A DNA stretch of 64,000 nucleotides from Gemmatimonadota bacterium (GTDB taxonomy: Bacteria; Gemmatimonadota; Gemmatimonadetes; Longimicrobiales; Gaopeijiaceae), in NCBI GenBank assembly GCA_029262115.1, contig JAJCZZ010000050.1, forward strand, positions 1 to 64,000, in the 5' to 3' direction. The translations under genes were made by a program, and so were the position numbers. Within the stretch, counting starts at the first letter, position 1, and each line of letters opens with the position of its first letter. Below, piece by piece: positions 1 to 64,000 of this stretch. Under the pieces are notes generated by a model. The model ran no database searches. It was not told the DNA's origin and saw only the letters and a program-made list of their open reading frames with translations.

Positions 1-102
1 CCGTTCCGCTGGACCTTTACTCGCAAGGACCTGATGGCCTTGCTCATCAAGATCGAGAGGGCTCCCGAGTCAACCGACCTCCCCTCCCCTCTGGCCGCCT
101 GA
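1..102 (+). CDS. 3' end (last 33 codons) of an unidentified gene entering the window; ends TGA 100-102
   Basis: Open frame from nt 1 (PFRWTFTRKDLMALLIKIERAPESTDLPSPLAA*). Product unknown. The last 22 codons lie inside inverted repeat copy A. Confidence 0.3.
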   Translation, partial: PFRWTFTRKDLMALLIKIERAPESTDLPSPLAA

Positions 103-137
103 CTCGATACGTGCCCGTACTTACGTCTCAGAGGACT
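37..137. repeat. Inverted repeat copy A (101 bp); partner at 30829-30919 on the opposite strand, about 99/101 identical
   Basis: Direct comparison: the reverse complement of 37-137 matches 30829-30919, with mismatches at position 88 (near the GGGGAGGGGAGG core) and at the edge (position 137). Confidence 0.85.
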
Positions 138-243
138 TAGCTTGCTTCTAGACCGACCATTGCCTCAGCCGATCCATCGAGCCTTGGCTCCTCGGTGTGC
201 CGAGGGTGTAGAATCCCGAGAACACGAGCTTGGAGGACATGAG

Positions 244-426
244 ATGGCAGAACCAAGAGCCAAAAAACGGGTCCTGGACGCGGTCCGCAGCCTTCCCGAA
301 GACGCGACAGTGGAGGACGCCATGGAGCGCCTCTACTTTCTCGCCAAGGTCGAAGAGGGGCTCCGCCAGGCTGAGGCCGGGGAGACAATGAGCAATGAGG
401 AAGCCCGGAAGCGCATCTTCGGGTGA
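244..426 (+). CDS. Type II antitoxin (small addiction-module antidote, about 60 aa)
   Basis: MAEPRAKKRVLDAVRSLPEDATVEDAMERLYFLAKVEEGL... Its stop overlaps the GTG start of the downstream RelE/ParE toxin (GTGA). A paralogous remnant lies at 3258. Confidence 0.6.
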   Translation: MAEPRAKKRVLDAVRSLPEDATVEDAMERLYFLAKVEEGLRQAEAGETMSNEEARKRIFG

Positions 427-722
427 CCCGGATACGATGGACGGATCAGGCGGCTGATGACCTCAAGGCTATCCGAGAGTTCATCGAGCGCGATTCTCCT
501 CGGTACGGTCGCCTCGTCGCTGAGCGACTCTTTGACGCAACCCAGCGACTTGAAGTGTTCCCTCTTTCAGGGCGGGTCGTCCCTGAACTCGGGCGCGACG
601 ACGTTCGCGAAATCATCCTCGGGGAGTACCGCATCGTCTATCGTCTCAAGGGTGAGACCGTGCTGCTTGTTACGGTCTTCCGGTCATCACGGCTCTTTCC
701 GACTGCTCTTGCGGGCCTCTGA
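423..722 (+). CDS. RelE/ParE-family toxin (plasmid stabilisation system protein)
   Basis: 99 aa. The motif RIVYRL..ETVLLVTVFR and its size fit ParE/RelE. The start overlaps the antitoxin stop. Confidence 0.75.
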   Translation: MTRIRWTDQAADDLKAIREFIERDSPRYGRLVAERLFDATQRLEVFPLSGRVVPELGRDDVREIILGEYRIVYRLKGETVLLVTVFRSSRLFPTALAGL

Positions 723-938
723 TCCTGCGGCGCGCTTCTCTGACAAGGATTTCGAACTGCGGAACGGACGGGTGGCTCGTCCGACCAACTTGGCCCCCGC
801 GCACCGGCTCCGCCTGGCCGTGCCGGTGGACCGGCCGTAAGGTGGGCGTGTGTGCTACGGGTGGCCTGAGCGGGCGGATCCGGCCCGGCCGTCCATTTCG
901 CTTTACACCACCCGGAGCGGACTCTTGGCCTGCTCGTT

Positions 939-1367
939 GTGCACCCCGTGTATGGCGGGAGCGAAAGAGGCTACACGAGTAAGCAAGCTGCTGCGTTCGA
1001 AGGTATGGACGCGGTCGCCAGTCGGGCGGTCGCCGAGGGTGTGGAGGTCCTGCGCGAGATGTACTTCTCGCAGCTTCCGGAGGCCATGGCGCAGCCGGCC
1101 TGGGCCATGGCTTCTACCTTCGACCCCGGCAGCGTGACGACGACAAGTGGGTTTATCGCCTCCGGGGTCCAGCCATTCAGGTCGACTCATGAGCTCCACA
1201 ACCTTGCGGTACCGGTTCTTCTCGTCCGTGGAGCCGACGCGATCCACCCCACCGAGATTTCGGACCTGTATGCCGAGTCAGTGCCTGACCTCACCGTAGT
1301 GCCCCCAGGCGGAACAGATACCACGCACGCCATTCGTGCCTTCATGGACGACGCCGTCGCTTACTAA
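939..1367 (+). pseudogene. C-terminal fragment of an alpha/beta-hydrolase fold protein
   Basis: Only the C-terminal part (..VPVLLVRGADAIHPTEISDLYAESVPDLTVVPPGG..HA) is present. There is no N-terminal nucleophile region and a stop lies upstream. Confidence 0.4.
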
Positions 1368-1384
1368 CAAGGGCATCGAATGCG

Positions 1385-2077
1385 ATGCGATCTGGAGGGC
1401 GGTCTAACCGGACGGGTCGGTCTCGGGACTACCGGCTCCGCCTAGCCGTGCCGGCCAACAAGCCGTGGAGTGGGCCGTTCGCCGTCGATGCCGCGTGGGA
1501 ATCGAGGAACGGTCGTGCGGAACTGGCCAATCTGGTTGAACTGCTGCGGACCGATCTCAATCGGAACCTCGATAGACTAGCTGTGGCGCTTGACGAGGCA
1601 ACGGTTTCCGCGGCCGGAATGAGTCAACTGTTGAGGGTAATGGACGCACGAGAGGTCGTCCCTGGACACCCGCTCTTGGCCCTGCTCGGGTCGCCGTTTT
1701 CAGGATCCTCATTTGAGCCGGTAGCCGCGGCGTATGATGCCGTCACAAACTCGGCGTCCTGGGCGCGGATCCCTTCGGACGTAAAGGTCGCTCTGGCTGC
1801 CCTCGTAGGTTCCGCCAGTCGCAGTGACCTCCCATCTGTCCGAACGCAGAGCTACCTTGGCGCGTCCAGCGTTGCGGCGGAGTACGGAGGGCTACGTGCC
1901 TTCATGGAGAGTGGGGCCCTGGGATGGATGGGGACAGATGCTGAGTTCCTCACCCCTGATCCTGATGGCCTGCTCCGAGATCCCTATTTCGAACACTGGG
2001 TGGTAACCGTACTGGTCACCGAGCGCCGGGCGATGGATACGTTTCGCACCTGGCCAGACCAACTCGAAGCGATCTGA
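1385..2077 (+). CDS. Hypothetical protein (230 aa), no recognisable family
   Basis: Long ORF in the accessory patch. Its N-terminal codons overlap a 24-bp direct repeat also found at about 800. Confidence 0.35.
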   Translation: MRSGGRSNRTGRSRDYRLRLAVPANKPWSGPFAVDAAWESRNGRAELANLVELLRTDLNRNLDRLAVALDEATVSAAGMSQLLRVMDAREVVPGHPLLALLGSPFSGSSFEPVAAAYDAVTNSASWARIPSDVKVALAALVGSASRSDLPSVRTQSYLGASSVAAEYGGLRAFMESGALGWMGTDAEFLTPDPDGLLRDPYFEHWVVTVLVTERRAMDTFRTWPDQLEAI

Positions 2078-2127
2078 ACTTCACTGCGTTCTGGTGCTGC
2101 GCTAACAAGATGTTGAGTCCGAGCCTA

Positions 2128-2484
2128 TCAGAGCTGGGAGAGCTCGACGAATCTTTGCCGGACGATGTCAAGTAGCCGAGGAATCCTGGCCGCGTCTGAG
2201 AGTGCACCGTCCAACGCATAGGTGGCATCGGCGTGCTCAAGGAATCGTCGGGCTCGTTCTGCCATCCAGTCTCGGACCGTGTCCGGACTTGAAGCCACGT
2301 CATCAACGACGTTTTCGCGGCCAGCGACTACCGCGATGATGTCCTCAAGATCGTGACTCCCGAGCAGATCGTCGCCACCTCGACCTTCAAAGGTCTCCCA
2401 TTTCGTCGCCAGGAATAGGGCCGGGGTAGGAATCCTAATCGTGATTTCGTCGTCCAGGTCGTAAGTCACGAACTCCCCCGGCAC
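2128..2484 (-). CDS. Small protein (118 aa) resembling the C-terminal region of AbiEii-type nucleotidyltransferase toxins; also has an R-x6-H motif
   Basis: LFLATKWETFEGRGGDDLLGSHDLEDIIAVV resembles the AbiEii C-terminal motif. The N-terminal nucleotidyltransferase domain is absent because of an in-frame upstream stop. GTG start. Family call is tentative. Confidence 0.4.
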   Translation of the reverse strand: MPGEFVTYDLDDEITIRIPTPALFLATKWETFEGRGGDDLLGSHDLEDIIAVVAGRENVVDDVASSPDTVRDWMAERARRFLEHADATYALDGALSDAARIPRLLDIVRQRFVELSQL

Positions 2485-2608
2485 CAGGGGAGGTGACGAG
2501 GAGTTCGGCTACCTGGCCCCCGACGAAAACGACTTCGTTCAGCAATGGTTTGAGGGCGTTCGCCGCTTCAAGGAGAAGATATCGGTTCGGCCCCCATGTC
2601 CCGCCGGC

Positions 2609-3127
2609 TCATAGCCATCGGCCGAGTTCATCTTCAAGCAGTGTCTTCGCGAGCTTGCGCTCGCGGGCCCGTCCCACTCGCAGGGCATCGACTAGCGTCA
2701 ATAGGCGGTAGAGCGGCGGATTCTTGACTACCATCGAAGGCGCGGAGGAGCAGAGCGGTACGAGGGCCATGCCCCGCGAGTGGCCTTCGGCGCTTGGCCA
2801 AACAACGCCATGGGATGCGCTCATGCGATCGGCGAGCACCGGCCCTGAGAAGGCCGTTGGCACGCCCTGGGTTTCTGGTCCGAGCTCGCCGGGAAAGACG
2901 TATGGCACTCCGCTCACCAAGAAGTCTAGGAGGGCCTGATGGTTCGCCTCTCTAAGGTGGGAGATGTAAAGCCTGGCGACCTCAAGTCGCTTCGTGGCGT
3001 TGTGTGCCTCACCGACGCTGAGACCCACGGAGGCCGCTAGACCCCGGAACGTGACGCCGGGCCTTTGTACTAGTTGTAGGAGGACGCAAACGTCATGAGG
3101 GCGTAGCGCAAGCGGTTTCTGGCTCAT
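2609..3127 (-). CDS. Winged-helix DNA-binding protein (172 aa), upstream partner of 2128-2484; candidate AbiEi-like antitoxin/regulator
   Basis: N-terminal wHTH-like segment (LLQLVQRPGVTFRGLAASVGLSVGEAHNATKRL). Same strand, 125 bp upstream of its partner. Confidence 0.5.
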   Translation of the reverse strand: MSQKPLALRPHDVCVLLQLVQRPGVTFRGLAASVGLSVGEAHNATKRLEVARLYISHLREANHQALLDFLVSGVPYVFPGELGPETQGVPTAFSGPVLADRMSASHGVVWPSAEGHSRGMALVPLCSSAPSMVVKNPPLYRLLTLVDALRVGRARERKLAKTLLEDELGRWL

Positions 3128-3257
3128 TTCGGTCCCTGACTCCGTTGTTCATGAACGGTGAACGTCGTTCTTTTCGTTGACATCTTAGTAGACATGAGCA
3201 ACAGTTGTTCATTACTTATGAACAGTCAAGTGGAACAGGACATGGTAGGAACGAGAG

Positions 3258-3440
3258 ATGTCGGAGCCGAAAGCCAAAGAGCGGGTTCTCGACGCGGTGC
3301 GCGGCCTTCCCGAAGACGCGACAGTCGAGGACGCCATGGGCCGCCTCTACTTCCTCGCCAAGGTCGAAGAGGGGCTCCGCGATTCTCCCCGGTGCGCGCG
3401 ACTCGTCGCTGAGCGACTCCGGCCTGACGGAGGTCTATGA
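3258..3440 (+). pseudogene. Degenerate paralog of the 244-722 TA pair; an internal deletion fuses the antitoxin N-terminus to a toxin fragment
   Basis: DNA at 3258-3380 aligns to antitoxin 244-365. After ...gaggggctccgc it jumps straight to toxin sequence gattctcc..cgactcgtcgctgagcgactc (toxin residues DSPRYGRLVAERL). Confidence 0.6.
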
Positions 3441-4174
3441 GGACGTGGCGAAGACATGGGTTTGCGGTAGTCCCGCTCGTCGCGGCGGGCCTGCTCATAC
3501 CCGCAAGCCTTCAGTCCCAAGAACAGTCGGAAGGCCGAGTGGTGGATTGTCAGATACCGGACAGTCCGCACCTGGTGGGCCAAGTGCGTGACCGGGCGAC
3601 CGGCTTTCCCCTGGAACAGGCTCTGGTGTATTCCCGGAACCTCGCGTGCGGTGCCCTGACCGACGCAGACGGACGGTTTGTGCTGCGACGATTCGGCTTC
3701 ACCGCCGTAGTTGTCGAAGCCATTGGCTACGAGCGGATTGAGTTTGAGCTCGAGGGCGCCAAGGACACCCTACGGGTCGACGTGGAAATGGAGTCGGCAG
3801 CCGGACCGCGCCACGAGGTCGTGGAGGACTTCACGCGGCTCGCCGGCAAGCCGCTGGCTCTTCCGAATCCGGTCGGCGTGGCGGGCTGCTACTGGATGGG
3901 CGGCGGACCGTGGGCCGAAGAGACTCTGGAGCTCCGCGCGGAAGGTCGGGTGACGCCAGAGTTCCAACCCGGGTACCGGGGGCACTGGGTGCTTGAGGAG
4001 TCCGGAGAGGCCATCCGGATCTCAAGGATGTTTACGCCGGATGCTGGCGAAGGCGCGCGGCTGGCGTTGGGGACGGACCCTGATTGGGGCCACCTCGAAC
4101 TGCGAATCAATAGCTACCGCATGTTCGACTCGACGGAAACGCTCACTTTCGCCGTGAGGGTGCCGTGCTCTTGA
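3437..4174 (+). CDS. Secreted protein with N-terminal carboxypeptidase-regulatory-like (CarboxypepD_reg) domain
   Basis: Signal peptide, then GQVRDRATGFPLEQALVYSRNLACGALTDADGRFVL. The ATG overlaps the remnant's stop (ATGA). Confidence 0.55.
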   Translation: MRTWRRHGFAVVPLVAAGLLIPASLQSQEQSEGRVVDCQIPDSPHLVGQVRDRATGFPLEQALVYSRNLACGALTDADGRFVLRRFGFTAVVVEAIGYERIEFELEGAKDTLRVDVEMESAAGPRHEVVEDFTRLAGKPLALPNPVGVAGCYWMGGGPWAEETLELRAEGRVTPEFQPGYRGHWVLEESGEAIRISRMFTPDAGEGARLALGTDPDWGHLELRINSYRMFDSTETLTFAVRVPCS

Positions 4175-4607
4175 ATAGGTAGAATCCCGAAAGATGTTCG
4201 GCGAGCCAGTCGGCGCTCTCCGCTGTAGAAGCAGTCCTTGAGCGCTGTAGCGTCGTTCCCAGAGGAGACACGCTCGGCCTGATCTGCTTGGGCTTCGTAT
4301 TCAAGAGATCGACCAGGGATGCTTCGGTCCCTTCGATCTGGCTCGAGAGCACGGCTTCCCGGCGGACGTACATGAATACGAACCGATTTGGGTTGGGGAG
4401 GATCTCGGCAGAGCCTACTTTGCCCAAGGACAGGGTCGCCCTCTCCAGAAGGTCACCCAGGGGGGCGAGGGCCAGATCATTCGGTGGGAACGGCTTGGGG
4501 ATGAAGGCGTCGAAGCCACCCGATTGGCGCCGAAGGACTCCAGCTCGCTGGGACAGGGACTTGGCCAAGAGCGATCCTTCGATGAAATAAGGAAGCTTAG
4601 AGCCCAC
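4143..4607 (-). pseudogene. Fic-family protein, N-terminal (Fic_N) fragment only
   Basis: FIPKPFPP..LALAPLGDLLERATLSLGKV..LPNPNRFVFMYVRREAVLSSQIEGTEASLVDLL is the Fic N-terminal domain. The catalytic HPFx[DE]GNGR region is absent and the ORF stops after 154 aa. Confidence 0.55.
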
Positions 4608-4615
4608 TCTCGGTC

Positions 4616-4726
4616 TTATAAGAATAAGTGCGCAGCTTTATTTCTTGGCGCCGCCGAATCGTCGGCCCAGGATTTGCGATTCAGGAGCACATCGAGCACG
4701 ACGTTGATGTCCAGGAAGAGACGCAC
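4616..4726 (-). pseudogene. 5' fragment of a VapC-like PIN-domain toxin (36 codons)
   Basis: GTG-RLFLDINVVLDVLLNRKSW... then a stop. It sits directly after the stop of an antitoxin-like remnant (TAAGTG). Confidence 0.35.
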
Positions 4727-4973
4727 TTACGAGTACTTCTCGTCCAGGTGGCGCCTGTAGTCCTTGATCGAGGCATCCTCTGGAAGGATGCCGCGGAGCC
4801 TCTGGACCCATGCGCGAGGTCGGGTTCGGAAGGCGCGTCGAGTCGACTCATATACTCGGTGACCAGCTTCGAAAGGCTGGTGTTGTGTTGAGTGCTCTAG
4901 CGGCGTGCTCGCTCGATCACGCGCTCATCGACGCTCAGTGTGAGCTTTCTCTTAGCCCGGGCTTAGAACTCAT
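4727..4973 (-). pseudogene. Decayed VapB-like antitoxin (frameshifts plus an in-frame TAG)
   Basis: Pieces in different frames: MSSKPGL.., KLTLSVDERVIERARR*STQHNTSLSKLVTEYMSRL, and C-terminal ..WVQRLRGILPEDASIKDYRRHLDEKYS*. Confidence 0.35.
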
Positions 4974-5092
4974 GCGCTGCCCCTCGTACGTGTTGGTATA
5001 CCAAAAGCGTACGCACTCAAAGGTGGCGACAAGTCTAAGCCTGCCCCCCCACCGCCTTGAAATCCCCCCCAAACGTCCGCGTAGGAAAGTGC

Positions 5093-6118
5093 ATGGTGCA
5101 CTTTCCCACACCTCCGGTTCGCGGCCTCGCTCTCCTTGCTGTCATCACGACCACCGCCTTCGGCTGCGACGACCCGGGCCCCACCGTCATCGACCACACG
5201 GAGCGGGACCCGTCCCCCGAGCTGAAGACCATCGACGGCTCGTGGCGACGCGGTCCGGACATCCCTCGAGGCCTGTTCCGCCCTGAGGTCCACTACCACG
5301 GCGGTATGATCTATCTGGTCGGGGGTGCCACGGTCTTCTACGGGAGCGACTCGGGCACCACCGACCACCTCTGGGTTCTGGACCCTGCCGGGGGCGATTG
5401 GCAGCGCGAGACCGACTATCCGGTGGACGGGATGCGCATTTCCCTCATGTCTCGAGGCGATACCCTCTACGGCGTCGGCGGGCAGCGCTTCCCGGGAGGC
5501 CGTTGGGACCGCCTCTTCCGCCTCGCGCCGGGATCCGACGAGTGGGAACGGATGCCGTTTGAGGACGGGCCTGTGGGGCGCCTCGACTGGGAGAGCGTCG
5601 GCGACCGCCACCTCGTGCTCTGGGAGGAGGGGGAGGGTCAGCTCTACGAGTTCCACCCGGAAGACCTGACGTGGACGGAGTTGGCCCCGATGACGCTCGC
5701 TCGTGCCGACATCGCGTGGGTTTCGGTCAACGGGATCCCCTATGCTGTGTTTGGAAAGGACCTGGCGGTTATCGTGACGCAGGGGACCTACATCGATCGG
5801 TACGACCCGGTCGCGAACACGTGGAACCGCGCGACCTCTGCCTATGCCAGCCGGACCGATCCCGGGGTCGCGGTCCTGAACGGTAGAATCCACGTGGTGG
5901 GCGGCCGGTCCAGCGACTCGCCCCGTACCACGGACCACTTCGCCTACGATCCGGAGCAAGACGAGTGGTTCCGCGCCCCCGATCTGCCAATGCCCCATGT
6001 CGGTTTGTTCGGGGTGGAGGTGGACGGCGAGCTCTGGTTCATGGGCGGCGGGTCGGATGGTGCACCCAACGGCCTCAGCCGAGAGGTGTGGGTGTTTACC
6101 CCGGCGGGGGTTCCGTAA
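5093..6118 (+). CDS. Kelch-repeat lipoprotein
   Basis: MVHFPTPPVRGLALLAVITTTAFGC lipobox; repeated ..GG..Y.VGG.. Kelch blades. The long antisense ORF 4970-5998 is rejected. Confidence 0.75.
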   Translation: MVHFPTPPVRGLALLAVITTTAFGCDDPGPTVIDHTERDPSPELKTIDGSWRRGPDIPRGLFRPEVHYHGGMIYLVGGATVFYGSDSGTTDHLWVLDPAGGDWQRETDYPVDGMRISLMSRGDTLYGVGGQRFPGGRWDRLFRLAPGSDEWERMPFEDGPVGRLDWESVGDRHLVLWEEGEGQLYEFHPEDLTWTELAPMTLARADIAWVSVNGIPYAVFGKDLAVIVTQGTYIDRYDPVANTWNRATSAYASRTDPGVAVLNGRIHVVGGRSSDSPRTTDHFAYDPEQDEWFRAPDLPMPHVGLFGVEVDGELWFMGGGSDGAPNGLSREVWVFTPAGVP

Positions 6119-6188
6119 GGAAACGCGCCAACATCGTGTCTGCCCTACTGTTGCCCTCTGTAGCGCTCGGCCCTACCTACACCCCACC

Positions 6189-6362
6189 TCAGCCTCCTAC
6201 CTTGCGCGCCTTGCGCGCCCCAAGCGCCATCGCGCTGAGAACGACCACAAAGCCCAGCAGCGTCGCACCGGGAGAGTCGTCGTAGCCGCCGAATACGGCA
6301 AAGGCTCCGCCGAGAGCCGCGAGTGCAATGGGGGCGATAGCTGTGAGCACGGCTTTCATCAT
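6189..6362 (-). CDS. Small hydrophobic protein (about 57 aa)
   Basis: MMKAVLTAIAPIALAALGGAFAVFGGYDDSPGATLLGFVVVLSAMALGARKARKVGG. GGAGAG sits 5 nt upstream of ATG. Below the ORF-track length cutoff. Confidence 0.3.
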   Translation of the reverse strand: MMKAVLTAIAPIALAALGGAFAVFGGYDDSPGATLLGFVVVLSAMALGARKARKVGG

Positions 6363-6563
6363 CTCTCCTAATGAGGTCGTTCACGCAGTGTACTCTGTGT
6401 TGCAAAGTACCGCAAGCGGCAGTTCCCAGTCACAGCGGTCCTACGTCGTCCGGCGGGTACCAAGCAAACGGATCTGCGGCGCCGCACTTGCAACCCTCCC
6501 CGTCTAGACTCCCCCCCACAACCGCGTTAGTCTGGCCTCTCAACCAGGTGCAAGGAGCGCGGT

Positions 6564-8360
6564 GTGCGGATCGACGTGGTGAGGGGGGCGTGCCTGTGTG
6601 CGGCGGCGCTCCTGTTTTCGAGTGGGGCCCAGGCCCAGTCCACGAGCTACCAGGACTTCGACGGGATCACGCGAGAGCTTCGTTCTCTCGTGAACGGCAG
6701 TCCCCACGCGAGCATGCGATCGCTCGCATCGTCCCACGAGGGCCGGGAGATCTGGCTCGTCGAGATCGGCAACCCGGCGGGCACACCACTCGACCAACGC
6801 CCCGGCGTTCTGGTCGTCGGCAACCTCGAAGGCGACCACCTGATCGGAAGCCATCTGGCCGTCGAGACGGTCCGCTACCTGCTCACCGATCCGAGCGCCG
6901 CCCGCCTCCGCGACGAGCAGGTCGTCTACGTGGTGCCCCGGCTCAACCCGGATGGTGCCGAGGCCATGTTTGCGCGGATCAAGCGTGATCGTAAGCGGAA
7001 CGCGCGTCCGTTCGACGACGACAACGACGGTCGGGTCGACGAGGATCCCCCGGAGGATTTGAATGGGGATGGCTTGATCACCCTCATGCGCGAGCCGGAT
7101 CCGTCGGGCGACTTCATAATCGATCCGGACGACCCGCGTCTGATGAAGCGCGCGGACCGAGCGGCCGGCGAGACCGGCGCGTACACGCTGCACGTGGAAG
7201 GCACCGACACGGACGGCGACGGCTTTCTGAACGAGGACGGGCCGGGCGGCGTCGACCTCAACCGCAACTGGCAGCACGTCTATCCCTACTGGGAGCGCGA
7301 CGCCGGCCCCCACATGGTCAGCGAGCCGGAGACGCGCGCCCTGATGGACTTCATGGTCGAGCGCGAACACATCGGTGCGGTGCTCGCCTTCGGTCATTCG
7401 GACAACCTGGTCGGCGGCACCGACTCCGCCGGTGAGTTCGACGGCGACCAACTCATCCAGCTCGACGCGTTCGCGGCCGAGCCCAACAGCGAGATCTTCG
7501 AGGTCGGCGTCTTCTCGACGGGCGGCGGGGGCGGCTTCTTCGGCTTCGGCCCCCGCGTTGGGGCTGGCGGCGTTCCTCTTCGCGGCGCGCAGCCGGGTCG
7601 GGACAACGATCCCCAATCGGGCCGCCGTCCGGCCGTCGTGGTCGACGCCGAGGATCGCGACTACTTCAACGCGGTCTCCGAGGCCTACAAGGAGATCACC
7701 GGCATCGAAGAGGTGCTCGTGAACCGCGAACCGGAGGGCGCCTTCTTCCAGATGGCGTACTTCCAGCGGGGGATTCCAGCGTTCTCGACTCAGGGATGGG
7801 GCGCCACGGACGAGGTCGACGGCTCCACCGCGGACGAGAAGGTCCTGGCCTGGGCGGACTCGGCAGATGTGGATGTCTTTGCGGACTGGTCGCCCTTCAC
7901 GCACCCGGAGTTGGGCGCCGTTGAGATCGGCGGCTTCCGCCCGTACGCGGCCACGAACCCACCGGCCCCTTCCGCCGAGGGCGGTCGCCAGCACGGCCAG
8001 TTCGTCGTGCGCCTGGCAGAGATGCTCCCGCGGGTCCGCATCGTCGAAACGGACGTGACGGCCCACGGCGGCGGCGTCTTCACGGTCACGGCCGAGGTCG
8101 AGAACACGGGCTTCCTGCCGACCACACTCCAGCACGGCGTCGTGTCACGGTCGGTGGACCAGACGCTCGTTCAGATCCAGATCGACCCGGACCGGATCCT
8201 CACGGGCGCGGACAAGTCGAGCCGTGTCCAGAAACTGGAAGGATCGGGGAGCCGGTCGACGTTCTCCTGGGTGATACGGGGACGAACGGGAGAATCGGTC
8301 GAGATTATGGTGCGGTCGGAGCACGGCGGCACGCACACTACCAGCGCCCGGTTGAGGTAG
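6564..8360 (+). CDS. M14-family zinc carboxypeptidase, secreted
   Basis: Signal peptide; EIWLVEIGNP..VVPRLNPDG..; Asp-rich insert DDDNDGRVDEDPPEDLNGDG. GTG start with AGGAG upstream. Confidence 0.85.
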   Translation: MRIDVVRGACLCAAALLFSSGAQAQSTSYQDFDGITRELRSLVNGSPHASMRSLASSHEGREIWLVEIGNPAGTPLDQRPGVLVVGNLEGDHLIGSHLAVETVRYLLTDPSAARLRDEQVVYVVPRLNPDGAEAMFARIKRDRKRNARPFDDDNDGRVDEDPPEDLNGDGLITLMREPDPSGDFIIDPDDPRLMKRADRAAGETGAYTLHVEGTDTDGDGFLNEDGPGGVDLNRNWQHVYPYWERDAGPHMVSEPETRALMDFMVEREHIGAVLAFGHSDNLVGGTDSAGEFDGDQLIQLDAFAAEPNSEIFEVGVFSTGGGGGFFGFGPRVGAGGVPLRGAQPGRDNDPQSGRRPAVVVDAEDRDYFNAVSEAYKEITGIEEVLVNREPEGAFFQMAYFQRGIPAFSTQGWGATDEVDGSTADEKVLAWADSADVDVFADWSPFTHPELGAVEIGGFRPYAATNPPAPSAEGGRQHGQFVVRLAEMLPRVRIVETDVTAHGGGVFTVTAEVENTGFLPTTLQHGVVSRSVDQTLVQIQIDPDRILTGADKSSRVQKLEGSGSRSTFSWVIRGRTGESVEIMVRSEHGGTHTTSARLR

Positions 8361-8365
8361 TCGCC

Positions 8366-10150
8366 ATGACGATGAATAGTATTGGACAGAGCGTCCTGGG
8401 ATTTGTATCGCTCGCCCTCGCGGCTTCCCTGGCCCTTCCGACCTCGGTGGAGGGGCAGGCACAGCGCGGCTCGGACCCCGAGCATCGCCTTGATCTCACG
8501 TGGGATCGTTGGCTCGATCACGACGAGATCGGCGAGCGCATGCAGCTCCTGGCGCGCACGTGGCCCGAGTACTTGAGCCTGGAGTCGATCGGCTCGAGCT
8601 ACGGCGGTCGTGAGATGTGGGTCATGACCATCAACAACCCGCGCACCGGCGCGGAAATGGACAAGGCCGCGATGATGATCGAGGCCAACGTCCACGGCAA
8701 CGAGATCCAGGGTGCGGAGGTGATCCTCTACACGATCTGGTACCTCATGGAGAACTACGGGCGCGTCGACGACGTGACACGTCTGGTCGACGAGCGCGTC
8801 TTCTACATGCTGCCCAGCGTGAACCCCGACGGCCGCGACTACTTCCTGGACGAACACGGCTCAGGCGCGCGGACCGGCCACATCCCCGTGGATTCCGATG
8901 GCGATGGCGCCTTTGATGAGGACGGCCCGGATGACATGAACGGCAACGGGGTCATCGAGCAGATCCGCAAGTATGTACCGGGCGAGGGGACGCATCGGAC
9001 CGACCCGCGCGATCCGCGCATCATGGTGCGCGTCGCCCCGGACGAGACGGGCGACTGGGTGCTGCTCGGTTCCGAGGGGATCGACAACGACGGCGACGGG
9101 ATGGTCAACGAGGATCCGGTCGGCGGATATGATCCGAACCGGAACTACGCCTCGGACTGGCAGCCCAACTACATCCAGGGCGGGAGCATGAACTACCCGT
9201 TCGAGCTGCCCGAGGCGCGCGCCATCAACGATTTCCAGATGGCCAAGACGAACATCGCCGGCTTCCAGTCTTTCCATAATTCCGGGGGGATGATCCTTCG
9301 AGGACCCGGCGCGGCGTGGCAGGGGCGGTACCCGGCGGCGGACATCGCCGTGTACGACGAGATCGGCGAGTTCGGCGAGCGGATGCTGCCGTACTACGAC
9401 TACCTGGTCATCTGGCAGGGGCTGTACACGGTACACGGGGGCTCGATCGACTGGACAAACGACGGCCTCGGCATCGTCAGCTACTCCAACGAGCTGTGGA
9501 ACGGCGGGCAGTACTTCAACAGCCCGCTCCTCCAGGAGCAGGGGCGCGATCAAGACCAACCCATCAGCGGTCAATACGGGCGCTACTTCTTCGACGACTT
9601 CCTCGAGTTCGGAGACGAATTCGTCGACTGGACCTCCTACGATCACCCCCAGTTCGGGCAGGTCGAGCTGGGCGGCTGGAAGAAGCTCAGCGGGCGCGTG
9701 AACCCGCGCTTCATGAGTATGGAGTTGTTCCACCGGAACATGGCGTTCACACTCTATCATGCGGACATGATGCCGCTGATGTCGATGGGCGATGCGACGG
9801 TCGAGCGCGTGGACGGGGACGTCTACCGGGTGCGCGTGGACATCACCAACGAGCGGGTGATCCCGACCATCACCGTGCGGGCGCAGGAGAACAACGTCGT
9901 GCGTCCGGACCTGCTGATGGTGGACGGAAACGTCGAGGTGATCGCGGCGGGATGGGTGGCGGACAAGAACCGCCCGGGCCCAACCCAGCTCATCGATCAG
10001 GCCGAGCTGGACCGCATTCTCGTCCGTAGCGGGCACCCCGGTCGGACGACCCGCACGATTGAGTACCTCGTCAGGGGCACCGGTGACTTCACGGTCACCT
10101 ACTCCGCACTAAAAGGGGGCACGGTAAGCACGACGGTCCGTGTGCGGTAA
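8366..10150 (+). CDS. M14-family zinc carboxypeptidase paralog, secreted
   Basis: EMWVMTINNP..HGNEIQG..LPSVNPDGRDYF; insert DSDGDGAFDEDGPDDMNGNG. Tandem to 6564-8360. Confidence 0.85.
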   Translation: MTMNSIGQSVLGFVSLALAASLALPTSVEGQAQRGSDPEHRLDLTWDRWLDHDEIGERMQLLARTWPEYLSLESIGSSYGGREMWVMTINNPRTGAEMDKAAMMIEANVHGNEIQGAEVILYTIWYLMENYGRVDDVTRLVDERVFYMLPSVNPDGRDYFLDEHGSGARTGHIPVDSDGDGAFDEDGPDDMNGNGVIEQIRKYVPGEGTHRTDPRDPRIMVRVAPDETGDWVLLGSEGIDNDGDGMVNEDPVGGYDPNRNYASDWQPNYIQGGSMNYPFELPEARAINDFQMAKTNIAGFQSFHNSGGMILRGPGAAWQGRYPAADIAVYDEIGEFGERMLPYYDYLVIWQGLYTVHGGSIDWTNDGLGIVSYSNELWNGGQYFNSPLLQEQGRDQDQPISGQYGRYFFDDFLEFGDEFVDWTSYDHPQFGQVELGGWKKLSGRVNPRFMSMELFHRNMAFTLYHADMMPLMSMGDATVERVDGDVYRVRVDITNERVIPTITVRAQENNVVRPDLLMVDGNVEVIAAGWVADKNRPGPTQLIDQAELDRILVRSGHPGRTTRTIEYLVRGTGDFTVTYSALKGGTVSTTVRVR

Positions 10151-10201
10151 GGGAGGGTAAGCTCGCTCACCCTCCTCTGATTCCCTGCGGACGGCTCGAC
10201 C

Positions 10202-11218
10202 ATGGTTCAGGCACGATCAGGTGGTCGGCGACGGAGCGGTGGCGCCACTCTGCCGGCCGCGCTCCTCGCGGTATTCGCTCTTTTGGGCTGTGGCGAGGCC
10301 AGCGGAGCGCCGTCTCAGGGCACTCCCGCGGGGGCCTTGGCGGCCGGCTCGGTCGACTGTGTCCGAACCGAGGAGGCGCTGGCGTACTGGCGCCCCGTTC
10401 GGGAAAGGGCTGGCGGGGAGGGTCTCCCGGCTGAGGGGTTGGCGTCGGACGCGCTGGTGGCGGACGCGCTGGCGGTGGAGCTCCTGTCCTGCCTCGGATC
10501 TCCTGACCCGGAACTGCGCGACCGGATCGGTTACGAGCTCTACACGTACTGGCTGCGCGGTGAGCACCTCTCGGACGAAACGCGGCGAACGCTTCTGGAT
10601 CGACTGACCGCCAACGTGCGCGACGGGTCGACACCAGCGTCGCTGTCGCGGTCGTTTTCGGCGCTCGTACTGGCCGAGTTGATGCGCTCGGACGCGGTCA
10701 CCCCGTTCATGACCGAGCCGGAGCGCTCCCAGCTTCTGGACGTTGCATTATCCGCGCTTCTCGCCGAGGCTGACTATCGCGGGCTCGAGCCGGACATCGG
10801 GTGGGTGCACCCCGTGGCGCACCTTTCGGACGTGCTCTGGCGCTTCGCGCTCCATCCGGCGACGACGGCGGAGCAGGCGGCCAGAATTCTCGACGCTGTC
10901 CGGATAAAAGCCGCACCGAACGACCACGGATACGTCTTCAACGAGGGCGATCGGCTCGCCAGGATTCCCGCCATCCTGTTCCGCAGGAGCGATCTGGTCG
11001 ACAGCGCTGCTGCGGTCCTGTGGCTGGGGCGCTTCGAGCGTCCGATCGGCATGCAAGAGTGGTCGAGCGCGTTCAGCAGCCCGGAGGGGATGATCGAGCT
11101 GCACAACACGAAGCTCTTCATCCGGGCGCTGTCGGATCAACTCGCCGGCGTGGAGCTGGATCCGCAGATTACCGAGGCGCTCCGGGCGCTGGTCGCAGGT
11201 CTGACGGGGTTGGTGTAG
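10202..11218 (+). CDS. Hypothetical alpha-helical lipoprotein (338 aa)
   Basis: LLAVFALLGCGEAS lipobox. No confident family assignment. Confidence 0.55.
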   Translation: MVQARSGGRRRSGGATLPAALLAVFALLGCGEASGAPSQGTPAGALAAGSVDCVRTEEALAYWRPVRERAGGEGLPAEGLASDALVADALAVELLSCLGSPDPELRDRIGYELYTYWLRGEHLSDETRRTLLDRLTANVRDGSTPASLSRSFSALVLAELMRSDAVTPFMTEPERSQLLDVALSALLAEADYRGLEPDIGWVHPVAHLSDVLWRFALHPATTAEQAARILDAVRIKAAPNDHGYVFNEGDRLARIPAILFRRSDLVDSAAAVLWLGRFERPIGMQEWSSAFSSPEGMIELHNTKLFIRALSDQLAGVELDPQITEALRALVAGLTGLV

Positions 11219-11369
11219 GACTGCCACGAGGAGGGTGCGATGAAGGGTACCCTCATCCCGAGGAGCTAAGCGTTCTATCTCGATCCACACTCCATCGAGG
11301 CCGTCGCGGTCCTCCGACCGACCGAAGCTACCACGTTCTTCGGAACGATCGGAGGAGGCGGCGGGATCC

Positions 11370-11921
11370 CTACATCGACCAGGGCGGCACGACCTGATTC
11401 ATCCGAGCATACGCGATGAGCTGACCCAGATGCTCATGCATGTCGGTGAGGGCCGAAGCGATCACGGCATGGTTCGGCATGGCGTTCCCGAAGTAGGCAC
11501 CCTCGGCCATACGGTCCGCTTCGCTCATGTCCCGGACGGACGCAGCCATGTGGTCGAACGCGCGACGCAGCTCGGCTACGAGCGCGTCGGTGGGGAGCGC
11601 CTGGATGCGCGTGACCTCCCCGCCAAAGTCGGTTCCGACGCCGGCTGGCGGTTGGCCGCCCCACAGCCTCGGGAAGAGATACCCCTCGGCCCCGGCCAAC
11701 CCGATCACGTCTCCGACCGACCGGACGCCTTCCATCGGACGCCACTCGTACATCGAGCGGTCGAACGCTTCGGCCAGGCCGATGAACTTGTCACGCATCG
11801 TCTCGATGTCCGCTACCTGAACGTCCTTCCAGGTCGGTGTCTGCGCATCGACATCCGCTGGGTCCGTCATGCCCGCGACCAGGGCCATCGCCACCGCGCC
11901 CATCATCATCTTCCTTCCCAT
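11370..11921 (-). CDS. DinB/YfiT-like superfamily protein with signal peptide
   Basis: C-terminal MHEHLGQLIAYARMNQVVPPW resembles the DinB_2 His/Gln motif. Confidence 0.55.
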   Translation of the reverse strand: MGRKMMMGAVAMALVAGMTDPADVDAQTPTWKDVQVADIETMRDKFIGLAEAFDRSMYEWRPMEGVRSVGDVIGLAGAEGYLFPRLWGGQPPAGVGTDFGGEVTRIQALPTDALVAELRRAFDHMAASVRDMSEADRMAEGAYFGNAMPNHAVIASALTDMHEHLGQLIAYARMNQVVPPWSM

Positions 11922-12049
11922 CGTCGCACCTCTCCACCCACACGTGAACGTTTGCCGCTGAGATTTTCACTTTCGCCAGGTACTACGACGCGCGCCAGCG
12001 TACGTGACCACTTCTTGACACAACTGGGTCGGAGAAGCCCCTTCCGCGC

Positions 12050-12700
12050 ATGACTCCAATGCGAGATGTGCTGGAACGGAACCGGGCGTGGGCTCAGCGG
12101 ATGGCCGACGAAGATCCGAACTTCTTCCGCGAACTGGCAGAGGCGCAGCACCCGTGCTACCTGTGGATCGGTTGCTCGGACAGCAGGGTGCCTGCCAACC
12201 AGATCATGGGCCTGCCGCCGGGCGAGGTCTTCGTCCATCGCAACGTCGCCAACGTCGTCGTCCACACAGATCTGAACTTCCTCACGGTGCTCCAGTACGC
12301 GGTCGATGTGCTGCGAATCCCCCGCGTTATCGTGTGCGGGCACTACGGGTGCGGGGGCGTTAGAGCCGCGTGGGATCACCGGCCCGTCGGCCTGGCCGAC
12401 AACTGGCTTCGGCACATCGAGGACGTTGCCGCACGTCATGAGGCTGAACTGAACGCGCTGCCGGACGAGGGCGCCAAACTGCGGCGCCTCTGCGAGCTGA
12501 ACGTGCGTGAGCAGGCTATCAATGTCTGCCGGACGACCGTGGTTCAGGAGGCGTGGCGCCGAGGCCAGACGCTGAGCGTCCACGGGCTCGTCTACGCCCT
12601 TCAGGACGGCCTCCTGACCGACCTCGGCTACACGGCCCAAGGCCCGGAGGATGTTCCGAAGATCCCGGGTGCGGGCGCGATTGCCGAGGCGCCGGCCTAA
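12050..12700 (+). CDS. can: Beta-class carbonic anhydrase
   Basis: CSDSRV..HRNVANVV..VCGHYGCGG active-site motifs. Confidence 0.9.
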   Translation: MTPMRDVLERNRAWAQRMADEDPNFFRELAEAQHPCYLWIGCSDSRVPANQIMGLPPGEVFVHRNVANVVVHTDLNFLTVLQYAVDVLRIPRVIVCGHYGCGGVRAAWDHRPVGLADNWLRHIEDVAARHEAELNALPDEGAKLRRLCELNVREQAINVCRTTVVQEAWRRGQTLSVHGLVYALQDGLLTDLGYTAQGPEDVPKIPGAGAIAEAPA

Positions 12701-12718
12701 GCGTGGGCGCCCGTACGC

Positions 12719-15415
12719 TCATTCCGACTTCAGGGCCAGGATCGGATCGGCTCTGGCCGCCCGACGGGCGGGTACATAAACGGCCAGGGCCGCCACCGCG
12801 AGCAGGACCATCGGCACGCCGAGGAACGCCGCGGGGTCGAGCGCGTTGACGTTGTAGAGCAACCCCGATACCAACCGCGAAGCGACGCCAGCCAAAACCA
12901 AGCCGACGACCATGCCGATCGCGGCCAGGCGCATGCCCTCCTTCAGGACCATCCGGACGACGCGTCTCCGATCCGCGCCCAGCGCCACCCGGATGCCCAG
13001 TTCGCGCTTTCTCTGGGCGACTGAGTACGCCATCACTCCGTAGATCCCTACGGCGGCGAGTAGCAGGCCAAGGAGCCCAAAGATGCCCAGGACACTGCCC
13101 CCGATCCGCGCGGGGAGCAGCGCGGTGCCCATGTGATCCTCGACCGTCCGCACGTCGAAGATCGGGAGGTCCGCGTCGGCTTCCCGAACGATCTCCCGGA
13201 TTCGGCGCAGCGCCGTCTGCGGGTCGGTCGGGGTCCGAGCCACGAGCGACACTCCGAACCGGGCGCGCTCCCGGAGCGGGAGGTACATGTAGTCGGTCGG
13301 GGCTTCGCCGAGGCTCTGATACTTGCCGGTCTCGACCACCCCGATGACCGTCCGCTCCTCACCGGCGGTGTTCACCACCTTGCCCACCGCGGATTGACCC
13401 GGCCAGAAGTGCTCGGCGAAGCGCCGATTTACGATGATCACGGGTGGGCCGGCCTCGTCGTCCTGCCGCGTGAACCGACGCCCTTCGAGCAGGTCGATGC
13501 CCATGGCCTCGAGATACCCTTCCGAGATCCAACCGTAGAAAAGGCTCGATCGTTCACCCTCGGCGAACTCGTATCCGGGAATCTCGACGCCCCGGTCCGA
13601 CCCGCTCAGTCCCAGGGGGATGTGCGTCGTCAGCCCCGCTCCGGTCACCTCGGGCAGGGCGACGCTCTCAGCGAGGAGCCGGTCCAGGAAGGCACGGGCG
13701 CGTTGGTCGTCGTACCCCTGAAGCGTGGGGTCGACCGACAGCATCACGATGTGGCCCGGGTCCGCAAAGCCCGGGTCGATGCTGGTCGCGCCCTGCAGGC
13801 TCCGCAGGAAGAGGCCAGAGCTGATCAGGAGCACGAGCGAGAGCGCCATCTGCATGACCACGAGCGCGTTGCTGACCCGCGACCCGCCCGCCCGCTCGGA
13901 TGCCTCACCTTTCACGGCAGCGACCATATCGGGGCGCGCCGTCTGGAGTGCCGGCACCAGACCGAAGAGGACTCCTGCGGCGACGGAGACGGCAACCGTG
14001 AACAGAAGCACGCGACCGTCGAGATCGATCTGGAACAGCCACGGTCCGTCCATCGGCGGGCGGATCGACCCGATGAAACGGACGGCGAGATGCGCGAGAG
14101 CCAGTCCCGCCCCGGCTCCGAGCGTCGTGAACAGAAGGCTCTCGGTCAGCAACTGCTGGATGATCCGCCGCCGCCCCGCGCCGAGGCTCAGCCGGATGCC
14201 CATCTCCCGTCGACGCTCCCGTGCCCGCGCCAGGAACAGGTTGGCCACATTCACGCAGGCGATGAGGAGCAGGAGCCCCACGACGGCCATCATCACGGCG
14301 CTCATTCCCACCTGTGCGTCGCGGAACATGGGGTGGATCCCGGCCTCGCTCTGGAGCACGAGAGTGTTCCCCACCTGGTCCTCGTAGGCGGGATACTCCT
14401 CGCGCAACTGCGCGAGCACCCCCTCCATCCGGGCGGCGGCCTGCTCGACCGTCATTCCGTCGCGCAGCCGCCCGATGACGTTCATGGAGTTGCTCCCGCG
14501 CGCCTCCAGTACGTTGTTTCCGGGATCGATTTGCGGCTGCATCATGAGCGGCACGTAGAACGGGGCGTCCGCGAAGTTCGTGGGCCCTTTGAATTCGGGC
14601 GATGAAACACCCACCACCTCGAACGTGAGTCCGTTGATCAGGAGGGTTCGTCCGACGACCTCGGGATCGCCGCCGAAGCGGGTCTGCCAGAAGCCGTGGC
14701 CGAGCACGACCACCGGGTGAGCGCCGGGGCCGTCCGACTCGACGTCCGGCAGGAACGGTCGACCGAGCTCCATCGACGCGCCGTACGTCTGGAAGAAGTT
14801 GGCGCTCACGAGCAGCCCCATGATCCGTTCGCTCCGTCCGTCCGCCGACAACGCGACCGGTGCGAACTGCCACGCGGCCACGTTCTCGAAGACGTCGCCG
14901 GTTCGGTCACGCACGTCCTGATAGTGGGGAACCGAGTTGGACCCGTACTGCATACCGGGCCAGTGCCTGTAGAGCTGCACCAGTTCGTCGGGGTCGTGGG
15001 TTCCGCCAAGGGGGCGAAGGAGAAGGCCGCTAACGGTGGAGAAGGTCGCCGCGTTCAATCCGATTCCAAGCGCGAGCGTGAGCACCGCGGCAATGGTGAA
15101 GACCGGGTTCTTGACAAGCATGCGACCACTGAAGCGGAGGTCGCGGAAGAAGTCGTTCATGGCGGTTTCCAGAGGGGACGGTGCCCCGGGTGGTCGGGAA
15201 GTCGGCCGGGACACAGCGAAGTCACGAAGAAGGAACAGGACCAGCCGTGCGCCGCCGAGCGTGCCGCGGTATCGGTCTTCCCGGCGACGGTCGTCGAAGA
15301 CGAGCAGGAGGTCTGCCTCGTATTTCTTACGAAAAAGCCTGGGGTAGAATCGGATCAGCGCTCGATAGAAGCGGCGAACCGGATCTCGCGACCCTGGCGA
15401 CGGCGCCGGAGTCAT
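12719..15415 (-). CDS. ADOP-family ABC transporter permease (MacB-like periplasmic core, two FtsX domains) with N-terminal permease-prefix region
   Basis: Canonical MNDFFRDLRFSGRMLVKNPVFTIAAVLTLALGIGLNAATFS start at internal residue 86. The upstream 85 aa (RRFYRALIRFYPRLFRKKYEADL) resemble the permease prefix. The ATG overlaps the padR stop (ATGA), which supports the long form. Confidence 0.85.
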   Translation of the reverse strand: MTPAPSPGSRDPVRRFYRALIRFYPRLFRKKYEADLLLVFDDRRREDRYRGTLGGARLVLFLLRDFAVSRPTSRPPGAPSPLETAMNDFFRDLRFSGRMLVKNPVFTIAAVLTLALGIGLNAATFSTVSGLLLRPLGGTHDPDELVQLYRHWPGMQYGSNSVPHYQDVRDRTGDVFENVAAWQFAPVALSADGRSERIMGLLVSANFFQTYGASMELGRPFLPDVESDGPGAHPVVVLGHGFWQTRFGGDPEVVGRTLLINGLTFEVVGVSSPEFKGPTNFADAPFYVPLMMQPQIDPGNNVLEARGSNSMNVIGRLRDGMTVEQAAARMEGVLAQLREEYPAYEDQVGNTLVLQSEAGIHPMFRDAQVGMSAVMMAVVGLLLLIACVNVANLFLARARERRREMGIRLSLGAGRRRIIQQLLTESLLFTTLGAGAGLALAHLAVRFIGSIRPPMDGPWLFQIDLDGRVLLFTVAVSVAAGVLFGLVPALQTARPDMVAAVKGEASERAGGSRVSNALVVMQMALSLVLLISSGLFLRSLQGATSIDPGFADPGHIVMLSVDPTLQGYDDQRARAFLDRLLAESVALPEVTGAGLTTHIPLGLSGSDRGVEIPGYEFAEGERSSLFYGWISEGYLEAMGIDLLEGRRFTRQDDEAGPPVIIVNRRFAEHFWPGQSAVGKVVNTAGEERTVIGVVETGKYQSLGEAPTDYMYLPLRERARFGVSLVARTPTDPQTALRRIREIVREADADLPIFDVRTVEDHMGTALLPARIGGSVLGIFGLLGLLLAAVGIYGVMAYSVAQRKRELGIRVALGADRRRVVRMVLKEGMRLAAIGMVVGLVLAGVASRLVSGLLYNVNALDPAAFLGVPMVLLAVAALAVYVPARRAARADPILALKSE

Positions 15416-15759
15416 GTGCCGAGCCGGGCCTGCGCCACGGTCACCGCCCGCAGCAGGCGAGCGCTTTCCGCGCGTAGCGCGTGGCGGCCGAGGTCGGTGA
15501 CCTCGTAGTAGCGCCGCCGCTCCACGTGCGTGCCTTCCTCGCCCGGGTTGGCGGTCTCCACGATCAGCGCCTGCGCCTGCATGCGCTGGAGAGACCCGTA
15601 CAGCGTCCCGGGGCCCATCACGATGCGCCCGTCCGTGAGCTCTTCGACTTCCTGAGCGATGGAGTACCCGTGTCGTGGACCACCCGCGAGCGCCACGAGC
15701 ATGTGGTATACCGTCGGGGTGAGCGGGAGCACCGCATTCAGGGCCTTCGTGGACTCCAT
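15412..15759 (-). CDS. PadR-family transcriptional regulator
   Basis: wHTH LTPTVYHMLVALAGGPRHGYSIAQEV. Start placed at MESTK (M25 of the ORF) so that the operator-like repeats fall upstream. Confidence 0.8.
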   Translation of the reverse strand: MESTKALNAVLPLTPTVYHMLVALAGGPRHGYSIAQEVEELTDGRIVMGPGTLYGSLQRMQAQALIVETANPGEEGTHVERRRYYEVTDLGRHALRAESARLLRAVTVAQARLGT

Positions 15760-15790
15760 GGGCACGGCTCCTGGGGCGTTCATTATGACG

Positions 15791-15867
15791 GTGACGGATG
15801 TAATGGCACGCGCCTTGCCGATGCGAGACATCGTGGCATGCCCATCATACGTCCGTGACGGATGTAA
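15791..15867. promoter_or_regulatory. Two direct copies of GTGACGGATGTAA (15791-15803 and 15855-15867); the second lies within the 19-bp near-palindrome TACGTCCGTGACGGATGTA (15848-15866); candidate PadR operator
   Basis: Seen directly, upstream of padR on its strand. Confidence 0.35.
15804..15818 (+). promoter_or_regulatory. Perfect sigma54 -24/-12 consensus TGGCACG-cgcc-TTGC, oriented into the padR-floT intergenic region
   Basis: Exact match to the TGGCACG-N4-TTGC core. No plus-strand gene lies downstream (next one is at 22086). Confidence 0.4.
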
Positions 15868-16048
15868 AGATTCAGGCGATGCCGTGCTCGCCCGAGTAGA
15901 CGGTGCTCCTCCCCGGGCGGCTGCGCACGTCCTCGGCGTTCACCGCCAACCCCGACGCCGACGGGCGTCTCAGCGTCCTACGACCGATCCAGAGGTAAGA
16001 CGAGGCGGCCACCCAGGCTTGGGACGACAACCTCGCCTTTTTTCCGGG

Positions 16049-17587
16049 TCAGGCGCTTCCTTCGTCTCTGTCCGCGCCTCGGGCGTCCGGACGGCCGTCC
16101 CCGCCGGCCAGCGCGGGCGGTCGTTCTGAACCGTCCGGGTCGCCGCTCGCACCCACCACCTCCGCGTCCCTCACCTTCGGCTCCAACGCCCGGGCCAGAA
16201 TCGCCTGGAGGTCCAGACCTACGGCCGCCCCGAGCGACTCGATCGTCCCCAGGGCGCTACGCACCCTCTGGTTGGCGGCGTTGTTCACGCCGTTCCCGTC
16301 GCCCCCGTCGAGGACAATCAGACGTTCGATGTCGATCCCCCGAACGGCGTCGACGGAGGTGGCCAGAAGCTCCGGCAGCTTGTCCGCGACGAAGACGCCG
16401 AACGCGGCCTCCCCGCCGGCACGCACCTGGTCCAGAAGTAGGCGGAAGGCCTCCGCGTTGGCTCGGCCCTGCTCGAGGGTGAGCGCCGCGTCTCCGACCG
16501 CCTTCGCGCGCGCGGCTTCCCGTGCGGCCTCGGCCGGCTCGACCACGTCGGCACGGAGCCGGACCTTCTCCTTCTCCACGCGCTCCTGCTCCAGAGCCCT
16601 CTGCGCCTGCACCTCGGCTTGCTGAGCCTTCACGCGGGTGGTCCGCTCGACCGTCTCGGCCTCACCCGCGAGCTCGGCCTTCCTGACGCGGAGACTGTTG
16701 TCGGCCTCGGCGATTTCGATGTCCGCCTCAGCCTCCTTCACCTCTGCGACCATTCTGGCCTGGGCCTGCGCCTCACGCGTCGCCGACTCCGCCTGCGCTT
16801 CCGCGACCTCGGCCTCCCGTTCGGCGGATGCCTTTGCCTGACGAGTACGGGCCGTTGCTTCCGCTTCCGCGATTTCTGCGTCACGCAACGCTTCCGCTTG
16901 AGCGCGGCGGGTCTCAGCGGCCGCGTCGGCCTCCGCCATCTCGGCGTCCCGGACGGCTTCCGCAGACTTCTTCCGGCCTATGGCCGCAAGGTATCCGCGC
17001 TGATCGCTCACGTTCTGGATCTTCAGAACGTCGAGCCTCAGGCCGAGCGCCGACAGATCCTCGCCGGCGTCCTCCGCCAACGCCTTGGCAAAGCCGAGCC
17101 GGTCCTCGTTCACCTGCTCGGGGGTGAGCGTCGCGAGCACCCCCCGCAGATTCCCCATGAGCGTGTCGCGCGCGATCGACTGGATCTCCTTTTCGGTCTT
17201 CCCGAGCAGACGTTCCACGGCGTTGTTGAACACCGCTTCGGGCTCGGACGCGATCTTCACATTCGCGATCGCCTCGATATCCAGCGGGATATTGCCCTTG
17301 GAGAACGCGTTGTGAACGGAGATCTCCAGCGGGTACGTTTCCAGGCTGAGCCACTGAACCTGCTCGACGATCGGCACCTGCATGGTGCGGCCGCCAATGA
17401 CCGCGCGGTAGCCGACATCCGTGCCGTCGAGGAGCTGACGCTTTCGACCCGTGACGACGGCCGCGGCGTTCGGTGGGACGATGACGATCAGAGCCTTGAT
17501 GGCCCAGACCGCGACGGTTATGACGATGAGGGTGATGACCGCCGCCACGATGACCGTCATCAGCTCTTCAGGTATAGCGGTTTCCAT
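16049..17587 (-). CDS. floT: Flotillin (SPFH/band-7 domain, flotillin family) with E/A-rich coiled-coil repeats
   Basis: N-terminal TM segment, SPFH core, long (A/E)EA(E/Q)A repeats, C-terminal flotillin tail. Confidence 0.9.
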   Translation of the reverse strand: METAIPEELMTVIVAAVITLIVITVAVWAIKALIVIVPPNAAAVVTGRKRQLLDGTDVGYRAVIGGRTMQVPIVEQVQWLSLETYPLEISVHNAFSKGNIPLDIEAIANVKIASEPEAVFNNAVERLLGKTEKEIQSIARDTLMGNLRGVLATLTPEQVNEDRLGFAKALAEDAGEDLSALGLRLDVLKIQNVSDQRGYLAAIGRKKSAEAVRDAEMAEADAAAETRRAQAEALRDAEIAEAEATARTRQAKASAEREAEVAEAQAESATREAQAQARMVAEVKEAEADIEIAEADNSLRVRKAELAGEAETVERTTRVKAQQAEVQAQRALEQERVEKEKVRLRADVVEPAEAAREAARAKAVGDAALTLEQGRANAEAFRLLLDQVRAGGEAAFGVFVADKLPELLATSVDAVRGIDIERLIVLDGGDGNGVNNAANQRVRSALGTIESLGAAVGLDLQAILARALEPKVRDAEVVGASGDPDGSERPPALAGGDGRPDARGADRDEGSA

Positions 17588-17596
17588 GACGTCTCC

Positions 17597-18175
17597 TCAG
17601 TCCGAAATGCGCTTGGTTGTGCCTTCATCCGGCACCACGAAGGCGATGCCGTTCTTGACTTCCACTACCATGACCGACGTCCAGTCATCGGGTCGGACGT
17701 CCTCCCCATCTCCCTCGGCCCAGGAAGCGTGCGGGACCGCCCGAAGGCGGGTGTCGCGGTGCCCGCGTGTCACACGGACTTCGCCGGGGGATGCCGCGGT
17801 GATCGGGACGACGACCGTTCCGAACGTCCCACCCCACGAATCGTCTCCCAGCCGATGCCCCGTGTCGGAGTTCTTCAGCCAGTAGAGAAGGCGAGCGGCC
17901 GCCATACCGGACACGCTTCCCGTGGCGACAGCCCCGCCCAGCGCCATGGCTGCCGAAACCGGAGTGACGAGCGAGAGGAACGTCCCGGCGGCCCCGAACC
18001 CGAGGCAGAAGTAGAGCATGCCGTAGGTCGCGAGCAACTTCCCGAACGACGCCTCCCCAACGCCCGCGTCGCCGTCCACGTCCATGTCGGCGTCTACGTC
18101 GAACATGTCCGAGACGAACGACAGGACTGTCAATCCGGCGCCCAGGATGAGCGTGAATACGTAGACCTTCAGCAT
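17597..18175 (-). CDS. NfeD-like membrane protein (YuaF-like) upstream of flotillin
   Basis: Membrane N-terminus plus C-terminal OB-like VVVEVKNGIAFVVP. The nfeD-floT order is conserved. Confidence 0.7.
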   Translation of the reverse strand: MLKVYVFTLILGAGLTVLSFVSDMFDVDADMDVDGDAGVGEASFGKLLATYGMLYFCLGFGAAGTFLSLVTPVSAAMALGGAVATGSVSGMAAARLLYWLKNSDTGHRLGDDSWGGTFGTVVVPITAASPGEVRVTRGHRDTRLRAVPHASWAEGDGEDVRPDDWTSVMVVEVKNGIAFVVPDEGTTKRISD

Positions 18176-18379
18176 CGGAAGAGCTCCTCTCGTCGACTGT
18201 CTACAACCGGGTACGAGATGAAGCTACGCGCCCATCACCGACCGCGCCCGACCGGGTGCTTGTCGAGCCCTCAGCGTCATGGACGTGGCCGAGGAGATCG
18301 CCGCGTGAAGCGCGCATGCAACGGTCAGCTGCAGCGGAGATGGCGAGATCGTCGTGCGGGGTTGCCGCGACCGACCCCG

Positions 18380-20143
18380 CTACCAGCCGCCCCCCCCACC
18401 CCCGCCAAAACCTCCCCCACTGAAGCCCCCACCCCCACCGCCGCTGAAGCCAGATCCGCCGCTGCTGCGCGGACCGGTTCCCATGGCGGTAGCAGCCCTC
18501 GACGACATCGAGCCGACCGAATCGACGAACAGGAGGGGTCGAAATCCACTCCCCCAACGCCCCCGGTACCAGTCCGGGGGCTCGGTGTAGATCCCCTCGA
18601 ACGCCTTCGCCCACTTCTTCTCGACCCCGAACGCCATTGCGTATGGGAGGAAGCGTTCGAACATCTCCGGTGAGTCGATCATCCGCTTGTATCGGTCGGA
18701 CTCCACCCGCGACAGGAACTCCTCGAATCCGAGCACGCGCTCCTGCGCGCGCGCTCCCTCGCGCGTCCGGGACGACATCAACAGGCCGTACACCCACACG
18801 GGAATCGGCGTCAGCGCTCCCGCAATGACGAGCGCAGGGATCGCGAGGGTCGAACTCGTACTCGCCAGGAACACCACCGCGCCGAGGCACGCGATCGTCA
18901 CGGCGATGGCAATGCCCACCCACACGCCCATCACCTTGTCGGGCCGCTGATCGTAGAAGCGCCGTGCGATCAAGCGATCGAAGACGTGGTCTTTGATGGC
19001 CGGGAGTTCGCGATAGAATTCGTGGGTCAGATCGGCCATCATGACCGGCGTCGGGGGCACGACGGCGGACCCGGCTCCGAAGACACCCTCGAGAATGGCC
19101 CGCTGGTGTTTCTCCAGCTCCGACCACGATTCTCTCGGCTTCACGGCCACAAGGCGGAAGTCGTCTTTCGCGAAAATGACCTTCCCCTCGACCTCTTCAA
19201 TGCGTACGTATCCGGCAACGGCCAGGTGCACCAGTTCGGCCGTCACGTCCCGCAGGTCGGGCCGGTTGTCCACGAGGGTGCCCGCCTCCGCAGGGGTCAA
19301 GCCGTCGGGAGGGGCGAACTGAGGGGCGATCGACAAGCGCTCGGGATCGCGACCGCGGTCGGCCCAGATCCGGTGCATCAGAACCAGGGTCAGAAACGGG
19401 AGGATCAGCGGCCAGTTGGCCAGGATGAAGAGCCAGGCCTTTTCGAGCGCGCCGGGACGATCGACGACACCGGGGTCCCAGCCGACCACCACCGTCAACC
19501 CCTCCCGGAAGTTGAGCGGGGCTGTCGTCTCGAAATAGAATCCATCCTCTATTTCTGTGACCGAGGCGGCGCCCTGCTTGGATCCGTACCCTCCGGTGAA
19601 CGAGGCCGTGCGGAGCCCCGTGACGGCGTCCGGAAGCACGACCATCGCGCTCGCTCGCGCAATGGGCATCTGCCACTCGTCGCCGGTCACGTTCCAGTAG
19701 AGCTCGTCGTGGTCCTCGAAGAACTTCAGCCCATTCGGCACGCTGTAGCGGATGACCACCTCACGGGTAGCGTCCTGAGCGCCGGGCACTCGGATCCGAA
19801 GCCGTCGATAGTCCCGCTCGCGGCTCGACTGGACCTCGAGCTCGGACCCCCTCGGGTCCGTGACCGTCACGTCCTTGAGAACAAGCTTGTACGAGAAGCC
19901 CTGCGGCGTCCTGTAGCTCACCGGGATGTCTCGGAAGATGCCGTTCCAGCTCCCATTGAAGCGGACCTGGATCTCCTCGGTCACGTCGATGGTCCCGTTC
20001 TCTCGGACCACAATCGTGGCGTCGAAGCTCTCGATCGACAGGGAACGCTCCTGGGCGACCAGCGGGAGTTCAACGGCTCCTGGTGCAACCGCCAGCGCCA
20101 CCACTGCGGCCACCGCACCGGAGCATGCCACGAAGCTGGTCAT
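18380..20143 (-). CDS. DUF2207-family membrane protein with Gly-rich C-terminal tail
   Basis: Signal peptide/TM, large extracytoplasmic domain, 4 TM segments, GGGGGFSGGGFGGGGGGGW tail. Start at internal MTSF; TGATG overlap with the upstream gene. Confidence 0.7.
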   Translation of the reverse strand: MTSFVACSGAVAAVVALAVAPGAVELPLVAQERSLSIESFDATIVVRENGTIDVTEEIQVRFNGSWNGIFRDIPVSYRTPQGFSYKLVLKDVTVTDPRGSELEVQSSRERDYRRLRIRVPGAQDATREVVIRYSVPNGLKFFEDHDELYWNVTGDEWQMPIARASAMVVLPDAVTGLRTASFTGGYGSKQGAASVTEIEDGFYFETTAPLNFREGLTVVVGWDPGVVDRPGALEKAWLFILANWPLILPFLTLVLMHRIWADRGRDPERLSIAPQFAPPDGLTPAEAGTLVDNRPDLRDVTAELVHLAVAGYVRIEEVEGKVIFAKDDFRLVAVKPRESWSELEKHQRAILEGVFGAGSAVVPPTPVMMADLTHEFYRELPAIKDHVFDRLIARRFYDQRPDKVMGVWVGIAIAVTIACLGAVVFLASTSSTLAIPALVIAGALTPIPVWVYGLLMSSRTREGARAQERVLGFEEFLSRVESDRYKRMIDSPEMFERFLPYAMAFGVEKKWAKAFEGIYTEPPDWYRGRWGSGFRPLLFVDSVGSMSSRAATAMGTGPRSSGGSGFSGGGGGGFSGGGFGGGGGGGW

Positions 20144-21285
20144 CAGCGTCCGTCCAGGGAGCGGTCGTAGATGCGCCAACGCCGCGTGACCTTCGCGCCG
20201 AGCGCTTCGATCGGGTCCCGCAGGGCGCGGTTGTCTTCGAGAATCCACGAAGCGTCGGTTCCAAGCCCGCCGTACGCCTGACCGCGCCGCTTGAGCTCGT
20301 CGATGAAGAGTGGAAAGATCCCGCGCGTCCGGTACTCCGCCTTGATGCCGGCCGCCATGATGCGCCCGGTCACGATCTTCTTCTTGCCGAGCAGGATCTT
20401 CAGGAATCCGGTCGGGAAGAGCCGACCGTTGGGGATCCGGGCCAGCACCTGGTTGAAGTCGGGGACGACGAGCATGAAGCCGACCGGCTCGCCGTCGACC
20501 TCCGCGAAGAAGATGAAGTCCTCCACCAGGAGCGGCTTCAGGTCTCCGGCGATGTGCGTGAACTCAGCCTTGGACACGGGAACGAAGCCCCAGTTGGGCT
20601 CCCAGGCGGATTGGTAGACCTCCCAGATCCGATCGACCTCCTGGGCGAACTTCGAGAGGTCGATCGACCGGAAGCTGATGCCGCCTCGTTCCCGGGCACG
20701 TTGGGCCGCCCTTCGGATCCCCTCGGGGATTTTCAGACGGTCGTCGTCGTTCGGGAGGAAGTAGGACACCAGGTCCTTCGCCCCCACCATGCCCGTCCCG
20801 TCCATGAGCTCGGGGTAGTACCGGGGATTCCACGTCGTGAGAAAGGAGGGCGGCCATCGGAAGCCCCGGATCAACATGCCGCAGTCGTGGTTGGTGGACG
20901 GGCTCATCGGTCCTCGCATCGTGTTCAGCCCGCGGGCCCGGAGCCATCCGCCGGCCAGCTCGAGGAGACCGTCGGCGACCTCCTGACGGTCCACGGATTC
21001 AAAAAACCCGAAGAACCCGACCTTGTCGTCGTGGAACTGGTTGTGCGCCTGATTCTCGATGGCCGCGATCCGGCCGACCGGCCGATCGTCGTCGACTGCC
21101 ATCCACAGCTTGATGGCGGCCCGCTCGTAGAAGGGGTTCCGGCGGGCGTCCAGCAGGTCGCGAACCTGACGCCGGAGCGGCGGCACCCACTGAGGATGCT
21201 CGGCCGGATCGTAGATATGCCACGGCACGTCGATGAATCGGGAGATGGCACGTCGCCCCTCCACCGGAAAGATTTGTAGCGTCAC
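20143..21285 (-). CDS. Two-domain acyl-CoA N-acyltransferase (GNAT-fold)-like protein
   Basis: About 381 aa from GTG (VTLQIFPVEG..). Family recognised only loosely. Lies between lemA and the DUF2207 gene. Confidence 0.5.
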   Translation of the reverse strand: MTLQIFPVEGRRAISRFIDVPWHIYDPAEHPQWVPPLRRQVRDLLDARRNPFYERAAIKLWMAVDDDRPVGRIAAIENQAHNQFHDDKVGFFGFFESVDRQEVADGLLELAGGWLRARGLNTMRGPMSPSTNHDCGMLIRGFRWPPSFLTTWNPRYYPELMDGTGMVGAKDLVSYFLPNDDDRLKIPEGIRRAAQRARERGGISFRSIDLSKFAQEVDRIWEVYQSAWEPNWGFVPVSKAEFTHIAGDLKPLLVEDFIFFAEVDGEPVGFMLVVPDFNQVLARIPNGRLFPTGFLKILLGKKKIVTGRIMAAGIKAEYRTRGIFPLFIDELKRRGQAYGGLGTDASWILEDNRALRDPIEALGAKVTRRWRIYDRSLDGR

Positions 21286-21298
21286 AGGGCGGTGCGTC

Positions 21299-21850
21299 TC
21301 AACCGCCGTCTCCGAAGCTGACCCTCGGTACCGCCTTCTCGGCCTCGTCCACCTCGAAGAACTCACGTTGCGAGAACCCGAACGACCGAGCAACCAGGAC
21401 GGTCGGGAAGGTTTGCGTTTTCGTGTTGAAGTCACGGACGACGGCGTTGTAGTAGCGCCGGGCTTGGGCGATGTGATCCTCGATCTCGGACAAGGAGCGC
21501 TGAAGATCCCGAAAGCCCTCCGCGGCTTTCAGGTCGGGGTAGGCCTCGGACAGCGCGAACAGCGATTTCAAAGCCCCGGCCAGCATACCCTCGGCCTGCG
21601 CTCGCTCCGCCGGGCCGGTCGCCGTCATGGCCCGATTCCGTGCCGTGATGACGTTCTCGAGAGTCTCGCTCTCGTGGCTGGCGTACCCTTTGACCGTCTC
21701 CACCAGATTGGGAACGAGATCGTGCCTCCGCTTGAGTTGGACGTCGATGTCCGCCCACGCGGCTTCTGCCCGCTCCCGTAGCTTCACCAAGGCGTTGTAT
21801 CCCGCTACGGCAACAACTCCGACGAGTGCGACAATGATCAGCGGCCACAT
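21299..21850 (-). CDS. lemA: LemA-family protein
   Basis: N-terminal TM segment plus the conserved LemA helical region (AAWADIDVQLKRRHDLVPNLVETVKGYA). Confidence 0.85.
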   Translation of the reverse strand: MWPLIIVALVGVVAVAGYNALVKLRERAEAAWADIDVQLKRRHDLVPNLVETVKGYASHESETLENVITARNRAMTATGPAERAQAEGMLAGALKSLFALSEAYPDLKAAEGFRDLQRSLSEIEDHIAQARRYYNAVVRDFNTKTQTFPTVLVARSFGFSQREFFEVDEAEKAVPRVSFGDGG

Positions 21851-22085
21851 CGGCGTCTCCTGGTGTCGTGGTTGGCCTCCCCGAGGGCGACGATTCTAAC
21901 CGACCGGGACGACCGAGAGCAAAGCCCGGGGCCCCGGCGCGGTGCCCTCGTCATCATCCAATACGGAGCGGAGGTCCACGCTCTTCTCCGGGGCTTTACC
22001 CTTCCCGGCGACGCGTCTACCTTCGTGAACCTTCAAGGTTTTCAGACTTTTCGGGGGCAGCGCCCCCTTCAAGGAGAGTGGTTTC

Positions 22086-23489
22086 GTGGCCGGTACCGAG
22101 CGCTTCGATCTGATCGTCGTCGGAAGTGGGCCCGGCGGCTATGTGGCCGCGATCCGCGCGGCCCAACTGGGCCTCAATGTCGCGTGCGTCGAAGCGGAAA
22201 AGCTCGGCGGCGTGTGCCTCAACATCGGCTGCATTCCCACCAAAGCCATGCTGACGAGCGCGGCCTTGGTGCGGGAGATGGCCGTTGCGGAGAAGCACGG
22301 GATCAACGCGAAGGAGGTCACGTTCAACCTCGGGCCGGCCCAGCAGCGCTCGCGGGGCGTCGCCGACCAGATGAACAAGGGCATCCAGCATCTGTTCAAG
22401 AAGAACAAGGTCACGCACGTCGAAGGCTTTGGTCGTTTGAAGGGAAAGGGCAAGGTGGAGGTCGAGGCGGACGGCAAGAAGACCGTCTACGAGGCCAAGA
22501 ACGTGATCATCGCCACCGGATCGCGTCCGAGGAATCTCCCCTCGCTGCAGATCGACGAGGAGCGCATCTGGTCGTCCACCGGCGCCCTGATGCAGGAGGA
22601 GGCTCCCGAGTCCCTGTTCATCGTCGGATCCGGGGCCATCGGAATGGAGTTCGCCGACGTGTATGACGCATACGGCACGAAGGTCACGATCGTCGAGGCG
22701 CTCGATCGAGTCCTCCCGCTCGAGGACGAGGAGATCTCCAAGTTCATGGAGCGGAACTTCAAGAAGCGGGGGATGGACGTCTTCACCTCCGCGCGCTTCG
22801 AAAAGGTCGAGATCAGCGAAGACAAGGCGACGGTCACCTTCAAGGACAAGGACGGGAACGCCCAGACGCTCGACGTGGACGCTGTTCTTTCCGCAGTCGG
22901 TCGCGTCCCGAATTCCGAGGACCTCGGCCTCGACAGCGCCGGCGTGAAAACGGACGATCACGGCTTCATCGTGGTCGACGATCATATGAAAACGAACGTC
23001 GATGGGGTGTATGCCATCGGAGACGTGGCAGGCCGCCAACTGCTCGCGCACAAGGCGTCCCATGAGGGGGTCGTTTGCGTGGAGCACATGACCGGGAACG
23101 GGCATGGGACCGTGGACTACTCCAACGTCCCGAACTGCACGTACTGCACGCCGGAGGTCGCCTCGGTCGGTCTCACCGAGGCGCAGGCCAAGGAAGCGGG
23201 ACACGACATCGAGGTGGGTAAGCTCCCCTGGGTGGCGGTCGGTCGCGCGGTCGCGTCCGGGCATGCGGACGGTTTCGTCAAGATCATCCGTGGCAAGAAG
23301 TACTCGGAGATCCTCGGGGCTCACATCGTCGGTCCCCACGCGACCGAACTGATCGCGGAGTTCGTCATCGGTCGGCATCTCGAGTCGACCGTCGAGGAGA
23401 TGGAGAAGGCCATCCACCCACACCCGACGCTGTCCGAGGGCGTATCCGAGGGCGCGTTGGCCGCGCTCGGCCGCCCGATCCACATCTGA
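22086..23489 (+). CDS. lpdA: Dihydrolipoyl dehydrogenase
   Basis: GSGPGGYVAAIRAAQLG..GGVCLNIGCIPTK redox-active disulfide; C-terminal HAHPTLSE. Confidence 0.92.
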   Translation: MAGTERFDLIVVGSGPGGYVAAIRAAQLGLNVACVEAEKLGGVCLNIGCIPTKAMLTSAALVREMAVAEKHGINAKEVTFNLGPAQQRSRGVADQMNKGIQHLFKKNKVTHVEGFGRLKGKGKVEVEADGKKTVYEAKNVIIATGSRPRNLPSLQIDEERIWSSTGALMQEEAPESLFIVGSGAIGMEFADVYDAYGTKVTIVEALDRVLPLEDEEISKFMERNFKKRGMDVFTSARFEKVEISEDKATVTFKDKDGNAQTLDVDAVLSAVGRVPNSEDLGLDSAGVKTDDHGFIVVDDHMKTNVDGVYAIGDVAGRQLLAHKASHEGVVCVEHMTGNGHGTVDYSNVPNCTYCTPEVASVGLTEAQAKEAGHDIEVGKLPWVAVGRAVASGHADGFVKIIRGKKYSEILGAHIVGPHATELIAEFVIGRHLESTVEEMEKAIHPHPTLSEGVSEGALAALGRPIHI

Positions 23490-23971
23490 TGGAGGTCGGG
23501 GACCCGGACGCACCCGCCTCGCGCGACTGGCCGGAGGAACGGGAGCGTGCGCTCCGTCTGTGGATCTCGCTGGCGCGCTGCTATTCGACATTCAGCCGAG
23601 CGGTGACGTGCAAGATCGGCGAGTACGGCCTCACCGCGCCTCAGTTCGGCGTGCTGGAAGCCCTCTATCACCTCGGGCCACTCTCCCTCGGTGATCTCGC
23701 GGACAAACTGCTCGTGACCGGAGGGAACGTGACCTACGTCATGGACCGCCTCGAAGACCAGGGGCTCGTCTACCGGCAGCGGTCTCCCGACGATCGGCGG
23801 GTCATACAAGCCCGACTCACCGAGAGGGGCAGGGGTGTAATCTCTGGGGTCTTCCCGGGGCATGGTGAGTACATCGAGGAGCTGTCGGGCCACCTCGACC
23901 CGGACGAGCAGGATACGCTTCGCCGACTGTTGAAGAAGCTGGGGATGGCGGTGAGGGAGGAGAATCTGTAA
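23489..23971 (+). CDS. MarR-family transcriptional regulator
   Basis: LTAPQFGVLEALYHLGPLSLGDLADKLLVTGGNVTYVMDRLE. ATGA overlap with the lpdA stop. Confidence 0.8.
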   Translation: MEVGDPDAPASRDWPEERERALRLWISLARCYSTFSRAVTCKIGEYGLTAPQFGVLEALYHLGPLSLGDLADKLLVTGGNVTYVMDRLEDQGLVYRQRSPDDRRVIQARLTERGRGVISGVFPGHGEYIEELSGHLDPDEQDTLRRLLKKLGMAVREENL

Positions 23972-23974
23972 CAG

Positions 23975-25178
23975 GTGAGTCGCTCTCGCTGGAGACTTTT
24001 TCTCGTTCTGGCCGTGTTGGTTCATGGCTGCGCCGAGCCCTCGCCCTCAGTCGAGCGACTCGTGGTCCGGGACAGCGCGGGCATCCGGATCGTGGAGAGT
24101 TCCGCTCCCCGGGACGCCGAGCCCTGGATCGTGCAGGCGGAGCCGACGGTCATGATCGCCGGAGACTTCGACGAGCCGGACCACTACCTGTTCAACGCCT
24201 TCCGCGGGCGGACGGCGAACTGGTCGTGGCCAACGCCGGTAGCAAGCAGCTGTTGTTCTTCGATCGGGACGGCCGCTTCCTGGAATCTGTCGGACGTCAG
24301 GGCGACGGGCCGGGCGAATTCCAGGCGATGTTCGGGTTCTTTCGATGCGGTGCCGACACCCTCGTGGTCGAAGAGGTGACCCGCATGAGCCTGGTGTCGG
24401 TGGGTGGGCGCCGAGTGGCCCGCTCGGTGCCGATCGTCGGCCATTTTTCGCAGGGCCGTCTGGGGCTGCAGGGGCTGGCGCCCGATTGCTCGCGCGCCCT
24501 GTTCGCCAAGACTCAATTCGTCTCCCCCGACCGCAACGCCGGCCTTCACACCGTGTCTGCGCACCTGTTCTGGGGGGACATGGAGACGGGAGCGCACGAC
24601 ACGATTGCGATGCTACCGGTCCTCGACGCCGTGCCCGGTGAACTCGTCGGGGGACGGCAGCCGATGATCGCCAGCATGGGCAGCCCGTTCGGCCGCAGGG
24701 CGATGTGGGCGCCGTACCAAGGAGGGGTCGTCGTCGGTCTCGCCCTCCGAAACGAGTACGAAGTGTTCGGCAACGACGGCGTGGAGGCGGTCGTCCGGTG
24801 GGACGCGGCACTCGAACCCTCGGTGACCCCGAGTGGGACGAGGCCCTCCGTGCCCAAGCCGAGTACTACCGAAGCGAGCCGGACGAACCGCGGATGATCC
24901 CGGTGGGCGGCTACTACCGCCCGGCTACCAAGCCGCCCTACTCGAAGATGGTCGTGGACGATCTCGATCGGGTGTGGCTGCAGAGGTACGGCGGCGACGA
25001 TGGGTTCGGCCCCACTCCGTCGACCGAGTGGTGGGTATTCGGATCCGATGGGGAGTGGCTGGCCGAAGCCGAGATGCCCGTTGGACTGGAAGTCGTGGAC
25101 ATCCAGGGCAACCGCGTGTTCGGACGGACGGTCGACGAGTTCGACGTGCCCAGCTTTTCCGTGCACACCATCAACTGA
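23975..25178 (+). pseudogene. Lipoprotein with NHL/beta-propeller-like repeats; needs two frameshifts (near 24205 and 24810)
   Basis: Three consecutive ORFs in frames 2, 1 and 3 read as one protein: LVHGCAEP.. / ..VANAGSKQLLFFDRDGRFLESVGRQGDGPGEF.. / ..EWDEALRAQAEYYRSEPDEPRMIPVGGYYRP.. Confidence 0.45.
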
Positions 25179-25225
25179 CGGCGCCCCGTTTCACCCGAGC
25201 GAACTTCACGCTCGAACCTCGCTGC

Positions 25226-26461
25226 CTACGCGGGCTGGCCCTCTCCCACGCCCAGATCCACCTCGATTCCGCGGATCTCCAGAACGCGCAGCAACGCCTC
25301 TCCGATCTTGTTGTTCGGCGTGGACGCCCCGGCCGTGAGCCCCAACTCGAAGGGCCCCTCCGGAATCCAGTCGGTTTCCAAGAGCTCCGCCGCGGTCGGG
25401 TCGATGACCGGCTTGTGCCGGATCGTGCCGGCGTCCAAATCGATGCACGACGCGTCTTCGACGTGGAAGGTGGTCGTGTGCTGCCGGCACAGGTGGGCGA
25501 GGTGGTTCGTGTTGGACGAATTGTACCCGCCGATGACGAGCATCACGTCGGGTGGCTCCTTCATCATGTCCGCCACCGCGTCCTGACGCTCCTGCGTGGC
25601 CGAGCAGATGGTGCCGAACGACCGGTAGTTCACCTGAGCGTCCTCCGCACCGTACCGCTCCGCCATCGCCTGGTGGACCTTCAGCCCGATGGCCATCGAC
25701 TCGTTCGCGAGCATGGTGGTCTGGTTCGCCACACCGACCTGGCGCAGGTCCCGGTCCGGATCGAAGCCGGTCGACGCCTTCTTCGCGAAGTGCGTGAGGA
25801 ACTCCGCGCGGCTCATGTGGCCGTCCCGCTGCGCGATGTAGTCGCACACGAGCCCCGCCTCAGCCATGTCGCGGACGATGATGTATTTTCCGTTCGGATG
25901 CTTGTTGACCTGAGACGCGGTCGCGCGCGACTCCTCGTGGGTGTACTTGCCGTGGATGATGGCTGTGAAGCCGTCCTTGGCGTACTTCTCGACCCGCTTC
26001 CACACGTGGAGCACCGATCCGCAGGTGGTGTCGACCAGGATGCAGCCGATGGCCTTGAGCGTGTCGAAGTCCTGCAGCGTCACGCCGAAGGCGGGCATCA
26101 GGACCACGTCGTCCGGAGAGACCACGGAGAAGTCGAAGGCCCCGTCCGGATCGGGATATATGAACTGGATGCCCATCTCCGTCATCCGTTGGTTCACGTG
26201 GGGATTGTGGATGATCTCCCCGACCAGGTAGATGGTCTTGTCCGGGAACTTGTGCACGGTTTCGTACGCGTAGTCGACGGCACGGTCGACGCCGTAGCAG
26301 AACCCGAACTCCTGCGCCAAACGAACCGTGACGTCCCCGAATGTGTCGCGGTACCCGCGGGACCGGATGCGCTCCACCAGGGCCGACTGGTACTCGGCGT
26401 CGATGAGGGGCCTCAACTCCTTCTTGAGACCGAACCCTTTTCGGAAGTAAGTCTGCTCCAT
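25226..26461 (-). CDS. ispH: 4-hydroxy-3-methylbut-2-enyl diphosphate reductase (long form)
   Basis: LytB motifs GFCYGVDRAV.., ..VDTTCGSV.., ..NSSNTNHL... Start at MEQTYF; the upstream 142 ORF codons are a GC-rich artefact. Confidence 0.9.
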   Translation of the reverse strand: MEQTYFRKGFGLKKELRPLIDAEYQSALVERIRSRGYRDTFGDVTVRLAQEFGFCYGVDRAVDYAYETVHKFPDKTIYLVGEIIHNPHVNQRMTEMGIQFIYPDPDGAFDFSVVSPDDVVLMPAFGVTLQDFDTLKAIGCILVDTTCGSVLHVWKRVEKYAKDGFTAIIHGKYTHEESRATASQVNKHPNGKYIIVRDMAEAGLVCDYIAQRDGHMSRAEFLTHFAKKASTGFDPDRDLRQVGVANQTTMLANESMAIGLKVHQAMAERYGAEDAQVNYRSFGTICSATQERQDAVADMMKEPPDVMLVIGGYNSSNTNHLAHLCRQHTTTFHVEDASCIDLDAGTIRHKPVIDPTAAELLETDWIPEGPFELGLTAGASTPNNKIGEALLRVLEIRGIEVDLGVGEGQPA

Positions 26462-26570
26462 GGTCCTCGGAATACCTGCGTGGATGAACGGGCCGACTGG
26501 TACCCGAGGCGCCATCGAGGGTTCAGGTGCCGGGCGGACCCCCCTCGCCCGCCAACGGGTAAAGCTCCTC

Positions 26571-27161
26571 ATGAACGTACTCGCCCGCCTGGCCCTCCTC
26601 TTCGTGATCGTTCCTGTCGTCGAGCTGATGCTGCTGATCCAGATGGGTCGGTGGGTCGGCCTCCTGCCGACGGTGCTCCTGGTGATCTTCACAGGCGTGA
26701 CCGGGGCGTGGCTCGCCCGGGCCGAAGGACTCCGGGTCCTCTTCCAGTTCCAGCAGGAGACGGCCGCTGGTCGGCTGCCGGCGCAGTCGCTCCAGGATGG
26801 TCTGGCGGTCCTCCTCGGTGGTGCGTTTCTCCTGACGCCGGGCATCCTGACCGATGTGGTCGGCTTCAGCCTTCTGTTTCCTCCCACCCGAAAGTGGCTT
26901 CAGCAAAGGATGCGGCGGTCACTCAAGGCCGGGATTGCGAGCGGGTCGGTCAACTGGGTCGTGATGAGTCCAGGGGGATGGCGGTCAGGCGGGTCGGGCT
27001 TCGGTGGCGAGGGCCTCCGCGAAGCGGGCCGCTCCGAGCCGGAGGCGGTCATCGACCCGGACAGGGCGGACGGCTCGGTCGAGGGAGATCCATCCGGTGG
27101 CGTCGAACTGGGGGGCCCGGGCACCGGCAACGACATGGACGGTGGGCGCTCCGGCCCGTAG
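26571..27161 (+). CDS. fxsA: FxsA-family cytoplasmic membrane protein with low-complexity C-terminal extension
   Basis: MNVLARLALLFVIVPVVELMLLIQMGRWVGL..; divergent from ispH. Confidence 0.7.
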   Translation: MNVLARLALLFVIVPVVELMLLIQMGRWVGLLPTVLLVIFTGVTGAWLARAEGLRVLFQFQQETAAGRLPAQSLQDGLAVLLGGAFLLTPGILTDVVGFSLLFPPTRKWLQQRMRRSLKAGIASGSVNWVVMSPGGWRSGGSGFGGEGLREAGRSEPEAVIDPDRADGSVEGDPSGGVELGGPGTGNDMDGGRSGP

Positions 27162-27171
27162 TGTACCCGGC

Positions 27172-28239
27172 ATGAGCCAAGACATCGCGTTTCTGGAGCA
27201 GTTGCTGGACGCCCCCGGGCCTTCCGGGTTCGAGGTCCGCCCCGCCCGCGTCTGGCGGAAGGAGGCCGAGACGTTCGCCTCGGATGTTCGTGTCGACGTT
27301 CATGGCAACTCGTACGCAACGGTGAATCCCGGTGGTGCACCCCGCGTGATGCTGGCGGGCCACATCGACGAGATCGGTCTCCAGGTCACGCACATCGACG
27401 ACGATGGTTTCCTTTACATCGATGAGATCGGGGGATGGGACCCTCAGGTGCTGGTCGGGCAGCGCGTCGACATCCTCGGAAGGGACGGGGACGTTCCCGG
27501 CGTCATCGGGAAGAAGGCCATCCACCTGATGTCTCCGGAGGACCGCACGAAGGCGTCCCGGACCAAAGACCTCTGGGTGGACGTCGGCGTGACGTCGAAC
27601 AAGGAGGCGGCAGAACTCGGCCTCCGCGTCGGCGACCCGATGGTTCTCCGTCAGAAGGCGCTCCGACTGGCCGGCGACCGGATCGCCAGCCGGGCCATCG
27701 ATGACCGAATCGGAGCGTACGTGGTGCTCGAAGCCGTCCGGCTCCTCGCGAACGACCCCTGTCAGGCCGCGGCCACGGCGGTCGCCACCTCCCAGGAGGA
27801 GATCGGCTACTCGGGCGGAGGCGCCCGTAGCAGCGCCTACTCCCTGGAGCCGGACGTGGCGCTGGTCGTCGACGTCACCTTCTCGACGGATGTCCCGGAC
27901 ATCGAAAAGAAGGAGCTGGGCGACCACAAGATCGGCGGCGGTCCGGTCCTGAGCCGGGGTTCCGCCGCGCACAACGGCGTGTTCGAGATGATGGCGGAGG
28001 TGGCCGAGGCCGAGGGCATTCCCTACTCGGTCCAAGCGTCGCCGAAGGCCACGCGCACCGACGCGGACGGGATCTTCCTGACGCGCGGAGGCGTCCCTAC
28101 CGGCCTGGTGAGCGTTCCCAACCGGTACATGCATTCACCCAACGAGGTCGTGAGCGTCCAGGATCTCCGGAACACGAGCTTGCTGCTTGCGGCGTTCATC
28201 CGTCGGCTGACGCCGGAGACGGACTTTACGCCGCGCTGA
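27172..28239 (+). CDS. M42-family aminopeptidase/endoglucanase-like peptidase
   Basis: MSQDIAFLEQLLDAPGPSGFE..MLAGHIDEIG.. (FrvX/YsdC-like). Confidence 0.85.
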   Translation: MSQDIAFLEQLLDAPGPSGFEVRPARVWRKEAETFASDVRVDVHGNSYATVNPGGAPRVMLAGHIDEIGLQVTHIDDDGFLYIDEIGGWDPQVLVGQRVDILGRDGDVPGVIGKKAIHLMSPEDRTKASRTKDLWVDVGVTSNKEAAELGLRVGDPMVLRQKALRLAGDRIASRAIDDRIGAYVVLEAVRLLANDPCQAAATAVATSQEEIGYSGGGARSSAYSLEPDVALVVDVTFSTDVPDIEKKELGDHKIGGGPVLSRGSAAHNGVFEMMAEVAEAEGIPYSVQASPKATRTDADGIFLTRGGVPTGLVSVPNRYMHSPNEVVSVQDLRNTSLLLAAFIRRLTPETDFTPR

Positions 28240-28267
28240 GCGGGCGGGCGGCGGAGCGCTTCGCGGG

Positions 28268-30670
28268 TCATCCGTCGCGGAGGGCTTCGACCGGCTGCGT
28301 CCTGGCGGCCCGAAGGGCAGGAAAAACGGCGGCTCCGACGCCCAGCGTCATGACCAGCACAGCCACCATCCCCAGGGCTCTCGGGTCCAGGGGGCCGACC
28401 TCGAAGAGATGTGTGGTGAGGGCCCGGGCTGAGAGGGCGCCCGCACCGATACCGAGCGCGAGCCCCACGCCGACCTGCAGCGCCGTACGACCGAGCACTT
28501 CTCCGACCACTTCCCCGCTCCGTGCCCCGAGCGCCATGCGCACGCCGATCTCTTTCCGACGCTGACTGGTCGAGTAATTGACGACGCCGTACGTGCCGAA
28601 AACGCCCAGAACGAGGGCGAGAAGCGTGACCATCGAGATCAGCGCGGTCTGGTATCGGTCCAAGGCCATGGATTCCCTCCACACGTCGGACAGTGGCCGT
28701 AGCAGGGTCACCGGCTGATCCCGATCGACCCGGAGGACCGCCGTCCGAATCGCTCGCTCGCTGGGGAGCGGTCCGTCCGACCGGACGACGATTTCCAGTG
28801 TCGGCCAGGCGAAGGTGACGTCGCCCGCATACTGGTACATCCCGAGTCGTGGCCTCTCTCGGAGCCCGTCGTGGTGGACATCCTGGACCAGCGCGACAAC
28901 CTCGAACCAGGCGGTCGGAGGCGTTCCGAAGCCGACGCGACGCCCGATCGGGTCTTCGTCTCCGAAGACCGCCCGCGCAAAGGTCTCGTTGACGGCCACG
29001 ACCGTCACGCTGTCCTGCGCGTCGAGTTCCGAGAAGCGACGGCCTCGGAGCACGCCGATGCCGAGGGCGTCGAAGTAGCCGGGCGTGACCGCGTCCCAGC
29101 CCGTTCGTGGTCGGGTGGCGATTGCCGGACCCGTCAACTCGAAGCCTTCCGCCACTGGCGCCGGGATCGTGATCCCGTCACTCGAGAGCGGGAGCGTACT
29201 TGCCCCTCCCACTGCCGTGACGCCTGGCAACGACTCGAGTTCTGCGATGATCGCGCGGAAGAGCGCCTGCACCTCCGGCGCGGTGGGATACCGGTCCGAC
29301 GGCACCGTGATCTGAACCGCCAGACCCTCGGAGAGGTCGAATCCCGGGTCGACCGCACGGGCGTTCCGAAGGCTTTCCGCGAGGAGGAGCGAGACCAGGA
29401 TCAGAGCCGTCACGACCGCGATCTCCGCGACGACGAGACCGGCACGAGGCAAAGAGGCCGTACGGGTGCCGCCCAGCCGTCCCCCCATCAGCGCCTCACC
29501 CCGATCGAGCGCCAGGAGGGTCGGCAGGGTGCCGACGATGAGGCTCACGAATGCGCCGATCATCAAGCCGAAGCCCAAGACCCTTTGGTCGAGGCGGGCG
29601 CCCGCGAGCCCGGGCACGTCGGAGGGACTTGCTGCGACGATACCCGGGAGGGTCATGGCCGCCAGGATCACCCCGGCGGTCAGTCCAACGACCGCGAGGA
29701 GGCCGGATTCCACCATTTGTTCGATGATGATCCGTTCACGGGTGGCCCCGAGCGCCGAACGAACGGCGATCTCCCCGGATCGAGAGGTCAGCCGGGCCAT
29801 GGCCAGGTGGACCAGATTCGCCGCGACCACGAGGAGGACCAGCCCCCCCGCGAGGAGCAGGGCGTGAAGCACCGCTCGACTGTCGCCGACGAACGTCCCG
29901 CCCAAGGACTCGATTCCTACGGACACGTCGGTGCGACGGGTCGGTGCCTCTTCCTCCAACCCGCTCGCCCACGAGTCCAGCTCGGAGAGTGCCGCAGTGG
30001 GGCTGACGTCCGGGGAGAGCCGCGCGACTACATGCTCACTGAACCAGCCCGTGAAGTTCCCTGATTCCGGGTCGAAGACACGCGGGATGAACACGTCCTG
30101 GCCCCCATCCAGATCGAAGCGGAAGTCGGCATCGAGGACACCGACGACGGTTCTCGGCTGGTTGCCGATGATCAGGACGCCGCCGATCACCGAAGGATCT
30201 CCCGCGAACCGCCGCACCCAGTAGTCATGGGCTAGAACGACCACGCCATCCGATCCGGGTCGGTCCTCGTCCCGCGTGAAGGTTCTACCCAGGGACGCGT
30301 CGCGGCCGATAACCTCGAAGAAGTCGGCCGAAACGGCCCGCCCTCGTAGGACCTCGGGCTCTCCGTCGCCCGTGAGGGTCAGGGACTGCGCCTCGCGATA
30401 CCATCCGATCGAAGCGAACGACGTCGTTCGTTCCTCCAGCAAGAGGACATCGACGGGTGCCATCCCACGTCCGCTCTCCCCCCCCATCTCCTGGGTGATC
30501 GAATAGAGCCGATCCGGGTCGGAAAAGGGGAGCGGTCTGAGCATGACCGCGTCGACTACGCTGAACACCGCTACGTTGGCGCCCAGCGCGAGGGCCATGG
30601 TGATGACAGCGACCGACGAGTATCGCCAGTCACGCCAGAGTGAACGGGCGCGGACTCGTATGATCTGCAT
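28268..30670 (-). CDS. ADOP-family ABC transporter permease (orphan; no PadR partner)
   Basis: MQIIRVRARSLWRDWRYSSVAVITMALALGANVAVFSVV; two FtsX domains. An alternative start 22 codons upstream exists (30736). Confidence 0.85.
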   Translation of the reverse strand: MQIIRVRARSLWRDWRYSSVAVITMALALGANVAVFSVVDAVMLRPLPFSDPDRLYSITQEMGGESGRGMAPVDVLLLEERTTSFASIGWYREAQSLTLTGDGEPEVLRGRAVSADFFEVIGRDASLGRTFTRDEDRPGSDGVVVLAHDYWVRRFAGDPSVIGGVLIIGNQPRTVVGVLDADFRFDLDGGQDVFIPRVFDPESGNFTGWFSEHVVARLSPDVSPTAALSELDSWASGLEEEAPTRRTDVSVGIESLGGTFVGDSRAVLHALLLAGGLVLLVVAANLVHLAMARLTSRSGEIAVRSALGATRERIIIEQMVESGLLAVVGLTAGVILAAMTLPGIVAASPSDVPGLAGARLDQRVLGFGLMIGAFVSLIVGTLPTLLALDRGEALMGGRLGGTRTASLPRAGLVVAEIAVVTALILVSLLLAESLRNARAVDPGFDLSEGLAVQITVPSDRYPTAPEVQALFRAIIAELESLPGVTAVGGASTLPLSSDGITIPAPVAEGFELTGPAIATRPRTGWDAVTPGYFDALGIGVLRGRRFSELDAQDSVTVVAVNETFARAVFGDEDPIGRRVGFGTPPTAWFEVVALVQDVHHDGLRERPRLGMYQYAGDVTFAWPTLEIVVRSDGPLPSERAIRTAVLRVDRDQPVTLLRPLSDVWRESMALDRYQTALISMVTLLALVLGVFGTYGVVNYSTSQRRKEIGVRMALGARSGEVVGEVLGRTALQVGVGLALGIGAGALSARALTTHLFEVGPLDPRALGMVAVLVMTLGVGAAVFPALRAARTQPVEALRDG

Positions 30671-30828
30671 GTCTCCCCCCGGGTTCGGTTCGTCCGACGT
30701 CCATCTCAGGGTGACCGGAGCGGTCGGCACTCTCAATGGATGCCGGCAGGTTTCGCGCTGAAACCGGGATGAAGGCGATGTGAAAAGTCTTCCCGCGGTG
30801 CACCGCTTCCCTACACTTAGTCCTCTGA

Positions 30829-30919
30829 GACGTAAGTACGGGCACGTATCGAGTCAGGCGGCCAGAGGCGAGGGGAGGTCGGTTGACTCGGGAGCCCTCT
30901 CGATCTTGATGAGCAAGGC
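30829..30919. repeat. Inverted repeat copy B (partner of 37-137), in a gene-poor gap
   Basis: See copy A. Includes a pseudo-copy of the last 22 codons of the gene that ends at 102. Confidence 0.85.
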
Positions 30920-31159
30920 GACTCGTCAGTGCTACCGACGAACCCAACTATGGGCGGGACAGTGGCCGCTCCCCCGTGAAGGCATCGGAACACTTGCCGA
31001 CCGCATCGGGCAGACCTTTGCGGCCGCCGTCGACCCGGCCCTGGGTCAGGCTCATCAGCAGCTCTTGGTCGGGCGCGAGGCCGACCCCACTGCGTGGGAT
31101 GCCTATGCTCGTGTGGACTACCTCCTGGGCCGGCACACGATGGCCGCCACGCGTCGTGC

Positions 31160-31335
31160 CTTGTCGCAGGAGGGGAAGGGAAGGCCGCGCTCCGCTGACG
31201 CGCCGAACCTATCGGTCCACCTTTCGCCGAGACGTCGCAGAGGGGAAGGGAAGGCCCCCGCCGCGCTGAGGGCTCCCCGGGCGGAATCTGTGCCAGCCCC
31301 TGCCCGTGGTCCCTCCCTCCCTTCCCTCCGGCTCC
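31160..31335. repeat. Polypurine repeat cluster: GCAG(G)AGGGGAAGGGAAGGCC twice in direct orientation (31167-31187, 31238-31257) plus an inverted C-rich partner (31309-31330)
   Basis: Seen directly. Each motif has four G-runs, so a G-quadruplex is possible. Confidence 0.6.
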
Positions 31336-31551
31336 CCCCCTTTCTACCATTGGGGTCGCGCGACAGTCGCACCGAGGGTGCCACTTCGCGCCCCAGGCCG
31401 GGCTTCAGCGCCGCGGCACGGAAACAGAACAGGATTTCAATCCGGCGACGTGGGGACCGCGGCGTTTCGACCCCCTCATTCCGAGGGCGCTCACCGCGCC
31501 GGATCGAAGGAAGCTCGCACGGGACCGCGCCGGCGCGGGTGGGACGTCTCG

Positions 31552-32037
31552 ATGGATAGTGATCACATGCAGGAAGCTGGAAAGCTCGTTAAGGATCTGC
31601 AGGACATGCGCGACGAGGGGCACCTCTCCGACGCGCTCCTGCGGTACGCAGTCAGGACGATCGAGCGGAGCGACGACCGGTACTCGTGGGTCGGCGTCTA
31701 CCTGGTCAACGACGCGGAGCAGGAGCTCTGGCTCCACAACTACGTCGGAGAGCCGACCGAACACGCGAAGATTCCGGTGGGCACAGGTGTGTGCGGCCGA
31801 GCGGTCGAGCAGAAGCAGAACCTCAACATCCCGGATGTGAGCGTGGAAGAGGACTACCTCGCCTGCTCGCTGGATGTGGAGTCCGAGTTGGTGGTCCTGA
31901 TCCGGGCCGGAGACGAAATCTTCGGCCAGATCGACCTCGATTCCGAGGAGAAGGCCGCCTTCAAGGAGGAGGACGAAGTTGCGGTCCAGATGGTGGCAGA
32001 CAAGTTGGCCGAGCAGTTGATGGCGGAGCGCCGCTGA
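31552..32037 (+). CDS. GAF-domain protein (free Met-R-sulfoxide reductase-like)
   Basis: ..SWVGVYLVNDAEQELWLHNYVGEP..GTGVCGRAVE.. Confidence 0.75.
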   Translation: MDSDHMQEAGKLVKDLQDMRDEGHLSDALLRYAVRTIERSDDRYSWVGVYLVNDAEQELWLHNYVGEPTEHAKIPVGTGVCGRAVEQKQNLNIPDVSVEEDYLACSLDVESELVVLIRAGDEIFGQIDLDSEEKAAFKEEDEVAVQMVADKLAEQLMAERR

Positions 32038-32834
32038 CCGAGCGCCTAGAGCGGAGCGGCCTGCGGCGAATCGATGCGGGCAACGCGGGACCGTTCACGC
32101 TGGACGGGACCCGCACGTTCCTGATCGGCGACCGTGACGTGGTCGTGTTGGACCCCGGCCCGGACGTGGAAGCGCACGTCCGGGCCGTTGTTTCTGCGGT
32201 TTCGGGGGCGGACAGCGTCCGTGTGCTTCTGACGCATCACCACGGAGACCACGCTGGCGCAGTTCGGGCGCTGGCCGAGCGCTTGGATGCCAGGGTCCTC
32301 GGACCCGCCGGAGATGGTGTGACGGACACCCTCACCGATGGACGGACGATCCAGACGGAGGTTGGGTCGCTGGTGGCGGTCCATACTCCCGGGCACACTC
32401 GCGATCATCTCTGCTACCACTGGCCGGAGGAGCGGGCGCTCTTTGCCGGCGATACACTTCTCGGGACGGGTTCGACCACCTGGGTGGCCGACTACCCGGG
32501 GTGCGTCGCCGACTACCTCGCGTCCCTCGACCGGCTCCGGTCCCTCGACCTCGAAGTCGTGTACCCGACGCACGGTCCTCCGCTGACGGATCCGCCGCCG
32601 GCGATCGACCGGTTCGATACGCACAGACGCAGCCGGATCGCCCAGGTGGCGGAGGCGCTCGAACGCAGCCCCGACGCGGTGGCCCAAGACCTGCTAGAGG
32701 AGGTGTACGGCACCAGCTTGCCGCAGGGAATGACGTCTGCCGCCCTGCTCAGCCTGGATGCTCTGGTAAACCACGTTCGGGCCGCCTATCCTCGAAAGTC
32801 TCCGCCTTCTGGAGACGCTGGACGACAGGGATAG
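32034..32834 (+). CDS. MBL-fold metallo-hydrolase; start uncertain, with no in-frame ATG/GTG before the conserved N-terminus
   Basis: THHHGDHAG motif. The conserved N-terminus (LRRIDAGNAGPFTLDGTRTFLIGD) begins right at the GAF stop. Only CTG candidates exist. Confidence 0.6.
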   Translation: MTERLERSGLRRIDAGNAGPFTLDGTRTFLIGDRDVVVLDPGPDVEAHVRAVVSAVSGADSVRVLLTHHHGDHAGAVRALAERLDARVLGPAGDGVTDTLTDGRTIQTEVGSLVAVHTPGHTRDHLCYHWPEERALFAGDTLLGTGSTTWVADYPGCVADYLASLDRLRSLDLEVVYPTHGPPLTDPPPAIDRFDTHRRSRIAQVAEALERSPDAVAQDLLEEVYGTSLPQGMTSAALLSLDALVNHVRAAYPRKSPPSGDAGRQG

Positions 32835-32889
32835 AGCGTCTCCTTGCTGGTAGGTTCGAGACGCACACATCACATCAAGGGCCGCGCCG

Positions 32890-34347
32890 ATGCAGTCTCC
32901 CACACCGAGCCTCTTTCCCCCCAGGCTGCTTCCGCAGCTCCAGTACCTGGTGGGGAAGGGCAACGTGATCACCGACCCGGCCCGCCTGCTCGTGTACGAA
33001 TCGGACGGCCTCACCACATACCGGTGGCGGCCGGCGGCGGTAGTCCTTCCCGAAACGACGGCCGAATTGACCGCGGTGGTCGCGGCCGTTCACAAGGCCG
33101 AACTGCCGATCGTGGCCCGGGGCGCCGGAACCGGGCTGTCCGGGGGGGCGCTGGCAGGTGACGGCGTTGTCGTCGTCGCCACGACCCGCATGAATTCCAT
33201 CCTCGAATTGGATCCCGTCAACCGGATCGCACGGGTGCAGCCGGGGGTGGTCAATGCCGACCTCGGGGCTGCGGCCGCCCGACACGGCCTGCTCTACGCG
33301 CCCGACCCTTCCTCGCAGAGCGCGTGCACGATCGGGGGAAACGTTGCGGAGAACTCCGGGGGGCCGCACTGCCTCAAGTATGGCGTGACCTCCCGGTACG
33401 TGTCGGGCCTGACGGTGGTCCTCGAGCGGGGCGGTGTCGTCCAACTCGGAGGAGCTGGGCGCGATCCGGAGGGTGCCCTCGATCTGGTCGGCCTCTTCGT
33501 CGGCTCTGAAGGCTGCTTCGGGATCGCAGCGGAGATCGAGGTCCGGCTACGCCCGATTCCCCTCGGCTACCGAACGCTCCTGGCCGTGTTCGATTCGGTC
33601 GAGGCCGCCGCGGGCGCCGCGACAGATATCATCGCCCGTGGTCTGCTCCCGGCCGCGCTGGAGATCATGGACGGCGGCAGCATCCGCGCTGTCGAGGAAA
33701 GCACGTACGCCGCGGGAATTCCGATTGATGCTGGAGCCGCCCTCGTCATCGAATTCGACGGAACGGACGCGGGTCTCGATGGCGATGCCGATGCGGCCCG
33801 GGAGGCGTGTGAGGCAGCGGGTGCCCGGGAGATCCGGAGCGCCCACACCGCCGAGGAGCGGGTTCGCCTCTGGCAGGGGCGGAAGAAGGCGTTCGGGGCA
33901 ATGGGACGGATCGCACCCGACATCCTGGTCCAGGACGCGACGGTCCCTCGGACGCGCCTTCCGGGCGTTCTCGCGGAAATCATGCAGGTGGCGGCGAAGT
34001 ACGATCTGCACATCGGCAACGTGTTCCACGCGGGCGACGGCAACCTGCATCCGAAGTTGTTGTTCGACCGGAGGAACGCGGACGAGGTCGCTCGCGTTGA
34101 GAAGGCGTCGAGCGAAATCATGGCACTGTGTGTGGCCGCGGGAGGAACCATCACGGGAGAACATGGGGTCGGCGTGGACAAGCGCCGCTACATGTCACTC
34201 GTGCACGGACCCGACGAGCTCGCCGCTATGGAGGCGGTTCGCGAGGTGTTCGATCCGGAGTCTCTCATGAATCCAGGGAAGGTATTGCCAACGGATGCAG
34301 AGATCGCCGAGATGGACTTGCTGCGCGCCACCGGGGCCTTCGTATGA
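32890..34347 (+). CDS. glcD: FAD-linked oxidase, glycolate oxidase subunit GlcD
   Basis: FAD-binding PCMH domain (ARGAGTGLSGGA); C-terminal GEHGVG. Confidence 0.9.
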   Translation: MQSPTPSLFPPRLLPQLQYLVGKGNVITDPARLLVYESDGLTTYRWRPAAVVLPETTAELTAVVAAVHKAELPIVARGAGTGLSGGALAGDGVVVVATTRMNSILELDPVNRIARVQPGVVNADLGAAAARHGLLYAPDPSSQSACTIGGNVAENSGGPHCLKYGVTSRYVSGLTVVLERGGVVQLGGAGRDPEGALDLVGLFVGSEGCFGIAAEIEVRLRPIPLGYRTLLAVFDSVEAAAGAATDIIARGLLPAALEIMDGGSIRAVEESTYAAGIPIDAGAALVIEFDGTDAGLDGDADAAREACEAAGAREIRSAHTAEERVRLWQGRKKAFGAMGRIAPDILVQDATVPRTRLPGVLAEIMQVAAKYDLHIGNVFHAGDGNLHPKLLFDRRNADEVARVEKASSEIMALCVAAGGTITGEHGVGVDKRRYMSLVHGPDELAAMEAVREVFDPESLMNPGKVLPTDAEIAEMDLLRATGAFV

Positions 34348-35540
34348 CGGACGCGCACGCACCCGTCACGGAAACAGACGCACTCGTCGCGGCACGGGCT
34401 CCCTCCCGAGTGGCGCCCCATTCGGTCGACGAGGTCACGGACGCCCTGAACGGCGCTGCGGACGAGGGCGTGCAGGTCATGCCGATCGGCACTGGCGTTG
34501 ATCAGCGCCCGGTCCCACGCCCGGAGGGACTGCGGACCCTCGACACGTCAGCGCTCGGCGGCATCGAATCCTACGAACCGGCGGACCTGACCTTCACGGC
34601 CGGGGCTGGAGTGACGCTGGCCGAGATCGACGACGCGCTGGGGCAACACGACCAGTGGCTTCCCTTCGATCCCGCCCGGGCGCCAGAGCGCACCCTCGGA
34701 GGGATCGTGGCCACTGGAGCCACGGGCGGGTTGTGGGCCGGGTACGGGTCGCCCCGCGATCACATCCTCGGGGCAACGGTCGTGACGGGGGACGGCACCC
34801 CGCTCAGGCTGGGCGGCCGTGTGATGAAGAACGTGGCCGGTTTCGACCTCCTTCGCCTGATCATCGGCAGCCGCGGGTCTCTGGCGGTCGTTACCTCAGC
34901 GACGGTTCGGGTCTTTCCCAGGCCGGCCGTCGACCGCCTCTTCGTCCTGGAAGGGAGCGAGGACGAGATGATGGCGCTGGCGCAACGGCTGGGTTCGGCC
35001 CCCCTGCTCCCCGCCGCCGCAACTGTGGTGTCCGACGCGCAGGGCGGTGCCCGCTTGCTCCTCAGAGTCCACGGGCCCGAGGCGGGCGTGAAGGCCGACG
35101 CGGCCGCGTTCGCCCACCACCTCGGTCGGTCGCTGAGCGCCGTCGAGCCGGCCGACGCTTCGGCACTCGTCGAACGAGCCAGAGACAACACGCCGGGCGC
35201 GGGTGGTGGGATTTCGCTGCGGGCCGCGGCTCTTCCCGGTCGCTTCGCGGAGCTTGGGCAGACGCTGCGCGACGCACTGCCTGGAGCGACGTTCGCCGCG
35301 GATCCGCTGTCCGGTCGGGTGCGCGCGGCGGCGGGATCGATGGACGCCTCCGAACTGGGGACGTTGCGTCAGGCGGTCGAGACGATGGGCGGGACGCTCA
35401 TCCTCACGGGTGCGCCGGCGGGAGTGGCGAGCGAGGTCGGTATCTACGGCCGCCCGCGTGACGACCTCGGGCTCGCGCTGGCCCTTCGTGACCGTTTCGA
35501 CCGCCGTGGCGTGCTGTGGGATCAGGCGCTGTACGGATGA
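34344..35540 (+). CDS. glcE: Glycolate oxidase FAD-binding subunit GlcE
   Basis: FAD_binding_4-like; ATGA overlap with the glcD stop. Confidence 0.85.
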   Translation: MTDAHAPVTETDALVAARAPSRVAPHSVDEVTDALNGAADEGVQVMPIGTGVDQRPVPRPEGLRTLDTSALGGIESYEPADLTFTAGAGVTLAEIDDALGQHDQWLPFDPARAPERTLGGIVATGATGGLWAGYGSPRDHILGATVVTGDGTPLRLGGRVMKNVAGFDLLRLIIGSRGSLAVVTSATVRVFPRPAVDRLFVLEGSEDEMMALAQRLGSAPLLPAAATVVSDAQGGARLLLRVHGPEAGVKADAAAFAHHLGRSLSAVEPADASALVERARDNTPGAGGGISLRAAALPGRFAELGQTLRDALPGATFAADPLSGRVRAAAGSMDASELGTLRQAVETMGGTLILTGAPAGVASEVGIYGRPRDDLGLALALRDRFDRRGVLWDQALYG

Positions 35541-37099
35541 GCGCGACCGGCTCCGTCGAGGCGATGGTGGAATCTGAGCGGCTCGAGATCCGGAGCCGGA
35601 TCGGCGCCGGCGTATTGATGAGCGAGCGGATCGCGGGTCCGTCCGAAGTGAACGCCGCCGTGCAGAAGTCCCGCGCGGCTCAAGAGGAATGGGCAGCACG
35701 GACACCCCGCGTTCGAGCGCGCGCCATGGGCCGGCTCGTCGCCGTTCTCGCTCGGAGGGCGGACGAGATCGCCGAGCGCGTTCGCGACGAGACCGGTAAG
35801 CCTCGAGCGGAAGCCCTGACCGAGGTGGCCGTCTCCGCCGACCTCATCCAGTACTACGTGCGAGCGGCGCCCAAGGCGCTGGCACCCAGACGGGTCGGCT
35901 CGGGTTGGGTCGTGAACAAGCGAGGATGGGTCGAGCACGAGCCGTATGGCGTCGTGGGCGCCATCACCCCCTGGAACTACCCGTTCATCATGGTCATGGA
36001 CGCGGTGATCCCCGCCCTGTTCGCCGGCAACGGCATCGTGGTGAAGCCGTCTGAGTACACGCCGTGGACCGCGCTTCTGGTGCCCGAACTCTGCAGGGAG
36101 GCCGGGCTTACGGACGGATTGGTCGGCATCGTTGCGGGAGACGGATCTACCGGCGCCGCCCTGATTGATGCGGGCGTCGACAAGGTCTCCTTCACGGGGA
36201 GCACGGCCACCGGCAGGAAGGTGATGGCCGCGGCCGCCCAGCATCCACTTCCCGTGGTCATGGAGCTCGGCGGAAAGGACCCCGCGATCGTGCTTGCCGA
36301 TGCCGACCTGGATCGCGCCGCGAGAGGCGTGGCCTACGGGGCCTTCTTCAACGCCGGTCAGACGTGCATCTCAGTCGAGCGCGTGTTCGTCGAGGGCGAG
36401 GTCTATGACGACTTCGTAGCTCGCCTCGCCGATGAGGCACGGTCATTGCGGACGGGTACGGGGACCGACGCGGACGTGGGACCCATGATCACGGCCGAAC
36501 AGCTTGAGGTGGTCGAGCGCCATGTGTCGGACGCCCTGGCGCAGGGGGCGAGGGCGGTTGTCGGCGGGCCGGTGGAGGCAGCGAGCCTCGAATCGGACGC
36601 CCCCCTCTATCCGCCCACGGTGCTCGTCGACGTCACTCCGGAGATGGCGGTGCAATGCGAAGAGACATTCGGACCTGTGGTGACTGTTGTTCGCGTCTCG
36701 GGTGAGGAAGAGGCGGTGGCGCGGGCGAACGCTCTGGGGTATGGGCTTTTCGCGAGCGTTTGGACCGGTGATCGTGAACGCGGCTTGGTTGTCGCTCGGC
36801 GGTTGCTCGCGGGCGGGGTGTCTGTGAACGATGTTCTCAGCCACTACGCGCTTCCCGGGTTACCGATGGGTGGGCGGGGACAGAGCGGCTTCGGATATCG
36901 TCGGGGTGTGCAGGGACTCATGGAAATGGTCCGGGTCCGTACGCTCCTTGTGGATCGGCTGGGTCTCCGGCGGGAAGTGTGGTGGTTTCCATACGGAGGT
37001 TCGAGTGAGCGTCTGGTGGAAGCCGTCATCCAGTGGAGGGCTCGTCGAGGGATCTCGGGCATCGTTGGTGCCTTCAAGAAATTGATTCGAGGGGAGTGA
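35537..37099 (+). CDS. NAD(P)-dependent aldehyde dehydrogenase
   Basis: ELGGKDP.., ..FFNAGQTCISVERVFV, catalytic Cys context. ATGA overlap with the glcE stop. Confidence 0.88.
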   Translation: MSATGSVEAMVESERLEIRSRIGAGVLMSERIAGPSEVNAAVQKSRAAQEEWAARTPRVRARAMGRLVAVLARRADEIAERVRDETGKPRAEALTEVAVSADLIQYYVRAAPKALAPRRVGSGWVVNKRGWVEHEPYGVVGAITPWNYPFIMVMDAVIPALFAGNGIVVKPSEYTPWTALLVPELCREAGLTDGLVGIVAGDGSTGAALIDAGVDKVSFTGSTATGRKVMAAAAQHPLPVVMELGGKDPAIVLADADLDRAARGVAYGAFFNAGQTCISVERVFVEGEVYDDFVARLADEARSLRTGTGTDADVGPMITAEQLEVVERHVSDALAQGARAVVGGPVEAASLESDAPLYPPTVLVDVTPEMAVQCEETFGPVVTVVRVSGEEEAVARANALGYGLFASVWTGDRERGLVVARRLLAGGVSVNDVLSHYALPGLPMGGRGQSGFGYRRGVQGLMEMVRVRTLLVDRLGLRREVWWFPYGGSSERLVEAVIQWRARRGISGIVGAFKKLIRGE

Positions 37100-37105
37100 C
37101 GGTAT

Positions 37106-38644
37106 ATGAACCACGCCGCAGGAGGCGTGCTCGTCGAAGACAGCGAGGGGGCCGAGGCCGTCGACGCCGACGGTGACGTGGAAGTCGGGCCGACCGATCC
37201 GCTCGAAATCGTGCTGATCGATCATACCGTCGCTGCACCTCCCGATCCGTCGATCGCCCCCCGCTCGGGCTCGTCCCTCGCCGGTGAACTGGAACGACAG
37301 CGCGATCGATTGCTTCCGTGCGTGCACTGCGGATTCTGCCTTCCGGCGTGCCCGACCTACACCCGACTCGGGGACGAGGCGGACTCACCGAGGGGTCGCC
37401 TCCATCTCATGAGCGCCGTCGTGGAAGGCCGCCTCGACCCGGGCAGCGAAGCGTTCCGTACCCATATCGATCGATGTCTGGGTTGCCGCGCCTGTGAGCC
37501 GGTGTGCCCGTCAGGGGTCGAATATGGGACTCTGCTCGAACTCGCCCGGGATGTCGCACGGTCGGAGGGCCCGTCGAGGCCCCTCAACCGCCTGCTGTTG
37601 GCCGTTTTCTCTTCCCGCATGCTGTCCAACGTTTTTTTCATGACCGGGCGGGCTCTGCGCAGGTCGAGGATCGCCGCGGTGGGTACTCGGGTCCTCCCAA
37701 TGGGCAGTCTGCGGGCAGCGATGGCCATGCTCGCCTCGAGCCACGGCTGGCGTGACCTGGAGCGTGCGCCGGTTCCCGGCCGCCTCACCCGTATGGGTCC
37801 TCCCAAGCCGGCCGATGCCCCGCCGCCGAGGCCCGTGCTCGCCCCCCGAACTCCTCCCCAGCCCGGGAGCCGCGGGCGTGTAGGAGTGTTGGCCGGATGC
37901 GTCCAGTCCGGGCTGTTCGAACGGGTCAACGACGCGACGATCCGATCGCTTCAGGTGAACGGGTTCAACGTGATCGAGGCGCCCGGGCAGCGGTGCTGCG
38001 GCGCGGTCCACGCCCACGGCGGCGCGCTGAAGAGGGCTCGCTCCCTCGCCCGAGCGAACATCAAGGCCTTTGAGGCCGCTCAGGTGGAGTATGTCGTCGT
38101 CAACTCCGCCGGGTGTGGTGCCGCCATGAAGGACTATGCCGAGTTGCTCGCCGCCGACCCGAAGTGGAGCGAGCGGGCCAAGGCGTTCGCCGCAACCGTT
38201 CGGGACGCCACCGAGATGCTGGCGCAGGTCGGGCCGCACCCCGGTGCTGCGGTGCCTTGCGTGGTGGCGTACGACGCGCCCTGCCACCTCCTGCACGCGC
38301 AGGGGATCGTCGACGCGCCACTGGACGTGTTGGGCGCCGTGCCGGCCGTGGAGATCCGCGTCGTGGAGAAGTCGTCCGAATGCTGTGGCGGCGCCGGCAT
38401 CTACGGTCTCACTCATCCGGAGCTGGGTGGTCGCATTACGGCGGACAAGGTCGCCGCCGTCTGCAAGACGGGGTGCGACACCGTCGCCACGCCCAACCAG
38501 GGCTGCATGATGCAGATCGGCGCCGGTCTGCGGATCGAGGGCCACAAGGAGGGCGTCATCCACCCGGTGGAGTTGCTCGACGAGAGTTATCGTCGCGCTG
38601 GCTTCTACCTCGCGAACCTTCCGCCGGGCGTTCGTCGCGGATGA
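37106..38644 (+). CDS. glcF: Glycolate oxidase iron-sulfur subunit GlcF (two 4Fe-4S motifs plus CCG domains)
   Basis: CVHCGFCLPACPTY.. and CLGCRACEPVCPSG.. . Confidence 0.85.
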   Translation: MNHAAGGVLVEDSEGAEAVDADGDVEVGPTDPLEIVLIDHTVAAPPDPSIAPRSGSSLAGELERQRDRLLPCVHCGFCLPACPTYTRLGDEADSPRGRLHLMSAVVEGRLDPGSEAFRTHIDRCLGCRACEPVCPSGVEYGTLLELARDVARSEGPSRPLNRLLLAVFSSRMLSNVFFMTGRALRRSRIAAVGTRVLPMGSLRAAMAMLASSHGWRDLERAPVPGRLTRMGPPKPADAPPPRPVLAPRTPPQPGSRGRVGVLAGCVQSGLFERVNDATIRSLQVNGFNVIEAPGQRCCGAVHAHGGALKRARSLARANIKAFEAAQVEYVVVNSAGCGAAMKDYAELLAADPKWSERAKAFAATVRDATEMLAQVGPHPGAAVPCVVAYDAPCHLLHAQGIVDAPLDVLGAVPAVEIRVVEKSSECCGGAGIYGLTHPELGGRITADKVAAVCKTGCDTVATPNQGCMMQIGAGLRIEGHKEGVIHPVELLDESYRRAGFYLANLPPGVRRG

Positions 38645-39843
38645 AGGCGAGGTCCGATATCACCACGGACCGTGGACAGCGCTTTCTTTCGTGGATGCGA
38701 GGCGAACGCGAGCGAGCGCTGCACCTCCTCGAACGCCTGGTCCTGAACGAGTCGCCGTCCGACGATGCCAGCACGCAGGCCGGACCTCAGGCAATCCTGG
38801 CTGAGGCGTTCGACGACCTCGGGTACCGTGTGCGCCGACTTTCGGGCCGAGCGACCGGCGGCCACCTCCTTGCCGTGCCGCGCGACCGACCGAAGGGTCG
38901 GCCCATCCAACTGCTCGTCGGCCACTCCGACACCGTCTGGCCCGTTGGCACCCTCGAAACGATGCCTTTCGTCGTCGACGGTGACGTTGTCCGCGGCCCG
39001 GGCACGTTCGACATGAAGGGTGGGCTCACCCAGATGATCCTGGCGCTGCGGGCGTTGCGAGATGCCGGGCTGATGCCGCCGGCCACCCCCATTGCCTTCG
39101 TCAATTCGGACGAGGAGATCGGCAGCCCGGAGTCCCGGAAGTGGGTGGCGGCGGTGGCTCGGACGACGTGCCGGGCGTTCGTCCTTGAGCCGGCTCGTGG
39201 ACCGATGGGCGAGATCAAGACAGCCCGGAAGGGTGTCGGGATGTACACGGTCACCGTCACGGGTGTGGCCGCGCACGCGGGCCTGGACCCGACGGGCGGT
39301 GCCTCGGCCATCGACGCACTGGCCCGCTTGATTCCACGGATCCACGCGCTGACCGACCTCGAGCGCGGACGGAGCCTGAACGTGGGGGTCATCCGGGGCG
39401 GAACGCGAGCGAACGTCATTGCTGCGGAGGCGTCGGCCGTCATCGACATGCGGGTCACCACCGGGTCGGACGCCGCCGAGGTCGACACGGCGCTCCGGGG
39501 GCTCGAGAGTGATGTAGAAGGGATATCGATCCACGTCGATGGCGGGCTCCGCGCTCCGCCGTTGGAACGAACCCCGCGGAATCGAACGCTCTGGCAGGCC
39601 GCACGCGTGGCGGGTCGGTCCGTCGGTCTCGAACTCACCGACACGATGGTCGGAGGCGGTTCGGATGGGAACACGACGAGCCAGTACACCGCGACGTTGG
39701 ACGGCCTGGGGCCGGTCGGCGACGGGGCGCACGCGGTCACCGAGCACCTGCACATCGACAAGCTCCTCGAACGGGCGGCCCTCCTGGCCGAGTTACTTTT
39801 GCTGCCGGTCGAGGGGGCCGGGGAGCCGGCTGACCCGTCATGA
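38641..39843 (+). CDS. M20-family metallopeptidase/amidohydrolase (carboxypeptidase G2-like); candidate N-succinyl-L-amino-acid desuccinylase
   Basis: HSDTVWP.., ..NSDEEIGS.. metal ligands. ATGA overlap with the glcF stop. Confidence 0.85.
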   Translation: MKARSDITTDRGQRFLSWMRGERERALHLLERLVLNESPSDDASTQAGPQAILAEAFDDLGYRVRRLSGRATGGHLLAVPRDRPKGRPIQLLVGHSDTVWPVGTLETMPFVVDGDVVRGPGTFDMKGGLTQMILALRALRDAGLMPPATPIAFVNSDEEIGSPESRKWVAAVARTTCRAFVLEPARGPMGEIKTARKGVGMYTVTVTGVAAHAGLDPTGGASAIDALARLIPRIHALTDLERGRSLNVGVIRGGTRANVIAAEASAVIDMRVTTGSDAAEVDTALRGLESDVEGISIHVDGGLRAPPLERTPRNRTLWQAARVAGRSVGLELTDTMVGGGSDGNTTSQYTATLDGLGPVGDGAHAVTEHLHIDKLLERAALLAELLLLPVEGAGEPADPS

Positions 39844-40781
39844 CGACGGTGGTCCCGCCTTCGTCTAGGATCCGGTCGCTCGAGACCATGGACGACTATC
39901 GAGCGTGCATTTCGCTGCAGGAGGCGACCTGGGGGGAGGGTTTCAGCGAGCGCGTTTCCATGGCCGTCCTCAAGGTCTCCCAGATTCTGGGCGGCGTGGC
40001 CGCCGGAGCGTTCTCCGAGAACGGGACGTTGGACGGCTTCGTTTTCGGGATGACGGGACCGCGTGACGGAGAGGTCGTGCACTGGTCGGACATGCTTGCC
40101 GTGCGTCGCGGCCTACGTGACTCGGGCCTGGGTTCCCGGCTCAAGGCATATCAACGCGACGTCCTCCTTTCGGCCGGTGTCCGGCTGATGCACTGGACCT
40201 TTGATCCGCTTCAGGCCCGGAACGCCCACCTAAATTTCATGAAGCTCGGTATCGTGGTGCGGGAGTATCGCCATGACATGTACGGAGCGTCCGACTCACC
40301 GCTACATCGCGGGATCGGAACCGACCGGTTCGTGGCGTCCTGGTACATGGACTCCGAGCGGGTGATCGCGAATATGGAGCGTCTCGACGGACGGGGCGCT
40401 CCTCGGGATCGAACTGCCCGCGACGATCGGGGCACCGTCGACTCGACAGCTGCTCTCGACGCGCCCGTCGCTGTCGACCCGTCCGTCGCCCTCGACGCGC
40501 CCGCCGCTCTCGACGCGGTGGCGCGGCCGGAGGGAGAACCTCCCCGACCGGGGTCGGTCCACCTCGATCTCGACGGGTCGGCCGTCCGTGTCGCCATTCC
40601 TGCGGATATCGGGGCCGTCATGGCCGCCGATATGGACCTCGCTCTCGCTTGGCGACAGGCTACCCGCCGGGTGTTTGACCACTATTTGGCATCCGGCTTC
40701 GAAGTGAACGGTTTCTCCCGCGGCACTTCCGTCTGCCACTACCTACTCTCTCCCTGCTCAAGTCGACGCTTGACACCATGA
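39840..40781 (+). CDS. GNAT-family acyltransferase with repetitive ALDAP C-terminal extension; candidate amino-acid N-succinyltransferase
   Basis: GNAT core, then AALDAPVAVDPSVALDAPAALDAVA repeats. ATGA overlaps on both sides. Confidence 0.7.
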   Translation: MTTVVPPSSRIRSLETMDDYRACISLQEATWGEGFSERVSMAVLKVSQILGGVAAGAFSENGTLDGFVFGMTGPRDGEVVHWSDMLAVRRGLRDSGLGSRLKAYQRDVLLSAGVRLMHWTFDPLQARNAHLNFMKLGIVVREYRHDMYGASDSPLHRGIGTDRFVASWYMDSERVIANMERLDGRGAPRDRTARDDRGTVDSTAALDAPVAVDPSVALDAPAALDAVARPEGEPPRPGSVHLDLDGSAVRVAIPADIGAVMAADMDLALAWRQATRRVFDHYLASGFEVNGFSRGTSVCHYLLSPCSSRRLTP

Positions 40782-41884
40782 AGATCGAACGAGCCGTCCT
40801 CCGCGAGGTACCTCTCCGTCTGAAGGAGTACTTCGAGATCAGCAGCGGCGGGAAGCAGGACCGCCGGATCCTTCTCCTCACACTGCACGGCGAGGGTCTG
40901 GAAGGGTGGAGCGAATGCGTGGTCGGCGAGGAGCCGAGCTACTCCTACGAGACGACCGAAACCGCGTGGCACATCCTCACGGACTACCTGCTGCCGGCCG
41001 TCGTCGGGCGGGACGCGAGCGGACCGGAGGATCTGCTCGCCCCGGTGCCCTGGCTGCGCGGACACCCCATGGCCAAGGCATGTGTGGAGATGGCCGGGTG
41101 GGACATGGCCGCGCGAATGGATGGGATCTCTCTGTCGAAGAAGCTGGGCGGCGTCCGCGGGCGGGTTCCGGTGGGGGTCAGCATCGGTATTCAGAAGAGC
41201 GACGCGGCGCTGCTCGACAAGGTCGCTGGCTATGTCGACGAGGGATACGCCAGGATCAAGATCAAGATCAAACCCGGCCGGGACGTGGAGATGCTGGCAC
41301 GCGTGAGAGAGGCGTTCCCGGTTACCCTGCTGATGGCGGATGCCAACTCCGCCTATCGCCTGTCCGACATCGACCGGCTGAAGGCCATGGACGAGTTGGG
41401 CCTGACCATGTTCGAACAGCCGCTGGCGTACGACGACATCCGTGATCATGCTCGGCTCCAGGCACAGTTGGATACGCCCATCTGCCTGGATGAGTCCATC
41501 CATTCGGTTCAGGACGCTCGACTGGCACTCGAGCTCGGAGCGTGCCGGATCATCAACATCAAGCCCGGGCGCGTGGGCGGCCTCGCCAGCGCAAAGCGAA
41601 TCCACGCGGTGATGGTGGCCGCCCGACTTCCGGTATGGTGCGGCGGCATGCTCGAGTCGGGCATCGGACGCGCGCACAATGTCGCCCTTGCGTCTCTACC
41701 CGGCTTCACCCTTCCGGGTGACATATCCGCGAGCCAACGATATTGGGAACAGGACATCGTGGACCCGGAGTTCACGGTGCACGAAGGACACATGAAGGTG
41801 CCCACGGGGGCTGGTATTGGTGTGGAGCCTGACCGCGAGCGGATCGAGGAGCTCACGGTGCGCAGGGCGGCCTTCGGCGACTGA
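40778..41884 (+). CDS. Enolase-superfamily o-succinylbenzoate synthase / N-succinylamino acid racemase (NSAR)
   Basis: KIKIKPG..D(A)NSAY..; catalytic Lys/Asp pattern of MR-subgroup OSBS/NSAR. Confidence 0.88.
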   Translation: MKIERAVLREVPLRLKEYFEISSGGKQDRRILLLTLHGEGLEGWSECVVGEEPSYSYETTETAWHILTDYLLPAVVGRDASGPEDLLAPVPWLRGHPMAKACVEMAGWDMAARMDGISLSKKLGGVRGRVPVGVSIGIQKSDAALLDKVAGYVDEGYARIKIKIKPGRDVEMLARVREAFPVTLLMADANSAYRLSDIDRLKAMDELGLTMFEQPLAYDDIRDHARLQAQLDTPICLDESIHSVQDARLALELGACRIINIKPGRVGGLASAKRIHAVMVAARLPVWCGGMLESGIGRAHNVALASLPGFTLPGDISASQRYWEQDIVDPEFTVHEGHMKVPTGAGIGVEPDRERIEELTVRRAAFGD

Positions 41885-42047
41885 GACCGAAGACAAGCTC
41901 AGGCCCGGCAGGAGGCCTGGTATCCTGCGACAGGCTCGACAGGCTCGACAGGCGGTCCTCAGGCGGGCTTTGGGCGGGCGTTGGGCGACCCCCTCGCGCT
42001 ACGCTGGAAGGCGCCTCCGAGGGTCGCCCCATCTCTTCAGCGTCTCC

Positions 42048-42692
42048 CTACCTGCTGGAGCGAAACTCGAAGGAGGCGCTGCGCAGCCGGAACCTCTTCG
42101 CGGGCAGACCGAGCATCTTCACCAGCACCTCGCGCACTCCTCGCCCAACCGCGCTCTCGCCGCTCTCTTCACCGGTGGCGGCACTGCCCAGCTCTCCACG
42201 CAGCCAACGCTGCAGTTCTTCCAGATCCGCAAGGGAGAGCGTCTCGATCTCGATGCGAACGAGATAGTAGTACCGTCCCCGCTCGCGCGGTCGAACCGAC
42301 AGAGAGAACTCCTCCTCCAACACGTCTTCCACAAGAGGGAGTGAGTCCACCGCGATCTCCGGGCGTCCCCGACCCGCCGTGTTCACCCGGTATCGCCGAC
42401 CGAGCGGATCATACACGACGCTCGCCCGCCACTCGCCCCGTGCGACCTGACTGTCGAAGAATCCGTCCTTCCACAGCTCCCCGATCAGGAGAATCCGTAG
42501 CGGCAGGCCGGAGTGGAGCGCTTCCGCGAGTTCCTCGTCAGCCGTGAAGAGACTGCCGATGCGCAACTGCAGCGACCCATGATCGGGTGACACGCCCAGG
42601 TAAAGAGGAGCGGGCTCCGTGGCCGACTGCCCGACTGTCGATGCGGGGGTCGCGAGCGACCCGCACGCGCAACTGAGCACCATGCCCATGAT
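42048..42692 (-). CDS. Lipoprotein; DUF4390-like by size and context (tentative)
   Basis: MGMVLSCACGS lipobox region. It is the last gene of the sigma54 two-component module. DUF4390 family genes characteristically neighbour NtrY/NtrX-type systems; this assignment is from memory. Confidence 0.5.
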   Translation of the reverse strand: MMGMVLSCACGSLATPASTVGQSATEPAPLYLGVSPDHGSLQLRIGSLFTADEELAEALHSGLPLRILLIGELWKDGFFDSQVARGEWRASVVYDPLGRRYRVNTAGRGRPEIAVDSLPLVEDVLEEEFSLSVRPRERGRYYYLVRIEIETLSLADLEELQRWLRGELGSAATGEESGESAVGRGVREVLVKMLGLPAKRFRLRSASFEFRSSR

Positions 42693-42757
42693 GCGCAGTG
42701 CCCTCCGGGGTCTCCCCCCGGGTTGCGTGCCGGTACCGACCATTCGCGGCGTCGTGA

Positions 42758-44497
42758 TCAGAACCGGTGGTCGAGACGAAGAAAGAAGTTCACGCCACGG
42801 TCGTCTCCGGTCAGCGGGTACGCCCAGTAGAGTCCGACGTCACTGATGAAGAAGCCCACGCCCACGTCCGCAAACGTGTCGGTATCCCGCCGCATCACCG
42901 GACCGAGCGGTGCGTTCTCGGCCACCCACCCCTTGCCAGCGTCGAAGAAGACGGCCCACCTCGGAGTGGCGTCGAACGAGGGGCGCCAGTCCCAGTCGTC
43001 CGCCCAGCCGTCCTCGTCCCAGTCGTCGTCCAGATCGATGTCGATCGAGAACGACCCCCGGTACTCTGCCTGGAACAGGGCGATGCGGTCGCAGCCGTAG
43101 TTCCCGAAGACGGTGCTCCTTCCATTGCCTCGCACGGTGGAGAAGGGACGGTCGCGAGCGCCACAGTCGAGGGCGAAGGGTCGATATCCCGGGAGAGAGC
43201 CCTCGCCCCCCATGGCGTGCTGTCGCTGGGCCGGCAGCGGCTCGTCATCGAGCGATCCGGCCAGGACGCCGCGCAGGCTGAGGTCGGACGAGGGGCCGAG
43301 CCGAGCATACCGGCGCACGTCGACGAACGCCGACCGGAACTCCCCGTTCTGGTCGGTCGGGTCGATCGACCCGCCAGGCCCACCATCGAGGGGATCGAGT
43401 TGACGGCGGTTGAGTCGTCCGGACAGGCCGCCCTCCCCTCGGAGTGCCAGGTACCATCCGTCGGTGGGGTCGTAGCGGTCGTTTCGCCGGTCGATCGTGA
43501 GGTCCGCGAACACGCTCTCCAGACTTCCTTCGGCAATGAGCGGCTGAGGGCGCCACGCCCGATCGTTGTTCCGGAGTGTCCAGGGCGACCCGACCGGCGC
43601 GAATCGATGATCCTGGTCGCGGTACCCCACGGTCAATCGCACGCCTTCGTCGCGGTCGTCGTAGCGACCGAACACGCTCCACCCCTCCACGTCGTAGTAG
43701 TCCCGGTAGTCCCGATGAAAGAGGACCGCCGCCAGGGACGCCTCCTGATCGGAGAGGCCCCACGTCTCGATCGGTGTGACGAGCGACTGCGCGGTCCCCC
43801 CGAGGGAGAACCTCCCTCCGGGCCCGAGATGTTGTTCGATCCCGAGGAACCAGCCGAAGTCGCCGCCGTCCGACGAGAAGCCACGGTCGGTCCGCCAGAC
43901 GCCTTCGGCCCGCACGGTCATCGGGTTGCGGCCTCGCGTCTCGAAGACCGGACCGAACCGCACGGGCAACCCTTCGACGCGGTTGTACGCATCCTCCACG
44001 CGAACGCGGAACCGGGATCGCCAGGACGGCCCCCGATAGTCCCACTGTCGGGATGTGCGGCGCGGTCGCTCGTACGCAATACGATCGCCCCGACGAGCGT
44101 ACGTCAGCGGCTGGTCGTAGATCGTCAGGCGGCCGCCGACGGTGCGGGGCGGCGCCTCGGCCGTACCGCCGAGGACGGTGACGTCGCCGTCGATCCGCCC
44201 CCCCGGCTCGATGATCAGGTCGCCGTTGACCACCACCACGTCGCCCATGATCCGTCCCGATACCGAGACCGGGCCTCCCAGGACCGCTACATCCGAGTCG
44301 ATGACGTCGCCGCTGGCGATCGTGGCTGGGGCCTGCATCCTCACGGTCCCGGCGGCGTTGAAGAAGTCGATGATCTCGTCGGCCACGTGGACCGGCAGGT
44401 CGAGCTCGTCCACTTCCTGCGCGGCAGCCGGTCCCACGAGCCCCGCTCCCCCGGCTCCCACGGCCACGAGGACCCCCACCACCAGTTGCCGCATCAT
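42758..44497 (-). CDS. Secreted protein with N-terminal bactofilin-type (polymer-forming cytoskeletal) repeat domain and C-terminal outer-membrane beta-barrel-like domain ending in Phe
   Basis: Signal peptide MMRQLVVGVLVAVGAGGAGLVGPAAAQ; GDVVVVNGDLIIEPGGRIDGDVTVLGG repeats; Asp/Trp/Gly-rich C-terminal region ending ...FFLRLDHRF. Confidence 0.6.
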   Translation of the reverse strand: MMRQLVVGVLVAVGAGGAGLVGPAAAQEVDELDLPVHVADEIIDFFNAAGTVRMQAPATIASGDVIDSDVAVLGGPVSVSGRIMGDVVVVNGDLIIEPGGRIDGDVTVLGGTAEAPPRTVGGRLTIYDQPLTYARRGDRIAYERPRRTSRQWDYRGPSWRSRFRVRVEDAYNRVEGLPVRFGPVFETRGRNPMTVRAEGVWRTDRGFSSDGGDFGWFLGIEQHLGPGGRFSLGGTAQSLVTPIETWGLSDQEASLAAVLFHRDYRDYYDVEGWSVFGRYDDRDEGVRLTVGYRDQDHRFAPVGSPWTLRNNDRAWRPQPLIAEGSLESVFADLTIDRRNDRYDPTDGWYLALRGEGGLSGRLNRRQLDPLDGGPGGSIDPTDQNGEFRSAFVDVRRYARLGPSSDLSLRGVLAGSLDDEPLPAQRQHAMGGEGSLPGYRPFALDCGARDRPFSTVRGNGRSTVFGNYGCDRIALFQAEYRGSFSIDIDLDDDWDEDGWADDWDWRPSFDATPRWAVFFDAGKGWVAENAPLGPVMRRDTDTFADVGVGFFISDVGLYWAYPLTGDDRGVNFFLRLDHRF

Positions 44498-44540
44498 CCC
44501 GCACCTGCCCGAAAGAGAGATCGTCCCACCCGAACCGATG

Positions 44541-44559
44541 AAAGGCACGCCCCGTACCA
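44541..44559 (-). promoter_or_regulatory. Sigma54-type promoter TGGTACG-gggc-GTGC about 45 nt upstream of the 44497 start
   Basis: GG and GC elements at the correct -24/-12 spacing on the minus strand (9/12 consensus positions). It lies downstream of the sigma54-activator gene. Confidence 0.4.
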
Positions 44560-44664
44560 GGAGGCGAAGAGCACGAGAAACGTTGTCCGACCTGGCGATC
44601 TCCCATTTACCGTCTTTTCCGCACCGTTGCGATCTGCCACGGGTCGTGTCGCTCCGACACGTAC

Positions 44665-46029
44665 TCATTCGTCCCGGAGACCGAGCCGTTTCATCCGCCG
44701 ATACAGGTTCGCCCGATCCGTGCGGAGGCGCCTGCCGGCGTCCGCGACGTTGTCGCCCGCGGCATCGAGCGCCCCCTCGATCAGGGTCCGTTCGTAGTCG
44801 TCCAGGCGGGACCGGAGGTCGCGGGAGTCGTCCGGGTCGAAGAATGGACCAACCGGTGCTCTCAGCCCCCGCGATCCCGAGAGCACCGCGGATACGTCGT
44901 GGTCCTCGATTGTCGGCCCGGGGGTGAGGATTGCCAGCCGCTCGACCAGGTTCAGAAGTTCACGGACGTTGCCTGGCCACGCGTACTCTTCGAGACGGCG
45001 CACGGCTTCGGCTGAGAAGTCCGGGACCAGCAGGCCCTCCCGGCGACGCAGGCGATCGACCGCGTGGCGGAGGAGCGGAGTCACGTCCGCTCGCCGCTGG
45101 CGAAGGGGGGGCACGTGAATGGGTACGACGTCCAGGCGAAAGAGGAGATCCTCCCGAAACGAACCCTCCTCGACCGATTGATGGAGATCTCGGTTGGTCG
45201 CGGCCACGACCCGGACGTCGACGTCGATCGGGTCGCCCCCTCCCACCCGCTCGACCACACCGGTCTCGAGGGCGCGGAGCAGTTTGGCCTGAGCTTCGAG
45301 CCCGAGATCGCCGACCTCGTCGAGGAACAGCGTACCCCCGTGCGCCAACTCGAAACGCCCCCTCCTGCGCTGCGTCGCCCCGGTGAACGCCCCCTTTTCG
45401 TGGCCGAACATCTCGCTTTCGACCAGATCCCTGGGGATGGCGGCCGAGTTGACCTGGACGAAGGGGCCGCCCTTCCGCTTCGACAGCGTGTGGATGGCCG
45501 CCGCGACGAGCTCCTTTCCCGTACCGCTCTCACCGGTAATGAGCACGCGGGCGCTCGTGGGCGCGACGCGCCGGACCAGGGCCCGCACGTTCTCGATCTC
45601 GTCCGACCGTCCGATGAGCTCGACTCCGGGCCCCAGCGATTCGGTCAAAGAGCGCGACAAGTCACGGGCCCGGGACACCTCCAGGGCGGCGGCCAGGGTC
45701 ACCAGAAGCGACTCTGCGGACAGCGGCTTCTCCAGGAAGTGGAACGCACCGCTGCGGGTCGCACGAACCGCGTCCGAGAGCGTCGCCTGCCCGCTCATCA
45801 TCACGACCGGAACGCCGGGCGCGGCGTCGGCGAAGTGAGGAAGCGCCTCCGCGCCGTCCATTCCCGGGAGCATGAGGTCGAGCAGGATCACCTCCGGTCG
45901 GGAGTTATCAAGGTCCGCCAGCCCCTCTTCAGCGCTCCCGGCCTCCGACACGGTCCAGTTCTCCGACTCCAGCACCGCTCGAACCATACGGCGGATGTTG
46001 CCCTCGTCGTCGACGATGAGTACGCGCAT
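44665..46029 (-). CDS. Sigma54-dependent response regulator (NtrC/NtrX family: REC + AAA+ GAFTGA-type + Fis HTH)
   Basis: MRVLIVDDEGN..; GESGTGKE Walker A; GAFTGA loop; C-terminal HTH. TGATG overlap with the histidine-kinase stop. Confidence 0.9.
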   Translation of the reverse strand: MRVLIVDDEGNIRRMVRAVLESENWTVSEAGSAEEGLADLDNSRPEVILLDLMLPGMDGAEALPHFADAAPGVPVVMMSGQATLSDAVRATRSGAFHFLEKPLSAESLLVTLAAALEVSRARDLSRSLTESLGPGVELIGRSDEIENVRALVRRVAPTSARVLITGESGTGKELVAAAIHTLSKRKGGPFVQVNSAAIPRDLVESEMFGHEKGAFTGATQRRRGRFELAHGGTLFLDEVGDLGLEAQAKLLRALETGVVERVGGGDPIDVDVRVVAATNRDLHQSVEEGSFREDLLFRLDVVPIHVPPLRQRRADVTPLLRHAVDRLRRREGLLVPDFSAEAVRRLEEYAWPGNVRELLNLVERLAILTPGPTIEDHDVSAVLSGSRGLRAPVGPFFDPDDSRDLRSRLDDYERTLIEGALDAAGDNVADAGRRLRTDRANLYRRMKRLGLRDE

Positions 46030-47285
46030 CACTTCCCTGGTGAATTGTTGGCGGGCGCGCCGGCGTCCTCGCTCACCTCGACCGGAAGGCGAATCGTGAA
46101 GAGCGCTCCACCCTCGGGATGGTTCGACGCACTCACGGAGCCGTCGTGATGGAGAACCGTCTGGCGGACGATCGCGAGCCCGAGGCCTGTACCCGTACGT
46201 TTCGTCGAGACCTCGGGATTCCAGATCTCCTTTTGGAGGTCCATGGGGATGCCGCTGCCGCCGTCCCGCACGCGCACCACGGCTTCGGCGCTTTCGGTGT
46301 CGACCCGGATGTCCACCCGGCGACTCGTGGCGTCCGAGGCTTTCGACGCTTCCACCGCGTTCACGACCAGGTTCCTCACCGCGCGCTCCAGCGCGTCGTA
46401 CTGCCCGAAGACCACCGCGCCGCCGTCCTCCACCGTCACGGACACGTTTTCCGATCCGTGTTGGTCTGCGAGCGCCCGGGCCAGTTCGCCGAGGTCGACC
46501 CGGGAGCGCGGGCCTTCGGGCATGCGACCGTAGCGAGCGAAGCTTCGAGCCATGCCGTCGAGTCGCGCGATCTCTTCGGTGAGAACCGCGGCCGCAGCCG
46601 CCTCCGCCCCTTTGGCATGCCGCCCGAGCGTTTCGGCCGCCAGCCGCATGGGTGTCAGAGGATTCTTCAACTCGTGGGCCACGCGTCGGGCGAGTTCGGT
46701 CCACGACCGCATCCGCGCGGCCTCCACGGCCCGCTCTCTCGCGACTGTTAGCTCAGCTGCCATCGAGCGCAGCGCCCCGCGTAGCATGCGCACCTCGGCG
46801 AGGTCCCGTTCCTCAGTGGGCGAAACCGAGGGCAGCGGTTCCCCCGAGGAGATGAGCGTGGTCCATCTCGCCAGCTCACGGATTGGCGCCCCGAAGCCTC
46901 GTGACAGCCAGCCGGCCGTGACCAAAGCCGTGCCGACCACGAGGACGCCGGTCAGGAGCGCGGCAATGGGTAGGAATGTCAGGAAGCGCTCCGCCACGAA
47001 CGCGTAGAGGCGTGAGAGCCGTACGGACTCGGACAGGGCCTCTCGGTGCGATCGCGCGGCCTGGCTCACCGCGGGATCGTCGAGGTCCGCCTCATCGAGG
47101 GCGTCGAGCAATTCGACGCCCGACTCGGCCACCGCGTCCCACGCGCCGAGCGTGCCCGAACGTGTGCCGATGCCCTGGAGGGTGAACAAGCCGACGAGGC
47201 CGGCCACGGTCACCGGCACGATCATCACGGCGAGGATCGCGAGGAAGATCCGGCCCTGGAAGCTGCGTAAGCGCGGTGTGGACAT
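46029..47285 (-). CDS. Sensor histidine kinase (2 TM, HAMP, HisKA, HATPase_c), NtrY-like
   Basis: HELKNPLT H-box; G-boxes GTGLGLAIV. Confidence 0.85.
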   Translation of the reverse strand: MSTPRLRSFQGRIFLAILAVMIVPVTVAGLVGLFTLQGIGTRSGTLGAWDAVAESGVELLDALDEADLDDPAVSQAARSHREALSESVRLSRLYAFVAERFLTFLPIAALLTGVLVVGTALVTAGWLSRGFGAPIRELARWTTLISSGEPLPSVSPTEERDLAEVRMLRGALRSMAAELTVARERAVEAARMRSWTELARRVAHELKNPLTPMRLAAETLGRHAKGAEAAAAAVLTEEIARLDGMARSFARYGRMPEGPRSRVDLGELARALADQHGSENVSVTVEDGGAVVFGQYDALERAVRNLVVNAVEASKASDATSRRVDIRVDTESAEAVVRVRDGGSGIPMDLQKEIWNPEVSTKRTGTGLGLAIVRQTVLHHDGSVSASNHPEGGALFTIRLPVEVSEDAGAPANNSPGK

Positions 47286-47360
47286 GGCGGTTGGGCGGAG
47301 GGACGATACGAGCTCGGACGAACCGGGGCTTCCACCGGAAGGTAGTGACCCGCCCGCGCC

Positions 47361-49109
47361 TCAGCCCGTCTTCCGTATGCACGCCGGACAGAATCTCCAG
47401 CCACGCTGAAGCCGTTCACCGCACGCGCAGCTCCGTGCGCGCCGCCGGCCGCAGTGAGGGCACCCTGCGGCGCCGGCCGGCACACCTCCGCCACATCCCG
47501 CGCACGCCACGGTCGCGCCTGGGTCGGTGTGCAGGACGCGGGCGATCTCGTGGGGCGTCGTGAGTCCCTCTGCCACGGCCCGGCGGGCGTCGTCGGTGAG
47601 GGTCGTCATCCCGGCCTCGAGTGACAGGCTCCGGATACGTGAGGTGCCGGCGCCGCGGGTGATCTCGTCGCGAACCTGGTCGGACAGGGCCAGCAGCTGG
47701 AAGATTCCCGTCCGGCCCCGATACCCCTCGTGACACTGATCGCATCCTCGGCCGCCGCACACCCCGCAAATCTTGCGGACGAGGCGTTGGGCGATGACGC
47801 CCGTCACCCCGCCCGCCACAAGGAAGGGCGGGACGCCCATGTCCACGAGGCGACTGATCGCGCCGGGGGCGTCGGTCGTGTGGAGGGTCGACAGGACCAG
47901 ATGGCCGGTTACCGCGGCCGCCATGGCGATCTCGGCGGTTTCCCGATCACGGATCTCTCCGACCATGACCACGTCGGGGTCTTGACGCAGCACCGCGCGC
48001 AGGGCGTCCGCGAAGCTCAGACCCGCCCGGCGGTCGACCTGAACCTGGTTCGCACCGGCCAGTCGGTACTCCACCGGGTCTTCGAGGGTGACCACGTTCA
48101 GGCGGTCGCGGTCGAGTTCCGTCAGTGCCGCGAACAGGGTGGTGCTCTTCCCGCTTCCGGTCGGTCCGGTCGCCAGGACCACTCCCTCCCGCGCTCGGAG
48201 GAGCGTACGCATGCGCTGCGTGTCCGTATCCGACAGTCCGAGGGTGTCCATACCGCCGGGCGACGCGTCCGGATCGAGGATCCGCACGACGGCCTTCTCC
48301 CCGCCGTTCACCGGGAGCGTCGAGACGCGGAGCATCAGCGACCGGTCGCGGTGCGCGAACGTGAGGCGACCGTCCTGGGCACGCCGGCGCACGGAGATGT
48401 CCATCCCGGCCATGACCTTGATGCGAGAGAGCACGGCCCGCCGGGCGGCGGCCGGGATATCCACGGCGGGCCGGAGGACCCCGTCGATCCGAAATCGGAC
48501 CCGAACGTCTTCGCCGGTCTCTTCCACATGGATATCGCTGGCCCCCGAGTCCGCGGCTTCGCGGAGGACGCGGTCGACCAGCCGCACGACGGGAGCCGAG
48601 CGCGTCGCACGCTCGAGCTCGTCGGAACTGGCCGCGCCCGCCTTCAACTCGGTCGGGAGCGCATCCACCAGACGTTCGAGGTCGCCGCCGTACGCCCGCT
48701 CGATGGCGTCCTCGATCCCGGTTCGCGTCGATACCACCAAGTCAACCCTTCGGCCTGTGAGGAAGCGGAGGTCGTCCGCCGTGGAGAGGTCGAGCGGATC
48801 GGATACCGCCACCCGGATCGCCCGCCCCTCGACATCGAGCGGGGCGACGCCCCGGCTTCGAGCGACTTCGCCAGGGATCAGCTCGACTGCCGCCTGTGTG
48901 GGTCTCAGCGGAGGCGCCACCCATGGAAGTCCGACCTGCCGACTCAGGGACACTCCGACGTCTACCTCGGACGCGACTCCCTTGCTGACCAGGAGCTGGC
49001 CCAGGCGAAGCCCCGTACCGTGCTGGTCCTCCAGCGCCCGTTCGAGCTGTTCCGCCGACACGGCCCCGGCCTCATGGAGGAGGGCCCCGAGAATCTTGGG
49101 TCGTACCAT
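47361..49109 (-). CDS. GspE/PilB-family secretion ATPase with N-terminal T2SSE_N (MshEN-like) domain and an extra C-terminal Cys-rich (double zinc-ribbon-like) extension
   Basis: Walker A GPTGSGKST; canonical CGVCGGRGCDQC tetracysteine; N-terminal RLGQLLVSKGVASEVDVGVSLSRQ fits the c-di-GMP-binding MshEN motif; C-terminal tail CAGCGGG..CPHCGRRRARSCACGERLQRGWRFCPAC. Confidence 0.85.
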   Translation of the reverse strand: MVRPKILGALLHEAGAVSAEQLERALEDQHGTGLRLGQLLVSKGVASEVDVGVSLSRQVGLPWVAPPLRPTQAAVELIPGEVARSRGVAPLDVEGRAIRVAVSDPLDLSTADDLRFLTGRRVDLVVSTRTGIEDAIERAYGGDLERLVDALPTELKAGAASSDELERATRSAPVVRLVDRVLREAADSGASDIHVEETGEDVRVRFRIDGVLRPAVDIPAAARRAVLSRIKVMAGMDISVRRRAQDGRLTFAHRDRSLMLRVSTLPVNGGEKAVVRILDPDASPGGMDTLGLSDTDTQRMRTLLRAREGVVLATGPTGSGKSTTLFAALTELDRDRLNVVTLEDPVEYRLAGANQVQVDRRAGLSFADALRAVLRQDPDVVMVGEIRDRETAEIAMAAAVTGHLVLSTLHTTDAPGAISRLVDMGVPPFLVAGGVTGVIAQRLVRKICGVCGGRGCDQCHEGYRGRTGIFQLLALSDQVRDEITRGAGTSRIRSLSLEAGMTTLTDDARRAVAEGLTTPHEIARVLHTDPGATVACAGCGGGVPAGAAGCPHCGRRRARSCACGERLQRGWRFCPACIRKTG

Positions 49110-49171
49110 GCCACAAGGGTGCCGCGAACGCAGGGGCGCCCGGATGGCGCGGCGGGACGCCCGATGACGAA

Positions 49172-50293
49172 CTACCGCCGCTCTTCCGTTCTCGGGACCT
49201 CCAGGATCTGTAACACCACGTCCGTCACATCCATCAAGGAGCGAAGGCAATCAGCAATACCGTCCGCTCCCTTCCCGACCACCACCCCGAGCGCCGGATT
49301 CCGTGTATGCCCTGTCCGGACGTCCTCGATGTTGCCGTGGTCGCTTACCAGCATAAGGGTGTGGGCCACCGGAAGGCGTTCGACAACACCCGACAGGAAG
49401 CGGTCGACCCGCTCGAGAGCGGACACGGCCGGCGCCATCGACTTGCGGTGTCCCGCCGTGTCGGTAGCGTAATGCGCGTAAAGCGTGAGGTCGTACCCGG
49501 CCGAGACGGCGGCCAGGTTCCGTCCGGCGTCCTCCGCCGAGATGGCGGGCAGGGTCGCGTGGCCCAGATGGTGGATCCAACCGTCGTTGACGATCTCGCT
49601 GGAAACGGCCTCTCCGACGGCCAGGGCCTCTTCGTGCCGGTCCAGCACACCGGCGCCGCGTGCCGCCAGCGGTGGGCCCGCCACGCGCCGGCGGGCGCGC
49701 TCCCCCGGCCATCCCTTTGGATAGGCGTTGGCGAAGGCCACGGTACGGCCGGCGTCGAGTGCTCGACGTAGAACGCTCTCCGTTTCGACTAGAGGCCTCA
49801 ACGCCACGGGCGTCCATGGTCCGAAGTGCCCACCGAAGAGCTGCGCGGCGTTCGCCCCCGTCAGGAGGGCGACTTGCCCGGTCCCACTCTGGGGCGTGCC
49901 GGCGACATCGAGCCTGGCATCCATGAATGCCACCGCGCGCTGGCCGCCGCGGAACGGACGGGCGTCGCGGTCGGGAATCCCGCCCATGATCGAAGTCAGC
50001 ACCGGAAGGCGGGCGTGATGGAACGGGTTGTGGGCCGGGTCCTCGCCCCCGACGCCGACGCCGTCGAGGAACAGGAGAAGAAGCTGTGGGCGGGCGCCGT
50101 CGTCCCGACGGGTGCGGCTTGGAGCGCCGACAGCACGCTCTGCCGCCGCGATTTGGCGCGTAGAGGCTTCCGACTTTGCGACTTCGTGGCCAGAGGCCTC
50201 CGACCATGCGACTCGGCGGGCGTGGACGCCCGCCGGCGCAAACTCGCTGGCGTGGACGCTCGCCGACGCAGCCGCGCGGTCGCCGCCGCCCAC
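49172..50293 (-). CDS. Alkaline-phosphatase-superfamily metalloenzyme (cofactor-independent phosphoglycerate mutase / phosphopentomutase-like); N-terminal extent uncertain
   Basis: ..LLLLFLDGVGVGG.., ..MLVSDHGN.. motifs. Confidence 0.6.
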   Translation of the reverse strand: MGGGDRAAASASVHASEFAPAGVHARRVAWSEASGHEVAKSEASTRQIAAAERAVGAPSRTRRDDGARPQLLLLFLDGVGVGGEDPAHNPFHHARLPVLTSIMGGIPDRDARPFRGGQRAVAFMDARLDVAGTPQSGTGQVALLTGANAAQLFGGHFGPWTPVALRPLVETESVLRRALDAGRTVAFANAYPKGWPGERARRRVAGPPLAARGAGVLDRHEEALAVGEAVSSEIVNDGWIHHLGHATLPAISAEDAGRNLAAVSAGYDLTLYAHYATDTAGHRKSMAPAVSALERVDRFLSGVVERLPVAHTLMLVSDHGNIEDVRTGHTRNPALGVVVGKGADGIADCLRSLMDVTDVVLQILEVPRTEERR

Positions 50294-50504
50294 TACCTCG
50301 ACGATCGTCCGCCGAAGAAGATGCGGATTATTTGGTCACCACGGTCCTGCGGTTGGGGCGGCCCCGGCTGTAACGCATTGAGGAGGATCGAATCGGGTCG
50401 GAGGAGATCGATGACCATCAACACGACGACGAGGGTGATCGCCACGATGACCAGGCCTTCAGCGCCCCGCCGCCGCCTCAACTGCGTTCCATGGTCCGAT
50501 GCCG

Positions 50505-51065
50505 CTACTCGGCCGGGCGCAGGTCGACCGTGACCTGTGCCTGCACGGCGCCCATGTCGGCACGCTCGCGGATGCTCTCCCTGATCCTCGGCTCCAGCTT
50601 CTGGTAGGCCGACAGGACGCCTGCGCGGAGTTCCTTGCGAAGGACCTTCAGCGCGTTGACGTCCGGGCGACTCGTCTTGGTTTCCTTCTTCGCGTCCGCC
50701 ACATCGGACGCGTAGATCTCGAACGGGGCCACCCCGATGTCGTCGGGACGGGCGTGGTCGAGATACTGGATGGAAACGCTGACATCTCCGCGAGCGTGGT
50801 GGTGATGAATGTCTCCCACGGCCTGGAAACGGGCCGCTAGACGGCCGAGTTCAGCACGACCGGCTGCCTTCACGTAGGCACGCTCCACTGCCTGGAACAC
50901 GCGCTTGGCGCGCTCGGGGTTCGTCGCGTCCAGGTCCGGAAGGTTGGAAATGAGTTCCCTGCCCATGGCCTGGCGATCGACGCTGAACTGGGCACTCTCG
51001 GCGTCGCGATTCCTCGCGCGATCGATCCCCTCGAGGATGCGATCAGGGTTGGTTCGAAAGCTCAT
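50505..51065 (-). CDS. Hypothetical protein (186 aa)
   Basis: ORF with reasonable composition. No family recognised. Confidence 0.4.
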   Translation of the reverse strand: MSFRTNPDRILEGIDRARNRDAESAQFSVDRQAMGRELISNLPDLDATNPERAKRVFQAVERAYVKAAGRAELGRLAARFQAVGDIHHHHARGDVSVSIQYLDHARPDDIGVAPFEIYASDVADAKKETKTSRPDVNALKVLRKELRAGVLSAYQKLEPRIRESIRERADMGAVQAQVTVDLRPAE

Positions 51066-51234
51066 CTATTTGGCTCCAACAATCTGTTGTTCAAGACAGC
51101 GACGATGGGTGCCACGCGACGCGCGCGGAAGGCCCCGAACAAGCCGCCTGAAAGGAACGTATTGGAGGGAGCTTCCGACTACATAGGCGGACCCCCTCCC
51201 CGGTCCCCTGAGTAATGCAAGTCCCGGTCCGTTT

Positions 51235-52109
51235 TTGGTTTCGCCTAACTCGTTGGAGTATTGGATGATGCGTGATTGCGCAGTGGTGGTGGTTTTATCC
51301 TTTTCGGCCATAGCCTGTGGAGGCGGCGGTGCCGCCGGCACCGCACGGCCCGTCGGCGTCGGGTACGGTGTCCCTACCCTCGCGGCGGTGTCGTACGTCG
51401 TCGGTGACACCACGCGGATGGACATCGACGCGGGTGGTCAGGCTCTGCAGGCCGCGTTGCCAAGTCGGGAACGTTCGGCGCGACGTTTGCGAGCCAGGGA
51501 GACGGCGTGCGCGTGAGCCTCTCCTTCGACGAGTTCTCCGGGCGCGTCACGCAGCCGCTCGGCCCGGCTCAGACCACCGATCAGTCCGATATCGAGGGTC
51601 CCTTGGTCTTCACGCTCGACCGGCGTGGTTTGGCGACGCTCGTCCGCGAACCGGAGCTCAGCGGAGCCGCCTCACAACTGGTCGAGCCGCTCGGACTCGC
51701 CCACACCTTCTTCCCGCGGGTGCCGGGTGGCGGGGTCACGGCCGGCCACTCGTGGGTCGACACAATCCGATATCAGGGAACGACAGGTGGTGACCAGGAG
51801 GTTTCGTCCGTGTCGATTCTCACCTACACCGTTCAGGGCGATACCCTGGTCGCCGGAACCCGCCTCTTGCGAATGACGAGCGAAGGCACGACCGAGCAGA
51901 CGTCTCGCGGCAACATCGCCGGTCAGAGCTTCCAGCAGTCCGCCAAGGGCGACATGGAAGGCTGGTATCTGTGGGACCGGCAGCGTGGATTGGTGGCAGC
52001 ATCGAGGATGGATTCCGACCTGCGCGGAACCATGACCGTGGCTGCCGCTCCCTTCCCGCTCGGTCTCCGTTTGCGAGCCCGGACGCAGACGCGTCTCAAG
52101 GAAATGTAG
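51235..52109 (+). pseudogene. Lipoprotein; reading through requires one frameshift near 51460
   Basis: Lipobox VVVLSFSAIACGGGG. Frame-1 ORF 51235-51516 and frame-3 ORF 51507-52109 join as ..DAGGQALQAA / VAKSGTFGATFASQGDGVRVSLSFDEF.. Confidence 0.4.
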
Positions 52110-52129
52110 GACGGGCGCTCCGCCCGGCG

Positions 52130-55100
52130 TCAGTTTCCGACGCCGGGCAGACCCACGGGCTCGCGGTCCCACCACCACAAAGGTTCGATCGGACGCTGTC
52201 GCGGCCAGATTTCCGTGAGGGAATCTCCCTCGTACAAACGCCCGTTCATCATGACGCGGTGGACGGTATTCGTGTTCCGGATATTCTCGAGGGGATTTCG
52301 GTCGAGAACCACCAGGTCCGCGAGCTTGCCCACCTCCAGACTACCGAGGTCGTTTTCGAGACCGATGGCCTCGGCTCCGTAGAGGGTGGCCACCCGGAGC
52401 GCGTCGTGGTTGGACAGTCCGCCCGACGCCACGGACCACAACTCCCAGTGGTATCCCAGGCCCTGAAGCTGTCCGTGGCTTCCCACGCCAGCCTTGCCGC
52501 CGGCCTCCACTAGCTCCGCCAGGAAGCGGGCGTGGTCCTGGAACACATGCTCCTCGTCCATGAACCAGCCGGCCGGCCCCGGCGAGGGGCCGCCCCCCCG
52601 CCGTCGCGTGGCCGCGTCCACTTCGGAGTGCGGCATGAAGCGTCGTAGCTTTGCGTCGTCGTGCGGCGCTTCCGTCGCGGAGTAGTAGTTCTCCGCCCAG
52701 GGACCGCCGTACGACACCAGCAGGGTGGGGGTGTAAACACGGCCGGACGCTACGAACAGGGCCGTCAGGTCGTCGTAGATGGGGTAGATCGGGAGTGAGT
52801 GCTCGAGGCCGGGGTACCCGTCGATGGTCTCCGTCAGGTTCTGCTTGATGTTCAGCGAACCCTCGGTGGTCGGCATGATCCGCTGCTCTCGGGCCGCCTG
52901 AATGATCCACTGTCTCTGCTCGCGATTCCCTGCCACGTACATCTTCAGCGTCTTCGTGTCGAAGTACTCGCTGTACCGGCGCATGATGTCCCGCGCGTGG
53001 TCGAGGTCCTTCACGTTTTCCTGCCAGAACACGCCCGGCCCGGTCGAGTAGATGCGGGGTCCCGTGATACGGCCGGCCCTGACCATATCGGCGTATGTCA
53101 GGACGTCCGTACGGGCTGTCTGGGGATCCCGCGTCGTGGTCACGCCGTACGCGAGGTTCGCGAGGTATATCCACTGGTCGGGCCGGTGCGCCCCCCACGC
53201 CGGCCACATGTGCGCGTGGGTGTCCACGAAGCCGGGCACGATGGTCTTGCCTGCCACGTCGATGACTTCGGCGCCGCCCGGCACGGTCACGCCTCCGGTC
53301 GGGCCGACCGCGGCGATGCGATTGTTGCGCACGACGACGTCGCCGCGCTCGATGACCTCGTCGCCGTTCATTGTCACGATGCGCGCCCCGGTGAGAACGA
53401 CGACCCCTTCCGGCGTGTCTCGACCGGCCTGGATGTCGAACCGAACTTCTTCGGGGCGATACCGCTCCTCGTCGTCGTCCTCGTCGTCGCCGTTTCCGGC
53501 TTCGTCCTCCTCGTCTTCCTCGTCCGCGCCCTCGTCCTCGTCGCCCGAGGCACGCTCGACCGCTTCCACGCTGTCGGCCCACGCCTGTGCGGCGTCGAGG
53601 TCGTAGGAGAAGAGAGCGTTACCCATTCCGAAGTGGACCGTACGCCCGTCCTCGCTCCACGACGGGAACTCGCCGCCCATGTCGGTGAGCCGTCGAGCCG
53701 GGAACTGAGCGTCGTCGGGGTTTGCCACCGAGATCGTGGGCGTTTCCCCTCCCACTCGCGGAACCGTGACCGTGAAGAGCTGGCCGTTGACGTCGGCCAC
53801 AGCCTGGTCGCCGCTGGGAGCCATGAGGATCATGGAGGCGTTCATCGGCTGGCTCGAGCCCCGCGGGGTGGCACCGCGCACCTTCACGTGTTCCTTCTGG
53901 TCGGTGCCGTCCCAGCGGATCGAGATCAGTCCGTCACCTCCCGCGTACATGAAGATCCGATCGGGGTCGGTGGTGAAGTGCGGTCGCGCCCGACCCTCGA
54001 GCGGGGTGATGCTCGTGGCCTCACCGCCACCGGCCGGGACCCAGACGAGTTCACTCACCGCAGCCAGCGCACCACCCGGACCGGTCGACTCGGTGAAGTC
54101 GCGCGCAGCGCCGCGGACGGCGACCACCCGGCTTCCGTCGGGTGACCAGGCGGGCGTGAGCCAGACCCCCGTGGTTTCGCGAGAGAGCCGAACGGGATCG
54201 CCTCCGCCCGCCGGGATCTTCCACAGGCCGCCCTGGCCGTTGTCCCACGTGGTGTACGCCAGCCACCGACCGTCCGGAGACCAGGTCGGGTAGGCGACCG
54301 TCGCGTTCCCCGGCAGCCTCGTATCGAGTGGACGGATATCGCGACCGTCGAGGCTGGCCGTGTAGAGTCGATCGAGCGCTGTGAAGGCCACCCGCCGGCC
54401 GTCCGGCGCGGCCATGGGGTCGCGGATCTGGCGGACCGTGAAGGTCGGGGTGTCCTCGACCGGATAGTCGAAGGAGACCTCGGGGCCGATGGCCAGATCG
54501 AAGCGCACCCGGAACGGGATCTCGCGGGCGGTTCCACCATCAACCGGAACCCGCCAGATCCGCCCACCGTACGAGGCCACCACTGCGGAGCCATCGGGCG
54601 TGAAGGACATCCCCGGCAGCACGTCGAGAGTGCCCCGGGACTCCTGGTCGTCGTGCTGGACCGGGTAGGCGAGCCAGCGCTCTTCACCGCTCGTCAGGTC
54701 ACGAAGGATGAGCCCCGTCTCGTCCTCGTGGCGCGTGCCGTAGACCAGACGCTGCCCGTCGGGCGACAGGGTCGGCCGGAAGCCACCCCCGTACCGGGTG
54801 GTCCGCCTGTACGTCTTTCCCGTCTCCCGGTCGTATACCGCGAGCTGGTAGCCGGGAAGTTGAGCATTGTAATCCCAGTCTCTCGCGACGGTGCGCACCG
54901 CGTACCACACACGCAGCCCGTCCGGCTCGAACGCGGCGCCCAGCATCTTCCGGCGGTTGTCGTCGCCCGAAAGGAACGAGACGCCCGAGCCGCCGTCCAC
55001 GTGGAAGAGGCGCAAGGTGGGCTGGTCGGACCCGCGGAAGTCGCCCATCGACGCCACGACGTACTCTCCGTCGGGCGCCCACTCCGGGCTCTCCGCACGG

Positions 55101-55507
55101 TTGGCTCCGCCTTTGGAAATCTGGACCGTGTCCGACCCGTCCAGAGCCATGACCCAGATGTTCTGTCCACCGTCACGGTCGGAGGTGAAGACGATGCGTG
55201 AGCCGTCCGGGCTGAACCGGGGCTGCGCGTCGAAGGCCATTCCCGAGGTGAGCTGGCGCGCATCTCCCCCGGAAATCGGCATCGTGAAGAGATCGCCCAG
55301 ATAGTCGAACACGAGCGTGCGCCCGTCCGGGCTGACGTCGACGCTGATCCAGGTCCCTTCCCGCAGGTCGATCGAGACGGAGCGATTGTCGGCGTTGCCC
55401 TCCAGCGGGAGGCCCTCGTCGTCGCCCTGTTGGGCCTGGAGCGGCGTTGCAAAGAGGAGTACGGCCGACAGGATGGCCGTCATGCGCAAGGTGTGGTTCG
55501 TCTTCAT
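52130..55507 (-). CDS. Large secreted protein: TolB/PD40-type beta-propeller repeats, acidic linker, C-terminal amidohydrolase domain
   Basis: Signal peptide at internal MKTNHTLRMTAILSAVLLFATPLQAQQ; repeated ..SPDG..LVF.. PD40 blades; DEDEGADEEDEEDE linker; amidohydrolase ..PGFVDTHAHMWP... Confidence 0.85.
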   Translation of the reverse strand: MKTNHTLRMTAILSAVLLFATPLQAQQGDDEGLPLEGNADNRSVSIDLREGTWISVDVSPDGRTLVFDYLGDLFTMPISGGDARQLTSGMAFDAQPRFSPDGSRIVFTSDRDGGQNIWVMALDGSDTVQISKGGANRAESPEWAPDGEYVVASMGDFRGSDQPTLRLFHVDGGSGVSFLSGDDNRRKMLGAAFEPDGLRVWYAVRTVARDWDYNAQLPGYQLAVYDRETGKTYRRTTRYGGGFRPTLSPDGQRLVYGTRHEDETGLILRDLTSGEERWLAYPVQHDDQESRGTLDVLPGMSFTPDGSAVVASYGGRIWRVPVDGGTAREIPFRVRFDLAIGPEVSFDYPVEDTPTFTVRQIRDPMAAPDGRRVAFTALDRLYTASLDGRDIRPLDTRLPGNATVAYPTWSPDGRWLAYTTWDNGQGGLWKIPAGGGDPVRLSRETTGVWLTPAWSPDGSRVVAVRGAARDFTESTGPGGALAAVSELVWVPAGGGEATSITPLEGRARPHFTTDPDRIFMYAGGDGLISIRWDGTDQKEHVKVRGATPRGSSQPMNASMILMAPSGDQAVADVNGQLFTVTVPRVGGETPTISVANPDDAQFPARRLTDMGGEFPSWSEDGRTVHFGMGNALFSYDLDAAQAWADSVEAVERASGDEDEGADEEDEEDEAGNGDDEDDDEERYRPEEVRFDIQAGRDTPEGVVVLTGARIVTMNGDEVIERGDVVVRNNRIAAVGPTGGVTVPGGAEVIDVAGKTIVPGFVDTHAHMWPAWGAHRPDQWIYLANLAYGVTTTRDPQTARTDVLTYADMVRAGRITGPRIYSTGPGVFWQENVKDLDHARDIMRRYSEYFDTKTLKMYVAGNREQRQWIIQAAREQRIMPTTEGSLNIKQNLTETIDGYPGLEHSLPIYPIYDDLTALFVASGRVYTPTLLVSYGGPWAENYYSATEAPHDDAKLRRFMPHSEVDAATRRRGGGPSPGPAGWFMDEEHVFQDHARFLAELVEAGGKAGVGSHGQLQGLGYHWELWSVASGGLSNHDALRVATLYGAEAIGLENDLGSLEVGKLADLVVLDRNPLENIRNTNTVHRVMMNGRLYEGDSLTEIWPRQRPIEPLWWWDREPVGLPGVGN

Positions 55508-55685
55508 CGTCGTCGTCCCGGTCCGATTCACGTATGTCCTTGCTCCGTCGCCAGGAGCGGTCGCGGATGGCCGCGCTGCGCCAATATTCGCCGCCGTCAG
55601 CCCGGGCGCAAAACCTCGTGCGGTGTTTCGAGACCTCCCGAATGGCCGAGACCCACTTGAAGGAACGTGGGGCGGCGACGTAGAA

Positions 55686-56423
55686 ATGAAGAGCGTCGAC
55701 GACATCCACCCGGGAGATCTGATGGACGAATACGCGCCCTACGCCGAGGAAGTGGTCACTCCACCAGCCCCGTTCTGGAAGCGCTTCGTCGACACCTTTT
55801 TCAGCCCCGGCGTCATGACGGAGTCGGTGGCGGCGCACCCGAAGTGGTTGGTACCGCTGGTGTTGGGCGCCGTTCTGATCGCGCTCCAGACTGCGCTGAT
55901 TCCCGTGGAGATCTTCGAGGCGACCTTCCGGGAGACCATGATGCAGCAGGGTCGCGAGATGCCCGAGGACTTCTCGATGGGCGGCAACATGATGCGCATC
56001 TCGGGTCTGGTCGGCGGCGTGATCTTCTGGTTCGTGTTCACGTTCATCATGGCTGGCGTCGTCACGGTCGTCTTCACCTTCCTGCTCGGCGACGAGGGCC
56101 GGTACAAGCAGCACCTGGCCATGCTTTCACACGCGTGGTTGATTCCAGCGGTTATCGGCCTGTGCCTCGTTCCTCTCCGCATCGCGCAGGAGAACCCCCA
56201 GCTCAATCTCAGCCTCGGCAACTTCTTCTACTTTCTCGAACCCGGGTATCTGAAAGGGGTTCTGACGTTCCTGGACCTCACCCAGATGTGGGCGTATGCC
56301 GTGGTCGCACAGGGCGTGCACACCATCGACCCGAGGCGGAGTTTCGGGAGCGCCCTTGCTATCCTCCTCTCGATGATGTTTCTCATGGCACTCGTCTTCG
56401 GACGGTTCATCCCGGTTCAATAG
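55686..56423 (+). CDS. Yip1-domain membrane protein
   Basis: Five TM segments; FFSPGVMTESVAAHPKWLVPLVLGAVLIAL... Start at internal MKSV, divergent from the 55507 start. Confidence 0.65.
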   Translation: MKSVDDIHPGDLMDEYAPYAEEVVTPPAPFWKRFVDTFFSPGVMTESVAAHPKWLVPLVLGAVLIALQTALIPVEIFEATFRETMMQQGREMPEDFSMGGNMMRISGLVGGVIFWFVFTFIMAGVVTVVFTFLLGDEGRYKQHLAMLSHAWLIPAVIGLCLVPLRIAQENPQLNLSLGNFFYFLEPGYLKGVLTFLDLTQMWAYAVVAQGVHTIDPRRSFGSALAILLSMMFLMALVFGRFIPVQ

Positions 56424-56462
56424 CCGATTCGCTGAGCACGCGCCGGTCCTGTAGCATTCAGG

Positions 56463-56819
56463 ATGAGCCGGCGTAAGGAAGAAACGGACTTCGCGGCATT
56501 CCAGGGATTGGAGATCCGTGCGGGCACCGTAGTTCATGCGGAGCCGTTTCCGGAAGCGCGTCGTCCCGCCATCAAGTTGCGCCTGGACTTCGGCGAGCCG
56601 GTCGGAGAACTGAGCTCGTCGGCGCAACTCAGTCGTCGATACTCGCCGGAGGACCTCGTGGGTCGCACTCTCCTGGCCGTCGTGAACTTCGCGCCGCTCC
56701 GTATCGCGGGCTTTCGGTCGGAGTGCTTGGTGCTGGGTGTCATCAACCCGGAGGACCCCGGCGACGTCGTGCTGATCTCGCCGGACGACCCGGCCACGAC
56801 CGGGTGGGAGTTGGGATGA
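56463..56819 (+). CDS. csaA: tRNA-binding-domain protein (CsaA-like)
   Basis: ..LEIRAGTVVHAEPFPEARRPAIKLRLDFGE.. Confidence 0.8.
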   Translation: MSRRKEETDFAAFQGLEIRAGTVVHAEPFPEARRPAIKLRLDFGEPVGELSSSAQLSRRYSPEDLVGRTLLAVVNFAPLRIAGFRSECLVLGVINPEDPGDVVLISPDDPATTGWELG

Positions 56820-57640
56820 CACGGTGGACGAGCGTCATGGTCGGGGTCTTTGCGCTGTACGCCTCGGCAGCGCTGCCCGGGACCGGCCAGGACTGGAAGG
56901 ATCTCCCCGGCCCGCCGCCTGCCATAGTGGTCGGCCAGGTCACGGGAGCCCGCCTCGACGAGCCGCTCGGGGGCGCCATGGTCTACGTGCACGGGCAGGA
57001 CTTCGCCGCGGTCACGGACTCCCTGGGCCTGTATGCACTACCGCTCCCGCCCGGCGCGTGGATCGTATCCGTCTATCATGCGCGCGCTGCGGAGATGGGT
57101 CTCGCCAACCCGCCGACCAGTTTCCTGACGCTCACCGACGGCGCCCGCATCCGGGTCGACTTCGCGCTGGATCCGGCCCAGATGGGTTCGCAGCAGCGCC
57201 CGTACGTGATGGAGGCCCTCGAAGTGATGGTGTCGGGCTCGAGTGCCCGCCGGCGGTGGGAAGTCGGGGCCAACCTGGAGGTCCTCGATCCAGGCGTTCT
57301 CGCCTCGAGGATCCCCGCCGCCCGGGACATCGGCGACGTGATCGACGGGCAGTTCAGCGGCATTCGAGTGAGCCGGCTCGTTCGTAACGAGGTGTGCGTC
57401 CGGGCCCGCCGGTCGAGTATGATCCGCCGGGGCGGTCGGGTGGCGAGAGGTGCGTGTGACGGGAGGGTGGCGGTCGTGCTCGACGGCGTCATCCTGGTTG
57501 ACCCAGGACCGACGTTGGAGGGTCTGGCCCCCGACGCCGTTACGAGAGTTGAATACCTCCCGGCCATGTGGGCGAGCACCGAGTGGGGAGCGAGAGGAGC
57601 CAACGGCGTTCTGTTCATCTGGACCAAGGGGGGGCGATGA
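56816..57640 (+). CDS. Secreted CarboxypepD_reg + TonB-dependent-receptor plug domain protein lacking a beta-barrel (plug-only)
   Basis: Signal peptide; IVVGQVTGARLDEPLGGAMVYVHGQDFAAVTDSLGLYAL (CarboxypepD_reg); VCVRARRS..RVAVVLDGVILVD..VTRVEYLPA..GARGANGVLFIWTKGG (plug). ATGA overlap with csaA. Confidence 0.7.
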   Translation: MTRWTSVMVGVFALYASAALPGTGQDWKDLPGPPPAIVVGQVTGARLDEPLGGAMVYVHGQDFAAVTDSLGLYALPLPPGAWIVSVYHARAAEMGLANPPTSFLTLTDGARIRVDFALDPAQMGSQQRPYVMEALEVMVSGSSARRRWEVGANLEVLDPGVLASRIPAARDIGDVIDGQFSGIRVSRLVRNEVCVRARRSSMIRRGGRVARGACDGRVAVVLDGVILVDPGPTLEGLAPDAVTRVEYLPAMWASTEWGARGANGVLFIWTKGGR

Positions 57641-58464
57641 GGTGTGACGCGAACTCGTGGGTCCGGGGTTGTGCCCTGACGGTGTCCGCCGTCGCCGCCG
57701 TCGCGGGGGCGCCGATCTGGGCGAGCGCTCAGGAGAGTCCCGCGTCCACCGCGGCGCGTACGATCATTCTCGGTCAGGTGACCGGCGCCGCGCTGGACGA
57801 GCCGCTCGCCGGCGCCATGGTGTACATCCAGGGACAGAACTTCACTGCTGTGACCGACTCGATAGGATTGTACGCTCTGGAGATCCCACCGGGTGCATGG
57901 GTTCTGTCGATGTACCATCCGAGGGCCGCCGAGCTCGGCCTCGAGCGGGCGCCGACCAACTTCGTCACCGTCGACGCGGGTACGAAGCTACGGGTCGACT
58001 TTACGCTGGCGGAGGACGTTCTGGGCTCGCAGGCCAGCCCGTACGTGCTCGAGGCGCTGTCCGTGATGGTCGAAGCGTCCCGCACGGTCGAGCGGCGAGA
58101 CGTGGGGGCGAATGTCCAGGTGCTCCGGCCCGAGGTGCTGGCGTTACGGCAGAAGTCGGCACGCCACGTTGGCGATCTCATCCAGGGGCAGTTCACCGGC
58201 GTTCGGGTGCTGACGCCCCGAGGGCCCGACGTCTGTGTAGAAGCGAGTCGGGCCGCCATGGTGCGCACCCTCGGCGGGCCGAGGTACTGTGAGGGTCGCG
58301 TGGCGGTCATCATCGACGATATCATGGTCGACAATCCAGGAGGCTTCCTGGAGTCGCTGCCCCCCGACGCGGTCGTGCGGGTGGAGTTCATGCCTGCCTA
58401 CGACGCGTCGACCCGGTACGGGCGTCGCGCCGCAAACGGAGCGCTGCTGATCTGGACCCGGTAA
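57637..58464 (+). CDS. Paralog of 56816-57640 (CarboxypepD_reg + plug-only)
   Basis: IILGQVTGAALDEPLAGAMVYIQGQNF..; ..RVAVIIDDIMVDN..VVRVEFMPA..GRRAANGALLIWTR. ATGA overlap with the upstream paralog. Confidence 0.7.
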   Translation: MRCDANSWVRGCALTVSAVAAVAGAPIWASAQESPASTAARTIILGQVTGAALDEPLAGAMVYIQGQNFTAVTDSIGLYALEIPPGAWVLSMYHPRAAELGLERAPTNFVTVDAGTKLRVDFTLAEDVLGSQASPYVLEALSVMVEASRTVERRDVGANVQVLRPEVLALRQKSARHVGDLIQGQFTGVRVLTPRGPDVCVEASRAAMVRTLGGPRYCEGRVAVIIDDIMVDNPGGFLESLPPDAVVRVEFMPAYDASTRYGRRAANGALLIWTR

Positions 58465-58493
58465 CCAACTCCCGCCGGAGGCTCGCGCCTCTG

Positions 58494-60392
58494 GTGGTTT
58501 CGGCCGCCGCCATCGGTGCGGCGGTTTTCCATCTGTACGCGGCCGGGTTCAGCCCGTTCACGGCGTTGGTGCAGCGCCCCGTCCACCTGGCGCTGATGGC
58601 CGTGATGGGTTTTCTGGGGCTGGGTCTGGCGCGCCGATCCGATGCGGACGGCGCTCCGATGTCGGATGCCCCGCCCCCGGCGTCGGACGAGATCGGAGAC
58701 GCCGTCGACGCGTCGTCCGCGCACCGGGCGAAGGGGCCGTCGTGGCTGTCGTGGACCCTCGCGCTGCTGACGGTGGGCGTGTGCGTCTACCTGGTCACAC
58801 AGAACCAGGAGCTCGTACGCCGGTCGGGATCGCCAACCACGCTCGACCTCGTGGCGGGGGCGCTGGCCGTGGTCCTCGTCCTCGAACTGGCGCGCCGGGC
58901 CACGGGTTGGGGCCTCGTGACGGTCTGTATGCTTGCGCTCGTCTACGCAGTGTCCGGCCCGTATCTCCCGGGCTTCCTGGCGCACCGAGGGTATGGCGCT
59001 ACTCGCCTGATCGAGCACCTGTACCTCTCGACCGAAGGGCTGTGGGGCGTGCCGCTCGGGGTCAGCGCGGACTTCGTCTATCTGTTCGTTTTGTTCGGTG
59101 CGGTTCTGGACGCCGCGGGCGGCGGAGCCCTCCTGATTGCTCTTGCGGACCGTGTGGCGGGGAATACGCGAGGGGGCCCCGCCAAGACAGCGGCGGTCGC
59201 CAGCGCTCTGATGGGCTCACTGTCCGGGAGTGCGGTCGCGAACGTCGTCACCACGGGCACGTTCACGATCCCGCTCATGCGCCGGGCGGGCTTCAAGCCC
59301 TTCTTCGCCGCGGCCATCGAGTCGGCTGCTTCGACCGGCGGGCAGTTGATGCCCCCCATCATGGGTGCGGGCGCGTTCATCCTGGCCACCTGGACGAACA
59401 TCCCGTACGTGGAGGTCGCTTCGGCGGCCGTCATTCCGGCCCTTCTCTACTACGTCGCCCTCCTGGCGGCCATCCACTTCCGAGCGGGGAAGATGGGCAT
59501 CGAAGCCGGGATGGGCGGAGACACCGATCCGATCGGTCCACGGCTGCATCTGCTCCTGCCCCTCGGGATCATCGTGGTGTTCCTGGGGATGGGACGCTCC
59601 CCGATGCGGGCCGCCTTCTGGGGGGTCACCGCCGCCTTCGTGGTCGCGCTGCTGCGTCCCGCCACGCGGCTCTCCACGTCGGAGGCGCGGGGCCTTCTCG
59701 AGCAGGCCGGCAGAGGCGCGGTCCAGGTGGCGGCCGCATGCGCGGCGGCCGGGATCGTCGTCGGAGTGGCATCGCTCACGGGCATCGGGCTCCGGATGTC
59801 AGAGCTGATCATTACGCTGTCCGGTGGGAATCTCTTCGCCGCCCTCGTCCTGACCGCCATGGGTTCGATCGTCCTGGGGATGGGGCTCCCGACCACCGCC
59901 GCGTACGTCGTTCTGGCGGCGCTGGGGGCCCCGGCTCTGGTCGAGCTCGGAGTTCCGCTTCTCGCAGCCCACCTCTTCATCTTCTACTTCGGCTGCATCA
60001 GCAACGTCACCCCTCCCGTTTCGCTCGCCGCGTTCGCCGCGGCAGGGATCGCGGGGTCACCCCCGGTGAAGACGGCGACGTCCGCCGCGGGGCTTGCGGC
60101 GGCCGGCTTCCTCGTGCCGTTCTCCTTCGTGTACGGCCCGGCGCTCCTTCTGGACGGCACCGTCGTCGAGATCGGGATCGTGACGTTGACGGCGCTCGCG
60201 GGCGTCATCGCCCTCGCGGCGGCAGTCGTCGGCTACCTACGGACGACCCTCGTGTGGTGGGAGCGATTGCTCCTGTTCGCGGCCGCCCTGGCATTGATCT
60301 TCCCCGGTCTGGCGACCGACGCGTTCGGCGTTGCCGCGCTCGTCCTGGCAGCCCGGCGATCCGCCGTGCCCAACACTCCGGCGGCGGCGTAG
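58494..60392 (+). CDS. TAXI-type TRAP transporter fused permease (DctQ/DctM-like)
   Basis: About 16 TM segments; ..GGPAK.., ..SGSAVANVVTTGTFTIPLM... GTG start; N-terminal extent uncertain. Confidence 0.85.
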   Translation: MVSAAAIGAAVFHLYAAGFSPFTALVQRPVHLALMAVMGFLGLGLARRSDADGAPMSDAPPPASDEIGDAVDASSAHRAKGPSWLSWTLALLTVGVCVYLVTQNQELVRRSGSPTTLDLVAGALAVVLVLELARRATGWGLVTVCMLALVYAVSGPYLPGFLAHRGYGATRLIEHLYLSTEGLWGVPLGVSADFVYLFVLFGAVLDAAGGGALLIALADRVAGNTRGGPAKTAAVASALMGSLSGSAVANVVTTGTFTIPLMRRAGFKPFFAAAIESAASTGGQLMPPIMGAGAFILATWTNIPYVEVASAAVIPALLYYVALLAAIHFRAGKMGIEAGMGGDTDPIGPRLHLLLPLGIIVVFLGMGRSPMRAAFWGVTAAFVVALLRPATRLSTSEARGLLEQAGRGAVQVAAACAAAGIVVGVASLTGIGLRMSELIITLSGGNLFAALVLTAMGSIVLGMGLPTTAAYVVLAALGAPALVELGVPLLAAHLFIFYFGCISNVTPPVSLAAFAAAGIAGSPPVKTATSAAGLAAAGFLVPFSFVYGPALLLDGTVVEIGIVTLTALAGVIALAAAVVGYLRTTLVWWERLLLFAAALALIFPGLATDAFGVAALVLAARRSAVPNTPAAA

Positions 60393-60453
60393 GTCCACTC
60401 GGACGTGTAGAATTGGGGCCTCCCTCGGCTCACTCCCATAGCCCGGTCATCGC

Positions 60454-61392
60454 ATGCGCCGTCTTGCCGTCCTGTTCTCAGCTACCGCTCTGATGCTCTC
60501 GGCCTGCTCGGGCGATGGTGCCTCCCGCCGGCAGTTCCTGTCTCTGGGTACCGGCGGCACCGGTGGGGTCTACTACCCGCTCGGCGGTGCGATCGCGTCG
60601 CGGCTGTCGGTGGCCGACCCCGCGCGTCAGTACACCGCCGAGGTGACCGGAGGCTCCGTGGAAAACGTGAACCGCATCCTCGGCGGGCAGATCGACATGG
60701 GCTTCGCACTGGCCGTTACCGCCTACGAGGCGTACCACGGCGCGGAGGGTGCCGAGGCGGTCGGGCAGTCGCTCCGCATTGTCGCCCCGCTCTATCCGAA
60801 CGTCACCCACATCCTCGTGCCCGGTAATTCATCGGCGACGTCGCTCGCGGACCTCGGGGGGATGCGCGTTTCCGTCGGCTCAGCGGGAAGCGGTACCGAG
60901 CAGATCTCCATGCAACTCCTGGAGATTCACGGCCTGCAATACGCCGACATCGACGCGCGCTATCTGTCGTTCAACGAGTCCGCGGCGGCGCTCCGAGACG
61001 GGGCCATCGACGCCGCCATCTTTTCCGTTGGTATTCCCGCCGCCGCGGTTCTCGAGGCCACTACGACGGGCAGCGTTAAGCTTCTCGGGATCGCTCCGGA
61101 CGTCATGGCCAGGCTGCGGGAGCAGTATCCGTACTACTCGGTGGGCGCGATCCCCGCCGGCGCATATCCTGGCGTGGACGAAGAAATTCAGACCGCGGCC
61201 ATGATGAATTGGCTCGTGGCCGACGAGTCTCTGGACGGCGCTGTTGTCGACGCCGTAATGAACATTCTGGCCTCCGACCGTGTCTCACTGGAGCAGGTGC
61301 ACGATATGGCCAAGCAGATCGACCTGAATCGACTCGATGATGCGCCGATCCCTCTCCATGCTGCGGCCCGCACGTTTTCCCTGAACCGATGA
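60454..61392 (+). CDS. TRAP transporter solute receptor, TAXI family
   Basis: Signal peptide; GTGGTGGVYYPLGGAIA signature. Confidence 0.85.
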   Translation: MRRLAVLFSATALMLSACSGDGASRRQFLSLGTGGTGGVYYPLGGAIASRLSVADPARQYTAEVTGGSVENVNRILGGQIDMGFALAVTAYEAYHGAEGAEAVGQSLRIVAPLYPNVTHILVPGNSSATSLADLGGMRVSVGSAGSGTEQISMQLLEIHGLQYADIDARYLSFNESAAALRDGAIDAAIFSVGIPAAAVLEATTTGSVKLLGIAPDVMARLREQYPYYSVGAIPAGAYPGVDEEIQTAAMMNWLVADESLDGAVVDAVMNILASDRVSLEQVHDMAKQIDLNRLDDAPIPLHAAARTFSLNR

Positions 61393-61458
61393 CGGCCCCG
61401 CCCCCGTAGCGCCCTCCGGCGCGAGGCGGTCGGATGAGGCGCGTCCGGAGCAATAGAA

Positions 61459-64000
61459 ATGCCGTCAGTGTTCCACATTCGCCGGGCCGCTTCCGGCGCC
61501 GGACTCATCCTCGCGGTCGTTCTTGCAGCCCCGTTGGCTGGGCAGCAGAGTGACATGAACGGGAATTCCAGCCAGCCCGCGGAGGCGCGTCGTTCGCTCG
61601 AGCGTCCCGTCCTCATGGCGAGCCCAAGGGAGGCCGACATCACCTTGGATGGTCGCCTGGACGATCAAGAGTGGCGGGCTGCCGAACCCCTTTCCGGCTT
61701 CATTCAGGGCGAACCGGTCGAGGGTGCACCGGCGGCCAACGATACGGAAGTCCGAGTCGTTTTCGACGAGAGCGCGGTGTACGTGGGTCTCCGGATGTGG
61801 GACACCGATCCCGCCTCGATTGCCAAACAACTCTTCCGTCGCGACGGTCGCGGCCAGGCCGACCTGATCGAAGTGGCGTTCGACCCCAACCGCGACCGGC
61901 GTACCGGATACCTGTTCTCGGTCACCGCCGCGAACGTTCAGGGCGACGAGTACCTGTATGACGACACGCGCGAGGACGATGCGTGGGACGCGGTCTGGGA
62001 GTCCAAGGTCCACATCGACGACCAGGGTTGGACGGCCGAAATGCGCATCCCCCTGTCCCAGCTTCGGTACGAGGCTTCGGACGACCCGCAGACATGGGGC
62101 TTCAACGTCCGCCGCGTGCGCCTGGCATCCAACGAACGGACCTTCCTCTCGCTCGTGTCGCAGCTCAAGGGTGGGACGGTCAGTCAGTTTGGGGAGTTGG
62201 ACGGCGTAGTGGTGCGCCGTCCGCCTCGCCGACTGGAAGCGCTCCCGTACGTCGTCGGTTCCGTTCACTCGGGCACCGCCGTGGAGGGCGATCCGTTCTT
62301 CGATGGTCGGTCCGCCAACCAGCGGGTGGGGGTCGACCTGAGCTACGGTCTGGGCGCGTCCTTCACGCTGGACGCCACGATCAATCCGGACTTCGGCCAG
62401 GTCGAGGCAGACCCGGCCGTCATCAACCTGTCGGCGTTCGAGACGTTCTTTCAGGAGCAGCGGCCGTTCTTCGTCGAGGACGCGCGAATCTTCGACTTCA
62501 CGCTCTCCGGGCACCGCAATTCGCTGTTCTACAGCCGGCGGGTCGGCCGGTCGCCTCACGGCGGGGCCCCGAGCGGCTCGCTCTTCAGCGACGTCCCCGA
62601 CAACGCGACGATTCTGGGGGCCGCGAAGTTGGCCGGACGGACCTCGTCGGGACTGTCCGTAGGCGCCATGGCGGCCGTAACCGACGCGGAGACCGGCCGC
62701 GCGCTCCTCGACGACGGTCAGTTGGTCTCGTTCCCGGTCGAGCCGCGTTCCGAGTTTGGCGTCCTGAGCCTCCAGCAGGACTTCAACGAGGGAGCGTCGA
62801 ACATCGGGGGGATCTTCACGGCCATGCGCCGCAGCCTCCCGGCAGACGGACGCTTCGACTTCCTGTCGTCCACCGCGTTCAACGCGGGTGTCCGGTTCGA
62901 GCATCAGTGGGGCGATCGCGAGTGGGGCCTCTCGGGCTTCCTGGCCGGCAGCCATGTGCGCGGTACGCCCGAGGCGCTTCTCGGCATCCAGACCGCCTCG
63001 AACCACTACTTCCAGCGCCCGGACGCGACCCGGCTGAGCGTCGACTCGACCGCGACGTCGATCTCGGGCGCCGAGTGGCGCTTGGCGTTCGACCGTCGCT
63101 CGGGCGAACACTGGACCGGCGGCGTGTGGGCCGCCCAGGTCACGAGCGGCTTCGAAATCAACGATGCGGGCTTCAGTCAGAGCCGCGAGCGCCTCGACGG
63201 CGGCTTCAGGGTGTCGTACCGCGAGATCGCGCCCGGCGATCTGTTCCGGAACTACAATGTGAACTTCTTCACCTTCCACAACTTCAGCCACGAGGCGCTC
63301 GACGACGCTTTCTCGCTGGACTCGTGGCAGGGTGCCCACACCTCGGGCAACGTCAATCTCCGGGGTGAAGTCCAGTTCCTGAACTACTGGCAGTTGAACG
63401 GCAACGCCTCGTACAGCCCGCAGACGATGAGTCGGACCGCCACTCGCGGTGGACCCGTCATGGTGGATCCGGCCAACTCGGGGTTCTCGATCCGCCTGAA
63501 CTCCGATCGCCGAAAGGCGGTCAACTTCGGGGCGAACTTCGACTACAACGACGACCACATCGGGACCGGCGGGAAGAAGGGGGTCGGTGGGTCGGTGTCG
63601 ATACGGCCCTCGCAGACGGTCCAGCTCCGCTTCGAGCCGCGGGTTTCCTGGGAGCGGTCGGGCGCGCAGTACGTCACCGCCACCGACGTGCTTCCGTACT
63701 CACCCACGTTCGGTCGACGCTACTTCTTCTCGGACCTGGAGCGGCAGTCCTTCTCGATGGAGACTCGGCTCGACTGGACATTCACGCCGAAGCTGTCTCT
63801 CCAGCTCTTCGCCCAGCCGCTCATCTCGTCGGGTGACTACGTGAGCTACAAGCAGCTGGCCGACAGCCGCACGTTCGACTTTCTCGGCTTCGACGAGGGC
63901 ACGGCCGACGCCTTCGGCGAGGGCGTCGTTCGGTGCAGCGGCGGGTCGATCTGCGAGTTGGACGGCGTCCAGTACGTGGACCTCGACGGCGACGGCCTCC
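61459..64000 (+). CDS. DUF5916-family secreted hydrolase-like protein with CBM9-like N-terminal domain (partial; runs off the window end)
   Basis: MPSVFHIRRAASGAGLILAVVLAAPLAGQQ signal; DGRLDDQEWRAAEPLSGFIQGEPVEG..TEVRVVFDESAVYVGLRMWD. Not in the ORF track because it has no stop. The antisense ORF 61465-63558 is rejected. Confidence 0.8.
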   Translation, partial: MPSVFHIRRAASGAGLILAVVLAAPLAGQQSDMNGNSSQPAEARRSLERPVLMASPREADITLDGRLDDQEWRAAEPLSGFIQGEPVEGAPAANDTEVRVVFDESAVYVGLRMWDTDPASIAKQLFRRDGRGQADLIEVAFDPNRDRRTGYLFSVTAANVQGDEYLYDDTREDDAWDAVWESKVHIDDQGWTAEMRIPLSQLRYEASDDPQTWGFNVRRVRLASNERTFLSLVSQLKGGTVSQFGELDGVVVRRPPRRLEALPYVVGSVHSGTAVEGDPFFDGRSANQRVGVDLSYGLGASFTLDATINPDFGQVEADPAVINLSAFETFFQEQRPFFVEDARIFDFTLSGHRNSLFYSRRVGRSPHGGAPSGSLFSDVPDNATILGAAKLAGRTSSGLSVGAMAAVTDAETGRALLDDGQLVSFPVEPRSEFGVLSLQQDFNEGASNIGGIFTAMRRSLPADGRFDFLSSTAFNAGVRFEHQWGDREWGLSGFLAGSHVRGTPEALLGIQTASNHYFQRPDATRLSVDSTATSISGAEWRLAFDRRSGEHWTGGVWAAQVTSGFEINDAGFSQSRERLDGGFRVSYREIAPGDLFRNYNVNFFTFHNFSHEALDDAFSLDSWQGAHTSGNVNLRGEVQFLNYWQLNGNASYSPQTMSRTATRGGPVMVDPANSGFSIRLNSDRRKAVNFGANFDYNDDHIGTGGKKGVGGSVSIRPSQTVQLRFEPRVSWERSGAQYVTATDVLPYSPTFGRRYFFSDLERQSFSMETRLDWTFTPKLSLQLFAQPLISSGDYVSYKQLADSRTFDFLGFDEGTADAFGEGVVRCSGGSICELDGVQYVDLDGDGL

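Follow-up and report, generated by a model that had tools for sequence, protein, structure and literature searches.

Two probable IS630-family insertions behind a long-range inverted repeat in a Gemmatimonadota genome

What should be made of a bacterial contig that holds two nearly identical sequences of about 100 nt, facing each other across more than 30 kb? The window examined here (the whole stretch of 64,000 nt, positions 1 to 64,000 of contig JAJCZZ010000050.1 in assembly GCA_029262115.1 of a Gemmatimonadota bacterium) raises this question. The original prediction read the arrangement as a chromosomal inversion mediated by recombination or an invertible segment, with a dispersed repeat family as the fallback. 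We put the probability at roughly 85% that the arms represent the right end of an IS630-family insertion sequence (IS), which would have inserted twice, independently and in opposite orientations, 30.7 kb apart. With the IS end seen twice and the 30.7 kb still in its ancestral orientation, the inverted-repeat pair is ordinary mobile-element debris.

A repeat search of the window returned an inverted pair of 104 nt, 98% complementary, with arms at 37-140 and 30816-30919 and a spacing of 30,675 nt; the runner-up inverted pairs measure only 31-42 nt, at 71-81%. With up to three mismatches allowed, a 20-mer of the repeat has exactly two occurrences in the window and none in 100 shuffles. One of the two differences between the arms is a synonymous TCC/TCG within the copied ORF. 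The other, T/A at 138/30818, we assign to a target-site duplication and not to the repeat. The IS-derived part comprises 100 nt with the single synonymous difference, and lies at 37-136 on the forward strand (arm A) and 30820-30919 on the reverse strand (arm B). The coordinates first proposed (37-137 and 30829-30919, about 99/101 identical) were essentially correct, save that arm B starts at 30816-30820 and not at 30829.

Judged by the ends of a related IS and of a Rhodococcus element, arm A consists of the 22 final codons of an ORF, its stop codon, and a 34-nt terminal untranslated IS end (...CAGAGGAC), the last base of which is 136. Sequence and translation thus bear out the early description of copy A as the last 22 codons plus 35 nt 3' of an ORF ending at 102, and the same holds for the placement of copy B inside a gene-free gap of ~800 bp (30737 to ~31554).

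The ORF itself (1-102, forward strand) is open to the left edge of the window. Its visible 33 codons and stop were identified by translation, tail HMM, and tblastn as the 3' end of an IS630-family transposase gene. Transposases of this family carry N-terminal HTH domains and a DDE_3 (DD(E/D)) catalytic domain. Since a 33-aa peptide is too short for database-wide significance, we employed a targeted profile built from 82 distinct C-terminal tails of IS630 transposases (HTH + DDE_3). Please note that this test was chosen after the plasmid hits described below were already known. The 33 residues align with the profile from end to end at 22.8 bits, whereas the highest score among 5,000 shuffles was 12.5 bits. 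Of the 993 ORF tails in the window, this one alone features among the 15 top-scoring entries listed.

By tblastn against 7.3 Gb of plasmids, the sole matches were weak (E ~2) and confined to the very C-terminal ends of Rhodococcus genes, of which two are annotated as IS630 family transposase and one as transposase. Two metagenomic relatives (P0001 and P0084), searched by tblastn on the window, both found their best match at 1-99. General searches with the peptide returned no match in NCBIfam or Pfam at E up to 10, no protein with three 5-mers in common in a word-index protein search (peptide padded to 40 aa), and 0 hits at E <= 1e-3 in an exhaustive phmmer search of 1.84 billion representatives. 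The IS630 assignment, drawn from these 33 C-terminal residues and the one IS end within the window, is highly probable.

Codons 1-12 (PFRWTFTRKDLM) form the most conserved stretch of the tail motif and lie outside the repeat. Because the ORF at copy A runs on upstream of the repeat with this conserved IS630 motif, the repeat belongs to the transposase gene. This bears directly on the proposal that the arms are a short, non-autonomous, MITE-like dispersed repeat that supplies gene 3' ends. A MITE is a short non-coding unit with two terminal inverted repeats and a target-site duplication. Copy B, at just 100 nt and non-coding in its context, would suit that description, and so would the independent contigs discussed below, which stop within the repeat; one of them (L001) begins 4 nt later than expected from two copies alone, which hints at more copies. 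However, copy B has one end where a MITE needs two: a sequence search located no left IS end anywhere in the window, and the search for a further IS end or for other transposase remnants was negative both in the window and in the gap at 30920-31600. Neither the repeat nor any IS630 gene is present in 1.3 Mb of related Gemmatimonadota loci, and an exact 27-mer of the repeat end occurs 0 times in genome contigs and 0 times in metagenome contigs. We consider a MITE-like unit very unlikely. The fallback of a dispersed repeat nonetheless came nearer the truth, although there is no free-standing 100-bp family donating stop regions; the repeat appears to be the 3' end of a transposase gene together with the terminal 34 nt of an IS630-family IS.

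The point at which the similarity stops is informative. For a related IS, the ends could be set from 10 contigs with differing flanks as C-TNA-GTGGTCAG...CTGACCAC-TNA-G, and TTA or TAA duplications match at both ends in 5/10 of these contigs. The Rhodococcus element ends in ...CCAC-TTA-G, 29 nt past its stop. Copy A ends in ...GAGGAC-TTA-G, 34 nt past the stop, and copy B in ...GAGGAC-TAA-G. Homology between the arms therefore ceases at the same point as in the related IS elements (...C/TNA/G), and beyond TTA-G and TAA-G the flanks of the two copies are unrelated (TTA-GCTTGC on the parDE side of copy A, TAA-GTGTAGGG on the ADOP side of copy B). The flank of copy A, at 137-140 on the forward strand, corresponds by sequence comparison to a TNA target-site duplication plus the G of a C/TNA/G target; that of copy B, at 30816-30819 on the reverse strand, reads TAA-G in element orientation (CTTA on the forward strand), a triplet unlike that of copy A. 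A CT(N)AG-like target with a T(N)A flank is found at the right ends of both copies. By our own arithmetic, a TNAG flank is expected by chance at ~0.01 per site at 66% GC. Within the terminal 23 nt, the window is identical to two relatives at 11/23 and 13/23 positions, and these relatives are identical to each other at 14/23. A 2-bp TA duplication with ~30 nt from stop to terminus was considered as a family rule and discarded, as the relatives duplicate TNA and P0084 has ~590 nt between stop and terminus; a short 3' tail is therefore not universal in the subgroup.

These patterns suggest a simple history. A DDE transposase would cut and paste the element into C/TNA/G and duplicate the TNA, so that similarity between two copies should end at ...GAGGAC and continue as TTA-G in one and TAA-G in the other. 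The T/A difference between the arms would fall on the middle base of the duplicated triplet, a position free to vary, and would thus mark two separate insertions. Copy A would be the right end of a longer and perhaps intact element, with a transposase ORF that extends past the left edge of the window; the left end of this element would read C-TTA-GTCCTCTGAGACG (the inverted terminal repeat) and would lie ~1.2-2.3 kb to the left. Copy B breaks off at 30919/30920 and has nothing upstream of the last 22 codons, hence none of the conserved PFRWTFTRKDLM codons. It would be the leftover of a second insertion, of which a deletion spared only the terminal 100 bp, that is, the 22 final codons of the transposase, the stop, and the 34-nt terminal end. 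The full length of copy A, the matching duplications at the left ends beyond view, and the manner in which copy B was truncated are inferences.

Could the assembly itself have created the pair? On this account, two loci were mis-joined through an IS end, giving a false truncated copy, and mis-joins are indeed common at repeats of such size in short-read MAGs. Logan contigs from two sister runs, assembled at k=31, provide an independent view. One (L001) equals window 112-1337 at 100% identity and spans the outer junction of copy A, and the other (L093) equals 30890-32259, also at 100% identity, and spans the inner junction of copy B. As both contigs reproduce the window at these junctions, the repeat is not an artefact of the assembly of the window. 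L093, from another run and another assembler, carries the truncated inner junction together with the following 1.3 kb; independent confirmation stops short of the outer junction, where 30737-30819 meets the remnant. The genes on either side of the insert, M42 and GAF, are neighbours in the ancestral order, so the join falls where it is expected. We regard a mis-join as highly improbable. The branch points at k=31 at which the Logan contigs end fall within the repeat, the behaviour expected of multi-copy sequence. Contigs built at k=31 cannot span the repeat, and thus carry no read-level evidence on flipping.

Evidence on the orientation of the segment comes from related genomes. An inversion between the arms would part the genes for M42, ispH, and lpdA, which lie inside, from those for GAF, MBL, and GlcD, which lie outside. 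Sixty-seven related Gemmatimonadota loci contain GAF as well as ispH. We compared their gene order and strands with the window and found the two groups collinear across junction B in every one (67/67), with the complete GlcD-MBL-GAF...ispH-lpdA run collinear in 51. In a MAG among the closest genomes (L003), ispH is 85% identical. This comparison covers junction B, the left flank of junction A falling outside the window. The orientation seen in the window is thus the ancestral one, and the segment has undergone no fixed inversion, contrary to the original prediction. A GC-skew profile, inspected for a trace of inversion, was uninformative at this scale.

Homologous recombination between the arms, with the 30.7-kb segment inverted now or recently, or flipping in part of the population, is very unlikely, for all that 100 nt at 99% identity in inverted orientation is a fitting geometry. 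RecA-dependent exchange requires a minimum of roughly 25-30 bp, which the arms exceed, and IS-mediated inversions are frequent in bacteria. Against this, recombination rates are low at 100 bp of homology, and no gene from the left edge of the segment is found near GAF in any relative. We would give a very slim chance to a narrower form of the idea, in which the IS copy and the inverted 100-bp relic still recombine and both orientations exist in the natural population, with the assembly showing the majority, ancestral form. What would flip in that event, and with as slender a likelihood, is a block of ispH, lpdA, the M42 peptidase, the ADOP permease, and others.

An invertible segment in the strict sense would be a site-specific element of the shufflon, Hin/Gin, or phase-variation type, with a dedicated recombinase acting at the repeats. 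Some C-terminus-swapping systems do have inverted repeats that extend into the 3' end of a gene, and that is the arrangement here. However, the stop codon lies within the repeat, so inversion would leave the protein unaltered, and the segment is 30.7 kb of housekeeping genes in an order conserved among relatives. The edge of the repeat, moreover, coincides with an IS terminus, and a scan of the 30 main ORFs in the first 38.6 kb (244 to 38641) gave no match to a recombinase or invertase family. We consider such an element extremely improbable, and this part of the prediction did not hold.

Directly right of IS copy A is an antitoxin and ParE toxin pair (244-722, forward strand; ParE at 423-719, Pfam ParE_toxin 8.8e-20). 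The antitoxin ATG stands 107 nt from the IS end at 136, and gene calling on L001 gives this pair as well. Also at the left edge of the segment are a Fic_N-only fragment and a degraded second parDE, and housekeeping genes follow further in, including an lpdA-like gene (22029-23486) and ispH/LytB (25229-26899). Family scans and coordinates therefore support the earlier picture of toxin-antitoxin and defence debris at the left edge, with core genes inside.

At the other end, an ADOP-family duplicated permease gene (MacB_PCD + FtsX by Pfam; NCBIfam TIGR03434, 688 bits) occupies 28268-30736 on the reverse strand. Its orientation is that of copy B, and its start lies 84 nt past the outer end of the remnant. 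The gene belongs to an insert specific to the window, located between M42 and GAF, and the relatives have no gene of similar likeness between those two. Adjoining the remnant are ~520 nt of non-coding, lineage-specific DNA (30920-31440) with short G/A-rich repeats. This stretch gave no family matches, shows no GC3 signal of the coding type, and has nothing corresponding to it in the relatives. Rfam gave no match in the whole window. A consensus scan detected no outward promoter or terminator at either IS end, so the idea that the relic regulates the ADOP gene downstream of it is unsupported. In exact-protein look-ups, the ADOP permease (two start choices) and GAF with its longer start were not on record; GAF with the shorter start led to Logan contig L093.

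The conspicuous long-range inverted repeat is thus best read as a longer IS630-family copy plus the relic of a second insertion, and not as a programmed invertible segment. Beyond annotation, its importance is small. For similar cases, we recommend asking whether the similarity stops at a transposon terminus and is followed there by a target-site motif. The public collections that were searched contain no close relative, so the IS630 family would gain a new entry from an under-sampled phylum if a full-length copy were recovered. What lies between two otherwise adjacent conserved genes (the ADOP gene, the IS relic, and an orphan stretch of 520 nt) illustrates on a small scale how elements of this type mark the sites at which a lineage has gained genes.

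How does the element compare with known systems? The best tail match is to the IS630-family element of Rhodococcus sp. WAY2 plasmid pRWAY02 (WP_236603691) and its relatives P0001-P0120, with the shared pattern PF.W.FT..DL..LL...AA followed by the stop. Identity is 39-46% over 33-35 aligned residues, between Actinomycetota and Gemmatimonadota, and 11-13 of 23 terminal nucleotides are in common. The Rhodococcus element has the same ...AC-TTA-G junction and nearly the same stop-to-terminus distance (29 nt, compared with 34 nt in the window). Some of the P0001-P0120 relatives have in addition an antisense ORF of 110 aa and a 3' region of 590 nt.

IS630 of Shigella and E. coli, from the IS630/Tc1/mariner superfamily, resembles the window element in its C-terminal tail, the short end past the stop, and a palindromic CT..AG-type target with T..A flanks. 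IS630 itself duplicates TA within CTAG (PMC2577343 Table 1), whereas the window element, of which 33 residues and one end are visible, and its relatives would duplicate a 3-bp TNA in CTNAG. In Deinococcus radiopugnans, the IS630-family elements ISDrpg7 and ISDrpg8 are reported to have 3-nt direct repeats of TGA, TAA, or TCA (PMC10017437), T-N-A repeats of the same kind as the putative TTA and TAA in the window. Going by their description, they are set apart by the terminal repeat TACGGACTCCGATTAA, by much shorter transposases of 181-187 aa, and by belonging to another phylum.

With regard to IS-mediated inversions, a longer IS plus an inverted relic is a classic substrate, but here the flanking gene order is ancestral, with no fixed inversion. 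The closest parallel to copy B is provided by solo IS ends and fragments; copy B would be a truncated single-end relic of that kind.

The repeat search places the inverted arms at 37-140 and 30816-30919, where 104 nt are 98% complementary across a separation of 30,675 nt; the runner-up pairs in the window reach 31-42 nt at 71-81%. A 20-mer taken from the repeat, searched with up to 3 mismatches, has exactly two matches in the window and none in 100 shuffles. Copy A takes in the final 22 codons of an ORF that is open at the left edge of the window, its stop codon (100-102), and sequence downstream. The gap that houses copy B is bordered by a minus-strand ADOP-family permease gene (28268-30736) on one side and a GAF-domain gene (from ~31555) on the other. 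The repeat and both of its settings are thus as originally described. We consider it about 85% probable, reading from a transposase C-terminal tail together with one terminus, that the arms are two copies of the right-hand end of an IS630-family insertion sequence (IS).

The tail is the peptide of the left-edge ORF, PFRWTFTRKDLMALLIKIERAPESTDLPSPLAA, which is very short and gave no matches in general database searches. Using tblastn against 7.3 Gb of plasmids, we obtained only three matches, all weak (E about 2) and each at the very C-terminal end of a Rhodococcus gene; two of these genes are annotated as IS630 family transposase and one as transposase. The 120 relatives collected for the Rhodococcus protein all carry HTH and DDE_3 domains, and their tails share the signature PF.WKFT..DL..LL.RLD, a variable stretch, and AA before the stop. 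A profile of 82 distinct tails, picked after the weak plasmid matches and judged against shuffles and the window's own ORF tails rather than the whole database, gave a 22.8-bit alignment with the window peptide over its full length; among 5,000 shuffled peptides the top score was 12.5 bits, and none of the other window ORF tails (993 scored) is among the best 15 matches listed. In the reverse tblastn, the transposases find their best window match at 1-99, through their final 33-35 residues. The motif core PFRWTFTRKDL comes from bases 1-33, which the repeat does not include; copy A therefore belongs to a transposase gene that extends beyond the repeat, and the truncated copy is B. The collections searched hold no close relative of the window IS.

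The outer edge of the arms can be read against a related element, whose ends were set from ten contigs carrying an identical transposase (P0084) in differing flanks. It starts C-TNA-GTGGTCAG... and ends ...CTGACCAC-TNA-G, where TNA is a target-site triplet whose middle base varies between sites (TTA or TAA) and which is directly duplicated in five of the ten contigs. In the Rhodococcus element the end is ...GGAACCAC-TTA-G, 29 nt past the stop codon; copy A ends ...CAGAGGAC-TTA-G, 34 nt past the stop, and copy B, in element orientation, ...CAGAGGAC-TAA-G. On this pattern, the T/A mismatch at 138/30818 would fall on the variable base of the triplet, and the 104-nt match would end in four positions of target-site consensus, not element. 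The IS-derived part is then 100 nt (37-136/30820-30919) with a single difference, TCC/TCG, which is synonymous in the transposase frame. With the base composition found here, simple arithmetic puts the chance of a TNAG flank at ~0.01 per site. Since the triplets differ and the flanks are unrelated past the G, the two copies indicate separate insertions of the same IS, not duplication of a chromosomal segment. Over the terminal 23 nt, the window IS agrees with these two relatives at 11/23 and 13/23, a likeness close to that between the relatives themselves (14/23).

The related element (the ten contigs and the Rhodococcus pRWAY02 locus) is about 2.2 kb long and targets C-TNA-G, with TTA or TAA duplicated. 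Upstream of the transposase and antisense to it lies a conserved ORF of 110 aa, which Rhodococcus also has. The P0084 element continues about 590 nt past the stop, and a 141-aa ORF is called there in three of the ten loci.

At its inner boundary (30919/30920), copy B abuts unrelated DNA, and neither the gap nor the rest of the window holds a second IS end or further transposase-like sequence; copy B is best read as a solo relic of an IS end. A MITE-like family is very unlikely, as copy A is continuous with a longer transposase gene and the second IS end is absent from the window. The fallback in the original prediction, a dispersed repeat, was right in spirit, although what is repeated appears to be an IS end plus its relic.

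An assembly artefact is a highly improbable source of the arrangement. The truncated junction of copy B is reproduced by a Logan contig (run SRR15505512) that matches window 30890-32259 at 100% identity, and is therefore not an assembly error. The contig starts exactly 30 nt ahead of the first unique base; a k=31 assembly graph branches at a repeat at just this distance. A second contig (SRR15505513) equals window 112-1337 and also starts within the repeat. Its start at 112, rather than the 108 expected with copies A and B only, weakly suggests, by k=31 graph logic, a third IS-end copy in that sample with a flank also beginning TTA-GC.

For synteny the anchor was ispH, which is single-copy and lies 4 kb within the segment; we mapped the window proteins onto 80 Gemmatimonadota loci with ispH at 71-85% identity. 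GAF (outside) and ispH (inside) keep the window's order and strands in 67/67 loci holding both. The complete GlcD-MBL-GAF...ispH-lpdA run is present in 51, several of which run on as in the window (LemA, DUF2207, first ADOP permease, carbonic anhydrase, DinB), and no relative examined has a left-edge segment gene near GAF. Across junction B, the boundary at copy B, the window thus keeps the ancestral arrangement, and the arms have given rise to no fixed inversion. The chromosomal inversion originally proposed is not supported, and the comparison with relatives that it called for finds no break at copy B. Ongoing or recent inversion is improbable: arms of 100 bp at 99% identity exceed the minimal length for homologous exchange and could support rare RecA-dependent inversion, but the window keeps the gene order seen in every informative relative and nothing suggests an appreciable rate. 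GC skew of the window was uninformative on inversion. A site-specific invertible element is scarcely credible, given no recombinase or invertase family match among the 30 main ORFs scanned.

One collected locus, PBUX01000064.1, labelled 'Methanobacteriota archaeon isolate RS442', has a Gemmatimonadota ispH neighbourhood (ispH 74% identity) in the gene order of a Gemmatimonadales UBA2960 locus, and was probably mis-binned into a public MAG.

M42 and GAF are neighbours in relatives, with a median spacing of 214 nt (57 loci), but lie 3,330 nt apart in the window. The DNA inserted between them (28240-31440) comprises a second ADOP permease gene (688 bits to TIGR03434), the IS relic, and an orphan non-coding stretch of ~520 nt, and looks to be a lineage-specific gene gain that carries an IS scar. 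Beyond the relic, the gap (30920 to ~31440) is without coding signal, family match, or counterpart in relatives; only ~115 nt directly upstream of GAF are conserved. In the orphan DNA, GTCGCAG(G)AGGGGAAGGGAAGGCC occurs twice in direct orientation (31163-31198 and 31234-31269, 71 nt apart) and has an inverted partner (CCCTCCCTTCCC) at 31315-31335, about 60-130 nt downstream, with no Rfam match for these repeats.

The segment contents also agree with the original prediction, with toxin-antitoxin and Fic debris at the left edge and housekeeping genes deeper in (two M14 peptidases, carbonic anhydrase, ADOP permease, Band7, DUF2207, LemA, lpdA-like, ispH, M42 peptidase). An antitoxin and ParE toxin occupy 244-722. 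In a degraded second module at 3255-3440, the 5' part of the antitoxin (126 nt, 88% identical to 241-366) runs straight into a ParE fragment of 42 nt (equivalent to 489-530), implying an internal deletion of ~120 nt and then truncation. The ORF at 4146-4607 (minus strand) has an N-terminal Fic_N domain (6.5e-12) without the Fic catalytic domain, and appears to be a truncated Fic/Doc-type gene; it shares its low-GC3 debris patch with the parDE copies. A 45-nt direct repeat (803-847/1431-1475, 80% identity; ACCGGCTCCGCCT.GCCGTGCCGG...) lies in this patch, which adjoins the IS.

We propose at least two insertions in this region by an IS630-family element that moves into C-TNA-G sites by DDE-transposase cut-and-paste. 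Copy A, beside the debris at the left window edge, would exceed 136 bp and may be intact, whereas copy B, just upstream of the lineage-specific ADOP permease gene, would later have lost all but its terminal 100 bp; their inverted orientation would be incidental. The repeat pair would then be an ordinary insertion sequence and its relic, of a kind already known. The target behaviour of the window IS is likewise known, since 3-nt T-N-A duplications are on record for bacterial IS630-family members (PMC10017437). The IS630 prototype differs in duplicating TA within CTAG (PMC2577343, Table 1), whereas the window IS and its relatives use TNA.
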